The notes under the pieces: model-generated
The model's database searches: none
What the model was told of the DNA's origin: nothing
Seen by the model: the letters and a program-made list of their open reading frames with translations, nothing else
Part shown: in pieces, positions 1-64,000 of the stretch
Layout of the letters: the number at the start of each line of letters is the position of its first letter
How positions within the stretch are numbered: position 1 is the stretch's first letter
Translations under genes and position numbers: made by a program
Source: Lepidodermella squamata
Taxonomy: Eukaryota; Animalia; Gastrotricha
Assembly (NCBI GenBank): GCA_047495785.1
Contig: JBLDXI010000036.1
Location: forward strand, 682,001 to 746,000
Length of the DNA: 64,000 bases
Reading direction: 5' to 3'

Positions 1-3000
1 TCCGAAACACCATCAACCGAAACCGATTAATTAATCAATCAAATTATTTTATTTTATTTTTTTAACGACAACCGAGGCATTCGATTCTTCAATTCCGGGC
101 CATATTTGACTGCAACCTATTTTCATGAGATATAGGTAACTAGAGAAACCCTATTGAATGGTAGATGCCCAATGTTCACAGAGCAAACCTATTATTGACG
201 AAACGCCCTTGACAATGTCAAAAACTTTCTAAATTGTCGACAAATATCGCACTCTCATTTCAATGGTATAGCCGATTCGCGCCGATATTTTTTATGATGC
301 TAATGCTTAGAGCACTGATGCTGGCCATTTCGGGACCAGGCTGATCATTGTAGCCCTCTTTTTTATGGTGCTATTCATCGCGCGGCAAAACTTGGGATGG
401 GCATTTTTAAAGAATGCGTACTCCCACTATTAGCATTGTCACTTCGAATTTCGACCCATATGCCATCCTTGTGCACGAGATTGATGGCTCCAATCCTATA
501 TACAGAAAAATACGACTAAGCACGACCTGCAAGCTATCATAGTAGCGAAGTTATAGGGCTGGCTGGACTGGCTGGCTGGCTGGCTGGCTGTGACGCGGTG
601 CCAGGTATATGCTAGAAGCTACATATCAATCTGGCATGAAAAATAAGCAAAATAAGCAAAATAAGCTTGAAAGAATACAGTTTACAGTTAAGATTCAAGC
701 TGTAACGCCTATAAAGTGTATTACCACCTAGTGGTAAGAGCTGAAAAAAGCACATGATCGGGGAATTCGACGTGCGGAATCAATGGATGCTACCTGGTAG
801 CCAATTTTTAATTCATCTTCCAGAGCAGCCACGCAGGAAGAACAGTAAATTCGTAGGAAATTTCACCAGCATGGAAAATCGCGACTCAGTCACATCGAAA
901 TCAGGTTAGAACACTCGTTTACACAGTGAAACTCGTGTGAAACTCCGATTTCCTCTAACCGGTATGTTGCCTTCCCATCATTTAGTATTAGCTTAGGTAT
1001 CTCAGTCATCTTCAATAAGCCGGCGGTTGTTTGCTGCTCTATCCGGCAATATAAAACTTGTCCAATAAATATTTTTTACCGATTTTCCGATTTTTTCATC
1101 TTGGTAAAATTCTCTTGTTGTTAGATCTCCTTCAACTAAAAAACACGTTCTACCGCGCCTCATATAGGCACAAAACTATGAGTGCTACGACGATGGGCGT
1201 AGTCTCGTTCGATTCCTCGCATTGTTCTGCACAGGATGGTTGCAATTAATCTTGCGCACAAATATTGCATACAGGTCAAAAATGCAAGTGAGTGCGCGCA
1301 CTGAAAATATGGCTATCCAAGTTTTACCGCGCGATGAATATCGTCATAAATACGGCGGCCACAGAGACCAGCCTGGTCTCAAAATTGTTAGCTGAATATG
1401 CTGTATATGTTAGAATCATTAATATATCAGCGCAACTTCGGTGAATGAAAAAATGCGAGTGCAAAGTTGGCCAACAAAATTATGAAAATTTGACTTGACA
1501 AATGGTGTGGCGTCAAATGGGTGCGTCCTGTGAAAGTGGGGCTTGGGCCAGTTCAAGGCGCGCCTTGAGTTACCTATTTCTCATGAATATTCGTAATTGA
1601 AGTCGCAGTTAAATTACACCCAGAATTAAATAATCGAAATTAGAAAATTTACTCACTTTGTTTTTTATCTCATATTATACCGCGTGGCCTATTGGCAAAA
1701 CGCTGTGATAGGTGTTGGCATGCGGTTTTCATCTCTCGAAAGCCCGTCATATTCTGTAATTGACATGGTTATTTTATTAAACCGGGACTATTCCTAATCG
1801 TCGTGAAATGATTCTCAAAAACGTCGAAATTTCGACATTTTAAGGTGGATCGACCGCACCTCCTATAGACAAAAAACTATGAGGGCTACGACGATGGGCC
1901 TAGTGTCGTTCGATTCGTCTTGAAATTCTACGTCGGCCTGTATAATGTCTATGTGCGCACAAAACTGCTACGCGTGTCGAAAATTTAGCAGAAAACGGCT
2001 CTGAGTGAGTGTGTGAGCGCCGCCGCGCACTAAAAATTGGTTGAGAACGCGATTTGCCGCGCCTTCTATTGCTCGACAACCATAAGCGCTACGATTATGC
2101 GGTTGGGCTCTAAAAATTCAGCGCAAAATTTGCTACATTCTAGGTGTATTCAAACATGAGCGCTACCAGGGTGAGATGTCAAAACAATTGGCGAAACTCG
2201 AAAAAATATAAAATTTGATTTTCACTAAAAATAAATCGCGCGCCAAACTGCTTTAGTCAAAGGAAATCTTGCGAATCTCGCAGCGGTTTTGGTACCAACA
2301 AATCGGCCATATTTTCTACTATCTAAAAAACCGACTTTGTCAAGACAGATTCCGCACCTATCAGGGTGTCACACGCGCCCTGAAAATTTCACACACCGGG
2401 TAAAACGACCAGCCTGGTCTCAAAATGGCCAGCGGACTTTGCTCTAAGCGTTGGCATCATAAAGGTATTAGCGCGAAGCAGCCATACCGCTGAAATGAGA
2501 GTGGAAAGTAAGTTGACAATTTAAAAAAATTTGACTTTGTCAAGGGCGGTTCGTCAAATGGGTGTGCCCTGTGAACATGTGGCGTCTACCATACAATAGA
2601 GCGTCTCAAGTTACCTCTATCTCATGATTATTCGTCACTGAAGTTGCGGGTAAATATGACCTGGATTTGTAGAAGCGAAATTTCGAGATTTACCAATTGT
2701 GTTTTTTTATCTCATATTTTACCGCTCGGCTTATTGGCAAAAAACTGTGAGAGGCATCGACATGCGGTTTTCACGGTTCGAAAGCCCGTCGAATGTTGTA
2801 CTAGAAATGGTTGTTATGTTTCACCGGGTCTCTTCCAAACCGTCGCGAAAAAATTCACAAAAACAACGAAATTTCAAAATTTTAAGGTGGATCGACCGCG
2901 CCTCCTATAGGCACAAAACCATGAGGGCTACGACGATGATCTTAGGCTTGTTCGATTCGTCATGAAATTCTACGTCGACCAGTGTTATTTTGATATGCGC

Positions 3001-3445
3001 ACAGAACTGCTGCATGTGTCCAAAATTTGACAGAAACAGACTCTCAGTGAGTGTGTGAGCGCCGCCGCGCACTAAAAATAGGCTTAAAAACGCGATTTAC
3101 CGCGCCTCCTATAGTAAAACAACCATGAGGGCTGTGATTACGAGGATGGTCTCTAAAAATTCAGCGCAAAATTTGCTACAATCTCGGTGCATTCAAATAC
3201 GAGCGCTACCAGGATGAGGTGTCAACAAAATTGACGAAACTCGAAAAAATTGAAATTTTAATTTTCACTAAAAATCAATCGCGCGCTAAACGCTCTAGTC
3301 AAAGGAAATCTGTCGAATCTCGCGGCGGTTTTGGTACCAAAAAATCGGCCGTCCTTTCTTGTATCTAACAATCTGACTTTGTCACGACAAATTATGCACC
3401 TATCTGGGTGTCACACGCGCCTTGAAAATTTCACACACAGTGAGT
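1..3445. repeat. Complex non-coding repeat: ~1.04-kb degenerate tandem duplication (~1365-2405 vs ~2406-3445) plus an inverted partial copy (~1-345) and a (GGCT)n microsatellite at ~557-590
   Basis: Matching blocks lie ~1040 bp apart (gaccagcctggtctcaaaat at 1366/2407; taaggtggatcgaccgc at 1841/2883). Positions 90-225 are the reverse complement of ~2530-2670. The subrepeat accgcgcctcNtatagg...gctacga recurs about 5 times. No credible ORF. Confidence 0.7.
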
Positions 3446-4011
3446 GAGCGCCACTTTTTCATGTACGCGCAACTTGTGAATTCGATAGAAAATCAACCGT
3501 TTATCGCCTATCAACAAAATTTAGACTGTTCGATGCAGAATTTTCCGTAGAATGTCACTGATGCAGCCCTCCCCCAGGGAGGGCCGCCAAACTGGTTTTA
3601 TATTAAAATTTCGAAGAGACGCACAGCAACGACCCGGCTCTTGCGTGTGAGGTAATTAACCTCGGTCATGAGGGTGCCGGTAACCGTGACCCAGACGGCG
3701 GCGTAAGCAGCTCATGAATATTAATGAGCAGTTGGGTAGTTTTTTATGAATAAAAATTCGCCAAAAATTAACCGCCCGATGAAAACAGCTGGAAAGTTTT
3801 TATACAGAGGTTTAAAAAAAGATCTATCTACGACTTATTTTTCCATATTTTTATCGTGAAAATTCGTTCCCCTAGCTTCGTTTTTCGTCCAGCGCAAAAC
3901 GCCTCTACCATTGTCGCCTCGACCGGCGAAGTTGAGAGAGAGGCGCTGGACCTCCGGTTCAGGCTGCGGCTCCGCCGCTAGGGGAACCCTATCGGGTTGG
4001 TTCGCGCAATC

Positions 4012-4560
4012 ATTGAAAATCGTAGAAGCGGCATTCGCCAGTATTGCAATCTTTCGCCATTGGCCGACCTTTTTGATGAAATTCAGCCTAGGCATGGCTA
4101 CAGCCTCTCCCGATATGTGGGTGCGATAGAAATTAGGAAGCATTACCCGATTGGCGGTGAAAAAGGGAGATAGACAAGCTGAGGAAATAGCGACCAAATT
4201 CAAATGATGGGCAATTTGTGCCAGAGATTTGCAACCAGCAGTGTAGCCTCCAGCGAAAACGATGGGCGATTTTACTGAGCTATTTGCTGCTGGCTTCCTG
4301 TAGAATTCTATCACTCGCTGGGTTAGCAGAACACTTCCCGGCCCTTCGTCCTGGTTGAAGGCGACCAACTCGTAGCTAGGCAAGATATCGTTTCTTTTGT
4401 TGACCATTTCAATCATCAGCTCTTGAACATGTGGACAAATGTCACTAGCGGGGTCGGCGACCTGAACTGAGCTTGTGCCGAAAAATATCTCCAATTTGGT
4501 ACTTTCCCCATTTACCAAATATACCATTAATAAAACTGCTCGAAAAAATGAAGACTTCAT
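4012..4560 (-). pseudogene. 3'-truncated GABA-B-like class C GPCR fragment (copy 1; signal peptide plus start of Venus flytrap domain)
   Basis: About 183 aa are clearly paralogous to the downstream receptors (DPASDICPHVQ, RNDILPSYEL, GGYTAGCKSLAQ, WRKIAILANA). Similarity stops after STIFN. Confidence 0.85.
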
Positions 4561-5038
4561 TTTGCTTAAGGTAAATGCTGAAAGTCGCCCAAGAATCTTA
4601 TTTTATTGAGCTCCTCACTATGAACCTGGATGCGCAGACGCAAGAGGGTGTCGGTGTAACTGACACCGCGGAGCCTAATTACTTATCCCAATGTGAATTG
4701 CAGTAAGACTTTGGGTAGATGCTTACATTTCGTCAGATTATATCAGTATATATCCATCCAAAATATGCGTATGCATAATTTGCAATCGAGGGGGTTAGTT
4801 GAGCAGTGGGCGATTATTCCCCTCTGACAACGGAACACCATCACGTACTACGTGATTGTGATATGTCAAAATGACAGAATAGATGACCTCAAAGAAGTGA
4901 CAGTATAGCAGATACATAGTGGCGTCATCGGATAACGTTAGCGTGGGCAACAGCAAGCCTAGCATTCAGGCAGGGCTCCTCAACGCATGATCAGTGACGA
5001 CCCTACAAAAGCCAAATTAGTACCAGGTTGCGACCAAT

Positions 5039-5268
5039 CAGTGGCGTAGACAGGGGGGGGGGGGGGGGTCCTGAAAGTGGTCTCCGGCTACAAATTTTCT
5101 GTGAACATTGCAACTTTTAACGCATTTTAAGGCTATTTTCAGCTTGAAAATGCCCGAAAAAGGTTTCGCTCGCAAATAGGTTTTCAGTTGTTTTTTAGAC
5201 CCCGAAATTTTCGAAGCCGCAGGTAAAAAAATTATCACCCCCAAAAATAAATCCTGGCTACGCCTCTG
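5039..5268. mobile_element. hAT-type MITE (230 bp)
   Basis: TIRs CAGTGGCGTAGACAGG / CCTGGCTACGCCTCTG. 8-bp TSD CGACCAAT at 5031-5038 and 5269-5276. Confidence 0.85.
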
Positions 5269-5969
5269 CGACCAATAGGTACATACCAAATATTTGGATT
5301 TCATAGTTTAGGAAACGACGCTCTGAATTCCAAAGTTTTCAAGATCCAAATTGATCTGATCACTTGTCTAGAATCTGCTGATCCCGGCAGTATTTTAATT
5401 GTACTACATATTAAAGTTGCCCGCGGCCGTAAATGTCCCTAATCGGCCGCAACACTCTCGGCGTCTTAAACAGGCCGCACTGCCGGAATATTTGTACATG
5501 TCACACAGCGTTCACGTCGTTCACGTCGCGGAAAATTTCGCACTTCTGAAAAAGTCTGAGAAGCCGTATAATCTGCATAATGAATCCGAGATTTCTGAAG
5601 GGTTCGGAAGCCAATGTATTTTCTGGGACCCAGACGAAGAAATCGTACAGTCCTCCCTCCTCTCTAGAGTTAGACGTCCCAAAGCTGCTGTGTCGTGATA
5701 GGATTCCGTTATATTAGATCACGCAGACCCGGAGGTGAAAGATGAGCTCTCGTTGTCTGCGTGTCAATTTTGTCTATTTCTAACAAACGTGTTAATGATT
5801 ATATGAATAGGTCGCAACAAAGTTCACATGTTTTCGGACATCTGAGGCTCTCTATTCGGGCTTTTCGAATTCTATAATTGACGTGATTGTGTACCCGTTG
5901 CTCAAAATATCCCACCTGTCGAACCTGAAAATATCCCAACTCAATTGGCAACAGCAGCAGCATAGCTGC

Positions 5970-6730
5970 TACAGTAGCGCCGGGGGAACCCATTTGACTC
6001 CTTTCTTTGAATTCCTAAACCTTCAAAAGTGTATTGTTTACACGTGGATAACATTGTTATTTATGAGTCGTTAGACGAGTAAACTCAAGAAAAAAGTTAC
6101 ATGTTACTTCATTAGCTGTTAGTTTCCTGTCGTATAACGAGATTGATATTACTTGATGAGCCAACACTACACTTTTCTTGTTCTGAGGCAACTATGGCCT
6201 TGGATCAAGCCTACTTCCGGATTTTGCTCGATCCAAGCAAAGGTGTCTTCGTCGACGATTTCCTCCACGCGCGTGGAAGTTAAACCTAAATTTCCATCAT
6301 TTCAAATCAACAGCGGCGACGTTGTTCAGGATTTGTTTCACACATAAAAGTTTAGGCCTATAGTCATACCGCACAAAAAGTAATCGGTGCTTCCGATCAC
6401 TGAGTAAGAGCGAACTCCATCAAAACGAGCGAACATATGAAAAATCGTTCTAAAGCCACATCCTATCACCTCCAGCCTCATTTGCTGGGATCGAGTCTAA
6501 TTCGGACCACAAAATTGTATCGTCGACAACAGACCATCGAAGCACATCGTTTCTGAACGAGCTGCCCTGCACGTAATACAAAGTTTGCCGCAGTTGAACT
6601 CGAAGCCACTTTTATTGAGTTTACTCGTCTAACGACTCATAAATAACAATTTTATCCACGTAATAGTGTAAACAATACACTGTTTGAATTCAGAGAAAGA
6701 TGTCAAATTGGTTCTCCCGGCGCTACTGTT
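5970..6730. repeat. Long imperfect inverted repeat (arms ~5970-6096 and ~6609-6730)
   Basis: ttgttatttatgagtcgttagacgagtaaactcaa pairs with ttgagtttactcgtctaacgactcataaataacaa; cagtagcgccggg pairs with cccggcgctactg. Confidence 0.7.
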
Positions 6731-7305
6731 GCCAATCAGTATCAGTCGAACCGTGCCGCAGGCGAAATCCGAAAGTAACCCACGTCCGACGTCGCTTTAC
6801 TGACTTATATGTCCTGAAAGGCAGTGCTGATTCACCGAAATAGCCCGACTGACGTACAGGCGATTGCGGAAAACAAGATCCTTCAAACTAATCGCCGCAA
6901 CACCCTCGTTGTGATTGCAATGAAGTTGTGCGAGGCAGCTCGTTCAGAAACCGTGTGCTTCAATGCTCCGGAGTCAACGATACACTTTCGTTAATCTCCC
7001 CACGGGGCTCTCTTGGACCGAATTCGTTCGTTGATTTGAGCGCATCACAATAATTTAGAGCACATCACAAAATGTCATTGAGTTCCAGCCTCGACCCTCG
7101 ACTAAGACTAAGAAAACACTAAATCTGCCATCGATTCGGACACTTGTTGATCGTTGATTAGAGACGGAGACATTTGTTGAAGTCTTTTACGAAAGTTTGC
7201 CGTGATCGCCTCGTAAAAATGCGGCAAAATTTGCATTATATACGTAAGGGGCAGTAGCTCGTTCGAAACCGTGTGCTCCGATGCTCCGGAGTCAATGATT
7301 TCCAC
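6520..7305. mobile_element. Decayed, rearranged Ty1/copia-like aspartic protease fragments
   Basis: IIDSGASEH (- strand, ~7300), IVDSGALKH (- strand, ~6980) and a degenerate + strand copy at ~6520-6565. DSGASxH is the copia protease motif. Confidence 0.4.
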
Positions 7306-8019
7306 TTTCGTGGCTCTGAGACCACGCCGTTATGACGCCGTGGTGCTCATACGGCAGCAGCAACGCAACAAGCCGACTTCCACGCGTCAACTTTCGGCCA
7401 CGACTGTCGAGGAAAACAACGTTAAAGCCTAATTGGTTAGGACCGAGTCTAATGCATCTTTACGAGGCCTTCACGGCAAAATTTCGTAAGACGGCATGAA
7501 CTTTGGCTACGGTTAACGGTTTGGTTCGTATCACGTGGGCTAGTATGATGTGATGTTCTTGTATGATGTGAGCGCTGGGTGAAGTGTGAACTCGCGAAAC
7601 TCGCGCCAATCGCGAAGCAAGAAGCAATTATTTTCCGTCCGTGCGCAAAGGTTTACCCGGCAATTTAAGGTTCCAGTGGCTAGTGGTTGGAATGACTTCT
7701 TTTTTGGCTCTGGAGTGATGTAGGCGGGTAGTCTTGGTTTGCACATTGCATTATATAGGCGTGTACGACGAGGCTTTCCTTTTCCTCGACATTCGGAGCC
7801 GCAATTCGGCGCGTAGAATGTAGGCGTGTACGTAGGCGTGTAGTCACATGGGTGCACAAGCAGTCACAAGCAGTGCACATGGGTGCATGGTGCATACATA
7901 CAAACAAAGAAACAAAGATGTCCACGACACGAATGGCGACAGTACGGGGGTTCCCCCGGCATATATCTCTCCTATCACTAAATTAACCGCTTTGATAGCA
8001 TAAAAATGCAGAGCATAAC

Positions 8020-9603
8020 AGTAGTAGGGGGGGAGGAAAAGTTAACGGTTTTTCCGATTTGAATTTTTCCCGCGCGACCTTGACCTTGACACAACTACAC
8101 GACCTCGATTTTGCTGACGACCTCGCTCTACTCGCTACCTGTGCGAAACATCTCCAACAAAAAACCAACAAACTCAAACAAACCGCAGAATACGTCGGTC
8201 TCCAGATAAATGTAGCGAAAACCAAGGTAATGCGAGTCAACCTGCCAGATATCGGTGACAGCCTGAAAATCGACAACGAGAAGCTGGAAGAGGTGCGTGA
8301 CTTCCAATACCTGGGAAGTGTCATAAGCCTAGACGGCACTGGTGTTGACATCAAACAGAGGCTAAAGAAAGCTAGAGCGGCATATGCAACCCTCAACAAC
8401 GTCTGGCGGTCAAAAGAACTCACCCGCAAAATCAAGATCCGCATATTCAACGCAATCGTTAAAGCAATCTTGTTATACGGAGCAGAATGCTGGCGATACA
8501 CAACCGCTGATTTCGCAAAACTCGATGCATTTTACAATCGCTGCCTACGCAGGATATGTGGCATCCACTGGCCGAAAGTCATCAGCAACTACGAATTGCA
8601 CCGGCTGGTTGGCTGTCGACCTCTATCTCAGGAGATCAGACTGCGGCGATTGAAATGGCTCGGGCATGTCCTTCGCATGAAGTACGATCGCATCCCAAAA
8701 GTGGCACTATACTGGCAGCCCATCGGCCAGAGGTTCCGGGGTCGACCGAAGACCACTTGGAGGACAACCGTACAAAAAGACCTCGAGTCGCTCAATCTCA
8801 GCTGGGCGGAGGCGCTTAAGTTAGCCAAACAACGAGAGACATGGCGGGAAAAAATTAATAACATCTAAAAACCTGCTCTATCTGAACTACCTATATTATC
8901 TGTTTTCTGTCTATGAACTACGAAAATATGTCGTGGGCTGTATGTCCCTCACGGGATTTGGCATTGAATGACCTTGACCTTGAGCTAACCCTAACCCTAA
9001 CCCTAACCCTAACCCTAAGCCTAGGGCTTAACCCTAACCCTAACCCTAGGGCTTAACCCTAATCCTTAACCCTAACCCTAATCGATAATCCCTAACCCTA
9101 GCCGATAACCGATATCGATCAACCGATATTGATTGATTTTGAATTAATTTCCCGCCAAAATAGGCGTAACCCTAACCCTAATCCTTAACACTATTCTTAG
9201 GGCTTAACCCTAATCCTTAACACTATTCCTAGGACTTAACCCTAACCCTAACCCTAACCCTAGGGCTTAACCCTAATCCTTAACCCTAACCCTAATCGAT
9301 AATCCCTAACCCTAGCCGATAACCGATATCGATCAACCGATATTGATTGATTTTGATTTAATTTCCCGCCAAAATAGGCGTAACCCTAACCCTAATCCTT
9401 AACACTATTCCTAGGGCTTAACCCTAATCGATAATTCCTAACCCTAGTCGATATCGATTGATTTTTCCAACGGAAAAATAATTTGAAATTTTCCCGCCAA
9501 AAACTATTTTACCGCCAAATTATGACCTTGACACACACACACAATATTCCCGCCAAAACCCTAGTCAAAATTTGAATTTTCCAAAATTCCAACGGTCACT
9601 CGC
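8020..9603 (+). repeat. Left terminal inverted repeat of the Polinton, interrupted by a LINE; contains (CCCTAA)n arrays
   Basis: 8020-8089 plus 8984-9603 are the reverse complement of 28830-30006. Inner boundary at ...ccaacggtcactcgc. Confidence 0.92.
8090..8969 (+). mobile_element. 5'-truncated non-LTR retrotransposon (RTE-like LINE; RT C-terminal part to 8868 plus 3' UTR) nested in the left TIR
   Basis: Motifs DLDFADDLALL, FQYLGSVI, LLYGAECW, RRLKWLGHVLRM, RGRPKTTW. 14-bp duplication GACCTTGACCTTGA at 8076-8089 and 8970-8983; the right TIR has only one copy. Confidence 0.92.
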
Positions 9604-9752
9604 GTCATCTAACGGTCACTCCTATTTTTGAATTTTATGTCACCTCGTACTGTCACTTGCATCGAAATGTAATGAAGTGTCATGGTAATAAAAACGAAAC
9701 ACGAAAATATAACGCTCTATTTATTTACACTCGAAATAATGGTAAACAGGAA

Positions 9753-10028
9753 TTATTCGGAATCAATATCAGAAAAGAGCAGAGGCGAAGGATGTGGTTG
9801 TGGTGGTGGAGTAACCGTCTCGTCGCACGAATAGTGATTAGGATCGTAGAATAGACATAGCATTGCCATTATTTCGTCACAGCGTAGTAGCAAATCTTGG
9901 CCGCGGCAGGTTAGGTTGCGACGAATGAGAGGCTCAGGCTGATCCATTAGGGTTATGAGCTCCTCACATTGCAGTTGTAAGTCTTGAACGCGATGAATAA
10001 CGTCCCGAAGTAAAAGTTGATCCGACAT
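9753..10028 (-). CDS. Small Polinton protein (91 aa) with two LxCxE motifs; candidate Rb/pocket-protein binder
   Basis: LQCEE and LRCDE lie in an internal repeat (RVQDLQLQCEELITLM / RGQDLLLRCDEIMAML), followed by YSCDE, a Pro-rich stretch and an acidic SDIDSE tail. AATAAA downstream on the - strand at ~9720. Confidence 0.65.
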   Translation of the reverse strand: MSDQLLLRDVIHRVQDLQLQCEELITLMDQPEPLIRRNLTCRGQDLLLRCDEIMAMLCLFYDPNHYSCDETVTPPPQPHPSPLLFSDIDSE

Positions 10029-10095
10029 TAATGATTAAAATGCAAGTGAAAATGAAAACGAAAACCGCGTAAATGAATCGGCGAGATCGACCTGC

Positions 10096-10488
10096 TCAGT
10101 AATAATGAGGCATGCGATGCCAAGCAAGGTCTGGCGGTAGATGAAGATCAGACTCGCGAGTTCGGGGAATCACTCGGTAATTTGAAGATTCACCAACTGG
10201 AGGTGGGTGAGGCGGAGACCAAGCGGCGACCTTTCTGGCTAGATCGGTCTTCTTGAAGGCGTCTAGGGGAACACCCGCTCGAGAAATGAGCTCAACAACA
10301 GAATTGTAATGAAGCTTGGCATCCGGAGAATGAGAACTGGGTGATTTCGCCACAACTTCGATCATGGAAGTCAAAGGAATGTTGACCAATTCGTTGCCAT
10401 CGCGAATCAACGTGATAGAGGACCCATCCGATGTCAAAGTATACGTGCCTGTAGACGGCTGAGATTGTAGATAAGATAGAACTGACAC
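10096..10488 (-). CDS. Uncharacterised Polinton ORF, possibly the C-terminal half of the 10493-10915 gene
   Basis: 130-aa frame with no ATG start, lying 4 bp after the upstream stop. Removing one base near 10496 would fuse the two frames (...FSAHRAVSVLSYL...). Confidence 0.5.
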   Translation of the reverse strand: MSVLSYLQSQPSTGTYTLTSDGSSITLIRDGNELVNIPLTSMIEVVAKSPSSHSPDAKLHYNSVVELISRAGVPLDAFKKTDLARKVAAWSPPHPPPVGESSNYRVIPRTRESDLHLPPDLAWHRMPHYY

Positions 10489-10492
10489 AGCT

Positions 10493-10915
10493 CTATGGAG
10501 CTGAGAATCCCAAATTGGAAAACCGAGATGTTACAAATGATTTAACATCGAAAGGTTCCACGACAGGAGACGGATCCGCAGGCGCAGGCGTAGTCGCAGG
10601 GGGAGCGGGAGCTACGGGGGCAGGCTTGGGAACCTCGGCAGTCAAAGCCGGCTTGATAAAACGCACGTAGTTTTGCTTCAGCCTCTCGAGCTCGCCAAAT
10701 ACATGATTGTAGTCTCGAGCAGTCTGGGAATGAACATCCGGCTGATTCAACATCTCAGTCATCTGACCTTCGAGCTCCTCAACCTTGTCGTAAAACGGGC
10801 CATCAAACAGCTTCTGCTTGGTGACAGCACGACGTTGCAGAGAGGAAGCTGCGGTCTTTGTCGAAACAGGTGTATCTTGCATGAGCACGAGCTTGCGGCT
10901 AAACTTTTCAACCAT
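10493..10915 (-). CDS. Uncharacterised Polinton protein (140 aa; helical N-terminus, Pro-rich linker)
   Basis: ATG at 10915 overlaps the end of the upstream core gene. SRKLVLM start resembles ORFs I recall following the core protein in other Polintons. Confidence 0.6.
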   Translation of the reverse strand: MVEKFSRKLVLMQDTPVSTKTAASSLQRRAVTKQKLFDGPFYDKVEELEGQMTEMLNQPDVHSQTARDYNHVFGELERLKQNYVRFIKPALTAEVPKPAPVAPAPPATTPAPADPSPVVEPFDVKSFVTSRFSNLGFSAP

Positions 10916-11288
10916 CACGTTTACGGAGCGACAGAATACCGTCAATAACCGAAGGTAGGATGCTACCAGCAGCTGAAATAAGGAGAGGAATAAGCGGACC
11001 GTTTCCGTGCTGAATAAGAACGGATCGACTACTCTCGGGCGTCTTGACCTTGGAAACGCGGTCAATGGTTGCTTTATATGATCGGAGCTTCTTAACGGTT
11101 TTTGAGTCTGCCGATAAATTTTGACGAATTAAATTCAAACAGATTTCCGTTAGCAAAACAATGACACGTGTCGGGGCCAATGCAAGTAACCGTCGTCGCT
11201 GTCCGGGAGGTGCCTGGGTAAGCAAGCGTAAGAAATCAAGAGTGCGCCGCCTCTTTGAAGTCACCGAATGAGCCACTTTTCGAACCAT
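10908..11288 (-). CDS. Basic Polinton virion core / membrane-active protein with a protease-cleavage-like QxGxG motif
   Basis: Pattern LxxL...R..LL..A...LTEICLNL...KLRSYK...QHGNGPLIPLL followed by an amphipathic tail is typical of small Polinton core proteins. TATATAAA ~40 bp upstream. Confidence 0.75.
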   Translation of the reverse strand: MVRKVAHSVTSKRRRTLDFLRLLTQAPPGQRRRLLALAPTRVIVLLTEICLNLIRQNLSADSKTVKKLRSYKATIDRVSKVKTPESSRSVLIQHGNGPLIPLLISAAGSILPSVIDGILSLRKRDG

Positions 11289-11458
11289 TAGTAGATGGTA
11301 ATAAAAATAAAACGGTCACTAGAAACGGTTTATATAGTAATAAATCAGCTAACGGTTCGAACCAATCCATGTGTATAAATATATGACTTGAATGCAATCG
11401 AGATATCAATTCCTACAATTGTATTTCATTGGTAGTAGTAGCATAACATATTGGGAAC

Positions 11459-12130
11459 ATGGATACCTCCGTGCAGGAAACTTTGATGCAAGACGATGGT
11501 CCTGCCGCCTTCTCGAAACGCGTCGATGGCCCTCTGCTTCCGCCACGTGGTTCTAGTGGTGCTGGCGACTCAAATCGGAGTTATGGATCCCCTCATGAAC
11601 AGCAGCTCACTCGATTTCAACGAGCGCACTACACATTGGCTAAACAGTCGGTAACGAGCTGTAAAGATCCCAACTTTGTCATTCTGCGCAGAAATCGCGA
11701 CGAGAACAGCACCCTTGATCTCGAGTTCTTTGTTGGTCATGCAATCGAAATGAACAAGCTCTTCTTCACACGAAAAGGATTATATTTATCGGTTCGAGAA
11801 CTGCGAATGATTTACGAGAGCATGCAGGTGGAAGGTGGATGGGTTGACAAGATAAAGCAAGAGCTGAAACAGCCGCGCGGAAAGTTTTGTAATGGACCTA
11901 AACATCTCATCGGAGGGATGATTCATGCAAGAGTTTTCCGCCCAACTGGATCACAGCGCGCCTATGTTGATATCCGCCTTTACGTGAACAATCGAAACAA
12001 TCAAGCCGGACAACAAGAGCCACAAGAAAATTCGAGTGACTTTTCGCAGGACGGATTTTGCGCATCAGATGTGGTCTTTCTGGAGCTCCAGCACATGATT
12101 TACTACATGCTGTCGAACTTGAACGAATAG
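11459..12130 (+). CDS. Tandem PC4/Sub1-like ssDNA-binding / coactivator-like protein
   Basis: YVDIRLY and TRKGLYLSVREL resemble the PC4 motifs YVDIREY and KKGISL, one in each half. Divergent orientation; AATAAA at ~12211. Confidence 0.55.
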   Translation: MDTSVQETLMQDDGPAAFSKRVDGPLLPPRGSSGAGDSNRSYGSPHEQQLTRFQRAHYTLAKQSVTSCKDPNFVILRRNRDENSTLDLEFFVGHAIEMNKLFFTRKGLYLSVRELRMIYESMQVEGGWVDKIKQELKQPRGKFCNGPKHLIGGMIHARVFRPTGSQRAYVDIRLYVNNRNNQAGQQEPQENSSDFSQDGFCASDVVFLELQHMIYYMLSNLNE

Positions 12131-12259
12131 AGCAATCAAGCAAGCTACTTCGCGCGCCCAAACTAACATTGATCATATATCCGCGTGTAAATATGCTTCT
12201 CGAGTAATACAATAAAGTGAAAATCTGTGAAAAGTTCAGTCTTTATTAGCATGTCAATT

Positions 12260-13066
12260 TTACATAGTCAATGGCAGGTTCAGATTTGGTACATCATCCA
12301 CTTTAACAAAGACGTTGCCGGTGCGGGTACCGATAAAATTTCGAAATCGAAGTAACGGCGGGCATGACGCTGTGTTATCAATGAGAAGGTAACCAAATGG
12401 AACGCTTGTAGCAAGGTCGAAACTCTCTGAATCATCAAAGAAAAAGTTCAAATTAAAATGATGAGCAAAGCAAGGATCCTACCTTGCAAGAACCGCCAAT
12501 CCTTGGGCATAATCTGACGTGCCAGGTGAGAAAATTGTGTCATATCGCAGGGTGAACGGAACACAATAATGTAGCGAGCGTTCAGAGTCAGGTCGCGAGA
12601 GAACTTACCTCTAAGTAAAGAAGAACAAAATGAGATAATAAGGAACGATTAAAGGGAGAGATAGTGAAAACCTGGGGAAGAGGTTATTTTGGGCCATGAT
12701 AACACTGATCTGGCTGTGATGAGATCCTCGGTAAAACAATTCAGCAACCTGTTTCATATCTTTTGCATCGCTGTAGTTATCGTCAAATATTATTAGTTTG
12801 TGAGCCCCTCCTAAATAGTCAGCTTCATGAAATGATCCAATGTCGTCGCGAAATTCGATGGGAACGCCACGAGCAAGCAACACCTGCTGACTGAGCTCAG
12901 CATGTCCAGGTTGAGCAATTCCTCTGAACCAAACTATTCTATCCAAAGGTTTGTCGAAAGATTCGGGATAAAGCAGAATGTCTTTAATGAGTGTCGATTT
13001 TCCACCCTGACTCGGGGCGGAAAGGATTATAGTACAAGGTGATTGAAAAGCCGTTGTGAAGCTCAT
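12260..13066 (-). CDS. ATPase: A32/FtsK-like genome packaging ATPase, 3 exons (introns 12611-12671, 12427-12482)
   Basis: Walker A APSQGGKST, Walker B IIFDD. Splicing restores QNNLFPR|GKFSRDLTLNARY...LARQ...FLQ|ESFDLATSVPFGYLLID. Confidence 0.93.
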
Positions 13067-13084
13067 AGCTACTTGTTTTATTTT

Positions 13085-13588
13085 TCAAAATCGCTTCTTT
13101 TTATAGTGATCTCTCACAAAGCTAAGAACAAAGGCGTCATTCTGCTGCCTAGAATTTCTGCCGTGATTAGTGATTAAGGATACAATATTAGGTAAGGAAA
13201 CACCACGTGCCGACTGATGAAGGAACACCAAGCAGTATAAGCCACAGTGAATGCTGTCGTAAGCCTGAAGGCTACGGTGGTTATGTGATCGCAACTTTCG
13301 CCCACAGTTCGCCATATTACTTATGAAATGCTCGATCCTAACAGACCAGCTACTGGATTGTTGGCCGTAAGAGTCCATGAAGATGATCGATGAATCGGTA
13401 ACATGAAGAGCAATCCAATGTGACCCTGCTGACGAGCTGGGCGAGGCGTTCACAATCAGGAACAGAGGCTTTTGCGACGAGCCAAGATTTTCATAATAGG
13501 CAAGCGAGTCGCAAGGAATAGTAGCGAAAATGCCTTGGTTAATAACTGGGTCCGAGGCAAGAAAAGCGGTTAATTGATTCGTATTCAT
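13085..13588 (-). CDS. PRO: Adenain/Ulp1-like cysteine protease (virion maturation)
   Basis: GSHWIAL, FMDSYG and LQAYDSIHCGLYC give the His/Asp/Gln/Cys catalytic set. Confidence 0.93.
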   Translation of the reverse strand: MNTNQLTAFLASDPVINQGIFATIPCDSLAYYENLGSSQKPLFLIVNASPSSSAGSHWIALHVTDSSIIFMDSYGQQSSSWSVRIEHFISNMANCGRKLRSHNHRSLQAYDSIHCGLYCLVFLHQSARGVSLPNIVSLITNHGRNSRQQNDAFVLSFVRDHYKKKRF

Positions 13589-14928
13589 CAGAAAAAGTTG
13601 TGAATGACAGTGCGGTTCGACTGGAGCTCCATCACCCGGTGTTTATACTGCATTACGGCAATAAGAGTTGCCGGGTTCGGCAGCTTTTTGCCGAAAACTA
13701 GGTTAATTGCCATCTGACCCGTGGTAATAAGGCGGCCATTCGGGTCGTTGTCCAGTGACAGCTGAAATGCGAGCACTGTGCCACCACTTTTAACAAAATC
13801 GCCCCGACTAATATTGACGCATTTCGAATTCGAATCGGGAAAAATGGTGTCTTGCATTAGTTGATAAGCCCTAGCGCAATCTAAAGTACCAAAGTTCATG
13901 GCCAATGGAGTGCCACCCACAGCTTTCCCATCAATTGTTATCGTTATATTTTGAAGGTCAAAATGTTGAAAGTTGAAAGGGTTGGCTGTAGCCGCTCCCT
14001 GAAGAGCTGAATCCTCGACCATAACTAAATTTGGAATGATTTAAATTAAACATGAATTCCGAGCCGAAAACTTACCTAAAATGAGCTTTTCCGGAATCAC
14101 ACCCATGACTACATTGTTGAGATGGATTGATGTCATGTTAGTGGGCAAATTGAAAGGTTTGGCCAGGGTATGGTTGAAAATGTACTTTGCAGGGGTTTCA
14201 ACTAGTGCCCTCTCCAGAGCCATCGTTACCTCAGGAACAACTTCGACACGTTTCACCAACAAAACAGCTTCCAGTAGTTTGAACTCGTAATCTTTCAGAT
14301 CATCGGACATCAAGAAAAAATCCGGTTTATGCATAGTTAACTTGATTCGAACACTCGTTTGGGGGATCAAATATTTCTCCTGATTGAAGAAGTCCGTTTG
14401 AATTTTCCCGCATAACGAGATAACGGGGTTCTTTTCTATATCATTGACAAGGCTTAGTCGCTGCACGAAGCCGGAATTAGGTGCCTTCAACTGGTCGAAA
14501 GATCCGAATGAGTCTGGATGCCACGCAACGTTACTCAACTTGGCATTTTGCACATCTTCCGAGGCCGAAAGTAAATGCTCAATGTACGCAGAAATCGGAT
14601 GTAACGAGGTGTTTTGCGTTATCAGATACTCATTCACGTAAACGTGGCAATCGGAAAACATTGAATTTAAAAAATTGTTAACAGGCGCACAACAAAAGTT
14701 GTTCTTTGTCATGCCGGCAGCAGTTGAAGTGATTGAGGCTTTGATGGAAAGGTAAGTATGACTGAGGTCGGTGAATGCTTCCGATGCGGGGATCGTAAAG
14801 GTGATTTGTTGCGCGCCCGAAATGGATGCCATGGGATGGCACTCCGTGGTGTGAGTACCAGTGACCTCATTGGTGACAGGCGGGGAAGCGAAAATAGCCA
14901 ACTCTGCCCTAATTGCGTGATCAGACAT
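13588..14928 (-). CDS. MCP: Major capsid protein (double jelly-roll), 429 aa, 2 exons (intron 14025-14075)
   Basis: ELAIF, FTDLSHTYL, PVNNFLNSMFS, DFFNQEKYLIP. Splicing gives IPEKLILVMVEDSALQG...NPFNFQHF. TATATATAAA ~40 bp upstream. Confidence 0.93.
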
Positions 14929-14983
14929 TGTAAATTCTCGGAATAATGTTTTATTAATAATTCATCGCTTTATATATATCAAA

Positions 14984-15397
14984 TCAGAACAGAATGCGCG
15001 TAGATTTAGCTGGCCTTTTCCCACGCTTAAATTTTCGTTTGCCGGAACCGTACTGACGAGCTAGGTGACTGATTGCATCCTTTCCTACTGTTTTTAGGCC
15101 TTCCATACCTCGATTCTTGAAAACTTCCGCCATGTTATATTCAGATCCAGCTTGCTGCCGCTCAGAAATATCCGAAGCAATGTTTGTTGCAGTTGAAGCA
15201 GCTGAAGTGAAAAGTTTAGGCAGAAAAGGTATTAAAGTGTGACGAATAAAGCTGCGGATATATGTTCCCAGTCCATTTCCAACTTGAGGCATCAATACGA
15301 TGGATGGTCCACTAAACGGTTGTATACCGCTTCCGCCTCGTCCAGTTTGGCTAATGAACCAGTTGTAGTAGGCATCGGAAGAAATGGGTGCTCGCAT
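14984..15397 (-). CDS. Polinton core protein with repeated QxGxG cleavage-like motifs and a basic C-terminus
   Basis: QTGRGG, QVGNGLG followed by an amphipathic helix, QYGSGKRKFKRGKR. Lies between mCP and MCP. Confidence 0.78.
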   Translation of the reverse strand: MRAPISSDAYYNWFISQTGRGGSGIQPFSGPSIVLMPQVGNGLGTYIRSFIRHTLIPFLPKLFTSAASTATNIASDISERQQAGSEYNMAEVFKNRGMEGLKTVGKDAISHLARQYGSGKRKFKRGKRPAKSTRILF

Positions 15398-15400
15398 TGC

Positions 15401-16523
15401 TTAGCGACGAATGGGCCGAATATGGATGGTGACAAGAGATTTGCCTTCCTTATATACAACTTTCTGTCCCGAGTCTAGGCACATCAAAATTGAAATAGTA
15501 TCCACAAATTGAGTGCGAACAGGGTGATAAAACGGCATTGAGCCAGCAAAACTGGTCATGCTGTATTTTGTGGCGGAAGCTGAACCCGAAGCTGGAAATA
15601 CGCGGAGTAATGGTACAAATTTGTCACCACATATTGTGTGTTCAATCAAATCGCTATAGCAATAAACCAAAGGGCTGTGAAAATGGATCTGTGGCTTGAA
15701 CTCGGAAAAAATTGGAATCTCATCGTACGTCGGGCGGTAATTTACTGCAGCTACCAACTCTGATTCACCACTTTCATTTTTCCGATGCATGTTTAGTCTC
15801 AACTTGCCATCGTCACAGTCCTGGTAAGTCGGAATCTTACCGTGGGCCATTGGCATCTTTGAGCCTTCCTTCCCCGGCAAAATAAATCGCAACATGTGAC
15901 TAAACAGCGATAAAAACTCGCGCTCATGGCGTATAGAGTCTTCCAACTCAAGATCCTCGTCATGTGGCGGAATATTCAGCAAAAGAGTCCCACGCTCAAA
16001 CCCTAGTATTTGAGCAATAAACTCGGGTAAATAGAGACCACAGCCAGGTTTTAAGTTGAATCTAATACGACTCCTTGATTCCTCATGACTCAAAGTCATG
16101 CCGCTCCAATCGGGGAATTCCGCTGTCATATGATTCAGAAAGTCGTCCATGGTTTCGTAAATTCTGCCGCCAACAGTACATTGCGAAAATTCTTCCGGTG
16201 TGTCAAACGGTGAATCATTCAAATTCGCACGCTCGAACCATGACGTTTTGAACAAATAGAAATGAGATTTCTTAATGGAAATCACTTGAGAAGGTGTGCA
16301 GACTTCCAAAAGCGCCGCTTCATGGCTCCCTATGCATCCCAAATCTATGAAAATCGAAACATGGTAAGAACAAAATAATAATATCTGAATCCGCCATACC
16401 GATAATTTCCGGGAGCTTGACTTTAAATTCTGCCGCATTATTGTTGCTAAAAAGATCCATTGACGCGTGAGAAGGAAGTGTCAAAATGAGATCTTTGCCG
16501 TAATAATTATTTGCTGGAAGCAT
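15401..16523 (-). CDS. mCP: Minor capsid protein (penton, single jelly-roll) with a large central insertion, 2 exons (intron 16345-16399)
   Basis: LTLPSHASMDLFSNN...FKVKLPEII|DL...EAALLEV at the N-terminus; YCYSDLIE...GDKFVPLLR...VTIHIRP at the C-terminus. Confidence 0.88.
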
Positions 16524-16728
16524 TCGTAGTTGTCGATTGATAGATTAGCGGATAAAAAAACCACGTCAATATCAGCAAAATTAAGGTAAGGGTAACAGTC
16601 GTAATTTGTTTCGTTCGTTTAGACAAGGAACTGGCAAAGCTTGGGGATGGTAGCAGCGGCGCAGGCAAAATTAGTGGTCTCTGAATGCGAGACAGGTCAG
16701 GAGTCGAAAGTGAGTGCATTTTCCCCAA
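16507..16728 (-). CDS. Small putative single-pass membrane protein
   Basis: 73-aa frame between INT and mCP with a strongly hydrophobic stretch (VTLTLILLILTWFFYPLIY); true start uncertain. Confidence 0.4.
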   Translation of the reverse strand: MGKMHSLSTPDLSRIQRPLILPAPLLPSPSFASSLSKRTKQITTVTLTLILLILTWFFYPLIYQSTTTNASSK

Positions 16729-16746
16729 CCTGATTTACTATCCTTT

Positions 16747-17796
16747 TTATATTCTTTGAAGCTCGAAATTATAGAACACACGATTCAACTGTTTTCCTTG
16801 CCCCTCCGGTTTCACTCGATAGGCAACAGTCGAATTTCCATTTTGAGGAATAACTTTTGATACGAGATAGATTTTCTCAGAAAAAGTAGGGTTCTTCACA
16901 CGATTCTTGAAAGTTGAACGTTTCTCCATAATACGAACGCGATCACCAACCTTGAATTGAACCCGAACTGGTCGAATATTCGAGAATATAGTTTCAAAGG
17001 CCAGGAAATTATCAAAATGCTCATCATAAACAGTCATTAGTCCGGGCTCTGAAAGTTCCATGTTCAGTTTGGGAGAATGGGCCCAAAGATCATTCGGACT
17101 CATTTGAGTAGTTGAATTTGGACAAGAGTTGATTGAGTGAAGAAAATCACCCAATTTATCGATAAATTTCTTGGTATTGTTCGCCATCAGGTAACGAACA
17201 ATCCGCATGCGAATATTGCGGATAAAAGTTTCGATTGAGCCGACCTTTTTCGTTGACTCGGTTAGGTAAAAATGCGAATGCAATTCGTTTTCAATGTAGT
17301 TTCGAACTCGCTTGTCCTTGAATTCTGACCCTTTGTCAGTAATGAACTGATGTGGAACTAAGCCAACGTCTACCATTATCTCCTTCAATGCAGATAGAAC
17401 CACCGCCCCAGTTTTATTACGAAGAACTTTTAGCCAACATTTGCGTGTGTATAAATCTTTTACACATAAGATGTATTTTTGACGCCTATTGTTAAATTGG
17501 TACTCCTTGGTAATTTCCAGCAAATCAGCAGCAAAGCAGGAACCCTTGGAGTAAACAGCCACTCGGCGGAAAAGCTTTCTATTTCGCGTTGAAGCTTGTT
17601 TAAACCGAGAATAAGCCGGTTGTTTAGAGAGCCATTCTCTGACTGACTTGTACGTGATCAAAGGATTATTTGGATATTTTGAAACTGCAGCATCATATAA
17701 AATTTTTATAGAACGGAAACTGCTAGGAAGCTCAGGCGAGTAGTACAATGGGTGTAGAATATCATCAAGCTCAACAATTTCGACATCGGAAGTCAT
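16747..17796 (-). CDS. INT: Retroviral-like (RVE) DDE integrase, 349 aa
   Basis: YYSP...WL..Q.AY N-terminus, FAADL, TDKGSEF, IETFIRNIR, FKVGDRVRI, FYNFELQ. Consistent with the 6-bp TSD. Confidence 0.95.
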   Translation of the reverse strand: MTSDVEIVELDDILHPLYYSPELPSSFRSIKILYDAAVSKYPNNPLITYKSVREWLSKQPAYSRFKQASTRNRKLFRRVAVYSKGSCFAADLLEITKEYQFNNRRQKYILCVKDLYTRKCWLKVLRNKTGAVVLSALKEIMVDVGLVPHQFITDKGSEFKDKRVRNYIENELHSHFYLTESTKKVGSIETFIRNIRMRIVRYLMANNTKKFIDKLGDFLHSINSCPNSTTQMSPNDLWAHSPKLNMELSEPGLMTVYDEHFDNFLAFETIFSNIRPVRVQFKVGDRVRIMEKRSTFKNRVKNPTFSEKIYLVSKVIPQNGNSTVAYRVKPEGQGKQLNRVFYNFELQRI

Positions 17797-17818
17797 TATC
17801 ACAAGTAAAAATGAATTT

Positions 17819-20800
17819 TTATTTTTTATAACCGAATGGGATGGTTTCAAAGGTTGCAAAGTTCGAGATTACTCGTTTTTGAAATTTGAAACTAAGTGTT
17901 TTTATAGTATTTTCAATGGCAACTTTTGCATACGGCTTGCAGTGGAATCGGCGCCAGACTTGTTGTTCAAGCTCTAGTCGTGCCTTCTCACCACCGCAGT
18001 TGACAGATTTCAGGATGTTCATAAAGCATTGGAAATTCGTACGCTTTTTGAGCGCGGAAGTCAATTGAAATCCTTTCATCCTGATGCATGTGTTGCCCTG
18101 GGATGTTTCGTACATGTAGGTTTTTGGGGCGAGTCCGATAAACCTGAAATATTATTCCACGAAAAGCTGTTCAATTATAAAAACAAAAAAATTGACTCAC
18201 TTGGTAATATGTTCATTTGCATTTAATTCCGGTTTCCATTCCCCAAGAAAATTGCCAACATGCAACGGCTGAGGTCCTCCAGGTCGCTCGACGTAAATGC
18301 AGGAGTCTGCGAAGATATGGTGAGATTTAGCGTCAGCAGATCCTACCCTGAGCTTCCCCTGAGCCTCAGCTACCCTAACCTGAGCTTCCCCTGAGCCTCA
18401 GCTACCCTAACCTGAGCTTCCCCTGAGCCTCAGCTACCTTAACCTGAGCATCCCCTGAGCCTCAGCTACCTTAACCTGAGCATCCCCTGAGCCTCAGCTA
18501 CCTTAACCTGAGCATCCCCTGAGCCTCAGCTACCTTAATCTGAGCATCCCCTGAGCCTCAGCTACCTTAACCTGAGCTTCAGCGACCCGTCTTCGAGCTG
18601 TTCTTACCTGTGTCGGTGTACAGAACACAGTCCTGTAGGCGATGCAGCTGGCGGTACAGGTAAACTCTCGCCGCTGAGGTGACGTAAGCGGCCAAGACCA
18701 CGTTGGAAACGGGTAAAGTTGGCTGCAATTCCAGCTGACTGGTGTGAGTTACGCGTAGTCGCTCCTCCGACCGGCACCCTTCATCATCGCAGGGTGGAAT
18801 CACAGCGATATCGTGGATTGTGATACCAGGTCTGCGAATCAAGCTCAGTAGCTCGGCCGGAGTATCGATATACGTAACGTCGAGACCATCTGGCCGTAGT
18901 CCGAGCTTACCATAAGCTAAATTCAATGTTGAATGGACCCGATGTTTATTTTTCTATCGAAAAAATGTACCTGTATTGAGCAGCAACTTCCCCAGTTGCC
19001 TTTTCGCATTATTGACCGTACCCAACTGACCTGGATCCAACTCTATTCCATAGAGTTCCTTGCATTTTTCGACGTAGCCTTCGACATCGTTTCCTGAGTA
19101 TCCGCTCGCTTGCAATTTTATCTGAAAATTAAAAATTAGAAACTCATTTTCCAATCCGATTTGACAGTTTACCTTCAGGCTGTCATGAATGAACGATCTG
19201 AAGAGCTCCGTTGACTTCTTGTCGTAATGATAGGATTCATAAAACCGAATCACTTCGCACTGGTTCAGATCCAATGCTAGGCGAAGTTCTGTTGTGGTAA
19301 CGAAGATTCGGTAGCATCGCTCGTCATCGGAGTGAGTACACTCGGCCTGATGATTCATCTCCATACAGGATCTACAGTTGCCTACGATATAATTGTTTAA
19401 TTTTCGTGAGATTTGAGTTAAAAATTTATTACTTACCGAACTTCAGGTACCCTTGAGAGGTGCGATATGCCAATAATGGGATGAAAACATCTCTTCGCGG
19501 CAAGATCAACACGTGCGTTAACCCGAAAGTCGGTGTAATTGTTGAGTAGAAATGAGCGCGAAGTTCCAAGTGGTTATTTCGCAGTTTCAAAACGTCCTCA
19601 TTGACCGGTCCATAAGGTAAGAAAACGTCATAGTAACCATCCTCTTGAGATCCGATCTTGCCACTCAAAATTGCTGGGTAGAGGCTTTTTAAGGTCATAT
19701 TTACACACGAGTTTTTTTTTTTTAAATTATCATTAATTTAACCTATTTACGTCGAGATACTTGATCTTCTGGTCGGGTGACGAGGAAACGTCGTAAAACA
19801 GGCAAAAATTTTCGGTGCGGCCACCCATGAAACTATCACGTGGTAACGCCCTAGAATTCTCAGTTCTCAGAATAAGAGACATTTTAAAAATTACACCTTA
19901 ATTCTTACCTGTCAACAATGTCCAGGGTGCGTTCAATCTCCCCGGTCAGTACCGCATCGTCGCTCATGGCTTTCTTGGCTTCGCACGCCCAAATGCTGGT
20001 CAGATTGTATCCTGCAGCGCGAATTGCACCATCGCGTTCTTCTGTATCCTTGAATAAGAACCCAAATGATACTTTCCGGACAGGATGAATTTTATTGGCC
20101 GCTTCAGGAAAGCACCTGGTAACAATTCAGAAATGTTTTGATTTTAGCTTGTAAGTGTTTTTTTTTTGACATACTTCATGCAGCCATGGCAAAAACAGCC
20201 GTGGTACATGTACACCTCGAGAATCTTGTTGTTTGCGTCGTAAACAACCCCGTCAGGGAGGAATCTTCGGAACTTGGAATTCTCAGTTATACACAACTCC
20301 CCATTTGAGTTGGCTGCATGTTGAATGCGTTTCCCGGTTTTTCGAGCCACGAACTCGAAGTAAACAATAGATTCCCGCGAGTAATTCGCCCTAAAAATTC
20401 CCATGACTTACATTTTATTTGTTTTTCAACTTCAGGATTAATTCATACCCCTTCGCGTAGCCAGTGTTTGGAACAAGGTGAATAGGTGTCGCAGGATCCA
20501 GGTAGAGGAAGCGCCAAATGAAATTCGAAAGAGATGCCAGGGTTCGAACCTCTGAAAGTTATACGAATGAAAATAAAGATCCAGGCTGATTTTATAATCA
20601 TACCCCATATAGCGTCGATGCCTTCCGGACACTTGTCGTCTCGGGTTGTGAATTCTCGCAACATCGATCGGAACTTGATTACAGCTCTATGCAGCAAATT
20701 TACATCGGACTGGCAGTAATTAATCAGCTGATTACGAAGGTGGAACTTTTGATGCTGATTTTCAGCTAAGAATTGTTGCAACTCAGCGAGTTTTGAATCC

Positions 20801-23094
20801 GAAAGCCGGTTTGTGTCATAGTCATCCAAGGTTGGGAAGTCTCGCTCGTTATCGGAAAGGAAATTCGCTGATGTCAGCAATTTATAGGGAAAAAATTCCT
20901 TTCCAGTTGCATTCGCATCCTCATCCAGACCGAAGCAGTGGAAAAGCGAAGCCAACGATGACATGGAGAGGAGGTAAAAGTCTCGAAATACGATTGCTTT
21001 TTTCTCAACAGATAGCTCGATAATTGTGTTATTTTTGTAAATATGTTCGAACTGATAATCGTGCTGTTGTAACCATTTCAGGACCATAAAATTATCGAAT
21101 CTATAGCGAGATTAAATTAAATTTCCGAAATCTAACTCTTCGATTTTCCCACCTTGAACCATTATGAGAGAGAAGTAAAATTCCAGAATACTTTTCTCGC
21201 AGCAAAAATTTCATAAACTGGTTTACACAGGTGGAATCCGCACCAGTTGAAACGAAGATCTGCTGGCGCGGGTCGTCACCAGTACACGATTTGGGACACG
21301 TTGCGGTGACAAGCATGTGTTGACACGAGTCACAAAACATGTTCAACACTATCACGACTGGCACTAGTTCTCCGGTTTCCAACTGAATTGTTTCGGTATC
21401 CCAAGCTCCGGCAATTCGCAGAGGATCTTTGCGAAGCCTGCCTGGTTGAATGACACAGCTGTGTTCCTCGTCAGCCTCCTCCGAGCTTATTGGCCCGTTA
21501 CAAGTTCGACACGTCCGAGATTGACCTATAGTCACATTGTAGCAAAAAATTAAGATGGATTTTTTCCCATTTCATCAACTCACAGTTATGTTTTCCCTTT
21601 TGCGCTATCCCAATTTTCCTACCGCACTTGCCGCACATGAAGTAGGACTGGCAAATGGTCGCAGCTCCGGGTGTTTCAGGTGTCTGGTGATTCATGAAAC
21701 ACTGGGCCCCGTGGAAAAATAAGCCACAACTCCCGCATAACATTGTTCGTTCGTTCGAGTCACGACATGTTGCGCCGGCTCGCTGGCACCTGTTGCACTT
21801 AAAACGGCACGTGTGCTGCAGGTTGTTTTTCTTGTGCAACATGAAACATCGCGGGCACATCATCTTCTCCCCAGAAATAGTGCTAATGCCTGTTTCATTT
21901 TTTAGGAATGAATTTCAAATTATGCATTTTATATATTTCTCCTACTTGTTAATCCAACATAATGTCCCACGCTTCGATCGTACCGCCCACTTTCGCGATG
22001 TGATGCCAAGGCTCTGTTGTTGATATAACCGATCAAAATTTTTCGCTCATCGGCAATTGTGAGTCCTGCTTCCGGATGTACAGCCATCGTTTGCTTATCC
22101 ATGAAGTTGTAAATAACACCTGTTTATTTCCAAAACTTTTTATCGAATTTTAGTTTGTTTAAATTAATTATTGCCTCGATAGGGTAAGCCAATCGTATCA
22201 ATAACCCGCTTGAATTCGTCAAGACCATATGCCATTTGATTAGGTTGGATTCCCGCGGCATTCATGAGTTTCAGTGCTAGTTCGCCCTGATATGCTTTGA
22301 TTGCAGCCCTTTCCAGATTCGCTAGTTCGGATGTTGACATGCGGTCTTTCGAAAATCCTGGCCGTAGTCTGTCATAGTCGCCGTGAGGTTGGCAGCCCGG
22401 CCGGGGTTGTTTGTGATCACGATATAACAGAGAATGTGCGATTGACCTGAAGAGACAGTGATTATCAGCATCATTTTCCACTGGAAGGACTTCATTGTGA
22501 CCCATTATGAAGTCAACCATTGTTTCCTCAAGTCGGCGTCGTTTACCACCCTTGCCACCGTAGCCTTGCTCGCCATCTTCCAGTTCACCCACTGCAATTC
22601 TATAGATGTTGTAGCTCCAGCCTAATTTTAATAATGAAAATCATTCCAAGTTCCAGTAATATTAAATCGAACCGTTGTTCATGGCTATTGAAAGTCTAGA
22701 CTGCATCACCGAGTTTATCTCGTCCATGATCATAGCACCAGTCAATTCCTGTACTTGAAGGTATTTCGTATTTACTGGAAAATTCAAGCTGGGGTGGAAA
22801 AGTTCAACCCGAACGTAATCCCTAATTTTCAGTTAAAATGTTTCATTTTTACTCTTAAATAACGAGTTCCTACCTTGGATGGAAAGAGTTTCGCAATTTC
22901 TCTACCAAACCTTCGAATTGCGAATTAATTTTCGATAAAAGTTCCAGTATTTCCAAGCCGCTTTCATCATCCTCATCGGCGTCGTCTTCAAATCCAAACC
23001 CTATCTGATCTGAAGGATCGATCGCTTGCGAGGAATATTTGAAAACGTCCATCTTGAATCGCGGAGAATAGCAGAAAAACCCGTGAAAATCCAT
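17819..23094 (-). CDS. pPolB: Protein-primed family B DNA polymerase (~1382 aa) with N-terminal OTU-like domain, Zn fingers and Vsr-like insertion; 17 exons
   Basis: Introns: 22822-22873, 22622-22672, 22120-22174 (GC-AG), 21890-21945, 21526-21583, 21101-21152, 20552-20603, 20391-20448, 20116-20174, 19851-19908, 19685-19742, 19382-19436, 19122-19172, 18917-18970, 18307-18607, 18144-18200. The spliced frame (4149 nt) gives DTET, HNGSRFD, YCQSDV, FMGGRTE, DVNSLYP, KLLLNTAYGKLG, YTDTDS, APKTY and TIPFGY. Start codon is tentative. Confidence 0.93.
18346..18580. repeat. 32-bp minisatellite (~7 copies) inside a pPolB intron
   Basis: Unit ccctgagcctcagctacc(c/t)taacctgagc(t/a)tc starts at 18357, 18389, 18421, 18453, 18485, 18517 and 18549. 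Confidence 0.9.
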
Positions 23095-24461
23095 ATTTTC
23101 ACTAATGAAGATGGAAAATAGTTGTCCGATTTTCACGAATAATGATAATAAATTGGGTTCGGTTAAAAACTCATAGGGATATAATGTTCATTTGAAAACT
23201 GTCAAGTTTCATTCCTCGAGAACGTTAGCTTATTTAAATGACTTTTCAACGGTTTACTCGTTTCCGAATGATGTCTCCAAATTCATATTTTTATTGCTTA
23301 TTTAGCAACTGTTTCTGAATTTTTATTGTTGATCAGCACGCGTTGTAATAAAAAAGCGACCCGATTTCAAGTGTTTCTCAATTTTTATTACAATATCCGC
23401 ACATTAAATCACGTACAATCGGGTTGCTTGAAAACTTTTATTACTTAACGGCGCACCATATTGACACATGTCATCGGGCAGCGTCTAAAAAAAAAAATAC
23501 AATGAATTTTGATTGATTTATGTCTTTAAGAACTTACACTTTTCCGGATCCTGTTCCATATATGATCTGAATGAATGAAATGGAAATTTAGCTATTTTGA
23601 ATTAAATGTAGTCATGAAAAATCATACCTGAGGATCCCATCGATTTCCAGTGTGTGTAAAACGGTCTATTTCTAATTTCTATGAATATCTTCGTTCGAGC
23701 AAACTGCGACGGAATGTGATGATTCCGTCAACATTACAGGCATTGGCGAAACAGTACAACGATGAACTTGAATTGTGGATAACTGCTCCAGATTAGAATT
23801 GATTCCCCAGAGTTTCATTGCGAAATCTTAATTTTTATTACAGCAGTTCTTCTTTCCATAGCATCGGAACAGCCTAAGATCATAGACGCTAAATTTAAGA
23901 ATAAATGTACGCAGTTTCAATGGCATGCTACTACTACATAGTAGCATGGACGTAGGCTATTAACATTCAGTCGAGTGTGTGTCGCGTCCAATTTTTATTT
24001 CTCATATAGTATCGCATATAATATAGTTTCAAGCTGCGTCAGTGGTGTAGTTAAATCTTTAATGCCAGTCACTATTATCCACCCCGACGAAAATACATTC
24101 ACGCATGTTGAACCATTGGTTACATTTTTACACCGCAGTGCCGGAAATCTAGTATTATCATATATCACTCGCGCACAGAGTTTGGCAACACGAGCTATTA
24201 AGGCCTCAGTTATGTTTATTCCAGTTGGCATCTTTCCCGCAAGAGTACTGTTCAGACTATCGGTCTGTCACTTTTTTCCGGTCTTTGCAAGACCAGACCT
24301 TTTTGCCCTTGAATAAGGCCAAGACCCAGACCGAAATTACAACCAGGTCTTTAAACCAAGACCAAAGACCAAAGACCGGAATAATAATTACTCGTTTCTT
24401 TTATTTCCTTGATTAAATTCTCTTCTCCGCGTTCAAGTAAACGTTTTCAGAAATTTTTAAA

Positions 24462-27131
24462 TTAACATTCAGAAGTGAGATGTTTATTGCCACGGCACAC
24501 CATTGAACGGCAGATGGTGTCAGGTTTAAGCCTCAAACGGCGAGGCGATACGGAATGGCTCGATAATGAAAAGATTCTTTCGGCCCATGCGCTACTTGCG
24601 CAAATTGCGAAGATTCGCCGCACTAGCAACGATAAATTTGGAAAGCGGCGATGATGAGATTTCCAAAAAGCTAGGCCACAAGGTAGATCGACGTCGTGTA
24701 CGCTGAGCAGGTCGAGATAGGAAGCAACCTCGCTTCTTAGGGTCGAATTTGGCACTTGCTTTTTATCATGAGCCGTTACTTGTTTTGACATGAAATTAGT
24801 GAGAAACTTCGGCGTAGTCGATGAAACAATAGCAGACGCCGCAGCTTGCGGTGACGAGGAAGCAGCAGAATTGCCATTTAACTGAAACGAATCGAAAAAT
24901 GCACTTCATCCAAATTAATATTAATAAAAGTTATCAACCTCGCTCAGATATTCGTTGAGGCAAAAGCATTCCTTGACCATAATGCTGGTGATAATGCTTG
25001 TAAACTTTTCGACGTCAACATAATTTGGCAGAAATTTCAAGCCATAAGCCGGGTCCAGAACTGACGCTAAGATAAAATATGGATCTGAATAGGTTCGGCT
25101 AAGGTCCGAGTTCGTTTCCTCGCCCTCGACTTCTCCAGCTGATATCTCTGCCATGCGATCAGGATTTATTAGATTCTTCATTATTCCACCAAATCGTCGC
25201 GAACAAGACTCACGTAACGTCGAAGCCAGCTAAAAAAATTTAATTATTTTTTTTTAATTTAATTCCGATTTTTATTTTTATTATTATTTATTTATCTTTG
25301 AATTTTTGAGAACATTTTTAAATTAAATTACAAGTCTTGTCATTAAACATTTTTTAAACGCTTTGAATTTTCGAAGTTTCCAAAACAATTTTCTAAATTT
25401 TCTAAAACCTTTGCTTACTTGCGAAATATCGCTGAATTTCGATTTGAACTCGTAGAAGTGATCACGAAGTGCCAACACAGACGGTACAACGCAGCTCATG
25501 GTCGCGTCATTTCTTTGCACTAGCAGCGTGACTTCGTCGACAGGTGACAGTAAACAAACAAAGTCCTGCAATTTAGCGCGCTCTTGTTGACTCAGCTCGA
25601 GTTCCTTCCGCTTAATTTTGAGGAGACCCGACTTCAGCTTATTCGTGTCCACTTTCAACAGCACTTTCACGAGACGCAGCTGGCCATTCCATCGAGTCGC
25701 ATTCTTTTGCGGAACAACGGGTTGTCCATCCAAAACTTCCGCCAACGGCCCGCTTGTATGCATTAGAGATGTTATCGAATCACACTTACCCAACAGAGCT
25801 TTCAATTCAGCTGACATGGCTTTTAATCCATCGCAAACAGTCAATTGAAAGGTATGACCAAAACAGCTAATCCGATTAAGGGAGGCGGTTTCAACGAAGG
25901 CATCTAGCTCGTTCTCGGACACCTCGATATCATTATTAGCCTCATCGTCGTCTTCGTCATCTGCTTCATACGATCGCGAGTCATCTCCCAGCTCGGACTC
26001 AGTGGCCAATTTACCATTCAGCATGACGCGGAAAGCTTTCAGCACATTAGACCCATTATCAGTTGTTGCCCTTGAATTAAAATTAAATTTAAAATTTAAT
26101 AATTTAATTCGACATTTATTTCAAAATTTATTTCAAAATTTATTTCAAAATTTAATTCAAAATTTATTTCAAAATTTAATTCAAAATTTATTTCAAAATT
26201 TAATTCAAAATTTATTTCAAAATTTAATTCAAAATTTATTTCAAAATTCAATTCAAAATTTATTTCAAAATTTAATTCAAAATTTAATTTAAAATTTAGC
26301 ACGTGTTCACCTTGCGATATCTTCGTTGGTTATTCCCATTTCCGCCAGAATTTCCTTGTAGGTATCAGCAATGTTCGTCCCAGTGTGGGATCCCACGACA
26401 TGTTTGAAAGAAATGAGACAGTGTTCGACGTCGAAATCGGAATTAATCATGGTCACATAAAATGCCATGAATGCCCGGAGTCTCCGATCGGTCCATAAAT
26501 CAATCTGACTGGCAGAAAACCCGCGATTTCTTTTCAGCATCGCCTTAATTTTGACCTGCAATTCGTCAACAACAGATTCGATTTCGGTTTTTAGGCCTTC
26601 CGAACCAAGATCACGGTAACGTTGGTCTGCGTCTTTCATCAATTTTCGAAATCGAGGATTTTCGACGATTTGATTAGCAATGCCTGTTTCCACAACTAGA
26701 AGTGCGATGTCACGGTTTAGCTGCCGTTGCCTCGGGTCGTTTGGCTTGTATTCTGCCAGGGGTCGAGCAAATTTTCGAATGCTTGATTGCTCGATTTTGG
26801 TGCATAGTCTCGGTTTTCGGTGTGGCAACGTTTTGAAAATTTTGTTGTGAACTCGTTTCAGGTGACGCCGGAAAGAAGAAGACTCAGAATCAGTGATTGC
26901 GACAACTGTGGGTACGCAGTGCTTGCATTCTGCTGTCCACTTATCATCGGACAGTTTCTTCCAATTAGAAAAGTGTTCAAATACCGAGAAGGTCGGGTGG
27001 TCTGAAGAGATAGGAGTTAGAGTTTTATCGAGGGATTCAGCTTCGCTACCAGAATCAGATTCTTCAGATCCGGAGCAGCTTTCAGCACTGGTTAATGCAG
27101 CCAATCGCTTTCTCTTAGCAGGTTTAGGCAT
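24462..27131 (-). CDS. hAT transposase (BED finger, DDE, dimerisation domain), 727 aa, 4 exons (introns 26071-26310, 25230-25418, 24882-24938)
   Basis: WTAECKHC...RRHLKRVH, IDLWTD, TTDNGSN, CFGHTFQL, TRWN, SSAWAERIFS. The frame is open after splicing. Confidence 0.92.
26085..26300. repeat. AT-rich 12-bp minisatellite in hAT intron 1
   Basis: Tandem aaattta(a/t)ttca units. Confidence 0.9.
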
Positions 27132-28025
27132 TGGCTCTCTTGAATGAAAACTGACAATTTAAAAATGACGAAAAATAATGAAATAAATAACTCATACAAA
27201 TTTTTCTGATGAAATTCAGATGTTTATTGACTGCGACCATGCTATTTTCCAACCGAGCAATCTGCGACCAGGCAGATTTAAATAACCGGATGTCTTCATA
27301 GAGTCGTAGCCTTTTGAGAATGAACACGTCCGACTAAATGCATGACCTATTTTTTGTTTTTAATCCTCGTCAATCAAAGTCAAAAACCAGAAAATTAAGA
27401 CCAAAAGACCCAGACAGGCCGAAATTTCCTCTCTGGTCTTGGGCAGACCGAAGACCACCAAATTGACCCAGTCTTGGTCTGGTCTTAGTCTTACTCCGAA
27501 GACCAGGCCGATAGTCTGGTACTGTTTACCAGGCGAATCTTAGATACCTTTATGGCAGTGTTGTCTTGTCGCTGTAGTTTCCTTGCCAGTTTTCGCCCAT
27601 AAATTTTTGCCAGTTCAGGATTCTTCGTGAAAAGCACGACTTTCCCGTTTTTAAATAGCAAAGCGTTGAAGTGCGGCTCTTTAATGACGAGAGCATTTGG
27701 AAACTTTTGTTTAAGCTCAACCATTTTGAAGAGGTGAATAATTTTCCGCAGATCAAAATGTACCCCCAGCGAGAGTGTGGAAACAACATTTTGCACGGTA
27801 ACATCAATTTCAAGCATTTAATATTCCAAGAAAAATGAGAAAATGAGGTGACATGACGAATTTACTTGCTTTTTATTACATTGTATAAATTATAAATGGT
27901 GCCGAGATGCAACGCTCAGTTTTCAAAAAACATTTTTGGCGAAATCTTCCAAATTTATATCAACTGTAAAATACCTTGTCATATTCTTACGCATCATTTT
28001 ACTTGGCAACTATACTTATCCTGAA

Positions 28026-28295
28026 ATGGCTAATCCTCAAATAGCTGAAATTTTCTTTCAACTATTTGTAAACCTGTAAGTATTTAATGTCAAAAAATTC
28101 AACATACCTTATATTTTTCTTTCTTTCTTCAGCTACGACGAGGCAGGTCAAATGTATGATCACTTGCAGAACTCAGTAGCCAGCTACAACACTATCATCC
28201 AGATATTATGGGACATTCACGGATTACTCGTACCTCATCCTCCTCCACAGCCCCCTAGTCCTCCTGTGGAGGAGGAGGAAAATGCCAACTGGTGA
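28026..28295 (+). CDS. Small spliced Polinton ORF (70 aa; intron 28076-28132) with a Pro-rich/acidic tail
   Basis: Strong GTAAGT donor and polypyrimidine-CAG acceptor. Product MANPQIAEIFFQLFVNLYDEAG...PHPPPQPPSPPVEEEENANW. Not in the ORF track. Confidence 0.6.
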
Positions 28296-28464
28296 CCTGT
28301 ATAAAAAAAAAAAATAATCAACATTATTACAATATTATTAAACATTATATTAACCTTTGTATTTCGAAATCGCTATCGAAATCTAATCGAAGTAAATGTA
28401 AAGATTGCATTCCATGGCTTTTCTCAATCCAAGGATACAAATAGAAAAATGCAGTCGAGTTTTA

Positions 28465-28689
28465 CTAACTTTTGTATGCTGAAATGTCTTTCATTACCAG
28501 AGCGGAATCTACACATATGACGAAAAGGTTGACGCCGCATTTATTATCATAGCAAGTTGCCGTTATGTCAAGCTGACATTTTAAGAATATTCGCAGCTGC
28601 CCGTTGGCGAGACATAAAAGCTTGGCTTGGTCTCGTAAAACGTGACAATTCCAGAGGGTACTTTCACTCTTGCAAGATGACTCATGCAT
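28465..28689 (-). CDS. Small Cys-rich hypothetical Polinton ORF (74 aa)
   Basis: ATG-started ORF just inside the right TIR, 7 Cys, no recognised family. Confidence 0.3.
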   Translation of the reverse strand: MHESSCKSESTLWNCHVLRDQAKLLCLANGQLRIFLKCQLDITATCYDNKCGVNLFVICVDSALVMKDISAYKS

Positions 28690-28829
28690 TGGTTACTTTT
28701 GCGTCACATGCCCATTACATTTTAGAAGTTTGAATTTATGTATGCCGGAAGAGTCAAGGTCATATTTTGGTATATTGGCGCTGAAATAATGGTTGGCGGG
28801 AAAGTTTCAATTTTCCTTTTCAAAAACTA

Positions 28830-30006
28830 GCGAGTGACCGTTGGAATTATGGAAAATTCAAATTTTGACTAGGGTTTTGGCTGGAATATTGTGTGTGTGT
28901 CAAGGTCATAATTTGGCGGGAAAATAGTTTTTGGCGGGAAAATCAATCGATATCGATTAGGGTTAGTGTTTAGGATTAGGGTTAAGCCCTAGGAATAGTG
29001 TTAAGGATTAGGGTTAAGCCCTAGGAATAGTGTTAAGGATTAGGGTTAGGGTTACGCCTATTTTGGCGGGAAATTAAATCAAAATCAATCAATATCGGTT
29101 GATCGATATCGGTTATCGGCTAGGGTTAGGGATTATCGATTAGGTTTAGGATTAGGGTTAAGCACTAGGAATAGTGTTAAGGATTAGGGTTAAGCCCTAG
29201 GAATAGTGTTAAGGATTAGGGTTAGGGTTACGCCTATTTTGGCGGGAAATTAAATCAAAATCAATCAATATCGGTTGATCGATATCGGTTATCGGCTAGG
29301 GTTAGGGATTATCGATTAGGGTTAGGGTTAAGGATTAGGGTTAAGCCCTAGGAATAGTGTTAAGGATTAGGGTTAAGCCCTAGGAATAGTGTTAAGGATT
29401 AGGGTTAGGGTTACGCCTATTTTGGCGGGAAATTAATTCAAAATCAATCAATATCGGTTGATCGATATCGGTTATCGGCTAGGGTTAGGGATTATCGATT
29501 AGGGTTAGGGTTAAGCATTAGGGTTAAGCCCTAGGAATAGTGTTAAGGATTAGGGTTAAGCCCTAGGAATAGTGTTAAGGATTAGGGTTAGGGTTACGCC
29601 TATTTTGGCGGGAAATTAAATCAAAATCAATCAATATCGGTTGATCGATATCGGTTATCGGCTAGGGTTAGGGATTATCGATTAGGGTTAGGGTTAAGGA
29701 TTAGGGTTAAGCCCTAGGAATAGTGTTAAGGATTAGGGTTAAGCCCTAGGAATAGTGTTAAGGATTAGGGTTAGGGTTACGCCTATTTTGGCGGGAAATT
29801 AATTCAAAATCAATCAATATCGGTTGATCGATATCGGTTATCGGCTAGGGTTAGGGATTATCGATTAGGGTTAGGGTTAGGGTTAGGGTTAAGCCCTAGG
29901 CTTAGGGTTAGGGTTAGGGTTAGGGTTAGGGTTAGCTCAAGGTCAAGGTCGCGCGGGAAAAATTCAAATCGGAAAAACCGTTAACTTTTCCTCCCCCCCT
30001 ACTACT
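28830..30006 (-). repeat. Right terminal inverted repeat: five ~183-bp higher-order units of TTAGGG variants, then a (TTAGGG)n run and a ~70-bp terminal cap
   Basis: acgcctattttggcgggaaa recurs at 29054, 29230, 29413, 29596 and 29779. Near-pure TTAGGG at ~29865-29935. Confidence 0.93.
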
Positions 30007-30177
30007 CATAACATTGGCTTCGTACTTCAAGACACAGAAAAATTGCCACTGCCATCCTACGCTTCGAGGGATTGGATAAGGTTTCGCGCTGTGCATTTAC
30101 TCGGAGCCAATTAGCATTTGTTTATAATAAAAGCGTGCTCAATCGACGAAAGTCATCTTGCAAAAAATTGTCAGACG

Positions 30178-32475
30178 ATGCCATCACTATTTTTCAAATT
30201 CGCATTATTTCTCGTATATTCAGTCAATGGGCAAAACACCAAGTTGGAGATGTTCTTCGGTTCCACCAATATTCAAGTTGCCGATCCTGCTGGGGACATT
30301 TGCCCACACGTTCAAAAACTGATGATCGAAATGGCGAACAAGCGGAACGACATCTTGCCCGGCTACGAATTGGTCGCCTACAACCAGGACGAAGGACCAG
30401 GCAGCCTCCTTCTAACCCGGCGCGTCATAGAATTCTTCAGAAAACCTACAACTAATAATTCAGTAAAATCTCCCGTTGTTTTCGCAGGAGGTTTCACTGC
30501 TGGATGCAAATCCCTGGCGCAAATTCTTCACCATTCGGATTTGGTCGGTATTGCCCCAGTTTGCCTATCCCCCTCGTTCACAGCAAATCGGTTATTGTTT
30601 CCGAATTTTTACCGCATCCGCCCGTCTGGCGAGTCACTAGCCCTGCCTAGAATCAACTTCATCAAAAATCTCGGCAGGTGGCGAAAGATTGCGATACTAG
30701 CGAATGCCGGTACAACCATTGTTAACCTTCATGTTGCATCCTACTTTTACGATTTAGCCATAAAAAATGACATGGAAGTCGTCCATTACGATGCTACATT
30801 TGACTTGAATGGCGACTTCATGCTCGCACTGAAACGTTCGCGCGCAAGAGTGATAGTCTATGAAGTTTCTGATTTCCCAAGTTCGCTGCAGTTTCTATGC
30901 AAATGCTTCAGTTACGGATTGACTGGACCTCGGTACGTTTTCATTATGGCTGCTAACAGCTTCGGGGGTATAGGTTCAAATATTAGATTTGAATATATCG
31001 CACCGGGATGCACCAAGGGCATCATCTCGCAACAATATAGACACACGGTTTTCATCGGATCAATATGGTCGAGCTTTGGCGTCGAAAACACGGGTAAAAC
31101 CAGCCTAGGGTATGACGCGAAGCAGTTTGATGAAATGCTTGATAAAGCGGTTCCTGATGCGAGAAACTTGTCTGGCTACGGAAGGCGTTACCTTTGCCAC
31201 GATCAGTACCTTCAAGCCATTCTAACTCTGGACGGGGCTGAGAAGATTCTCAACACGAACAATCTATCTCTCAGAGATTACGATAACTACCCGAAGATAG
31301 TCATGGATGCTGCGAATAAAAGTGCTGCCTCAATTAAGCTCGTCGGCTTCAGGCAGGGCGTCATCGAGTATTCGAGTAGGCTTGAACAGGATTCAGAGCC
31401 TCAGTACATCTTCCAGTGGATCCCAGAGGAAAACAGGACACGGATTAACTACGAAATCACTCCACTGCCGAACAAATCAAACGTAAGCGATATCTCCAGT
31501 TACGCTATTCAAAGCGTGGAACCTTTTGTCTGGTACACGGAGTCCAAGGAACCCTCAGCTGATTGGCCAGGCGAGGAAATCGACTTAATCCATGTCCCGG
31601 ATGCCTTTCTTATATTTGTATGCGTCTTCAGTGGGGTTACAAGCCTCGCCCAACTTCTTGCTCTAATCTCGAAGTTGGAAATCGGGAGGATTATTTTCAC
31701 CCTCGCTTGTTTGCTACTCAACGCCGCTTCAATTCTATTCGCTCTGAAGGTCCATTCCACGGCAAGTTGTAATTTGAAGTATATTTGCCTTGTTATTGGA
31801 GCAACCGCCATTCATTCACTTTTATTTCGAAAGTTGGCAATACACATAGCCTCAAGGCGACGCGTCACTTTTATGACCTTCATTAACATGCGTGCCGCAG
31901 TATTTCATCGGTCTCCAGTTAGAAAACGAAAGGTGGCGAAGAGAGGCTCGAATCGGCTCGAATTGCTGTTCGCTAATGCTGCCCCCATCCTCGTCGTTAT
32001 CATTAGTCTATCGTTATTAGCTGCATGGCTAATCAGCAGTGAAATGAAAGTGCGTATTAGATCCGTGAGCAGTGAGTACGTCGCCGAACGTGACATCTTG
32101 CGCCATGTCTATGTCGAATTATGCGGGGCGGGTGATGCCAGGGACTTGAAATTCATGCTGACGTTGGCGGCGGTCGACCTAATTCCGGCGGGCGGGGCTG
32201 TCCTCTTATCAGTAGCTATTGCTAAGGCTAAAGAGCCGGCAATCAAGCGGTATCGCATGGCCTCGCTTATCAATCTGCCCTTAGTTATCGGGGCGATTTT
32301 CATGATTTTAGCGTCGAGCAATTCCCATGTAACTCAGAAAATCGTTGCATCTCTCGCTTGTTTGAATATTTCGGGTCTGACCAGTGTTCTGGTGTTATTC
32401 TCAGATAAAGCTTCAGTGACCTTTCGACCACTGATTGCAAACATAAAAAGGCAAATAGACGTAAAAAATAATTGA
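30178..32475 (+). CDS. Intronless GABA-B-like class C GPCR (copy 2, intact, 765 aa)
   Basis: Signal peptide; Venus flytrap motifs (DILPGYEL, FPNFYRI, WRKIAIL, ARVIV, GLTGPRYVFI); no Cys-rich domain; seven hydrophobic segments; short C-tail. Confidence 0.88.
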   Translation: MPSLFFKFALFLVYSVNGQNTKLEMFFGSTNIQVADPAGDICPHVQKLMIEMANKRNDILPGYELVAYNQDEGPGSLLLTRRVIEFFRKPTTNNSVKSPVVFAGGFTAGCKSLAQILHHSDLVGIAPVCLSPSFTANRLLFPNFYRIRPSGESLALPRINFIKNLGRWRKIAILANAGTTIVNLHVASYFYDLAIKNDMEVVHYDATFDLNGDFMLALKRSRARVIVYEVSDFPSSLQFLCKCFSYGLTGPRYVFIMAANSFGGIGSNIRFEYIAPGCTKGIISQQYRHTVFIGSIWSSFGVENTGKTSLGYDAKQFDEMLDKAVPDARNLSGYGRRYLCHDQYLQAILTLDGAEKILNTNNLSLRDYDNYPKIVMDAANKSAASIKLVGFRQGVIEYSSRLEQDSEPQYIFQWIPEENRTRINYEITPLPNKSNVSDISSYAIQSVEPFVWYTESKEPSADWPGEEIDLIHVPDAFLIFVCVFSGVTSLAQLLALISKLEIGRIIFTLACLLLNAASILFALKVHSTASCNLKYICLVIGATAIHSLLFRKLAIHIASRRRVTFMTFINMRAAVFHRSPVRKRKVAKRGSNRLELLFANAAPILVVIISLSLLAAWLISSEMKVRIRSVSSEYVAERDILRHVYVELCGAGDARDLKFMLTLAAVDLIPAGGAVLLSVAIAKAKEPAIKRYRMASLINLPLVIGAIFMILASSNSHVTQKIVASLACLNISGLTSVLVLFSDKASVTFRPLIANIKRQIDVKNN

Positions 32476-33116
32476 TTAACACAGTTCAAAACTATACTGC
32501 TATAATTTTACAACTAGCATTTGTAATTTGTAAACAATGGATGGATTTCTGATTTGACCTGTAGGCCATGTTCGGATTATGAAAAATGCGAAATGCGAAG
32601 ATATAATAAACTTCGAACCTGTCGAGTGATTTTGGGTTATTATAGTACTCTTATTTTACCTTACCATAGATACCATAGAATAGCTGCGAAGACGATCGAA
32701 TGGCCATCAATTTTTTTAACCGAGCTAGCACGTTTTTCGATTTTGACTCAAGCTCGTGGCAAGGTAATAAACTGCGTAGAAAATTATCTCCAGGAACATA
32801 AAAAGGACATACCTACTACATCTCGAGTGAATTTATTACAATATGATGCCCAAGAAAAAAGGTTCTACAAGCTTCGATAACCGAAAAGAAAACCGAACTA
32901 GAAACTTAGTTTCGGGTGACGCAAGCGAAAAGTAGGACCACCTGTCGTGATTTTGACCCCACCCGAGGCCCGGTCTCCAGTGTGCGAAGTAGGATAGGGG
33001 ATCCGAGGTTTTTCTACTTGTTTTCTAGGACCCAGCCGAAGAAACCAAAGGGCCCCTTTGTGGTTATTTCAGCCATCCTCTGGTTGTAGTCGCGGGGCTG
33101 GGATGTCGCGACACAA

Positions 33117-33245
33117 ATTCCCATGTAACTCAGCAAATCGTTGCTTCAGTCGCATGGTTGGCCATTTCGGGTCTTTTTTCTGATACAGCTCTAATGACTT
33201 TCCGCCGATTGATAGAATTTGTGACAAGTAAAATTTGATTGAAAT
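33117..33245 (+). pseudogene. Relic of a GPCR 3' end (TM7 region)
   Basis: aattcccatgtaactcagcaaatcgttgc closely matches 32320-32349. Confidence 0.6.
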
Positions 33246-33571
33246 ACAATTATCAAAATAAATCCTAGTGGTTTGGTTTCTAATTTCTAACCATCTATTT
33301 TTGTCTTCTGATGCATACAGGACTCTTGCATGTTCCCATACACGAGTCTAATAGGACAATACTCGAGAAACACTGCTATGAATGCTGTTACGACAAGGTT
33401 AAGGGAAGTACGGCCAGATACTGCAGATGATTTTATCTTTGTGAATTGAAACCATGATTACATTTGTTGCTTTGTATTTGTGGTATAGAAATTGATATAT
33501 ATTTCTTTCAAACGACTTTCGGTGGATCATATGGATAATGCATAACATTGTAGCTGGGCAGATTTTATATA

Positions 33572-34145
33572 CCGTATTTCTCGAAAATATACCGCACCTC
33601 GAAAATATACCCCACCCCGAATACAACCCTACAAAAGTTACCGTTTGATCATAAATATACCGCACCTCGAAATTCTACCCCATATTATTTAAAAAAATCA
33701 GAGCGCAGTATCAATTTACTATAAAAACGAAATAAGCACCCTATCAGCCGGTTGCTTAGCTAGGGCTGGGCCTAAGATTATCAGGGATAACTCAATAGAG
33801 GGATAAAGAACGAAGTTAGGAGAGGATCATTTCGAATTTTACAGTCAATTCTTTTCGAAATACGTATTCAATGTTACTAATTTCATGGCTGATATCGTGT
33901 TCCGATCGTATAGAACTAAACCTAACTGATAAAACATGAATAAAAACATGAATCCTTCATTTTCACGCTTCGCTACAATAAAACGAAAACGTGTTGTTAG
34001 CAGTATTTACCTTATAGTCCTGTACATTTGTTAGTGGATCATAAATATACCGCACCTCGAAAATATCGCCCACCCCGATTACAACCCTATAAAATTGTTG
34101 GTTCAATCACAAATATACCCCGGTGTATATTTTCGAGAAATACGG
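33572..34145. mobile_element. Tc1/mariner (pogo-like) MITE, 574 bp
   Basis: TIRs CCGTATTTCTCGAAAATATAC / GTATATTTTCGAGAAATACGG, TA on both flanks, internal AAATATACCGCACCTCGAAA repeats. Absent from the paralogous segment near 49110. Confidence 0.85.
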
Positions 34146-35244
34146 TAGGTATGAAAATGCTAAAGAAGGAAAGATGAAGCGTAATGTAATCTGATAATCG
34201 ATTAGCAAATTACCAGCCTGGCTAAGTGTCCGTTATTCGGGGACGTGGCTAGGTGAAAACAGGAAAATGGAAAAGTGTTTGCCCAATGACTCCGCGCACA
34301 CGAAATGTGCGTGACACACAGACAGATTTAAGGTCGCACAGTGTTCAAGTAGTCGACACGTACAGCACGCACGCATAGCATTTGGGAAACACTTTTCCTG
34401 TTTTCACACAGATATGACCATTATTCGGATGTTAACAATGGAAAATCAATAGAAGTAACAAGTAAGTAATGTCAAAATTGCTTCAAGTTGGAAATTGCAG
34501 TTCACACAAAATGTTAAATCAACACCTCGATTCGTAATAAAAGAAATGAAAGCTTCCGTCTGTCGGGAATCAGTGTAGAAAATAGGCCTAGCTCCCAGGT
34601 ACGGAGAGCCTCTTATTACTAAAACACAACTTGAAAAATGTCCGCTCGCATTGGTTGTCTATTCTTCCTTAGTTTCTTATTTCTTCTCATCAGCGTACGA
34701 AATCAGTCATTTTTTTAGGCTCTCATCTTTCATCGTCTTTTTAGCATGATAGTGTTTTTAATGTCTGGAAATTTTCTCATTTTTATCGCTTTTCAGTATA
34801 GAAAATGAAGCTAAATATTCTGAAATACTACGTGCAAGGAGGAAAATATTACATCCCCAATTTCTTGATTTTTTTCACATTAATTGGTCTCTGAACAGCA
34901 TAGTCGAATAGAGTGGCTAAAAATGAACCAAATTATCTTAATGAAAGCCGATCATAAACTGAAATGCTAATCAGCGCATGCGGTCCACTGAGGTACGGAT
35001 TTTGGCTACCCGTACTTCGGGTACCTTAGCCGGTCATCCTGGTTCGGATGGCGTCGCTGCATGGTACGGATGATCCGTACCCATCCATACCCTACTTTCT
35101 ACTTTCGACATCTTATTATGGCTTACGCCGCTGAAATGAGGGCTATTTTATGAAACAAATTAGCTGTAGGTATGGGAACAAGAGGGCCGAAACCAGAAAC
35201 GAGATGAGATTGCAGCCTTTCACGATTTCCCGGGGCTTAGCTTC

Positions 35245-36097
35245 GCTATGTATAGATAGAGCCCTAGAGGAGGCCAGTTTCGAGGAAAAACTCACATAAT
35301 AAGACGAGGCGAAGCCGAGGCTTATTATGTGATTTTTCCGAGAAACTAGCCGTATCGTGGGCTCTATTTTACATAGTACTCGGGAGGAAGCTGTTACCCT
35401 CTTCGTTTTACGAGGGTTTTTACCCCAAAAAAATGCGAAAAATCACATAGGAAGGGTGATTTCACGAAAATAAAAAATCCATCTTAAAACTAAAAAGCTC
35501 AAAATGTGCAATTTGGTTATTCTCAACCGCTTTGCGCGTAGCTAGAAGCACAATTTTTCGGAGTTTCTCATCCAGTTTCTGTGTCTGGAACATAAATAAT
35601 GAGCGAATGTTTGAGAATCACTCGCTTCAACTCATCTAAGCAGGGATTTCAATTATTTTGATGATTTCGAAAAATGCACTTTCTATAAGATTCGGGAATA
35701 GAAATTGAGATGACTATAGAGGGCCTTCATCGTGATTGCAAGGTGTTGACCTTGAAGTAAACATCATCAATCTAGCTTTGCTTTACCGAAATAATGGGGC
35801 GATTCGACTGTCGCAGCACAGTATTTCACTGGTTTTTCTCGCTCCGCTCGAAAAAATTAAAGTTCGATAGCACACTGCCTTCTCGCTACGCTCGACTCAT
35901 CTCGCTTTGCTCGATCGAAAACCTTGCCCCGTGATGCTCGCTTTGCTCGCGTTTCACGGCGGGGCAAGGTTTTCGGTCGCTGAAATGCAGTGCTCGCTTC
36001 GCTCGCGTCTTTTAAAAAATCCAACTTAAAAGTGTTATTATGCAAAATTACTATGTTTACTATGTTTACTATGTAGCTTCCTCTAGAGTACTATGTA
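35245..36097. mobile_element. Unclassified hairpin-rich non-autonomous element
   Basis: ~130-nt imperfect hairpin at 35246-35378 centred on GAGGCGAAGCCGAG; second hairpin at ~35913-35980; CTCGCT(T/A)CGCTCG motifs. Boundaries approximate, no TSD found. Confidence 0.4.
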
Positions 36098-36690
36098 ATT
36101 TGGCACATTTTAGCGGGCATAAATATTTGTTCTCCCTTTATAATATTCAATATTCTTGTCATTTATCCAGGGTCCAGGGCCAACTTCTGAATTCCACCGT
36201 ATCTGGCGGAGTTATTAGCTATAAGCAAATCGCTATCATAAAAACCCTGTCGCTTGTCATAGAGACGAGAGAGATTGGACCCCTGGCACCAGCAATTTTT
36301 GCGATTGATCGCTCTGCAATAAGTTATGTATTCACATTTTGCACTCGAAAGGCTCCTACAGAGACACTTTCTGATGAGGTGACCTAGTTGCTGTCCCTTG
36401 ATCGAATTTGTCCATCAGAGGAAGAGACGTCGCGTGATCCTGGGCGAAGTACGTCATATTGCCCGTTTTTTTTAAATCCGGCCAATTATCATATGCAGTT
36501 ATAATATAAAATTGCAAACACAGAATTTTGGCTGGATTTTTAGACCCTGAAGCTAGGTCCGATCTCCAGGGAACGACATTAGTTAATTAATTAGGCTTCT
36601 CGGTATTAACCAAAGCGCACACCTGAGCTAGAAGAAGGCTAAATAAAAGAGCAACCAATATTTCAAATCTTAGCATTTTTTACTTTTAAG

Positions 36691-39600
36691 ATGACAATAA
36701 CGTTTACTCAACTTGCGGCGTTTCTCGTCGCTCTCATGTGCCAGTCAGCCAATGGGCAAAACACCAAGTTGGAAATGTTTTTTGGCTACACCAATATTCA
36801 AGCCTCCGATCCTGCAAACGATATTTGTCCTCATGTTCAAAAACTGATGTTCGACATGGTCAACAAGCGTAACGACATCTTGCCAGGCTACGAGTTCGTC
36901 GCCTACAACGAGGACGAAGGACCAGGAAGTGTTCTGCTAACCAAACGTATCTTAGAGTTCTACAGGAGACCGCCGGCCATAGACAATAATGTTACAGATC
37001 GGACACTCACACACTTCGCATTGAAATTTAATTATGAACTTTGTACCGTGGATCAGCCATTATAAATTTGGCCGAAAAAAAGCATATCTCATAAATTCTT
37101 GGAAAAAATATCAACAAATCAGGCATTTTTTGACGGTCATAATGGACCAAACCCTGTCGCGCGAATCGGCTTCGTTATCGAGAAAATCAATATCGAAAAA
37201 TCGATTATTTGCACCATGCAAAACTGTGTTGCGTAATTATGACTCATTACTCACTCGAAGAAAGAACAAGCTGTGAGCAATTTTAATGTAAATGCTTATT
37301 AACAACACACTTGAAATTCAACCCCTTTAGCACGAGCCACGGACTCAGAGGGCATTTTTCAAATATTATCGGTTAAAAGTTAAAGTTTTCGGTTCAAAAT
37401 CTTTCTTTAGATATGCCCCTTGATAACTCTATTCCCCTGTTACTGCTATTTTTAATTTTCCTTCTATTTTTTTCTATTTTAGGAAGGAGCATGCGGCTCG
37501 TTAAAGTTTGATACCCATGGATGATTGCCGTTAGTTTGAATCCTCCTTAATTTAAAAACCAGTGAAATTTCATATTTTTGGCTATAAGTTTTCGACATTT
37601 TTTCTAGGCTTTAAAACCTGAGAAATTCGCCTAATAATTCCAGCCTACAATAATGAATGTAGCATTTCAAATTAATGCCTGGCATAATTTTTAAATACGA
37701 ATATTTTTTTTAAAGTCGGAAATAGTTTTATGTTTTATACAATATTTAAGAATTATTTCAAAATTAATAAAAATTCCGGAACAATTTTAAAATAAATTTA
37801 TAGTGGATTTTATTAAAAAAATGAGCAGATCGAATTGAGAAATTATTACGAAATTCATTAGAACCCAAATCATATATATCGAAATGTTTTGTGCACCCTG
37901 TCAACAATTGCCATTTTAACATTGAATTTTGTTTCACGATTTTTCTTTTCTATTTTAAGGTTGCAGAGCCCCAGACTTCAATGACTGGGATTAAGTTGAA
38001 GCTCAAGATGAATCGCTTCAGAAAGGCATGCAAGTCTTGTAATGTCGCGCAATTAAAGGCTTCAGCTTTCGAACCCACGATGGCAGGATATGGTAAGAAA
38101 ATGGAATTTCGGAGAAAATTCTGCTAATTTCTTTTCATCTTAGTCTGACTCGCCCAACATGGGTGACCTATCGTTTCGTTAATTAAAACTCGGCGATCAA
38201 TCATTCGAGAAAATCTGCACCACTACCTTATAGCGCCCATTCGAATGCGCCAATTCGATATGAAACAGCCGACGAAAAGACGGAAAGCAGCTCAAAATCA
38301 GAACATGTAGCCACTCTGAACATATTTACAATAATTGCTGTGCGATTTAATTTCATTCCATTTTTTCTAACTCCCTTTTAATGCTCGAAAATGTGTAATA
38401 ATAAACAAGTAAAAAATGGCGCCAACTGTGTGTGTTTTAAGAGGAAAGAAACATGTGGCCACGCGAAAAAAATGAAATAAGGACTCAACAACTAAATTTT
38501 AATGCACATTTTTGTTTTTCAATTTAAAAATCAACGGCATCGAATCGCGCGATGAGTCTTTGATCTTTAGAAATCTTGAAAGACGGAGATTCTTTCCTAA
38601 AAACTTCAACATTTTTGGAGATATGCTTATTTTTCCACCTTTTAAATCAATGCATTCAAATTAGTGTGCAAATTTAAGGTTTAACGACAACAGGCAAGTG
38701 CGTGAGTGTCCGATCTGTTACATCATTGTCTATGCCGCCGGCTAATAACACAGTAAAATCCCCCGTTGTTATCGCAGGAGGTTTCACTGCTGGATGCAAA
38801 TCTCTGGCACAAATTGTCCACCATTCCAATTTGGTTGCTATCGCCCCAGTTTGTCTCTCACCCTCTTTCACTGCTAATCGGGCATTGTTTCCGAATTTAT
38901 ACCGTATCCGACCATCTGGCGAATCGTTGGCCCTCCCGAGGCTCAACTTCATCAAAACTCTCGGTAATTGGCAAAAAACCGCAATACTAGCTAATGCCGG
39001 CGCTACAATTGTGAACTTTCACGTTGCCTCGTACTTCCACGAACTGGCCACCAAAAATGGAGTAGAAGTTGTGCATTATGACGCAGCTTTCGACTTGACT
39101 GACGACTTGATATGGGGCTTGAAGCAATCAGGGGCAAGGGTGATTGTTTACGAAGTTTTCGAAACAAATAGCGTCATGCTGTTTCTATGCAAATGCTTCA
39201 GTTTCGGATTGACTGGACCTCGGTACGTTTTCATCGTACCTAATAACGCCTACGCGGATGTTAGTAAACGGCCTGATGTTATCGCCCCGGGATGTACTAA
39301 GTCCATTGCACTGGAACAGCATAAATATACAGTTTATATCGGATCAATTTGGACGAGTTTCGGGGTCGAAATCACGGGCAAAAACAGTTTGGGCTATGAT
39401 TCGAAGCAGTTCGACGAGATGCTAGGCAAAGCAGTTCCCCAGGCAAGAAACATTTCCAACTACGACAAGCGTTACCTCTGCCACGATCAGTACCTTCAAG
39501 CTATCCTAACGCTAGACGGGGCTGAGAAGATTCTGAACACGAAAAATATGTCCCTTAAGGATTACACCAATCAGCCGGAAACGGTAATGAGAGCAACGAA

Positions 39601-40726
39601 TGAAAGTGCGGCTGCTATCAAGTTTGTTGGCTTCAGACGGGGTGTTATCGAGTATTCAACTAGGCTGGAAATGGATTCTGAGCCTCTGTACATCGTCCAA
39701 TGGTTACCAGAGGATAATAGGGCCCGGATCAACTACGAAATAACTCTACTGCCGAACAAAACCAACGTAAGTGATTTGGCAAGCTATGTTGTTCGCAGTT
39801 TTGAACCTTACGTCTGGTACACGGAGAATAAGCAGCCTCCAGCCGATTGGCCAGGCGAGGAAATCGACCTAATCCACGTTCCTGAGGCTTATCTCATCTT
39901 CGCATGTGTCTCGAGCGGAATAGCGACCCTCGTCCAACTCCTAGTTTCGTTTTCGGAAAAGGACTTTCGTAGGATTATCTTCACCCTGGCTTGCATCTCA
40001 CTTAACGCAGCTTCAATTCTTTTCGCCCTGAATGTTCACTCAGCAACGGTTTGTAATATGAAATATATTTTCCTCGTCATGGGAGCGACCGTCGTCCATT
40101 TGGTGCTCTATCGAAAGTTGGCATCACACGTTACTTCGAAGCGCCGCGCCACAATGTTTTCTTATGATTTTAAATCGAAGGTATTTCCTAGGCCCCCGGC
40201 TAAAAGTCCCACAGTGATCAGCAGAGGGTCTAAGCGTTTGCAATTCGTGTTCGCTAATGTTGCACCAATCGTTGTCTTCGTCTTTAGTTTATTTTTATTA
40301 ACCGCATGGCTTGTCGAAAGTCCTATGGAGTCACGTCTCAAGATCGTCCAAAGTGAGTACGTGGCTGAACGTGACATCTTTCGCCATGTCTATATCGAGA
40401 CATGCGAGGCTAGTGGCGCAAGGGACTTGAATTTCATGATGGCGTTGGCAGTGGTCGACCTAATTCCGGCGGGCGCGGCTGTTCTCTTATCCATAGCCAT
40501 TGCGAAGGTCGAATTACCGGAGATCAAGCGCTATCGCATGGCCTCACTCATCAACTTGCCCCTGGTCATCGGGGCGATTTTCATCATTATTGTGTCCTCT
40601 AATTACTACGTGACCCAACAAATCGTTGCATCACTCACGTGTTTCATTATCTCGCTTCTCACCAGTATTTTCGTACTTTTCTCCGATAAAGCTGCTGGGA
40701 TTGTCCGTCGATTGCTGCATTTATAA
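36691..40726 (+). pseudogene. GABA-B-like class C GPCR (copy 3) interrupted by a P-like element; otherwise open
   Basis: 36691-36977 plus 38743-40726 join in frame (EFYRRPPA|NNTVKSP). Confidence 0.88.
36978..38734. mobile_element. Non-autonomous DNA transposon, P-superfamily-like (1757 bp)
   Basis: ~33-bp TIRs CATAGACAAT(A/G)ATGT(T/A)ACAGATCGGACACTCAC. 8-bp TSD CCGCCGGC (36970-36977, 38735-38742). Confidence 0.88.
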
Positions 40727-41543
40727 ATTCCAAAATGATCAAAATATTTTCGAAATAAATTATTAATCTTAGCCCTTTCAGAAATTAATTTGACCCAGAA
40801 GTACCGTATTTACCGTAAAATATCTTCATAACCTGTTATTACGGCCCGTCCCCTTTTAAAACCCCCTTTTTGCCTTTGAAAAAATAAATCCTGATACCCG
40901 CGATCCAAGTTTTTAATTAATCAAACTTTGAAAATCGCATCTGAAAATAATAGCGCGCAATCTTTTGAATTTGCATTACTCGGGCGTTCGATGGACATCT
41001 TCGATGGAAAATGGGGAAACAAGGCTGAGTGAGAGAATTTAGGGCCAAGCTATTCGTACATAACTATGTACGCGAAAATTGCTATTCGTACATATAAGTC
41101 GTTTATCTTAGAAAAAAGCATATCGAAACTATGTACGAATAGACATTCCGGAGAATTTAAGCCACGGAAAACTGCCAAAGTAGCTATCGATTTCCTAGCA
41201 TACCATGTTTGAATGGAACTGCAGGTAATTTTGATATCGTTGGGTTAATATCACGCCGCTGGGTATATTGATCAGTGAAGTGCCAGCGGCTTCCAAACTT
41301 CCTGACTTGTATATGACACAGTACAGTCCTCGACACGACTAGATCATGCCTCGTAGGACACCATGCTAAAATGTATGAAATTTGTTTGAAATGGGCGGAA
41401 TTCATTAAGATTAAATAGAAATTTATAGCCTGTCGCAAAATGTATGTAATTAGACCAGGCGGGTCGAATGGCACCGACCGTATCGACCGGTGACGATTGA
41501 TTATCGCGGAATTGGGACATTTTTGTTGCAGATGGGACTTTTG

Positions 41544-43474
41544 GATTTACCCCCAGATGCTCAACCCTCACTTGCTCAACCCTCACTTGCTCAACCCTTG
41601 AGTAAACATTGTTACGCAACACGTATTAATATACAGGGCGAGGACTAAAGCGCAACAATTCTTTTACTTGAAATACTTGTGTAAAACTCAACAAAAAGCA
41701 AACTCAAAAAGCAAACGATATCGGCTAATGAAAAATGGACTTCATAGACAACAACAAAACGGAAAGACGATCGAGAGTAGCAAAAATAAAATCTTTAGGC
41801 CACGGCTGCGGGACGGCAACAAAATCATCAACAATTTCCTGAATGGATTTATTAATAGCTATGTACTTCGGCACTCGGCGGCGAATTCGGCCGTGATTAA
41901 CTCCGGGCTTCATTTGTTCGACTTTTGCGGCTGCCTCGGTATCTTCGTCGCGAAGCAACGCGACTAGGTTCCACATCGGCAACCGCCGACCACCCGCAAG
42001 TTTATTCACCTTGCCGTTGTAGCCCTCGCCAATGTTGTTCGTCCGATGGCGCTCACCGAAAACGTTCCACTCCTTGGGCTCCACGCGGCCACCGCTGAAC
42101 CATTGGTCGCGCCAGTACTTGACGAAAAGACGCAGTGATGGGGGCGACGCAACTTCGAGAGCCGCAAAGGTAACCTCGACCGCATCCAGGGGCAGTAGCG
42201 CAAGCGCCATGAATCGGCGAACGAAGCGGCGGAACACCGGAACCTGCCGGTAACGACGCCAGTGCCCGTTTTCCTTGATGTAGGAAAGTATGCATTTGCA
42301 ATAATGAAAAAAGCAGCCTATTATTTTAGCGAAGAAGTCGCGAATCGAGGGCAAGAATCCCGTTTCAAAATCGACGGTTATGATTTTTTCGGAAAAATCG
42401 AGTTTGCCGTCTTGCATTAACAGCCGGAACATGAGGCGGTAGCAATCATCACTCTTGTGCGAGAGAAAGACGAAGATAGCCGGCAACGCGACCCACTCGT
42501 CGGCCTCGTCGTGGCGATGTAGAATGTGGAAAATGAATAACTGGAAAAAGATTTTCGGCACGATCTATAAATGAACTCATTATTTAGAAGAGGATTAAGG
42601 AGGGTTAGAGGATTATCACCTCGTGGTAAGTCTCGCAGTCCTATGAATTTTTTTTTTAAATTCAGTAATTAAATTAAAAAATAATTCTTACTTTGTTACT
42701 GCCCGCGTGATACGGCAAATGACAAGCGCCATCTTCAGACTGGCATCGCACTTCGATTCCTCCATCGTCCTTGATGTAAGCTTTCGCATTACATTGAGTT
42801 TTCCTCTGCAAAACACATCGCCAAAACGGCCGACCTGCCTTAGTGAAGGCCTGATGGTAGTGGTTGCCGTTGTAACAAAGGAGTGGTTTCCGCTTAGTCG
42901 TCTGGTAGATGTGGTAGTGTGGTATTTCAGGTGGGTCATGGTCCACCTCAACCGGCTGATCAGTTTCGACGGGTTGGCTCTGCTCAGCCTGCTCCTTTCT
43001 TGGGGCATTTCGACTTAAAGTCTTTACCAAGTGCTCCAGTTCTTTAATACGATTTCGCGCTGTTTGAGGAGACAAAACGGGACTATCGGCTGCCAGCGGC
43101 GTGCGCTGTGCGGCTGGAGGCTTAGGCGCGGGAGGCTGAGGCGCGGGGGTAGTTGCTGGTTTGGCTGGTGGAGGCGCTGCGGCAGTGCCTTTGTGCATGG
43201 CCCGGCCGTGATTAGACAGCCCGGCGCCATTCTTAAACTCGCGCTTACAGGTATCACAAGTAATCATGAGTGCTTTTGACTGTAGTGGTGATCGCGAGGG
43301 CCCTTCAATCTCATTAAATACATCGCGACACATGCTTGTCACACCACCAGTGAGTAAACAACACCCGTCTCACGCGCGCGCATAGACACGTGCGGGGCGT
43401 GTGTGCGCACATGTTACTATTAATGATATTATTTAGGGTTGAGCAAGTGAGGGTTGAGCATCTGGGGGAATACC
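41544..43474 (-). mobile_element. Mutator-like (MULE) transposon, probably internally deleted (1931 bp)
   Basis: TIRs ...CCCCCAGATGCTCAACCCTCACTTGCTCAACCC with 15-bp subrepeats. Flanking duplication GACTTTTG (41536-41543, 43475-43482). Confidence 0.85.
41725..43342 (-). CDS. C2H2 + FLYWCH + MULE transposase domain protein, 3 predicted exons (introns 42641-42691, 42565-42619)
   Basis: CDTC...NHGRAMH; LCYNGNHY...FWRC...CNAKAYI; FQLFIFH, VDFE, GCFFHY, RTNNIGEGYN. No clear DGTF motif. Confidence 0.75.
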
Positions 43475-44661
43475 GACTTTTGAATGGATTTTCTCATTTA
43501 TTTTTCACGTTACATCAAGGTTGCGGCTCGGAAATTGTTCAATGTGGACTAATCAGAATTTATTTTATTTATTTGTTTATTATTCCTACATACGCATGGT
43601 AAAATTTAGCCATTGGGAAATTTAATTTCTCTATGGCTGAATTATAGAATCTGGAACCCCTCGTGCCAAACTCACTCGGGGTTCCAGATCGGGGGGAAAT
43701 TTTATTTCTCCATGGCTAGCCAAAGAGTATTCCCTTATTTCGATATTGCCTCTGTTGAAAGAATTATTGCTTTCTCAGCATACTCGGAGAATCGAATTCG
43801 AGACCTCTTGAAAATATGTTGCCTATTTGCAAGTGTTTGCAATGTTTTTAGAACGGCCGGCTGATTTTTGGCGGTGACGTCTGGCGTATAAAAGAATTTC
43901 TAATCTAAATGACTTCGCTTTCCCACCAAATTGTACGCTTCAAAAGTGATATTTTGGTTGTTGTAATGATAATCAGCGATACACGTGGTGCCAAAAAATT
44001 TTCGCAGCCTCTCCGAACGTGTTGGGGATGGTGGGCGACACGGGCAATGCATGAACCAAGTTCTAACCCCTGCGTCCGAGAACAAAAAAATATCCTGAAA
44101 ATGTATCTAAATAAAAATGAAATTTCATTATGAAAAAACATTTATTTTTAGGGCGGTGAATTAGACCCTATGTGTCATATTTTAAGTTGGGTTTTATTTT
44201 GTTCAACTACAATGATCTCTAATGATGGAGTGAACACTGAGCCCATAGCATTTCAGATTTTGACGTGAAAAGCACTTGAACATAGACCTTGGGCAAATAT
44301 TTAGATAATAAATGACCCGGTTTTATATCATGCACTTGAATCACCCTCAAAATGTCAACTTCTGATGAGTTCACCAAGCTCGTGTCTGTTGTTGTGTTCA
44401 AGGCATGGGACATGGCGCTTAAATCACGCCTCATTACTGTACGTTTTTTCAGAAAAATCCTCATCCATCGCTAAATTAGCCGCAATGATTGCATAAAAAC
44501 GCAAAGACGTAATTAAGGCAGGACTGGCGTACTGTCTGAATCTGCAGAAAACAGACAAATTATAAAATTAGGCTTCGCCTCGTGCGTCTGCGTACTTGCT
44601 AAATAAAAGCGCACAAATTATATTGAATCACAGCTCTCAACATTTTATCCTGAATAAACTA

Positions 44662-47600
44662 ATGGAACCAAAGTTTTCTAAATTTGCGTTGATTCTCGCC
44701 GTTTTCGTGGTTCGGTCAATTCATGGACAGAATACCAAGTTGGAGATGTATTTCGGCACCACCGTAATTCAGGTTCTCGATCCGGCTGGTGATATTTGCC
44801 CACATGTTCAAAAGCTGATGATCGACATGGTCAACAAACGGAACGACATCTTGCCCGGCTATGATTTGGTCGCTTTCAACCAGGATGAAGGACCAGGGAG
44901 TGTTCTGCTAACCCAGCGGGTGATTGAATTCTACAGGAGACCGCCAGCTAACAACTCAGTAAAATCGCCTGTTGTTTTCGCAGGAGGCTACACTGCTGGA
45001 TGCAAATCTCTGGCGCAAATTCTTCACCATTCAGATTTGGTCGGTATTTCTCCAGTTTGTTTATCGCCCTCGTTCACGGCTAATCGGGTATTGTTCCCTA
45101 ATTTCTATCGCATCCGTGCGTCCGGAGAGGCTCTAGCCCTGCCTAGGCTCAACTTCATCAAAAACCTCGGTGTGTGGCGAAAAATCGCGATACTGGCGAA
45201 TGCAGGCTCTACGATTGTCAACTTTCACGTTGCATCGTACTTCTACAATCTTGCAGTTACGAATGGCGTTCAAGTTGCGCATTACGATGCAGCTTTTGAC
45301 TTGAACGATGACTTGTTATCCGGATTGAAACGCTCTCGCGCAAGGGTGATAGTATATGAAATTTCAGATTCTACCAATGCAATGCTTTTTCTTTGCAAAT
45401 GCTTCAGTTTCGGCTTGACTGGACCTCGGTATGTTTTCATAATGGCTGGTAACGCTTATGGAGATCTAAGTCTTAGACCCGATGCTATTGCCCCAGGGTG
45501 TAACAAGGCCATTGTCTCTCAACAATATAAATCGACTGTTTTTATCGGATCTATCTGGTCAAGCTTTGGGGTTGAAAACACGGGTATAACAAGTCTAGGC
45601 TATGACACCAAACAGTTTGACGAAATGCTCGATAACGCCGTTCCCGATGCGAGAAACATGACCGGCTACAGCAGGCGTTACCTTTGCCACGATCACAGAC
45701 TTTCGGTCTGGTCTTCGGAGTAAGACTAAGACCAGACCAAGACTGGGTCAATTTTTCGGTCATCGGTCTGCTCAAGACCAGAGAGGAAATTTCGGCCTGT
45801 CTGGGTCTTGTGGTCTTGATTTTCTGTAATTTGATCGTCATCGCCAAATATAAAAAAAATGCCAAAATATGTCATTAATTTATATCTCTGCCGTCCAATA
45901 TGACAATCCGAACACAAAAGTCAACACTGCCTACGAGTTTCTCCAGTGATTATTTTTTTTTTAATTTCAATTTTCAGGAGTGATTCCTCCGAAGCTTGGA
46001 TCTTGAATCATTTATAAATTCAAATAAGATTTCAAATAATTTTAATTATTATTCAATTCAATTCAGTTCAATTCAAAAATAATTTCAAATAATTTCAAAA
46101 TAAGCTTGCAAATAGCAGGATTAGAGAGGGCGCCTACTGTTAGCAGTGAGGCGAGAGCGTTGTTTACCCAAGCCTGTGTTCATGTGGTGCCATAGAGCTA
46201 GTTTTAAGAAAACTAAAACTAAAACTAGCTCTATGGCACCACATGTGTGGTGCTAAGCTGGCCCCTGGCTCGCATTTTCTTATTCTCATGTAATTAGGTC
46301 ACAAGCTGCCAATGTGATACTGAATATGCTAAACAACTCGGTAGGTCGGCCTTATCTCAGAATAGAATGACTCTATAAATTACCACTGACACTTTTAACT
46401 CGCTCTATGTTTTCCGAGGTACACCTAAATTTATTTTCAATAATTTAGAAATTTAATAAAATTCTTATGGTCTTTGGTCTTGGTCTTGGTTTTTAAGACC
46501 TGGCTACAATTTCGGTCTGGGTCTTGGTCTTACACTAGGGCAAAAAGGTCTGGTCTGGCTAAGACCAGCAAAAAATGACAGACCGATAGTCTGCACGATC
46601 AGTACCTTCAAGCCATTCTAACGCTAGACGGGGCTGAAAAGATCCTCAACATGAAAAATATGTCTCTCATGGATTACGGCAAACAGCCGAAGATGGTAAT
46701 GAGAGCAACGAATGAAAGTGCTGCATCTATCAGCTTCCTCGGCTTCAGGCGGGGTGTTATTGAGTATTCGAGTAGGCTAGAACAGGACTCGGAGCCTCAG
46801 TACATCTTCCAGTGGATACCAGAGGAAAATAGGGCTCGGATTAGTTACGAAATCACACTACTGCCGAACAAAACCAATGTGAGCGATGTGTCAAGTTATG
46901 CGATTCATAATTTCGATCATTTCGTCTGGTACACGGAGACTAATCAAGCCCCAGCTGATTGGCCGGGCGAGGAAATTGAGGTTACTCACGTCCCAGATGC
47001 TTTTCTCATCTTTGCATGCGTCTTCAACGGAGTAGCGATCCTCGCTCAGTTGCTGGCTTTAGTTTCGAAGTTTGAAATTGATAGGATTGTTTTTGCCCTG
47101 GCTTGGATGCTACTCAACACAGCTTCGATCCTGTTCGCCTTGAATGTTCACTCAGCAGCCGTCTGCAATATGAAGTATATTTTCCTTGTCATTGGAGCAA
47201 CCGTCGTTCATTTAGCTCTATATCGCAAGCTAGCTTCTTACGTGACTTCAAAGCGCCGTGCCACTATATTATCCTACAATTTGAAGACGAATGTATTTCC
47301 TATTAGGTTTCCGTCTGTTTCATCAAAACAGGTGAGGAAGAGATGCTCTTCGCGTCTGCAATTACTGTTCGCCAATGTTGCACCCGCCCTTGTCCTAGTC
47401 ATTAGTTTATCAATATTAGCCGCGTGGCTGGTAAACAATCCAATGGAGTCACGTATTAAGATCATTCAGAGTGAGTACGTCGCAGAACGTGACATCTTAC
47501 GCCATGTCTATATCGAATTATGCGAAGCTAGCGATGTTGAGGATTTGAAATTTATGATGACGTTAGCGGCGATCGACCTAATTCCTGCAGGCGCTGCTGT

Positions 47601-47850
47601 CTTATTAGCAATAGCCATTGCTAAGGTCGAAGAGCCGGAAATCAAACGCTATCGCATGGCCTCACTCAGCAACTTGCCCTTAGTCATTGGGGCGATTTTC
47701 ATGGTTGTAGCATCGACTAACTACCATGTAACCCAGCAAATTGTTGCATCTCTCGCATGTTTGAGTATTTCAGGTTTGACCAGTGGGTTTGTACTATTCT
47801 CAGATAAAGCTGCAGCGGTTGCACGTCGATCGATAGAATTTTTTAAGTGA
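44662..47850 (+). pseudogene. GABA-B-like class C GPCR (copy 4) interrupted by a hAT MITE; otherwise open
   Basis: 44662-45695 plus 46602-47850 join in frame (RRYLCHDQYLQAIL). Confidence 0.88.
45696..46593 (+). mobile_element. Non-autonomous hAT (898 bp) with ends matching the autonomous element at 24253-27518
   Basis: TIRs CAGACTTTCGGTCTG / CAGACCGATAGTCTG. 8-bp TSD CACGATCA (45688-45695, 46594-46601). The first and last ~125 bp are highly similar to the autonomous element ends. Confidence 0.93.
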
Positions 47851-47889
47851 AATGTTATTGAAGCGTTGTCAAAATAAATTTCTACCGGC

Positions 47890-48110
47890 CACTTTGCCAT
47901 TGCTCATCGCAGCGATTTTCATTATTTTAGTATCAAATAATACTATAAATACTATAAATACTATGTAACACAACAAATCGTTGCTTCTGTCGCTTGTATG
48001 AATATTTCGGTTCTGACCAGTGGCTTTATACTTTTCTCTGATAGAGCTCTGGTGATTGCCCACCGATTGGTCGAATTTATAACAAGTAAAATGTGAGTTA
48101 AATATTTATC
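47890..48110 (+). pseudogene. Relic of a GPCR 3' end (TM6-TM7), paralogous to 33117-33245
   Basis: gcgattttcattattttag...caacaaatcgttgcttc...acaagtaaaat. Confidence 0.55.
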
Positions 48111-49833
48111 AGAATAAATAAATGAATTCTATAATGAAGAACGCGACTTACAGAATTTCACGCTGAATTTAATGATGAATTATTTCAAATTATGCTGATA
48201 AATTATGACAAACTTGAAAGCTTCAAAAAATGGCATTAAGCCCATTGAAACTTCCAAAATTTGGTTCCGCTGAAAGTAAGACCCAAACTCTCTGACTCTT
48301 ATCCCGATGTTCAAGTACAGGCGGTAAGTACCCTAAACAAGAAACAACAGGCAACGCCAGCGCATTTAATATCATTGTGATTGGCTTAAATCCACACAGT
48401 GATCCGACTGCGGGGAATAAGGGTGTGACGCGTACCCCATCAGGTCCGGACATTTGGATTTTTCAAAGCAGAAAGGTCCATTACGTTTCCAAAATTTGGG
48501 ATTAGGGCTGGAAAAATGCTGTCTACCACCCATCTGCTGGGCCTATTCAGATCGCTGAATCGACCATACCAATTAAAGTGATTTAAACATCCTATTTTCA
48601 CGAGAAATAGCAGCTGAAAAATGCTCATTTTGGTATTTTCAGAAATGAATCGCCCATAAATCTTCTCGTTTCGCTCGCTTCATGGTTTGATATTAGATAC
48701 GAAGACTGCAGAATGGACCAAAGTCCCATAGACAAATTCTCGCACACAAAATACTCTCACGGTGACACTTTTAGATGAAGTCACTACATTAGCATATAGT
48801 TAGCTAATGTCTCCTAATTCTAGGTTTACAGTAATGTAAAGGATCATCAAATGATCCCGACTAAGTACGTGATGGTGGCATCATCTTTCGAAACCCTGCC
48901 CAACCTAGCCTCCGCGATGTCATAAAAATGCAAAGCCATATAATTTCGGTTGCATTCTTATACCCTGACGCGATGTCCGGATATCCTTACAACGGACAAG
49001 ATTTTTCTTCAGAATCAGTGTAGTAAGTAGCGGAGGAGGGTTTTTTTCTTTCTTTCAAACGACTTCCTGTGGATCTTATGGATGACATAGCAGAATGCTC
49101 AACAACAGAACAGATTCGATATGAAAATGACGAAGAAGAAAAGATGAATCACGATGTAATCTCATTATCGATTAGCAGCTTGACTAAGTGTCTTTTATTC
49201 GGATGTTCTTAATGGGGAATCCAGAGCTGGAAAACTCGCAGATATGACATGACGCACCAGGTGCGTAGGAAGTTTTGAGGGAAAAATAAGTAAAAATTGA
49301 AGGAAATAACGGTTTCGTTTAGCAGGAAATTACGGGGTGGAGGAATTCCTGCAGGTTTCCCAGCTATGGGGAAATCAATCGGAGTAAATAATGTACATCG
49401 AGTTTGAAATTTTGCGGAAACACGTTTTGTTCACAAACTATGAAATCATACTTCGGTTTGATATAAAAGAACTACCTGAAAGCTTCCGCCTGTTGTGATA
49501 ACGGACTACTTATTCGAGTGTCACCTCCACCCTACCTTAAATGCCTCAGTATCAACTCATTATTTTCCATTTTTCTTACTAGCAAGAGCTTTTATATTTC
49601 TTTATAATTCGCTAATTTTCTATAATTCAGCCCATCCGTGAGGAGAATCTTGTTTTAATTCCCAGACGAACGGTTATGTTGCCGACACAGTGTTTGGTCA
49701 TTGTGTTCCATTGTGTTTCTTGCTGGAGAAATTGTTTGAGGGTCTGTTAATTTTGTGAAGAATCTGGTTGAGAAATTAGCTATCAGGAAATTTCCCTGGC
49801 AATTTTTGCGATTGATCGCTTTGTAATTAGTTA

Positions 49834-50004
49834 CCGTATTTGTTCCAATAGTAGCCCATTCACTAATAATCGCCCATCCCATGTAGCCCAGGGTTGAGGG
49901 GTCAAGTCGGTTCGATAACATGATAAATCAAGTTAATTTGTGAAATTGTCATAATTTCGAGGTTGAAATTTAAGTAGCCCGGGCTGCAGTAAAAACAAAT
50001 ACGG
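49834..50004. mobile_element. Small pogo-like MITE (171 bp)
   Basis: TIRs CCGTATTTGTT / AACAAATACGG with TA flanks. Absent from the paralogous region upstream of copy 3 (~36325). Confidence 0.75.
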
Positions 50005-50448
50005 TATTTGTTGCGAGCTTTTTTACTCGAGGACATTAATGCCTTATGACCTGAGTAAGAAATTTATCATTTATATTTATTCAGTTATCCAAAATGTTGC
50101 ACTGAATACGCTTTTAAAGGAACATTTTCTGATGAGGCGACCTAGCTGCTGTCCCTTATTCGAGGTGTTTAATCACGGAAGGCGACGTCGCATGATGCGG
50201 GACGACGTACGTCATAGTGCACGTTTTAGATAATCCGGCCAATTATCGTATAAAATTATAATATAAAATTGCAAATACATAATTTTGGCTGGATTCTCAA
50301 TCCTTGACGCGATGTCCAACCTCCAGGGGAAGACATTAATAACTTAATTAGGCTTCTCTTTATTTATCAAAGCGCATACCTGAGCTGCAAGAGCGCTAAA
50401 TAATAGAGTGACCATTTTTTCAAATCTTAGCATTTTTGAATCATTAAG

Positions 50449-52719
50449 ATGGCAATAACGTTTACTCAACTTGCGGCATTATTCTCAGTCTTCATCGCAC
50501 ATTCAGTCAATGGGCAAAATACCAAGTTGGAGATGTTTTTCGGCTATACCAATATCCAAGCCTCCGATCCTGCTAACGACATTTGTCCTCATGTTCAAAA
50601 GCTATTGTTCGACATTGTCAGCAAGCGGAACGACATCTTGCCGGGCTACGAGTTGGTAGCCAATAACCTGGATGAAGGACCGGGGAGTATTTTCCTAACC
50701 AAACGAGTGATAGAATTCTATAGGAAACCATCAGCTAACAATTCAATGAAATCGCCCGTTGTAATCGCAGGAGGCTTCACGGCTGGATGCAAATCTCTGG
50801 CGCAAATTGCCCACCATTCGAATTTGGTAGCAATTGCACCAGTTTGTCTATCGCCCTCGTTCACAGCCAATCGGGTCTTATTTCCGAATTTATATCGAAT
50901 TCGCCCGTCTGGCGAGTCACTAGCTCTGCCTAGGCTCAACTTCATCAAAAACCTGGGTAATTGGCAAAAAATCGCAATACTATCTAATTCCGCCTCAACG
51001 ATTGTCAACTTTTACGTTGCATCATTTTTCTACGATATGGCTGTAAAAAGTGGCCTAGAAGTTGTGCATTACGATGCCGCTTTCGACTTGACTGACGACT
51101 TGATATGGGGCTTGAAGCAATCAGGGGCAAGGGTGATAGTGTATGAAGTATTCGAAACAAATGGTGTCTCGACGTTTCTTTGCAAATGCTTCAGTGTCGG
51201 CCTGACCGGGCCTCGTTATGTTTTCATCGTTCCAAATAACGCCTATGCGGATATAGGTAAACGGCCAGATGTTATCGCCCCGGGGTGTACCAAGGCCATA
51301 GTAATGGAGCAGCATAAATATACAGTTTATATCGGATCAATATGGACAAGTTTTGGGGTGGAAAACACTGGTAAAACAAGTCTGGGATATGATGCGAAGC
51401 AATTCGAAGAGATGCTTGGCACAGCAGTTCGCAATGCGAGAAACATTTCCAACTACGACAAACGTTTCCTCTGCCACGATCAATACCTTCAAGCCATTCT
51501 AACCCTAGACGGGGCAGAGAAGATTCTGAGGACGAAGAATATGTCCTTCAAAGACTACAGCAATCAACCGGAGATAGTAATGAGAGCAACGAATGAAAGT
51601 GCGGCCGCTATCAAATTTGTAGGCTTTAGAAGGGGTGTAATAGAGTATTCTAGCAGGCTTGAGCAAGATTCGGAGCCTCTGTACATTGTCCAGTGGTTAC
51701 CAGAGGATAATAGGGCCCGGATCAACTACGAAATGACTCTGCAGCCCAGCAAATCAAATTCGAGTGATATCTCTATTTCGATTCGCAATTTCGAACCTTT
51801 CGTCTGGTACACGGAGACTAATCAGCCCCCAGCTGATTGGCCAGGCGAGGAAATCGACCTAATCCACGTCCCGGATTCTTATCTCATCTTCACATGTGTC
51901 TCGAGCGGAATAGCGACCGTCACCCAACTGCTGGCCCTGATTTCGGATATTGATTTTCGTAAGATTATTTTCACCATAGCTTGCATGCTACTCAACGCAG
52001 CTTCGATTCTCTTCGCCCTGAATGTTCACTCAGCAGCAGTTTGTAATATGAAGTATATTTTCGTCGTCATTGGAGCCACCGTTGTTCATTTGATTCTCTA
52101 TCGAAAGTTGGCATCACACGTGTCCACAAAGCGCCAAGCCACTTTATTTTCGTATGAATTCAAATCGACGGTGTTTCCTAGGCCCCCGCCTAAAATTCCC
52201 ACAGTGACCCCAAGCAGAGGGTCCAAGCGGATGCGATTTCTGTTCGCTAATGTTTTACCAGTAATTATCTTTGTCATCTGTCTATCCTTATTAGCTGCAT
52301 GGCTCGGTGAAAATCCCATGGAGTCCCGTATTATGATTTTCCGAAGTGAGTATTTGTCTGAACGCGACGTCTTACGTCACACCTATATCGAAGTATGCGA
52401 GGGTAATAGTGCGACTGACTCGACTTTCATGATGGCGTTGGCTGTGGTCGACCTGATTCCTGCGATGGCGGCTATTCTCATGTCCATAGCCATAGCTAGG
52501 GTCGAAGAGCCGGAAATGAAGCGTTATCGCATGGCCTCCCTCATCAACTTGCCCCTTGTCATCGGGGCGATTTTCATCATAATAGTGTCGTCTAATTACT
52601 ACGTGACCCAGCAAATCGTTGCTTCACTCACGTGTTTCATTGTTTCATTTGTCACCAGTATTTTCGTACTTTTCTCCGATAACGCTGTTGTCATTGTCCG
52701 TCGATTGATGCGTTTTTAA
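50449..52719 (+). CDS. Intronless GABA-B-like class C GPCR (copy 5, intact, 756 aa)
   Basis: Full ORF with signal peptide, VFT and 7TM; closest to copy 3. Confidence 0.88.
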   Translation: MAITFTQLAALFSVFIAHSVNGQNTKLEMFFGYTNIQASDPANDICPHVQKLLFDIVSKRNDILPGYELVANNLDEGPGSIFLTKRVIEFYRKPSANNSMKSPVVIAGGFTAGCKSLAQIAHHSNLVAIAPVCLSPSFTANRVLFPNLYRIRPSGESLALPRLNFIKNLGNWQKIAILSNSASTIVNFYVASFFYDMAVKSGLEVVHYDAAFDLTDDLIWGLKQSGARVIVYEVFETNGVSTFLCKCFSVGLTGPRYVFIVPNNAYADIGKRPDVIAPGCTKAIVMEQHKYTVYIGSIWTSFGVENTGKTSLGYDAKQFEEMLGTAVRNARNISNYDKRFLCHDQYLQAILTLDGAEKILRTKNMSFKDYSNQPEIVMRATNESAAAIKFVGFRRGVIEYSSRLEQDSEPLYIVQWLPEDNRARINYEMTLQPSKSNSSDISISIRNFEPFVWYTETNQPPADWPGEEIDLIHVPDSYLIFTCVSSGIATVTQLLALISDIDFRKIIFTIACMLLNAASILFALNVHSAAVCNMKYIFVVIGATVVHLILYRKLASHVSTKRQATLFSYEFKSTVFPRPPPKIPTVTPSRGSKRMRFLFANVLPVIIFVICLSLLAAWLGENPMESRIMIFRSEYLSERDVLRHTYIEVCEGNSATDSTFMMALAVVDLIPAMAAILMSIAIARVEEPEMKRYRMASLINLPLVIGAIFIIIVSSNYYVTQQIVASLTCFIVSFVTSIFVLFSDNAVVIVRRLMRF

Positions 52720-52857
52720 AGTGAAAATTATATTCAAAAAACTTATGAAAATAAATGTCAATTTATCTTAGCTGCAGACAATGCTTCTGTAACTATACCA
52801 TAGCACCCTGTGTCAAGAGAAATAAAGTTTCGGCATTGGCTCTTTCTGCGTTTCGAC

Positions 52858-53847
52858 CATAGACATAATATCAGTATAGACTGTCTACTCACGAGAAAAG
52901 GGGTGTAACGCCATGGGCGCCAGATGGTCAGCTGATTCATCAATTTCTTGGAGGCCAAAAATCGCGAATATTCGATTCTTTTCTTCTTGGTTCCAGGGCC
53001 TTATTGATTTTTTTGAAAAATAAGCTGTTGGTTCCAAACAGTTTAATTTACGGTGAACACAACTGTTATTTTTTTGTATTTTTCACATCGAAGTAACCTA
53101 ATCAAATTTTGAATAAAATATTTCGGTGATTTAAATTACAGCAATTAATTCCACTATTTAGGTCGAAATTGAACCAGTTTTTGCATGGTCCAAATAGGTT
53201 AAATTGAGATCTACCTTTTGATACTTGGAGCGATCTTGGGCGATTTTTTTCCGATTTTCTAGGATTTTTTAAGAAATCCACTCAGAAAAAAACAATGCAA
53301 AAATAACTGAGGATTAAATCCTGAACCTTTGTGTAAGCACGTGTGACGGAAGCACATGGCGCAGTTGGAAATTATCCAGCGCAGGGTCAGTGTTTAAAAT
53401 CAATGCAAAAACCATTGTCGGAGAATTTCGAAATTTCCAGAAAATCAGGAAAAAATCATCCAAGATCGCTCCAAGTATCAAAATGTAGGAATGAAAAGTT
53501 AGTATGAAGAATCTACTTTCTTTAAAAAGTCCTTCAATTTAACTATTTTTGAAGCTGTTGTCATGGTTTATTATCGAATGCAAAAACTAATTTCCTAATT
53601 ATTGATTAGTTGCTTAATTATTAAAATTAAAGAAAAAATATCACTGTGTTCCTCTCGAAGAGATCTATCTGATGACATTTGGTTCCTTGCATTCTGACCA
53701 TTTATCGTCAAGAAATCGATAGCGCAAATTTTAAATTTTCCGATTTTTGGCCTCCAAGAAATTGATGAATCAGCTGACCATCTGGCGCCCATGGCGTTAC
53801 ACCCCTTTTCTCGTGAGTAGACAGTCTATACTGATATTATGTCTATG
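52858..53847. mobile_element. Foldback-like non-autonomous P-like element (990 bp) with 107-bp perfect TIRs
   Basis: 52858-52964 is the reverse complement of 53741-53847. Termini CATAGACA. 8-bp TSD GTTTCGAC. Inner inverted pair at ~53217-53240 / 53460-53483. Confidence 0.92.
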
Positions 53848-55053
53848 GTTTCGACCCTACGTATTGACGAAAAGGCAGTCAAAGGTCAAAGGGAAAGCCC
53901 AGCTGTTACCTGACGGATCCGGTCAGTGCGCGAAGTAGGATCCTAGGGGGCGAACTAGGGGTTATTTTCGGGCCCCAATTTTATGACCATAGGGTCCCCT
54001 GTGGTTTCCACACTTTGGCCTGCCGAATTGGGTGTACAATTCCCCCTCATCCTCCTTTCGTACTTCGCGCCCTGAATCCGGTAAATCCTTAGCGACCAAA
54101 TGTCAAAGCCCGATAAAACGAGTGAATGAAAGAGATTTCAAAGTTGTTCAAAGATGACATTGGAAATATGGCTGATTTGGAGAACTTGGATTTGTAATCA
54201 CTACTGGCAGATCAGCTCAGCTTTTATAATCGGAGAATCAATTTGGACCTGCACAATTCCTTCTTACACAAATATATTATCTCAATCTCATTACATTAGT
54301 ATTTAAATTTGAAAATCTTATCGGTTTCGATGGGCGGTCCTTCTATAGCAAGTGCTATTTTTGTTTTTATAATTAGCTAATTTCCTAAAAATAATTTAAT
54401 AATTTGCTATTTATAGCTAAAGCGCAAGGGACATCCTTTAAAATGCCCAAACCCGGGAAGAATTGTTATTATCCATTCAATATATAATTTTTCTTCCACG
54501 TGCTTCCAAGTAATTGCTCGTGGATTTTTTGTCGATCCTCCTCCTTTGTCTGGTAATTATTACTTTTGAAATAATAAGCTGAGTGCTGAGTGTTACTTCT
54601 GATTTTCATCGTCATACCGTAATAGAAAATGTTGTTAGTGTGTAGTGTGGTCATAATGATCACAGAACCCAAATTCTCGCACTCAGAATGCTCTCGTAGT
54701 GCATCTTTTGAATAAAGTCCTGATGAGCGTTGTCCTTTTAGACGGAGGTGTTCGCTTAGGAAAGGGACAGCGCGTGATCCCGGACAAAGTACGTGATGGC
54801 ATGCGTTTTTTTATAACCCGTCCAATTAACCTCTGCTATTACTTTAAAAGGCAACAAAAATAATCTTGGCTCGATACTCGTACCCTGATGATATGTCCGA
54901 ATTCCGAATCCCAAAATAGCTAAACGAGTTGGGCGTCAATTATAACCGTGAAATTAGGCTTCTCGGTATTAAGTGACCTGCATACAAACATTCCTCAAGC
55001 AATAAATAAAAGCGGAAATAATTTTGTTAACATCAGCGTTTTATAATCAAATA

Positions 55054-57316
55054 ATGAAAACAACCTTCTTTAAATTTGCGGCATTTCTCGCCGCTGTCAT
55101 CGCACATTCAGTCAATGGACAAAACACCAAGTTGGAGATGTTCTTCGGCACCACGATAATTCAAACTCTCGATCCCGCAAGCGACGTTTGCCCTTACGTT
55201 CAAAAGCTGATGTTCGACATTGTCAGCAAGCGGAACGACATATTACCCGGCTACGAGTTGGTCGCCTTCAACCAAGATGAAGGACCTGGGAGTGTTTCAC
55301 TAACTAAGCGCGTCATTGAGTTCTATAGACAACCAGCGGCGAACAAATCCGTTAAATCGCCCGTTGTTATTGCAGGAGGCTTCACTGCTGGATGCAAATC
55401 TCTGGCGCAAATTGCCCACCATTCCAATTTGGTCGCTATTGCCCCAGTTTGTCTCTCTCCCGCTTTCACCGCCAATCGGGCATTGTTTCCGAATTTATAT
55501 CGCATCCGTCCATCAGGCGAGTCACTATCACTGCCTAGGCTTAATTTCATCAATCGGTGGATGGCGAAAGATTGCGATACTAGCGAATGCCGGCTCTACG
55601 ATCGTCAACTTTCACGTTGCATCCTACTTTTACGATCTTGCTGTCAAAAATGGCCTGCAAGTAGTGCATTACGACGCTGCTTTCGACTTGAATGACGAAT
55701 TGGTTTGGGGCTTGAAGCAGTCAGGGGCAAGAGTGATAGTATATGAAATTTCCGATCCGCCTACTGCTATGCTTTTTCTTTGCAAATGCTTTAGTCTCGG
55801 CTTGACTGGGCCTCGGTACGTTTTCATCATGGGTGGTAACGCTTATGGGGATTTAAGTACAACTCCTGACGTTGTCGATCAGGATTGTACCAAGGCCACT
55901 GTCCTGCAACAGTATAAATCTACAGTTTTCATTGGATCGCTAGGTTCAAGTTTTGGCGTTGAAAACACGGATAAAACCAGTCTTGGCTATGATGCGAAGC
56001 AGTTTGACGAAATGCTAGACAAGGTAGTTCCTCAAGCGAAAAACCTGTCCAACTACGGCAAACGTTTCCTCTGCCACGATCAGTACCTTCAAGCTATCCT
56101 AACGCTGGACGGGGCTGAGAAGATTCTGAAGACGAAAAATATCTCCCTTAAGGATTACAGTAACCAGCCGGAGATGGTGATGGACGCTGCGAATAAAAGT
56201 GCTGCATCTATCAGATTCATCGGCTTTAGACATGGCGTTATCGAGTATTCAACTAGACTGGAAATGGATTCAGAGCCTCAGTACATAGTCCAGTGGATCC
56301 CAGAGGAAAATATGGCACGGATCAACTACGAAATGACTCTTCTGCCGAACAAAACAAACGTCAGTGACATCTCGAGTTTCGCTATTCGCAGTTATGAACC
56401 TTTCGTCTGGTACACGGAGAATCAGCAACCCCCAACTGATTGGCCTGGAGAGGAAATCAGCGTGATCCATGTCCCAGATGCTTTCCTTATATTTACCTGC
56501 GTCTCTAGTGGAGTAGTAACCTTTTGGCAACTGCTAGCTCTGATCGCGAAAATTGAATTTCGCAGGATTGTGTTTTTTCATGCATGCATGTTACTCAACG
56601 CAGCGTCAATCCTTTTCGCGCTGAATGTTCATTCTGCAGCGGTTTGTAATGCCAAGTACATTTTCCTGGTCATTGGAGCAACCTTCGTGCATTTGGTTCT
56701 CTATCGAAAGTTGGCATCACAAGTGACGACAAAGCGTCGAGCTACTATATTCTCGTACGACTTTCGAACGATGGTAATCCCTAAGCTATCGGCTAGGGTG
56801 GTGGAGAGAGGGTCTAAGCGGTTGCAATTAATGTTCGCTAATGTTGCACCCATAATTGTCCTATTCATAGGTTTATCAATATTGGCTGCATGGCTCGTCG
56901 AAAATCCTATGGAGTCACGCATCAAGATCTTCTTCAGTGAGTACGTTGTAGAACGTGACATCTTTCGCCATGTCTATATCTAAATATGCGAGGGTAGTGG
57001 CGCAACGGACTTGAATTTCATGATGGCGTTAGCAGCTGTTGACCTTGTTCCGGCGGGCGCTGCTGTGCTATTATCAATAGCCATAGCTAAGGTCGAATTA
57101 CCGGAGATCAAGCGTTATCGCATGGCCTCCCTCATCAACTTGCCCTTAGTCATTGGGGCGATTTTCATGGTTGTAGCATCGACCAACTACCATGTAACCC
57201 AGCAAATTGTTGCATCTCTCGCATGTTTGAGTATTTCAGGTCTGACCAGTGGCTTCGTACTTTTCTCAGATAAAGCTGCAGCGGTTGCACGTCGATCGAT
57301 AGAATTTTTTAAGTGA
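55054..57316 (+). pseudogene. GABA-B-like class C GPCR (copy 6) with a ~5-nt frameshift deletion near 55553 and a nonsense codon at 56981-56983
   Basis: atcaa|tcggt replaces the paralogue sequence atcaaaaacctcggt; HVYI-TAA replaces HVYIE. Confidence 0.88.
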
Positions 57317-57674
57317 AATGTGATGGAAGTTTTGTCAAAATAAAGCTTCACCGGACGGTTTTTAGGAAGCTCACACAGAGCGGCCAACCTTAGGGCAATA
57401 AAGTGCGAAGTGCCACCTCACGCAGAAGTACACATTTGTAACTTTTATTTTTAGCCTGACGAAATTGCAATGGAATAGAAATATGTAACTGTTTTTTTAA
57501 TTGAAGGCTTAGCAACCCGTCGTTCAAGTTCATGAGTTCAACGTTGTTTTTCCTAAAAATGTGTTGTTGTTTTGAAAAGCAGATCCCGCACGTGCCTCGA
57601 GCCAGGCGAGGAACGCGTGATTTTTAAAAACGTTTAAGAAATTTTTCAAGCACTCATTTTCACATAAAGCAGCA

Positions 57675-60600
57675 ATGAAAACCATCAACTCGATAATTCT
57701 TTTGATTTTGTTCGCGTTCAATGGCCAAGCATCTGGTCAAGTCTTTAAGCGATGTTTCCAGGTGACCAACAATGCATTTACGTCGTGCCGCGATAACAGC
57801 CCAACCTGTGATCCTATTACCGAGTATCAGGTATTTTTATGGACTAATTATTTGAGTGAATCCCAGCTTTCCATTGAGAGGAAACTTCGATTTTCCAAAT
57901 GAATTTTTTTTTAATCTAGTGGGGTCCTTTGTTCGATGATGTAACGACGTGCCGCTTAGGGGTAAGAATAAATACGATGTCCATCTCAGCTCTATTTATG
58001 TTTCAAATAGAATGCTAAAATGTGCTACAAATACGGCGCATTAACAACTCGATGCAATCCTGGCCTTGGCAACTGCAAATTAACTGGTGAACCAGCTGCA
58101 GACAGAGAAATAGAAGTAAATTCCCAGCTCAATAATTTCACATTTTCTTCAATTAATATTTAATTTTTAATCAATTTCAGCTCAGCTGGTATAGGAATAC
58201 CACACTGAAGGATAGCTTGGCCGCTTGCAATAGCGCTAGATCGAAATTCGCGGTACTGCCGAAAATTGCCCAATTTTGAAATGACCATTGGCCAATATAT
58301 TTGTAAATTCACAGAATCAAGCTTTCAAACGATGCACAGACAACGGATCGGTGAAAACATGCGTTCCGGCCAATGTTACCTGCCCTGAGAACTGGGTTTG
58401 AGCAAAAAATTCTCAACATACTGGTCATTTTATTTGTTTATTTGGTGTTTGTAGCTCGAAAGTGGCCCATTCGATAATTTAAGCCTCTGCATCGCTGGGA
58501 CTTCGCGTAAGATTGTGAATTTATTGAATGAGCTATGTTCCTCACGCTCGGTAATAGTTCAAGTTCCAGACAGCGAGAAACCTCACGTCAGGTGCTTCAG
58601 CTCGTCAAACGAAAGCTTCATCGACTGCCGCCTCGCGACAACTGGCTGCCAGGCTGGGTCTGAAACACGAGAATTTTCGTCTGCGACGTTCACCAACAGA
58701 GCAAACTGCATAATAGGGGTAAAAATCAAATTGATTCAATACATTATCTGAGTTTGATTTTTTAAATAAATTACCAAATCAAATTATCAAATTATCGTAA
58801 ACTAAATTCCGAATTATGAAATATTAGTTTATTAATCTCCGATTTTCTTTGCATTTGCCCTTGATAGAGAGCCATCCAATGTGTCACAAACAAGGGCAAG
58901 CAGTGCTATGGAGCTTTTCCGAGTGGTACCCGGGTGAGCGAGCTATTTAACCAGATGTTAACGGATTTGTAACGTTGTTATTTCATGCCAGATTAAAGTG
59001 TATGGCAACTCAACGAAGTTCAAGGAAAATCATGACGCCTGCAAGCGCGAGACAGCAGAGATGCCGGTAAGTTAAAAAAAAATATTATTACATTCGGAAT
59101 TTTGTCTAAATTATCAAAAGAGAAAGATTTTACTTTGGAATATAGCAATTCACTTTGAAAAATCATCATAAATAGTGTTTTTTGCCGTATTTGCCAAAAT
59201 GCCCAGGGATTTTATGCAAAAAATGAGCGAACGACGAGGGAAATTTTGGAGATTTTACACTAAAACATGTCCGAAATCTAGATAGTGAGAATAGTTAAAT
59301 TTTTCATCTTGTTGTTTAAGGATTTTCAAGTCTAATGTATTTCCAGTACAAGCTTTGCACGAATGAGCTCCTGATGTCAGCTGTTTGCGTTTCGGTAGCG
59401 GAAAACTGCCCGCAGAATTTGGTGACCAGAATTGTCTTAATCTTTGTTCTTTATATATGCCATAATTTTACATTTAGACACAAGCCAATGGCACCACGTA
59501 CGCCACCTTGGACGAGTGCAATCAGCGTGCGTTCAATTGATGAATTCTCCATTTTCTTATAGGATAACTTTCTTCTCCTTATAGTGACTCCTTTCGGATT
59601 ACCCCGAAATACGGCTTTCTTCCCCCTCACGCAGGAATACGGCATCCGCGATATCAGCGGCAATGGCATTGAATCAGCGATAGTTGGTGGCCAATCGCCC
59701 TCGTTCGTAACTGGGCCATTCGACTATCCTAACGCAGCTCTGTCTGTCGGGAATTCAGCCGGCTATTTCGAAGTGGCCAGTAGCAAGCTCGTTCTTAACA
59801 GTTCTTTCACAATCTCTGTTTACGCCGGCTTCACGGATGCCCCTAATGCTTTCGTTCCTATCATTGAGTTCTACGACAGCGCGGCGCAATTGCGAATCTA
59901 TTATAATCCTGCGGCAAACACTGTGGCAAGATACAACGGTAAGAGTCATTCCCTTATCGAATCTATTCAATGATTCCGTACAATATGTTAACAGACAATG
60001 CGGATTCGATTGTCTCCCGCCAATGCAAGCCACTTTTTGGGGGATGGGTCTTTATCGCCGTTACTTACAATAAACCTGCTCAACGGCTATTCGTGCATTG
60101 TGACGGGTTCTATTTTCAGCAGTTTACTTATTCGGTCACTACGAGCAACAAAATCAAATTTGGGAGCAATTTCGCCGACAACGCCGGCCTTTCTGGCCAA
60201 ATATCGTGCGTGTCGATCTTTGATCAAGCTCTATCGCTCCAGCAATTGTGGATTGCGAGGAAGAAGTGTCTGCAAATTCACGCTGGCAAAACTTGGCAGC
60301 CCGAAGCATTGACCACCCTTCTTCCCTCGAACATAGCTATCTGGCCACTCGTGTCAGATTTCAACGATGTTGTAGATCCGAGAGCCGATGCCACGCCCCC
60401 TAACACGGGTTTGAACGGGTTTTTCGGGCCTTTTGGCGTAGAGAACACAGCGTTCCTCTACGCAACTGCAGATCCTATTGTGGTGACTGCTGACAAAGTC
60501 AAGCTGGCCGCCGGGAGTTTTACCATCGTAATTCTTCACTCACGCCCTGTGGCATCGAACAAGCCGATCCTCGAATTCGCCCCTGACGGATCAACGCTGG

Positions 60601-61019
60601 GACTTGAAGTTACATCTGACACATCCAGTTCTTTGAGCATCCGGCCGTATGGCCAAAATTCAACATCCATCGCCATTTCTGATATATCTGGCTGGCTGCA
60701 CCTCGCAGTAACGTTCGATGCGGACGGCGATAAGCTGAGTTTATATTCCGACGGTCAGGGTAGCTTTATCGGGAGTGGCTCGCGGCCCATCACGAATAGT
60801 GGCCAATTCATCATTGGGCGGTAAGTGTCTTGATAAATCATGACTACTTGATACATGCAACAAGTTGTTCGTTCTTACAACAGATCATGGGCCGATCCGC
60901 AGAATCAGTGGGGCCTGAGGCTGTCATGCCTGAATATTTTCAACCAAGTTCTCACTATGGGACAGCTGCGAATCGTCGAGATCAATTGCGCTGCTTTTCA
61001 AATTCCGAACATGCGCTGA
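57675..61019 (+). CDS. Multi-exon secreted protein with Cys-rich N-terminal modules and two LamG/concanavalin-A-like (pentraxin-like) domains
   Basis: Signal peptide MKTINSIILLILFAFNGQASG. Two repeats of GPF...SFTI...PI(I/L)EF...W(V/L)(F/H)(I/L)AVT(Y/F)...SC(V/L)xIF(D/N)QxL. Clear introns at 59939-59994 and 60821-60883; upstream exon structure only partly resolved. Confidence 0.7.
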
Positions 61020-61409
61020 AACGATAAGTTTCGAACCACAACAGTTCGAATCAGTTCAAATTGACTGTTGATCATATCAAATCGAATCTTTGTCATTAAA
61101 ATCTATTCATATTATAATTGTTATTTTCAGGCGAATTAGGACACGTTAAAGGAAATAAAATAGTGCCTCGGTATTTTCTCATCTTTTCTTATCGATTTAC
61201 GTAGGTTGGAAGCCATACGAGAGTGCCAAATTTTGATCTAGTCAAGGTCTACTTTTGTACAACGGGGACGTAGCAGTTCGTTCCTCCGGCATGGACCACT
61301 AATAGATGATAATAATTCCAACACAGCAAAACCAAAAGCACTCAGAGCAATCTCAAAACAATATATCTATAGCTTATCACACCACCTGTCAGAAAACCGA
61401 ATTTTCGCC

Positions 61410-62330
61410 TCAAAGGCTCACTGGGTAATTGTCAGCTTTCGCCTCGCGCAGGTAGTTGAAAAAGCCGAAATGCTGCTCGTACTCTTTGCTCATTGACGTA
61501 TCATCAGGGCGGCGGTCGTAGAAAGAGTACCAAAAGAGAGGACCTTCGCCAACAGTCGGTTCCCAGCTGGCGAAGGCCGAGTAGTTGTTAAGGGCACCAT
61601 TAAGGCTGGGTTGGACGCCCGAGGATGGCAGGTCTGAACCGCCACTCGGAAAACCAGTTTCAGTTAAGCGAGCCTAATTACAAAAATTAGAATTTAAAAT
61701 TACAAAAAATCATTAACAATTTCGAGAGAAAAGTATGAAATTTCTGGATTTTTCCGAAAATAATGAAAATAACTACGAAATTTGGGAAAATTTACCAAAA
61801 ATATATAAAATGTCGGGAGAAAAAGTATGAATGTTCCCAATTTTTCGAAAATAATGAAAATAACTACGATAACTACACTTAGAAAAATTGCCCCTTCTCG
61901 ATCAATTTTCTCGCCCTGTTTCGATCCATATTTCGCTACCATTTTATTCCAATTGTTTTGCAGCTGAATGAGAGGGTTGGAAGCGTTGTAGCTCGAGCTG
62001 AAATACGGATAGATATTGACCCCCAAAATGTCACAACCAGCCGCTAGTTTCGCCGTTTCACTCTCGATAGCCGTCGACATGTATTCGATTATACGCTGGA
62101 CCGTCCCAACGTTAACATCTCGGCCCGTAGCCGCTTTAACCGCGGTCTTGATACCATCGACCTTGGCCAGAATTTGATCAGCCGTGTATTTGCCATTTGG
62201 GGTTAGATTTTCGTTTCCGACCAGAATCTTGGAGGAATGAAGGAGTAGAAACTGACGGATTTAGCACTTACAAAGGAGCCTGCTGCCCGGGCACCCCTCA
62301 ATTATCGCCCTGGCAACGTTGACGCGATGC
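61410..62330 (-). pseudogene. Glycoside hydrolase family 17 (beta-1,3-glucanase/glucanosyltransferase) C-terminal two thirds, probably decayed
   Basis: ILVGNEN (acid/base Glu), CDILGVNIYPYF, RLTETGFPSGG (nucleophile Glu), FWYSFYDRRPDD...EQHFGFF. The upstream exon is out of phase and has a stop; the middle intron lacks a canonical donor at the expected place. Confidence 0.78.
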
Positions 62331-64000
62331 TAGCAACGAATCTCGCTCTAAAGCACACTCTCTGTCCTGAGACAAGGCTCATCTATTTCAGCAATAACTT
62401 CCTATAAACTCTTGAATACACGAGTATAATGAATGATAAGATCACGACGTCAATCGAGATTTCGAGGCGCTCGATTCTTGATATCGCCCCATCGCAGTTC
62501 GATTTCTGTTTGCTGCCGCTCGCTAGTGCTATCAGACAATAAGATTTACTATTAGACTGCCGAGATATAGATTATATCATAGTTTTGGTATAGCAATCGA
62601 CAATTATGAGTTAGCCGAGCAAAATGGGTCGCTTTTTGTCTCGATCGACGATACAGTTGCGCTCAAGTACTCTTGAGAGTGAAGCAGGAAGCGCGCGCGC
62701 TCACTAAAGTGTGTCATCTTTGACGCATTACTGCTACGCGCGCGTAACAGCTATTGTTATAAAACTAAATTCTCGACATTTGTCGTAATCAGGGCTATTC
62801 AACGATATCTGATTTATAGTTATATCGTTTTGATTTGGGTCTAAACAATTACCGGAAGGATGACATCATTTATTTTCAAGCGGGTAAAATTATCTCTGCA
62901 ACGCAAGGTCACATTGGAAAAAGACAAAATTCTCGTCAGACAGAATGACAAGGGCTACTCAAATAATTTTGTCCCACGTCAATAGCTTCTATAATATTTC
63001 GTAAACAAACCTAGATACGCCATAGGTTAATATAGGCGCGCGCTCACGTGACGCCTCATAATACGTATAATAATTAGAGAAGTACTAGCGCGCGCGCCCG
63101 GCCGCGCACGCCGCCCAACGATCAGATAGGCCTTTGTCGGCCGCACACAGTTTCTACAGGGTGTTCCCTTCGAAACCGAACATCCGCCGCGCGCGTTGGA
63201 AAATCGCGTGCTACCGCAAAATTTTATGCACAAAATTAAATATCCTTTTAATAATATTTTTATTTTATTATATTATTAATTTTTTTTAAATAAAAATTTT
63301 GTTGCTACGGAAAAGCGTGCTGCGCGATGCCGCGCGTTTTCGCGTTGTAGCCGCTCCGCGCACCGCAAGTTCCCCGGCGCGCAACTTCTGCCCCGTAATT
63401 CCGCATTTTATCACCGGTGACGACACCTTTGTTAGTGTTTTTCTGATAGCATTTCAAGCATTTAATATGGCAGCCGGCGTCTTTTTTTCTAAATATGGCT
63501 CAATTAGATGTAACCGCTAAGCCTAAACAAGCCTTTTTTGTGACGTTTTTCGCAGTTCTTGCGCGTTTAACCCCAGAAACTTTAACCTAAGTGCGGTAAT
63601 ACATTGCGTAAACAGTGTTTCTGAGTATAATTATGTATTCTCTACAAGATGACCACAGCCTTTCTTTTAGGATGATGGTTATTTTTAGCAAGCTTGCCCG
63701 AACAGCCAGTCGGTCTTTCAGAGTAAAGATCTCAATATCACCATGTTCAAGGTGGTCTATGGCTACAAATCACCCGTCAAAAACACTGCCTCTCGATGTT
63801 TTCTTGTAAAGCAGAGTAAATACTTCTTAGCTACCGTGACTTTTTGGGGGGTCACCGCGGTTTTTCACTTGCTGCTGCTATGGATGCATTCTGTCAAGAA
63901 AATGGAGTTTTTCGGGATATTCGGAACATTTATGATATTAGCAAACAATTCAGCGGTCAAATGGGCAATCAAATGAGTGAATCTACTCAGAGACATAGAT

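What the first reader, a model, noticed from the sequence alone, without database searches (positions are those of the whole stretch)
8020..30006. Complete Polinton-type virus combining intron-rich genes, telomere-like ends and its own transcription/cell-cycle module
Seen: intact ends, a 6-bp TSD and all six core genes with open spliced frames. It also has a TBP-like gene, a tandem PC4-like gene, a double-LxCxE protein, E2F-like sites and TTAGGG arrays in the TIRs, and at least 21 introns. Established: the canonical Polinton core is pPolB/INT/MCP/mCP/PRO/ATPase plus small core proteins, usually with few or no introns. Inference: this is a recently integrated lineage that has adopted host-like gene structure and chromosome-like ends and may control its own transcription and host S-phase. 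I do not know of this combination being described, but I cannot search the literature.
Basis: partly seen in the sequence, partly recalled or inferred. Interest (0 to 1): 0.93.

Follow-up and report, generated by a model that had tools for sequence, protein, structure and literature searches.

The report
Intron-rich Polinton with TBP-like gene

Summary
Window 8020-30006 is a real Polinton/Maverick-type element. It has perfect 70-nt terminal arms, a 6-bp target duplication (CATAAC) and about 1.1-kb inverted repeats built from TTAGGG-like runs. Tools identify pPolB, an rve integrase and an adenain-like protease. The packaging ATPase is seen only by eye, as a P-loop ORF with Walker A and B. The two capsid genes are candidates by position only.

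Introns are real. I read seven GT..AG intervals (51-61 nt, one about 307 nt). Skipping them brings split polymerase motifs or reading frames back into register. All 19 ORF junctions tested can be bridged without a frameshift.

The TBP-like gene is real: both TBP repeats pass Pfam's cut-off, identity to cellular TBPs is about 35-40%, and no close kin were found. It is interrupted once by a nested hAT transposon. The left inverted repeat carries a truncated non-LTR retrotransposon, so the element is not fully intact.

- The double-LxCxE ORF exists, but such 'Oncoid' ORFs are already described in adintoviruses.
- E2F-like motifs exist, one per repeat unit.
- 'PC4-like' is unsupported.

I did not examine sibling copies, because fetching them is barred.

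Verdict: a divergent, unusual variant of a known kind, of moderate interest.

The parts
8014..8019 (.). Left copy of the 6-bp target-site duplication (CATAAC)
   Evidence: Read directly. It matches 30007-30012.
8020..9603 (.). Left terminal inverted repeat. It has a unique 70-nt terminus, then TTAGGG-like runs and about 2 copies of a 214-bp unit, then a unique inner part. It is interrupted once by a roughly 0.9-kb 5'-truncated non-LTR retrotransposon.
   Evidence: The insertion's ORF hits RVT_1 and DUF6451 and is flanked by its own direct repeat.
9753..10028 (-). 91-aa ORF with two LxCxE motifs in similar local contexts. The first is followed by a CK2-type acceptor. Candidate RB-binding 'Oncoid'-like protein.
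   Evidence: No Pfam hit.
10096..11288 (-). Three overlapping or adjacent ORF pieces of unknown function with a proline-rich tail. Both junctions can be bridged by short GT..AG intervals.
   Evidence: No significant family hit.
11459..12130 (+). 223-aa ORF, the only long plus-strand ORF in the element. Its function is unknown.
   Evidence: No Pfam, PDB or homologue hit. No internal repeat. AlphaFold2 model pLDDT 37.5.
12263..13066 (-). Candidate packaging ATPase: a P-loop protein with Walker A and B, in three pieces separated by two GT..AG intervals of 61 and 56 nt. An AATAAA follows the stop.
   Evidence: Only P-loop-level PDB hits. No Pfam or PHROG hit.
13085..13588 (-). Adenain-like (C5/Ulp1-type) cysteine protease, a single ORF
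   Evidence: Pfam Peptidase_C5 E 6.7e-6 and Peptidase_C48 E 0.0045.
13588..14928 (-). Candidate major capsid protein, in two pieces (295 and 144 codons) separated by one 51-nt GT..AG interval
   Evidence: Position and size. The sequence signatures are recalled from my own knowledge only. No tool hit. Model pLDDT 28.8.
14984..15397 (-). 137-aa ORF with a basic C-terminus, possibly a small core or minor virion protein
   Evidence: No family hit.
15401..16523 (-). Candidate minor capsid (penton) protein, in two pieces separated by one 55-nt GT..AG interval
   Evidence: No homologue or family hit.
16747..17859 (-). Retrovirus-type (rve) integrase, a single ORF
   Evidence: Pfam rve E 9.4e-8. The only homologue found is 26% identical.
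17822..23187 (-). [quoted passage not shown] An OTU-like Cys motif and the Exo I-III and Pol A-C motifs are seen in order. All 13 junctions can be bridged by GT..AG intervals.
   Evidence: Pfam DNA_pol_B_2 E 1.9e-13. The PHROG DNA polymerase profile is matched colinearly by two pieces. Motifs read. Junction counts.
18347..18577 (.). 32-bp x 7.2 tandem array inside the roughly 0.3-kb interval that splits the Pol C motif
23998..27817 (-). TBP-like gene with two TBP repeats, about 190 codons of its own and no intron seen. It is broken once, by insertion of a nested hAT transposon.
   Evidence: Pfam TBP E 2.3e-11 and 9e-6. PDB TBPs down to E 1.9e-9. Best of 1.84 billion representatives is 38% identical.
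24465..27158 (-). Transposase ORF pieces of the nested hAT transposon (zf-BED ... hAT dimerisation domain). This is a host transposon, not a Polinton gene.
   Evidence: Pfam zf-BED E 2.5e-4 and Dimer_Tnp_hAT E 2.1e-14. Its own inverted repeats and 8-bp duplication were read. A relative lies at 45697-46596.
28830..30006 (.). Right terminal inverted repeat: a unique inner part, 5.4 copies of a 183-bp unit, TTAGGG-like runs and a unique 70-nt terminus. Each unit holds TTAGGG-like runs, two TATCGAT cores and one TTTCCCGCCAAAA.
30007..30012 (.). Right copy of the 6-bp target-site duplication (CATAAC)

Best explanation
The region is one integrated copy of a divergent Polinton/Maverick (polintovirus or adintovirus-like) element, about 17.8 kb of its own DNA plus two later transposon insertions.

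Shown: matched inverted ends; a 6-bp target duplication, as an rve integrase makes; genes for a protein-primed family-B polymerase, an integrase and an adenain-like protease; and short GT..AG introns in core genes. A P-loop ATPase is seen by eye only.

Inferred: the element integrates through its integrase and replicates from its ends by protein priming. The termini begin with a reiterated trinucleotide, which fits a jumping-back start. It packages DNA with the ATPase into a capsid built from the two candidate capsid proteins. Nearly all genes lie on one strand and are tightly packed, and a poly(A) signal follows the ATPase. Expression is therefore most likely from long nuclear Pol II transcripts processed by the host spliceosome.

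The accessory set suggests, but does not show, that the lineage supplies part of its own transcription initiation and ties its expression or replication to the host RB/E2F S-phase programme. That set is the TBP-like protein, the double-LxCxE ORF, and the repeat units carrying E2F-like and TATCGAT motifs. The TTAGGG-like arrays may recruit host telomere-binding proteins. In this copy the TBP-like gene is interrupted and the left repeat is disturbed, so this copy is probably not fully functional.
For: - Ends and duplication.
- Core domains.
- Introns: the halves of the Exo II, Pol B and Pol C motifs lie on either side of GT..AG intervals of 52, 54 and about 307 nt, and come into frame and register when these are skipped.
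- The same holds for the MCP-like gene (51 nt), the penton-like gene (55 nt) and the ATPase (61 and 56 nt).
- 16 of 19 junctions have a 44-72-nt frame-keeping GT..AG interval, against 10.7 +/- 2.9 for decoy dinucleotides. The other three have longer ones.
- The chosen intervals are 68% A+T, against 58% for the gene strand.
- By contrast, the integrase, protease and 137-aa ORF are uninterrupted. That pattern argues against random decay.
- TBP repeats.
- Motifs in the repeats.
- Nested transposons with their own duplications.
Against: - No tool confirmed the capsid genes or the ATPase family.
- The generic splice-signal statistics are weak: 10 of 255 decoy pairs do as well, and earlier versions had no power.
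- There is no transcript evidence.
- The spliced models were not joined or searched as wholes.
- Only one copy was seen, so the accessory genes may be peculiar to it.
- LxCxE motifs are no commoner than chance overall.
- The E2F-like and TATCGAT counts are inflated by tandem repetition of one unit.
- The inverted repeats differ by about 3% and by indels.
Confidence: 0.8

Rival explanations
1. A dead, decaying Polinton copy: the fragmentation of pPolB, ATPase and the capsid candidates into many ORF pieces reflects stops and frameshifts, not introns.
For: Two transposons have inserted since integration or in the parent. The inverted repeats have diverged. The generic GT..AG bridging test is only weakly better than decoys. 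There is no transcript evidence.
Against: Seven intervals that I read directly begin with GT and end with AG, and six of them cluster at 51-61 nt. Skipping them brings split conserved motifs and reading frames back into exact register. No junction of 19 needs a frameshift. Roughly 0.4-1.1-kb ORFs elsewhere in the element are unbroken.
Confidence: 0.08
2. A one-off chimera: the core is a Polinton, but the TBP-like gene, the LxCxE ORF and the plus-strand ORF are host DNA or cargo picked up by this copy alone, or an assembly artefact, and say nothing about the lineage.
For: Only one copy was seen. None of these ORFs has a detectable close relative. Nematode Mavericks are known to carry variable host-derived cargo near one end (bioRxiv 10.1101/2022.07.12.499685).
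Against: All of them lie between matched ends and one target duplication. The TBP-like and LxCxE ORFs are on the same strand as the core. The TBP-like protein is only about 35-40% identical to cellular TBPs, so it is not a recent copy of a canonical host TBP. It has no intron, unlike the intron-bearing cargo of the nematode elements. A hAT insertion with a clean 8-bp duplication inside it argues against misassembly.
Confidence: 0.15
3. A Polinton-derived gene cluster on its way to host domestication: intron gain reflects long vertical residence and host-type expression, not a virus that still moves.
For: There are many spliceosomal introns of a length close to that of a likely host intron nearby. 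Core genes of nematode Mavericks are reported to be intronless.
Against: The full module set, perfect 70-nt termini and an intact 6-bp duplication are those of a mobile copy. Domestication normally keeps one gene, not the ends and all modules.
Confidence: 0.07
4. The TTAGGG-like runs and the E2F-like and TATCGAT motifs in the inverted repeats are by-products of satellite expansion of one 183/214-bp unit and have no function.
For: All copies derive from one unit. Copy number differs between the ends, about 2 against 5.4. The telomere-like runs are degenerate and lie inside a unique 70-nt terminus, so they are not the physical ends.
Against: The unit combines three recognisable motif types in fixed order. 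E2F-like motifs also occur in the unique terminal and inner parts of both repeats.
Confidence: 0.4

Closest known systems
Polintons/Mavericks (Kapitonov and Jurka 2006; Pritham et al. 2007; capsid genes per Krupovic et al. 2014, PMC4028283)
   Same: Both have pPolB plus an rve integrase, an adenain-like protease, a P-loop ATPase next to the protease, terminal inverted repeats, a 6-bp target duplication, and a size of about 15-20 kb without the nested insertions.
   Different: The core genes carry many short spliceosomal introns. The inverted repeats are built of telomere-like and promoter-like motif units. There is a TBP-like gene. The proteins are very divergent: the integrase's only hit is 26% identical.
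Adintoviruses and related midsize linear dsDNA viruses (Starrett et al. 2021, PMC8502044)
   Same: They are Polinton-type elements tied to animals, with small LxCxE 'Oncoid' ORFs. A TBP-like gene is drawn on the map of one relative with an adintovirus-like PolB.
   Different: Oncoids there usually lie upstream of PolB and have paired CxxC motifs. Here the ORF is at the far end and has none. That paper's main text has no word beginning 'splic' or 'telomer', and its only 'intron' is a group II intron maturase. I did not test similarity to adintovirus virion proteins.
Nematode Mavericks (Widen et al., bioRxiv 10.1101/2022.07.12.499685)
   Same: They have the same core gene set and a variable accessory region near one end.
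   Different: There the core genes are described as intronless and the cargo genes have introns. Here it is the reverse: the core genes are split and the TBP-like gene is not.
Adenoviruses (own knowledge)
   Same: They have inverted terminal repeats that begin with a reiterated trinucleotide, protein-primed replication, adenain, an LxCxE early protein acting on RB, E2F sites in early control regions, and heavy use of host splicing on long transcripts.
   Different: They have no integrase, no target duplication, no telomere-like arrays and no TBP gene of their own. This is a likeness in how it may work, not membership.
Herpesviruses with telomeric repeats at genome ends or at the latent origin (HHV-6, Marek's disease virus, EBV oriP; own knowledge), and Tetrahymena Tel-1/Tlr elements with telomeric repeats at their ends (own knowledge, not found in the held literature)
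   Same: Host-telomere-type hexamer arrays lie near the ends of a DNA virus or virus-like element.
   Different: The virus families and integration mechanisms are unrelated. Here the arrays are degenerate and subterminal, and a function is untested.
hAT transposons
   Same: The nested element has zf-BED and hAT dimerisation domains, short inverted ends and an 8-bp duplication, and a second, short copy lies in a host gene 18 kb away.
   Different: Nothing unusual. It matters only because it interrupts the TBP-like gene and could be mistaken for Polinton genes or an intron.

Membership tests
Polinton/Maverick | [quoted passage not shown] | tested here: met
   Pfam DNA_pol_B_2 E 1.9e-13 on one piece. 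Two pieces are colinear on a PHROG DNA polymerase profile. The Exo and Pol motifs were read in order.
Polinton/Maverick | Retrovirus-type (rve) integrase | tested here: met
   Pfam rve E 9.4e-8, 32.7 bits against a cut-off of 32.6.
Polinton/Maverick | Terminal inverted repeats and a 6-bp target-site duplication | tested here: met
Polinton/Maverick | Adenain-like cysteine protease | tested here: met
   Peptidase_C5 E 6.7e-6, above the cut-off.
Polinton/Maverick | FtsK/HerA-type packaging ATPase | tested here: inconclusive
   Walker A and B and the usual position next to the protease. No family-level hit in Pfam, PHROGs or PDB.
Polinton/Maverick | Double jelly-roll major capsid protein and single jelly-roll penton protein | tested here: inconclusive
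   Candidates by position and size only. No profile, PDB or homologue hit. The single-sequence model is unusable, pLDDT 28.8.
Adintovirus-like lineage | PolB with an N-terminal OTU-type domain | tested here: inconclusive
   An OTU-like catalytic Cys motif is seen by eye in one upstream piece. No Pfam OTU hit even at E 10.
Adintovirus-like lineage | Virion proteins recognisably similar to Alpha or Beta adintovirus proteins | not tested
   This would need animal-virus comparators, and fetching them is barred. The searches with the element's own proteins returned nothing named.
Adintovirus 'Oncoid' ORFs | A small ORF with LxCxE, usually followed by a CK2 acceptor and near paired CxxC (PMC8502044) | tested here: inconclusive
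   Two LxCxE motifs, with a CK2-type acceptor after the first and no CxxC pairs. The motif count is at chance level overall.
TBP family (PF00352) | Two tandem TBP repeats in one polypeptide | tested here: inconclusive
   Both repeats pass Pfam's cut-off (43.8 and 25.9 bits against 22.9). They lie on either side of a nested transposon, so no single open frame holds both in this copy.
PC4/Sub1 family (PF02229) | Sequence or fold match to the PC4 single-stranded-DNA-binding domain | tested here: not met
   No Pfam hit even at E 10. No PDB hit at E 1. No homologues. No internal duplication. The model, pLDDT 37.5, is too poor to compare folds.
E2F binding sites | Match to the 8-base E2F consensus; binding by E2F/DP | tested here: inconclusive
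   The motif is present 12 times in the repeats. Binding is not testable here, and the copies are not independent.
hAT transposon (nested element) | zf-BED and hAT dimerisation domains, short inverted ends, 8-bp duplication | tested here: met
   A second copy has its own 8-bp duplication.

The most novel reading that the evidence does not exclude
This copy may represent a Polinton lineage that has become a fully 'nuclear-style' virus. Its core genes would be expressed only through the host spliceosome. It would bring its own TBP-like initiation factor and an RB-binding protein. Its inverted repeats would double as S-phase-responsive control regions (E2F-like and DRE-like motifs) and as docking sites for host telomere proteins. 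That combination is not described for Polintons in the literature I could search.
Probability: 0.15. Interest if true: 0.85.

Novelty: new variant of a known kind. Interest (0 to 1): 0.58.

Why it matters
Polintons are seen as ancestors or close kin of several eukaryotic DNA virus groups, yet how they are expressed in the nucleus is almost unknown. If a lineage has core replication and capsid genes that depend on many host-spliced introns, three things follow:
- it has lived long in the nucleus;
- it has an adenovirus-like expression strategy;
- intron-blind ORF callers will miss or fragment such elements, which may explain the near-absence of relatives in protein databases.

A virus-encoded TBP-like factor, together with RB- and E2F-type motifs, would give a concrete and testable picture of how such an element times itself to host DNA synthesis. 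Telomere-like arrays in the ends would add a parallel to herpesviruses.

On present evidence only the anatomy is shown. The regulation is conjecture, and this copy is itself damaged.

Tried and rejected
HOMOLOGUE SEARCHES
- The plus-strand ORF and the penton-like ORF found nothing.
- The integrase gave one hit at 26% identity.
- The representative-library search with TBP repeat 1 found 206 distant TBPs and none close. Their names did not help.

STRUCTURE
- AlphaFold2 without an alignment failed on the MCP-like N-half (pLDDT 28.8) and on the plus-strand ORF (37.5). I therefore ran no fold search.

PROFILE AND PDB SEARCHES
- PDB sequence searches with the capsid candidates and the ATPase gave nothing meaningful.
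- PHROGs and relaxed Pfam scans added only polymerase colinearity.

SPLICE STATISTICS
- Three generic GT..AG statistics had little or no power. A constrained version is marginal. The case for introns rests on intervals read directly.

HOST AND RNA GENES
- An exact look-up of a flanking ORF failed to identify the host.
- Rfam and tRNA scans found nothing.

LITERATURE
- Kapitonov and Jurka 2006 and two reviews are not held. I therefore could not check whether intron-bearing Polinton genes or telomere-like inverted repeats were already noted there.
- My recollection of telomeric repeats at the ends of Tetrahymena Tel-1/Tlr elements could not be confirmed.

READINGS REJECTED
- The BED/hAT ORFs are not Polinton genes, and the 3.3-kb stretch is not an intron: it has its own inverted ends and an 8-bp duplication.
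- The TBP-like gene is not a recent copy of a canonical host TBP: identity is too low.

Full report
WHAT IS THERE

The interval 8020-30006 is bounded by arms 8020-8089 and 29937-30006, which are 100% complementary over 70 nt. The same six bases, CATAAC, lie on both sides. The termini begin with a reiterated trinucleotide.

Inside the unique 70 nt, each end continues as an inverted repeat made of degenerate TTAGGG-type runs and a tandem unit. There are 214 bp x about 2 on the left and 183 bp x 5.4 on the right. A unique inner part follows, which still aligns but with about 3% substitutions and two indels.

All 26 matches to two tandem telomere units in the 64-kb window lie in these repeats, against none expected. 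The G-rich strand points towards each terminus.

Each unit also holds one TTTCCCGCCAAAA and two TATCGAT cores. Twelve of the window's 26 matches to the 8-base E2F consensus lie in the repeats, against 12.0 +/- 3.1 expected for the whole window. Eighteen of the 28 TATCGAT matches also lie there. Because these are copies of one unit, the counts overstate independent evidence.

NESTED TRANSPOSONS: THE ELEMENT IS NOT INTACT

The left inverted repeat carries one insertion of a 5'-truncated non-LTR retrotransposon. Its ORF hits RVT_1 and DUF6451, and it has its own flanking direct repeat.

In the right half, ORFs with a BED zinc finger and a hAT dimerisation domain belong to a roughly 3.3-kb hAT transposon with its own short inverted ends and an 8-bp duplication. 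A short relative of that hAT, with its own 8-bp duplication, sits at 45697-46596 between two halves of a host receptor ORF. The family has therefore been active in this genome.

Counted breaks:
- TBP-like gene: one insertion.
- Left inverted repeat: one insertion.
- Core genes: no stop or frameshift need be assumed if the intervals below are introns.

GENES

Nearly everything is on the minus strand. In order from the right end:
- The TBP-like gene (23998-27817). Two TBP repeats both pass Pfam's cut-off and lie on either side of the nested hAT.
- pPolB (about 17822-23187). Pfam DNA_pol_B_2 hits one piece. Two pieces are colinear on a PHROG polymerase profile. The exonuclease and polymerase motifs can be read in order.
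- An rve integrase.
- A two-piece penton candidate.
- A 137-aa basic-tailed ORF.
- A two-piece MCP candidate.
- An adenain-like protease.
- A three-piece P-loop ATPase followed by AATAAA.
- A plus-strand 223-aa ORF.
- Three pieces of unknown function.
- The 91-aa double-LxCxE ORF.

Several genes abut or overlap by a few bases.

The capsid assignments rest on position, size and sequence signatures that I only recall. Every tool test was blank or unusable.

INTRONS

I read seven intervals directly. Three lie in pPolB, at the Exo II, Pol B and Pol C motifs. One lies in the MCP candidate, one in the penton candidate and two in the ATPase.

Each starts with GT and ends with AG. Six are 51-61 nt. 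One is about 307 nt and contains a 32-bp tandem array. In each case the two sides come into frame when the interval is skipped, and for the polymerase the two halves of a conserved motif meet in register.

Over 19 junctions, 16 have a frame-keeping 44-72-nt GT..AG interval, against 10.7 +/- 2.9 for decoy dinucleotide pairs; 10 of 255 decoys do as well. The other three junctions have longer intervals. Looser statistics had no power.

The integrase, the protease and the 137-aa ORF are unbroken, so the interruptions are not spread as decay would spread them.

A count near 20 is plausible, but it is not verified one by one.

The pieces were searched one by one by reference, and the joined step was left out.

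THE TBP-LIKE GENE

Repeat 1 aligns to cellular TBPs in the PDB at E about 2e-9. Repeat 2 aligns weakly to archaeal TBPs, E 2e-4.

Against 1.84 billion representative proteins, the best match to repeat 1 is 38% identical (E 1e-13), and only 4 hits reach 1e-10. The top hits are singletons from a mite, a plant and metagenomes.

It is therefore a long-diverged TBP-family member, not a fresh copy of a canonical host TBP. I saw no intron in it.

OTHER ACCESSORY CLAIMS

- LxCxE. The two motifs sit in similar local contexts, and a CK2-type acceptor follows the first. There are no CxxC pairs. The motif is no commoner than chance over six frames.
- 'PC4-like'. No support was found. The low-confidence model shows strand-strand-strand-strand-helix elements, which I do not regard as evidence.

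HOST

The flanks hold tandem GABA-B-like/ANF-receptor ORFs, a FLYWCH ORF and a Laminin_G_3 gene with a likely 56-nt intron.

I take the host for an invertebrate animal, though an early-diverging fungus is not excluded. It could not be named. I therefore kept all the bars for animal proviruses.

LITERATURE

- LxCxE 'Oncoid' ORFs are described for adintoviruses, and 'TBP' labels a gene on a map of a related virus (PMC8502044).
- Core genes of nematode Mavericks are called intronless, while their cargo has introns (bioRxiv 10.1101/2022.07.12.499685). That is the reverse of what is seen here.
- I found no open paper describing intron-rich Polinton core genes, telomere-like inverted repeats or a TBP gene in a bona fide Polinton. 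The founding paper and two reviews are not held.

VERDICT

This is a real, divergent Polinton/Maverick with genuinely intron-rich core genes, telomere-like motif-laden inverted repeats and a TBP-like gene. The copy is damaged by two nested transposons. The regulatory story is inference from motifs.

Noticed in passing
window 45697-46596: A short (about 0.9 kb) non-autonomous relative of the nested hAT, 84-86% identical at its ends and with its own 8-bp duplication (CACGATCA). It lies between two ORF halves of a host ANF-receptor/GABA-B-like gene (44572-45720 and 46579-47847), which it appears to split.
   Followed up: partly
window 3838-4602, 30115-32472, 44572-47847, 50440-52716, 55304-56980: A tandem cluster of long, mostly single-exon ORFs with ANF_receptor ligand-binding domains. 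The closest PDB match is GABA-B receptor subunit 1 (E about 4e-11). The Polinton has landed inside this cluster.
   Followed up: partly
window 9081-9458 and 28946-29865: Each inverted-repeat unit holds two TATCGAT cores, like the core of the insect DNA-replication-related element. Two full palindromic copies lie in the body, at 17157-17164 and 18863-18870.
   Followed up: partly
window 8020-8028 and 29998-30006: The element's termini begin with a reiterated trinucleotide (AGTAGTAG). This is the arrangement expected for a jumping-back start of protein-primed replication.
   Followed up: no
window 18347-18577: A 32-bp tandem array (7.2 copies, 97% matches) lies inside the longest polymerase intron.
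   Followed up: partly
window 26075-26298: A 12/24-bp A+T-rich tandem array lies inside the nested hAT, between its BED-finger ORF and the next ORF piece.
   Followed up: no
window 42677-43369 (-) and 59943-60821 (+): Two host ORFs: one with a FLYWCH zinc finger, and a Laminin_G_3 gene. The latter has a likely 56-nt GT..AG intron at 59939-59994, close in length to the element's introns.
   Followed up: partly
window 12263-12290: An AATAAA lies about 15 nt after the ATPase stop. The plus-strand 223-aa ORF converges on it from the other side, about 130 nt away.
   Followed up: no

Follow-up and report, generated by a model that had tools for sequence, protein, structure and literature searches.

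The 64,000-nucleotide window, the whole stretch of DNA that was analyzed, holds a Maverick/Polinton element of 21,987 bp (8020..30006, no strand assigned) flanked by host genes for class C GPCRs and LamG, a setting that suggests an animal host. Features by which such elements are recognized are present at its ends, namely terminal inverted repeats (TIRs) with AG...CT termini and a flanking 6-bp target-site duplication (TSD). The left TIR (8020..9603) is identical to the right end over its outermost 70 bp, after which the arm is broken by an inserted stretch of ~880 bp with a reverse-transcriptase-like open reading frame (ORF); it also contains TAACCC-type repeats. The right TIR (28830..30006) contains a 183-bp tandem array. 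A TBP-like gene on the minus strand (23998..27817) is interrupted by a hAT transposon, itself intact (24253-27518), that has an 8-bp TSD and a 728-codon transposase with three introns, so that this copy carries two secondary insertions, the hAT and the reverse-transcriptase fragment. A literature search for TBP within Mavericks found nothing relevant. Sequencing run X2, presumed to be RNA, contains a polyadenylated transcript of the element (23365..24197, minus strand) from which introns of 61 nt (23627-23567) and 53 nt (23537-23485) have been removed; it is probably the 3′ end of the message of the TBP-like gene.

All six core genes of the element have open reading frames, and all lie on the minus strand. 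The retroviral-like (rve) integrase (16747..17796, 349 aa) has no intron, matches PF00665 at the cut-off, and has homologs in 12 related loci. The likely minor capsid (penton) gene (15401..16523) has one phase-1 intron of 55 nt (16399-16345). Its candidate product has atlas neighbors at 0.96-0.97 that include the Sputnik V18/19 cluster (the family is on 26% of members, with recognition below threshold) and weak matches in two related loci. The major capsid protein (MCP) gene (13588..14928) also has a single phase-1 intron, of 51 nt (14075-14025). A model of MCP exon 1 (pLDDT 65) matches the capsids of an iridovirus, mavirus, PBCV-1, and Sputnik with E values of ~1e-6 to 1e-4, which predicts the double jelly-roll major capsid protein expected of a Maverick. 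An adenain-like cysteine protease gene without an intron (13085..13588; PF00770) adjoins it, followed by the gene for a packaging ATPase with a Walker A motif (12260..13066) that has introns at 12671-12611 (61 nt, phase 2) and 12482-12427 (56 nt, phase 1). Homologs of the ATPase adjoin pPolB in 15 loci, and the sequence across the MCP and ATPase intron junctions is contiguous in intronless relatives. Altogether, the core genes have 20 introns spread over four genes, with four shared among the MCP, ATPase, and penton genes and 16 in pPolB.

The pPolB gene and its introns

The pPolB gene (23094-17819, minus strand) reads as 17 exons that join into 4149 nt encoding 1382 aa with no internal stop, and recomputation reproduced the original prediction in its exon and intron counts, its open frame, and its intron sizes (15 of 51-59 nt and one of 301 nt). 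The encoded protein has an N-terminal region that is putatively TP from its position, a vOTU domain with Cys and His, a Cys-rich region, an exonuclease, a Vsr-like insert, and a palm. The Exo I-III, Pol A-C, and KxY motifs are intact, with motif residues that agree with those of 14 homologs, and one exon matches PF03175 (E = 2e-13). Cys179 and His325 of the predicted vOTU domain, named from motif and position, align with a Cys and a His in 13 of the 14 homologs.

Seven of the introns have a length confirmed by a single-chain homolog profile, since the excess DNA at the junction equals the intron exactly. These are intron 5 (21583-21526; 58 nt, phase 1), intron 6 (21152-21101; 52 nt, phase 2), intron 9 (20174-20116; 59 nt, phase 2), intron 12 (19436-19382; 55 nt, phase 1), intron 14 (18970-18917; 54 nt, phase 1), intron 15 (18607-18307; 301 nt, phase 1), and intron 16 (18200-18144; 57 nt, phase 2). 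The others, likewise on the minus strand, are intron 1 (22873-22822; 52 nt, phase 2), intron 2 (22672-22622; 51 nt, phase 1), intron 3 (22174-22120; 55 nt, phase 1), intron 4 (21945-21890; 56 nt, phase 1), intron 7 (20603-20552; 52 nt, phase 1), intron 8 (20448-20391; 58 nt, phase 2), intron 10 (19908-19851; 58 nt, phase 2), intron 11 (19742-19685; 58 nt, phase 2), and intron 13 (19172-19122; 51 nt). As predicted, catalytic motifs are interrupted: ExoII by intron 6, motif A by intron 11, motif B by intron 14, and motif C by intron 15. The exceptional length of intron 15 comes from a minisatellite, 7.2 copies of a 32-bp unit, that has swollen it. Phase 0 is nearly absent (1/16), intron 13 being the only case; this intron is in frame and free of stops, and its sole support is its splice sites and homology. 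Retention of any of the other 15 would truncate the protein, and the longest stop-free frame in the gene is 222 aa.

The gaps have the character of U2-type introns in their ends (15 GT-AG and one GC-AG, in intron 3), their AT content (GC of 0.26 in the short introns versus 0.47 in exons), and their host-like size, which the original prediction had also noted from the 56- and 63-nt introns of the LamG gene. Most junctions are gap-free in an alignment against nine homologs. An alternative in-frame GT/GC-AG pair lies nearby at 9 of the 16 sites, so that the precise ends of some introns were chosen by splice consensus and by homology. Comparison with DNA run X1 provides further evidence. All six frame-breaking indels in the gene between X1 and this copy fall in introns, and the lone exonic indel is 6 nt, a signal of P = 1e-4 that becomes 0.03 after allowing for homopolymer runs. 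Short introns make up 16.6% of the bases and hold 7 of the 16 substitutions (P = 0.01). In the pPolB exons, differences from X1 are 8 nonsynonymous to 1 synonymous, versus 6 to 8 in the other element genes (14 coding changes among the 40 differences listed of 192), and on account of this excess the pPolB of this copy may be drifting. Run X1 also contains a diverged second family with joints at a depth of 61, in which a loose end at intron 10 can be read as intron or exon. No spliced pPolB junction was found in run X2, which is only guessed to be RNA; its few low-depth contigs on the gene are fold-back chimeras, one of them into intron 1, and speak neither for nor against splicing. Run X3 gave only short chance matches.

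Relatives and the origin of the introns

Related pPolB genes are for the most part uninterrupted. A single ORF is found in 50 of 84 related loci, and only five loci, from three lineages, bear introns, in a count that left out 74 of 78 viral_contigs loci as partial or distant matches. These five metagenome contigs (L006/L007/L009, L020, and L061) have short, AT-rich, GT-AG introns like those described here, yet only one or two each. The original prediction had considered that related Polintons might routinely be this rich in introns; the maximum found elsewhere is two. Three further loci of the eight flagged as intron-like (L030, L056, and L058) were rejected, as they look like frameshifts or linker insertions. 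The intron of L020 lies in the same codon as intron 6, 1 nt upstream, and that of L006/L007/L009 lies one codon downstream of intron 14. A single clade of L006, L020, and this gene is rejected (AU p = 3e-33, a test that did not include L061). Placement of L006 and L020 outside the clade of this gene, with intron sites within 1-3 nt of its own, points to independent gains at ExoII and motif B in separate lineages. A deletion at motif B in L030, to which L006 is most closely related, removes that site from the comparison.

The best relative found reaches 32% identity. Word-index protein searches with LamG and pPolB exon 7 gave no match, the same search with MCP exon 1 gave one protein that ends ambiguously close to the intron site, scans of loci with single proteins yielded no relative, and a PDB sequence search with pPolB exon 7 returned nothing significant. 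With relatives this distant, the gains carry no date, and an old burst that has since decayed is conceivable. The massive intron gain that was originally proposed is supported by the mostly intron-free relatives, the separate ancestry of the tested intron-bearing lineages, and the host-like intron size.

Our best reading, held with moderate confidence, is that the 16 gaps are introns very likely removed by the major spliceosome of the host and probably gained singly, as introns of host type, over the long residence of this DNA-replicating lineage in the genome of its host. The host would transcribe pPolB and splice introns of 51-59 nt like its own to yield the vOTU-Exo-palm replicase. Precisely spliced insertions would pass to later copies and seldom be purged, because Mavericks copy DNA to DNA without a reverse-transcription step of their own. 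Gains would be mainly tolerated rather than adaptive, and the survivors would have been filtered by splicing constraints, with no exon below 103 nt and even spacing. The enrichment of introns in conserved sequence could likewise reflect survivorship, as only exact gain or exact loss would be viable within a conserved motif. Newly gained introns of Daphnia are described, in the available text of PMC4202315, as AT-rich, without an excess of phase 0, and often of parallel origin. Sites of the types G|, AG|, and G|G in the coding sequence of pPolB are 33-48% phase 0, and their supply does not account for its phase skew.

Introns are 4.4 times as dense in pPolB as in the other core genes, which pure tolerance would not predict. 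In a rival account, adaptive host mimicry, which takes in the evasion of silencing suggested in the original prediction, introns would have been selected so that the longest transcript resembles a host gene and thereby escapes the silencing of intronless DNA, or is better exported or expressed. As the longest gene, pPolB has 16 of the 20 coding introns (P = 0.003 versus its length share), and its exons are even in size (103-497 nt; CV 0.48 vs 0.95, P = 0.0006), both of which suit such selection. Silencing of long intronless transcripts by HUSH is reported in human cells, but in the portions of that report available a 0.13-kb intron gave no protection and protection rose with length (PMC8770142). 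Moreover, the integrase and protease have no introns, the ORFs of the flanking host GPCRs run stop-free for 682-786 codons, and most sampled relatives persist intron-free. We regard adaptive mimicry as unlikely.

A burst of introners is decidedly unlikely. One nonautonomous transposon family would have seeded the introns together, after which they diverged and shrank to host size. Such an origin would fit introns that are alike in size, skewed in phase, and evenly spaced, and dinoflagellate Polinton-like elements are described as containing introners in the accessible text of PMC12166617. However, neither mark of introners, mutual similarity or terminal inverted repeats or target duplication, is seen in pPolB. 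In the all-versus-all comparison that the original prediction had proposed, the introns resemble one another only as much as shuffled sequences do, the best pair score of 24 being reached by 40% of 200 shuffles. Terminal repeats longer than 7 nt and TIRs are absent from the introns, junction repeats are only 1-3 nt, exon lengths show no periodicity (P = 0.91), and other lineages reached nearby sites independently.

It is more doubtful still, and very improbable, that the introns act as a splicing gate that limits the replicase to cells or stages able to splice all 16 efficiently. The third intron of the P element, which restricts its transposase, is the model for such a gate. The weak GC donor, several A-rich acceptors, and truncation upon retention of 15 of the 16 introns would be in keeping with it, but such truncation is expected of nearly any set of introns. 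That this is not a functional Maverick gene at all is extremely improbable and already largely refuted. Under this reading, pPolB would be a copy in decay that took up insertions at random, or else a host gene derived by domestication whose introns came as they do in other host genes. The two secondary insertions and the mostly nonsynonymous differences of pPolB from X1 would agree with it, but the six core genes are open, the element keeps undamaged TIR ends and its TSD, each of the gaps has GT/GC-AG ends and is rich in AT, and several copies of the element are present in X1 together with a deletion derivative.

Significance and comparison with known elements

A pPolB gene divided in this way bears on how Mavericks are found. 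At least one eukaryote-wide survey, in the part of its methods available, admitted only pPolB ORFs of 900 aa or more. Elements of this kind escape ORF-length filters or are scored as decayed, and for this reason the range of the family may be under-counted. Ancestrally intron-free, with many intronless outgroups and now with 16 unrelated introns, pPolB serves as a clean natural experiment in how introns arise de novo. Three matters become testable in it, namely the gain of introns in parallel at hotspots in motifs, the unusual scarcity of phase 0, and whether a viral replicase gene takes on host style through long host residence. A wider proposal, tentative and on balance doubtful, is that a hidden class of host-spliced invertebrate Mavericks has been missed by such filters, its replicase selectively packed with evenly spaced introns, nearly exclusively of phases 1 and 2, at catalytic-motif hotspots hit in parallel by unrelated lineages, so that the element would be taken for a host gene and yet retain the genes for its capsid.

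Among known systems, the vertebrate and nematode Mavericks (eupolintoviruses; PMC8097293; 10.1101/2022.07.12.499685; 10.1101/2023.08.22.554363) share with this element the TIRs, 6-bp TSD, pPolB, rve integrase, ATPase, protease, MCP, and likely penton, and the predicted vOTU of pPolB, with its Cys and its His, is shared with the Mavericks of 10.1101/2024.03.18.585575, as far as the available portions of these reports describe them. The core genes of the former are reported there as intronless, with the nematode introns in cargo genes, whereas here pPolB has 16 introns and the MCP, ATPase, and penton genes have four more. Intronless core genes are a described trait rather than a formal criterion of Mavericks; with 20 introns in four core genes, this element very likely departs from it. 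Host-type spliceosomal introns in genes of endogenous dsDNA viruses are also described for Punuivirus and the giant endogenous viral elements of green algae, and the excerpted text gives RNA-backed introns in 61 of 506 genes of the 617-kb nucleocytovirus Punuivirus, at 2.5 on average (10.64898/2026.10.09.758095); the 16 introns of pPolB, whose splicing is predicted from sequence, all belong instead to one gene of 4.1 kb within an element of 22 kb. Dinoflagellate Polinton-like elements share spliceosomal-type introns in full-length eupolintoviral elements, and according to the parts of PMC12166617 available these were mostly gained after integration and belong to repetitive introner families, with ~25% in coding regions. 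In contrast, the introns described here show no relation to one another, and most of them fall in the replicase gene of what is probably an animal element.

Exon-intron structure of the polymerase gene

The sixteen-intron structure of the protein-primed DNA polymerase gene, pPolB, is real and extreme in degree. On the minus strand at 23094-17819, 17 exons totaling 4149 nt with no internal stops are separated by 16 AT-rich gaps, 15 with GT-AG ends and one with GC-AG. Fifteen introns measure 51-59 nt and the remaining one, 301 nt long, contains 7.2 copies of a 32-bp unit; GC content is 0.47 in exons and 0.26 in short introns. Rechecking returned every number and motif position of the original prediction, along with the 56- and 63-nt introns it gave for the host LamG gene. 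The open frame alone is weak evidence for this model because an alternative splice pair would likewise leave the frame open at 9 of the 16 sites. Homology, as judged from sequence comparison, is the stronger support. Single-chain proteins 1200-1750 aa long align with almost the entire exon chain (~25% identity), and against the nine homologs displayed most junctions are gap-free. This holds for intron 13, which is in frame and has no stop; the alignment says less about introns 7 and 8, whose surroundings are variable. At seven junctions, the surplus DNA found by a homolog-only profile is as long as the intron. The residues examined in the exonuclease and polymerase match 14 homologs and the vOTU Cys and His match 13 of them; the Vsr-like insert has one conserved Glu substituted.

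Introns in related polymerase loci

The relatives comprised 84 loci, namely the 80 best of 400 from metagenomes and the first four of 78 viral ones. Of these, 50 are single ORFs and 26 are interrupted but show no intron-like gaps; the other eight were flagged as intron-like, three of these calls proving false on inspection. Introns thus occur in 5/84 loci with a maximum of two each, as counted in a sample biased toward intronless genes (the query and peptide pattern derived from single-chain proteins, and the window pPolB itself lacks the pattern) and by a detector that regained only 10 of the 16 introns of the window pPolB. In three metagenome loci of one family (L006, L007, L009), motif B is cut by an intron of 89-90 nt, a single codon away from intron 14. 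L020, also metagenomic, has two introns: one of 74 nt in ExoII, offset by 1 nt from intron 6, and one of 63 nt upstream of motif B. Those at L006:7582-7671, L007:2728-2816, L020:1230-1303 and L020:2898-2960 are clear short GT-AG introns, all phase 1 or 2; L061 has a probable intron. None of the relatives found exceeds 32% identity to the window pPolB, and a 20-row tree rejected the window pPolB, L020 and L006 as one group (p-AU 3e-33, with long branches in play), so the near-shared positions most likely represent parallel gains.

The enclosing Maverick, its copies and its transcripts

The Maverick (8020-30006; 21,987 bp) has AG...CT ends and a 6-bp TSD. Its rve integrase and adenain protease have no introns, the ATPase has two, and the major capsid protein (MCP) and likely penton have one each, all with open frames; intronless relatives read straight through the MCP and ATPase junctions, and the predicted capsid structure resembles jelly-roll capsids. 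A two-lobed TBP-like gene (27817-23998, minus strand), both halves matching PF00352, is interrupted by an intact hAT with an 8-bp TSD. The TBP-like gene found no match among 158 related loci; a figure legend in PMC8502044 gives a TBP label for adinto-like viruses of non-animal hosts. The hAT introns (26310-26071 and 25418-25230) are expanded by AT-rich tandem repeats, as is pPolB intron 15. Several short GT-AG intron-like stretches, seen by eye 5' of the TBP-like ORF (28300-27820, minus), are possibly a spliced leader region. A 227-aa ORF (11447-12130, plus), on the strand opposite to the other element genes, matches neither Pfam nor the related loci. An ~880-bp stretch (8090-8970) with an RT-like/DUF6451 ORF is inserted 70 bp into the left TIR. 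In both TIRs, TAACCC telomere-like runs (8985-9430 and 28950-29935) are embedded in tandem units of 183-214 bp, unequal in copy number between the arms. The element is inserted among long stop-free ORFs of a class C GPCR-like tandem array (30115-57316 and 3835-4602), several apparently frameshifted or interrupted; these GPCR genes point to an animal host.

Several element copies are present in the DNA run X1. All six frame-breaking indels within pPolB are intronic and the sole exonic indel is 6 nt; for the five in short introns, P = 1e-4 by length share and 0.03 once homopolymer runs are allowed for. Short introns hold 7 of the 16 substitutions outside the long intron (P = 0.01). The nine exonic substitutions comprise eight non-synonymous and one synonymous, a ratio that counts against family-level constraint on the window copy; the corresponding counts in other element genes are 6 and 8 (14 coding rows, from 40 of 192 variant rows). 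One X1 deletion derivative (18445-19225; depth 82) begins within the intron 15 minisatellite, and another contig has unrelated sequence, possibly an insertion, next to 20590 in intron 7. In X2, tentatively taken to be RNA, a polyadenylated element transcript (23365-23875, minus) has 53- and 61-nt introns excised, probably in a 3' UTR; the part examined has no ORF >48 aa. X1 coverage there is ~2x that of the element core. No pPolB splice junction was found in X2, and splicing of pPolB itself is therefore inferred.

Origin of the introns and comparison with known systems

We modestly favor a reading in which the host would splice the pPolB message as it does its own short introns. The introns would have accumulated one by one, since DNA-based replication gives the element no easy way to lose them, and those in conserved motifs would be survivors. 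Junctions fall in conserved windows (0.54 versus 0.40, P = 0.0005). Evasion of silencing, the driver originally proposed, seems unlikely. It fits the concentration of introns in the longest gene (3.9/kb versus 0.87/kb in five other core genes, P = 0.003) and their even spacing (exon-size CV 0.48 versus 0.95 at random, P = 0.0006; no exon <103 nt, P = 0.0002), and analogues appear in parts of PMC8770142 and 10.64898/2026.10.09.758095. However, a 0.13-kb intron gave no protection against HUSH in the former, and both the integrase and protease and the long flanking host ORFs are intronless. Seeding by an old introner burst is more doubtful: the introner-like similarity raised by the original prediction did not emerge, the pPolB introns being unlike one another and without terminal repeats, and hence not a recognizable introner family. 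Introners are described in dinoflagellate Polinton-like elements (PMC12166617, in part), whose three supplements contain no match for pPolB or polymerase. A splicing gate is improbable, and decay or domestication of pPolB highly so.

The pPolB introns number 1/8/7 in phases 0/1/2, and phase 0 accounts for 1/20 core-gene introns, a pattern noticed post hoc (P = 0.003 versus equal thirds; P = 0.008 versus the 29.9% of new Daphnia introns in the accessible part of PMC4202315). A review, likewise in part, describes a phase-0 excess in nearly all genomes (PMC3488318). The baseline available in the window is phase 0 in 2/3 hAT and 0/2 LamG introns.

No published report of an intron-rich Maverick polymerase was found in a search excluding the 2006-2007 founding papers, Repbase and punuivirus gene tables. 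The accessible portions of PMC12220804, 10.64898/2026.07.28.741278, PMC5718144, PMC8502044, PMC6431247 and 10.1101/2024.03.18.585575 describe no spliceosomal intron in pPolB, and one survey, as partly available, demanded pPolB ORFs of 900 aa (10.1101/2023.08.22.554363). The sections available of PMC8097293 and 10.1101/2022.07.12.499685 describe the core genes of vertebrate and nematode Mavericks as lacking introns, whereas this Maverick carries introns in pPolB, the ATPase, the MCP and the likely penton.

Follow-up and report, generated by a model that had tools for sequence, protein, structure and literature searches.

To our knowledge, little is known of how animal Polintons regulate gene expression, or of whether they pass through early and late phases as true viruses do. 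Among herpesvirus proteins related to the TATA-binding protein (TBP), KSHV ORF24 (752 aa) binds the polymerase through its N-terminal domain and DNA through its C-terminal domain, and works in a six-protein complex on TATT boxes; it is without the acidic TFIIB residues, yet is an activator, and is polar at the equivalents of V161 and L205 (N520 and S560; PMC12529657 Table 1). In nimaviruses, wsv303 is listed as a TATA-binding protein and core gene (PMC10871703), and most TBP-bearing viruses encode their own TFIIB and lose the basic signature of the first repeat (PMC7221094). The MELD viruses with adintovirus-like PolB also resemble the locus described here, in that a TBP gene, labelled in the Fig. 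5 legend of Starrett et al. 2021 (PMC8502044), lies in a midsize linear dsDNA element of Polinton/adintovirus type; they differ in that, in the parts of the paper covered, this legend label stands alone, in a section on non-animal datasets. The same parts of the text describe no mechanism, promoters or expression for the MELD TBP, its one supplementary file does not contain the term TBP, four supplementary files of Ravarani et al. do not contain the term Polinton, and titles and abstract openings of the papers found on Polintons/Mavericks with TBP or promoters revealed no functional study. The legend label, as far as that source was covered, lowers the novelty first assigned to the present locus; new here are a degraded TFIIB loop alongside a retained basic patch, TATA boxes at 8/14 genes, and the probable RNA and intronic location of the TBP-like gene.

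The window, a 64,000-nucleotide stretch of the genome of the gastrotrich Lepidodermella squamata, contains a complete Polinton/Maverick with an element size of 18 kb. It has long terminal inverted repeats and AG...CT ends, and on either side lies the target duplication CATAAC (6 bp; 8014-8019 and 30007-30012). Pfam matches identified a protein-primed PolB (DNA_pol_B_2, E 1.9e-13 on a single exon), an rve integrase and a Peptidase_C5 protease, while open frames for putative capsid proteins (major and minor) and a putative packaging ATPase were found at the expected places, with no match in the Pfam scan. The genes flanking the element are class C GPCR-like, and repeats of the TTAGGG type would suit many animals.

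8020..30006, unstranded: complete Polinton/Maverick with AGTAGTAGGGGGGGAG termini, identical and inverted
8020..9603, unstranded: left terminal inverted repeat, with a LINE fragment within it (~8090-8968)
28830..30006, unstranded: right terminal inverted repeat, with a 183-bp array bearing TTAGGG runs and TTTCCCGCCAAA motifs
17819..23094, minus strand: protein-primed DNA polymerase B, multi-intron, with introns read from the sequence and a predicted first exon at 23094
16747..17796, minus strand: retrovirus-like integrase, intronless (Pfam rve, E 9.4e-8); TATAAAAA at -34
16507..16719, minus strand: 70-aa ORF with a hydrophobic stretch; TATAAAAAG at -32
15401..16523, minus strand: putative minor capsid (penton) protein; no Pfam match
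14984..15397, minus strand: 137-aa intronless ORF; TATATAAG at -59
13588..14928, minus strand: putative major capsid protein, one intron; TATATATAAAG at -50; no Pfam match
13085..13588, minus strand: adenovirus-type maturation protease, intronless (Pfam Peptidase_C5, E 6.7e-6); TATAAA at -59
12260..13066, minus strand: putative packaging ATPase, spliced, with a Walker A-like motif; TATAAAAAG at -39
11459..12130, plus strand: 223-aa ORF; TATAAA at -85
10908..11288, minus strand: 126-aa intronless ORF; TATATAAA at -48

We tentatively label 13588..14928 as the major capsid protein, 12260..13066 as the packaging ATPase and, from Polinton gene order and a motif, 15401..16523 as the minor capsid (penton) protein. 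The putative major capsid gene has a splice solution of 430 codons without a stop before the end, and the nearest database relative is 31% identical. The 223-aa ORF, a candidate PC4-like protein by a motif, had no Pfam match and no meaningful PDB match.

Adjoining the right terminal repeat, upstream of PolB, lies the TBP-like gene, split by a transposon.

27519..27817, minus strand: 5' piece of the TBP-like gene, from the first repeat to the start of the second (Pfam TBP, 44.1 bits, E 1.9e-11)
24253..27518, minus strand: intact autonomous hAT transposon within the TBP-like gene, with CAGACTATCGG terminal repeats and zf-BED and hAT dimerisation domains
23995..24252, minus strand: 3' piece of the TBP-like gene, second repeat and stop (Pfam TBP, 26.1 bits, E 8e-6)

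The initial annotation proposed that excising the hAT with one target-site duplication restores a 182-aa ORF, and this was borne out. The transposon, which can be spliced in two ways to open frames of 727 and 756 codons, is bordered on both sides by the 8-bp duplication GTACTGTT (24245-24252 and 27519-27526). The two pieces run from an ATG at 27817 to a stop at 23995; each meets the duplication in phase 0, and their codons sum to 182. Uninterrupted copies, which the annotation had proposed to seek, were found in two runs from two different studies: a run X1 contig of 1,130 nt (depth 314) jumps directly from 24244 to 27519, X1 being possibly the sample from which the window came, and a run X2 contig of 285 nt also joins these positions directly. 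Contigs free of the hAT in two runs of two studies indicate that whole copies of the TBP-like gene exist in nature. Because the hAT leaves the copy in the window with a protein that ends beyond the first repeat, this copy would need protein from sibling copies. A further X1 contig (depth 61), with patchy matches along PolB and another that starts at 27714 within the 5' piece, gives a weak hint of a sibling element with a TBP-like gene.

Scanned separately, each piece alone scored above the curated cut-off for Pfam TBP PF00352 (22.9 bits), in agreement with the proposal that both TBP repeats are present. TBP chains made up 35/35 PDB matches of the 5' piece and the top 10 of 19 for the 3' piece. 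A model of the 3' piece (pLDDT 85) matched TBP chains with TM up to 0.78, having been built on a TBP alignment and therefore not being independent; modelling the 5' piece from a single sequence gave a poor structure (pLDDT 53), and BLASTP found no mutual alignment of the two pieces. In a viral fold search with the 3' piece, giant-virus (NCLDV) TBP and nimavirus wsv303, likewise viral TBP-fold proteins, came out on top, none with E < 0.001. These data confirm a TBP-fold gene carried by a Polinton.

In yeast TBP numbering, the motifs QNVV, KFP, LLF, VNST, RFP and NVF align to N69, F99, F116, N159, F190 and F207, and the claim that all four intercalating Phe and both Asn are retained stands. The protein shares these residues with cellular TBP (PF00352; yeast 1ytb, human 1cdw), together with the two-repeat saddle, a core of ~180 aa, P191 and a basic helix 2; V71, L114, V122 and T215 are retained as well. 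Unlike cellular TBP, it is encoded by a mobile element, has no N-terminal extension, and is 29% identical (50/174) to the canonical core. Highly conserved columns were matched at 16/24 positions versus 35/150 for other columns (Fisher p = 4.7e-5), and this selective match despite 29% identity points to long purifying selection. Further departures from cellular TBP are the polar replacements V161T and L205N, I194R, T124 aligned to F, and gaps at R105 and at G125, which is present in 125/127 rows; judged from the alignment, T124F and the two gaps could weaken DNA binding.

The surfaces that contact other factors have diverged unevenly. The TFIIB loop at positions 186-189 reads D-N-T-R here versus E-P-E-L in canonical TBP, retaining an acid (D) at 186 and losing E188, which is conserved in 118/127 other rows; the acidic pair E186 and E188, through which the loop of the second repeat contacts TFIIB/Brf, is not preserved. 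E-P-E is intact in three further short TBPs, one of which belongs to a cluster with an 18.8-kb contig. In the basic patch of the first repeat, the positions of K133, R137, K138, R141 and R145 are basic and N91 is lost; these positions presumably correspond to those of the published signature. A degraded TFIIB-contact loop in a protein that mostly retains the basic patch for TFIIA, TAF1, Mot1 and Brf1 is a new finding. KSHV ORF24, EBV BcRF1 and HCMV UL87 similarly keep the four Phe and two Asn and lose the acidic TFIIB residues, and herpesvirus vTBPs are also alike in polar V161/L205 positions and in using host polymerase II, as the present protein would. They differ in that the reassembled protein is a bare core, with no N-terminal extension and no extra polymerase-gripping domain, and in their TATT late promoters, where the element has TATA(A/T)A. 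It also differs from the NCLDV pairing of TBP with TFIIB: among the ORF pieces of the 18-kb element that were scanned, a search in which a very remote homologue could be missed, no TFIIB-like Pfam match was found, and most of the basic signature is kept.

A full HMMER scan gave 203 matches with E no higher than 0.001; the 150 best of these were 26-46% identical and all generic TBPs. A word search for close relatives of the 5' piece gave one candidate and no matches, so that neither search yielded a close relative. In a quick tree, from which the host's TBP was left out, the protein fell on the eukaryote side (SH-aLRT 98) on a long branch (2.26), outside a 69-row group with all 33 canonical TBPs (a weak support of 80), and was at most 32% identical to each of the 127 other rows. 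The protein is thus far more divergent than a cellular TBP, as had been proposed, and the long branch and low identity leave no recent capture visible. By size, we guess that P0131 (173 aa, longest contig 18,784 nt), P0156 and P0157 are Polinton genes; the tree groups P0131 and P0156/P0157 with the TBP-like protein only as long branches. Locus scans gave no match, either in viral contigs, where the queries were the 5' piece, the integrase, P0131 and alignment A3, or in metagenome contigs, queried with the capsid exon and alignment A3.

The initial annotation had set an intronless TBP-like gene against spliced core genes and read this as a hint of retro-capture. The contrast is partly right: introns are seen in PolB, the capsid and the ATPase, but five genes of the element (integrase, protease and three further ORFs) each form one unbroken frame, and the probable RNA around the TBP-like gene (run X2) shows introns. 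With five other element genes intronless and at most 32% identity to any of the 127 rows, retro-capture finds no support, and a recent host retrogene is unlikely on the same two grounds.

TATA(A/T)A occurred at -90..-20 of 8/14 element gene starts versus 29/592 ATGs (5%; binomial P ~8e-8), with the motif window chosen after seeing the sequences and the gene starts being predictions; two other choices of this window gave 7/14 and 10/14 element gene starts, and host ORF starts had the motif at -90..-20 in 0/6 cases. PolB has no TATA box and the nearest box to the TBP-like gene is at -142, which fits an early/late split. K-mer counts and inspection of upstream regions found no private, non-canonical promoter motif. 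Host TBP ought to recognise these canonical TATA(A/T)A boxes as well, so that a viral TBP is not strictly needed, and the notion of a private promoter code is weakened. The earlier suggestion of a promoter-specificity factor or a decoy posed the right question, activator versus decoy.

Contigs of run X2 cover the TBP-like gene and its surroundings.

23365..23873, minus strand: 3' exons of a minus-strand RNA, downstream of the TBP-like gene (X2 joints with CT..AC ends, GT-AG context)
23874..28107, minus strand: predicted alternative intron enclosing the whole TBP-like ORF (X2 joint 23875 to 28112)
28108..28450, minus strand, upper coordinate approximate: 5' exons of the minus-strand RNA (X2 joint 28294 to 28353, GT-AG context)
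28026..28295, plus strand: predicted 70-aa gene, with an open frame across a predicted intron (28076-28132)

The RNA status of X2 is a tool's guess, and its canonical GT-AG joints make it probably RNA; none of the listed runs that contain the locus is recorded as RNA. The 3' exons are separated by introns at 23567-23627 and 23485-23537 and end in poly(A) at 23365 after GTAATAAA at 23391, seen as a poly-T loose end of an X2 contig, while the 5' exons contain an intron at 28297-28354. The joint from 23875 to 28112 has a depth of 23 and a shorter side of 27 nt; the intron has donor AG/GTATGT and acceptor TTAG/G, and a 2-nt gap in X2 record 13 probably explains the offset between joint and intron ends. 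With a longest ATG ORF of 48 aa, the spliced isoform is apparently non-coding, and the TBP-like gene lies within its predicted alternative intron. X2 contigs gave no cover over 13812-20451, which was not used as evidence. The predicted 70-aa gene, which is divergent from the TBP-like gene and antisense to the minus-strand RNA, is Pro-rich with an acidic tail and has TATAAA at 27884 and 27891; its exon 2 had no Pfam match, and a complex prediction of this exon with the TBP 5' piece scored 0.02.

The explanation that we favour, at about even confidence, is that this is a long-retained TBP of the element which acts as a viral activator of TATA-box late genes. It builds on the observed fold, Phe/Asn core, whole copies elsewhere and TATA boxes. 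The protein would bind the canonical boxes before the integrase, capsid, protease and packaging genes and help host RNA polymerase II to start there, forming a very small early-to-late switch. Its saddle may bend TATA DNA with a more polar face, like that of herpesvirus ORF24, and host factors would be recruited mainly via the retained basic patch, helix 2 of the first repeat, because the TFIIB loop is weakened. The level of the protein may be set by alternative splicing of an RNA driven from the terminal repeat, one of whose introns would take out the entire coding sequence. Against an activator weigh the canonical boxes that host TBP should read, the degraded TFIIB loop, the lack of a TFIIB-like match in the scanned ORF pieces, the absence of a polymerase-gripping domain like that of ORF24, and the changes at T124, G125 and R105. 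The full combination in one protein, a bare TBP with a patch for host regulators, no TFIIB loop, ordinary TATA boxes and a dose set through splicing of a non-coding RNA, we consider rather unlikely.

The main rival, less probable than the activator, is a decoy or repressor that would occupy TATA boxes, or soak up TFIIA, TAF1, BTAF1/Mot1 and Brf1, without TFIIB recruitment, so that late genes of the integrated element would be kept quiet or TATA-rich host stress and defence genes dampened. The surfaces split exactly as in a dominant-negative, with the TFIIB loop degraded and the basic patch retained; no TFIIB-like gene was detected in the scanned element pieces, and canonical boxes make competition with host TBP possible. 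Probable-RNA contigs also cover the gene alongside a spliced, apparently non-coding isoform, an arrangement that recalls latency loci. Viral TBPs usually lose the basic patch that is mostly kept here (Ravarani et al., PMC7221094). Against a decoy, the viral TBP-like factors in the parts of the literature covered are activators (ORF24; herpesvirus late factors, poxvirus VITF-3), an acid is kept at 186, N91 of the patch is lost, and three other short TBPs keep E-P-E.

A role outside polymerase II initiation, either in bending A/T-rich terminal DNA during protein-primed replication or packaging, or with polymerase III via Brf1, has a small chance of being correct. In its favour, the protein has kept the DNA face but not the TFIIB loop, Brf1/Brf2 make contact with the basic patch (PMC7221094), and the gene adjoins the right terminal repeat, upstream of PolB; however, it is in front of protein-coding genes that the TATA boxes cluster, the terminal arrays are built of TTAGGG and G/C-rich motifs, not TATA, and Brf1/2 also use the acidic loop that is degraded here (PMC7221094). 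Least probable of all is a captured host TBP retrocopy decaying without function, which would fit the intronless coding region and the transposon in this copy, but not an open frame with invariant residues selectively kept at ~70% divergence, a position outside the group of all 33 canonical TBPs (weak support, 80), five other intronless element genes and the existence of whole copies.

For the favoured activator, a small TBP with matching TATA boxes amounts to one protein and eight short promoters that are open to testing. The protein would also be a natural experiment on TBP, showing which surfaces may become dispensable once three polymerases no longer have to be served. If it is a decoy, it would be a minimal inhibitor of TATA-dependent transcription; if the one-protein switch is true, it would give Polintons a herpesvirus-like latency/late switch.

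The TBP-like gene, which encodes a TATA-binding-protein fold on the minus strand, lies within a complete Polinton/Maverick element and is split by a nested hAT transposon. The features concerned, and smaller ones observed alongside them, are as follows.

8020-30006: complete Polinton (AGTAGT termini; flanking 6-bp target duplication)
23995-27817, minus: TBP-like gene in two pieces (5' piece 27519-27817, 3' piece 23995-24252) split by the hAT, from terminal repeats, duplication and Pfam
24253-27518: hAT transposon inside the TBP-like gene, with 11-bp terminal repeats and an identical 8-bp duplication each side
28297-28354, minus: short intron outside the coding region, from a joint in sequencing run X2
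23567-23627, minus: short intron, likewise
23485-23537, minus: short intron, likewise
9753-10028, minus: small outward-facing ORF beside the left terminal repeat
28026-28295, plus: small outward-facing ORF beside the right terminal repeat, the divergent neighbour of the TBP-like gene
8090-8968: LINE fragment, truncated at its 5' end, within the left terminal repeat; RVT_1 match, GACCTTGACCTTGA flanking both sides
18312-18612: 32-bp tandem repeat (~7 copies) within a PolB intron
45697-46593: non-autonomous relative of the hAT at 24253-27518 that breaks a host GPCR-like gene (ends 84-86%; 8-bp duplication CACGATCA)

As the initial annotation had proposed, excision of the hAT restores the gene: the two pieces meet in phase 0 at the shared 8-bp duplication and together make up 182 codons. 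When translated and searched separately, the pieces scored 44.1 and 26.1 bits against Pfam TBP, both above the 22.9-bit cut-off, and their PDB sequence matches were TBP chains (35/35 for the 5' piece; the best 10 of 19 for the 3' piece). The predicted structure of the 3' piece (pLDDT 85, 54-row alignment) superposed on TBP chains at ~2 Å with a TM of at most 0.78, with no match reaching an E-value below 0.001 in the structure search; because its input was a TBP alignment, this model shows only compatibility with the fold.

Its open transposase frame (727 or 756 codons) shows the hAT to be intact, and it was therefore probably inserted recently. Whole, hAT-free copies exist in two sequencing runs from different studies. 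A 1,130-nt contig from X1 (depth 314) covers 23351-24244 and picks up again at 27519, differing by 8 other letters and 2 gaps, and a 285-nt contig from X2 spans the identical joint with 77 nt on its shorter side. X1 is possibly the sample from which the window came, so X2, which carries a different organism code, lends the more independent support. The break therefore belongs to the copy in the window and not to the family. Within X1, hAT ends were also seen in further contexts, as loose ends. Other X1 contigs (depth 61-69) match 10654-12708 and 19946-27760 only in patches (~84%), one of them within the TBP 5' piece; this sample may thus contain another Polinton family that has diverged from the first.

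Against P0004, a canonical core almost identical to Arabidopsis TBP (yeast numbering throughout), the protein is identical at 50/174 aligned positions. It matches 16/24 highly conserved columns and 35/150 of the remainder (p = 4.7e-5), and its conservation is selective. The four Phe and two Asn said to be kept are indeed present (F99, F116, F190, F207, N69 and N159), and V71, T73, L114, V122, P191 and T215 of the DNA face are also retained. Substitutions on this face are T112N, T124F, V161T, I194R, V203C and L205N, while R105 and G125 lie opposite gaps. The TFIIB-contact loop of the second repeat reads D-N-T-R versus the canonical E-P-E-L, lacking the E188 retained in 118/127 other rows. The basic patch of the first repeat is mostly retained (133, 137, 138, 141 and 145 basic; N91 lost), and a Pfam scan of the element's ORF pieces found no TFIIB family match.

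A quick tree was built from 128 rows (this protein plus 127 cores from 157 fetched proteins, 30 without a full core being left out). It placed the protein on the eukaryote side (support 98) and, with weak support (80), apart from the group that contains all 33 canonical TBPs. Its branch length of 2.26 and its identity of no more than 32% to any other row bear out the reported divergence from cellular TBPs, and no recent capture is visible. Five other genes of the element are intronless too, and retro-capture, previously proposed from the missing introns, is rejected on that ground. Taken together, the gene is a real, selected member of the TBP fold family, and it is not a canonical TBP. Three short, divergent TBPs in the comparison (P0131, P0156 and P0157; 173-191 aa; the cluster of one of them includes an 18,784-nt contig) carry N159T, V161S, T124N and L205S with the E-P-E loop intact, and are possibly further Polinton TBPs.

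KSHV ORF24 is likewise polar where TBP has V161 and L205 (PMC12529657). Ravarani et al. (PMC7221094) report that in viral TBPs the DNA positions are conserved, the TFIIB loop is variable and the basic patch is usually missing, and that a viral TFIIB nearly always accompanies them. By contrast, the Polinton protein keeps the basic patch, and no TFIIB match came from the element ORF pieces scanned. It is neither a herpesvirus-type system nor a giant-virus TBP-TFIIB pair. Starrett et al. 2021 (PMC8502044; preprint 10.1101/697771) give a TBP-like label to a gene in MELD viruses whose PolB is adintovirus-like, and a nimavirus study lists TBP as a core gene (PMC10871703). Among the largely open-access papers searched by title and abstract opening, none described a study of a Polinton TBP.

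The element also matches Pfam PolB, rve integrase and adenovirus-type protease, and spans ~18 kb minus the hAT and the LINE fragment. Its capsid, penton and ATPase are putative, labelled from Polinton gene order and motifs. It is flanked by tandem class C GPCR-like host genes (GABA-B-type long ORFs; at least six at 3835-4560 and 30178-57300, five tandem and several broken), from which an animal host is probable. Both terminal inverted repeats contain TTAGGG/CCCTAA arrays (24 left, 8970-9450; 41 right, 28950-29940) in a 183-bp unit, for which the papers listed in a literature search showed no Polinton precedent. TTTCCCGCCAAA, which we take to be an E2F-like site, occurs three times in the left repeat (9148-9500), seven times in the right (29060-29800) and is otherwise absent from the window; TATCGAT, presumably a DRE-like site, is likewise enriched there, and the element may be tied to dividing cells. 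The two outward-facing ORFs share a predicted helical part, a Pro-rich stretch and an acidic tail, with no Pfam match.

X2 is taken to be RNA on a guess only. Canonical minus-strand GT-AG ends mark five of its joints, one of them a hAT intron, and a poly-T loose end lies at 23365, immediately beyond a GTAATAAA signal. Besides those of the three short introns, a fourth joint (depth 23, shorter side only 27 nt) fits a splice donor (28107) and acceptor (23874), granted a 2-nt gap found in another X2 contig; if so, splicing would remove the entire TBP-like ORF with this intron, and the fully spliced RNA (~750 nt, assumed start) contains no ATG ORF longer than 48 aa. Unspliced stretches of the coding region, the hAT-free joint among them, are represented in further X2 contigs. 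From this one study we infer two isoforms, coding and non-coding, and only infer them, because neither the strand nor the start nor the level of an RNA can be read from contigs. A long leader would hold 14 upstream ATGs, so the coding RNA may start at a nearer box, at -142.

TATA(A/T)A occurs at -90 to -20 in 8/14 element genes versus 29/592 element ATGs (P ~8e-8), with predicted gene starts and a window picked after inspection; two alternative windows gave 7/14 and 10/14. The genes with a box are integrase, a 70-aa hydrophobic ORF, a 137-aa ORF, capsid, protease, ATPase, a 126-aa ORF and a 223-aa ORF; PolB, penton, a 140-aa ORF, a 91-aa ORF, the TBP-like gene and its divergent neighbour (a predicted 70-aa gene) have none there, the last two having theirs at ~-140. 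Several boxes fall within the coding end of the preceding gene.

The data show the fold, the residues, the boxes and the whole copies; DNA binding, partner and direction of effect are what we infer from them, and an activator of the element's own genes is the best reading, at roughly even confidence. Against it, the boxes are canonical and should be readable by host TBP, the TFIIB loop is weak, and neither a viral TFIIB nor an extra domain was seen. A decoy or repressor, also raised initially, is a less probable though serious candidate: it fits the split surfaces well, but is without precedent among viral TBPs in the literature examined. Action at the termini or with polymerase III is improbable, and a mere passenger more so. 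As an activator, the element-encoded TBP would bind the TATA boxes of integrase, capsid and the packaging module and help host polymerase II to initiate there, in a mode likened to that of herpesvirus ORF24, though with nothing beyond the bare core.
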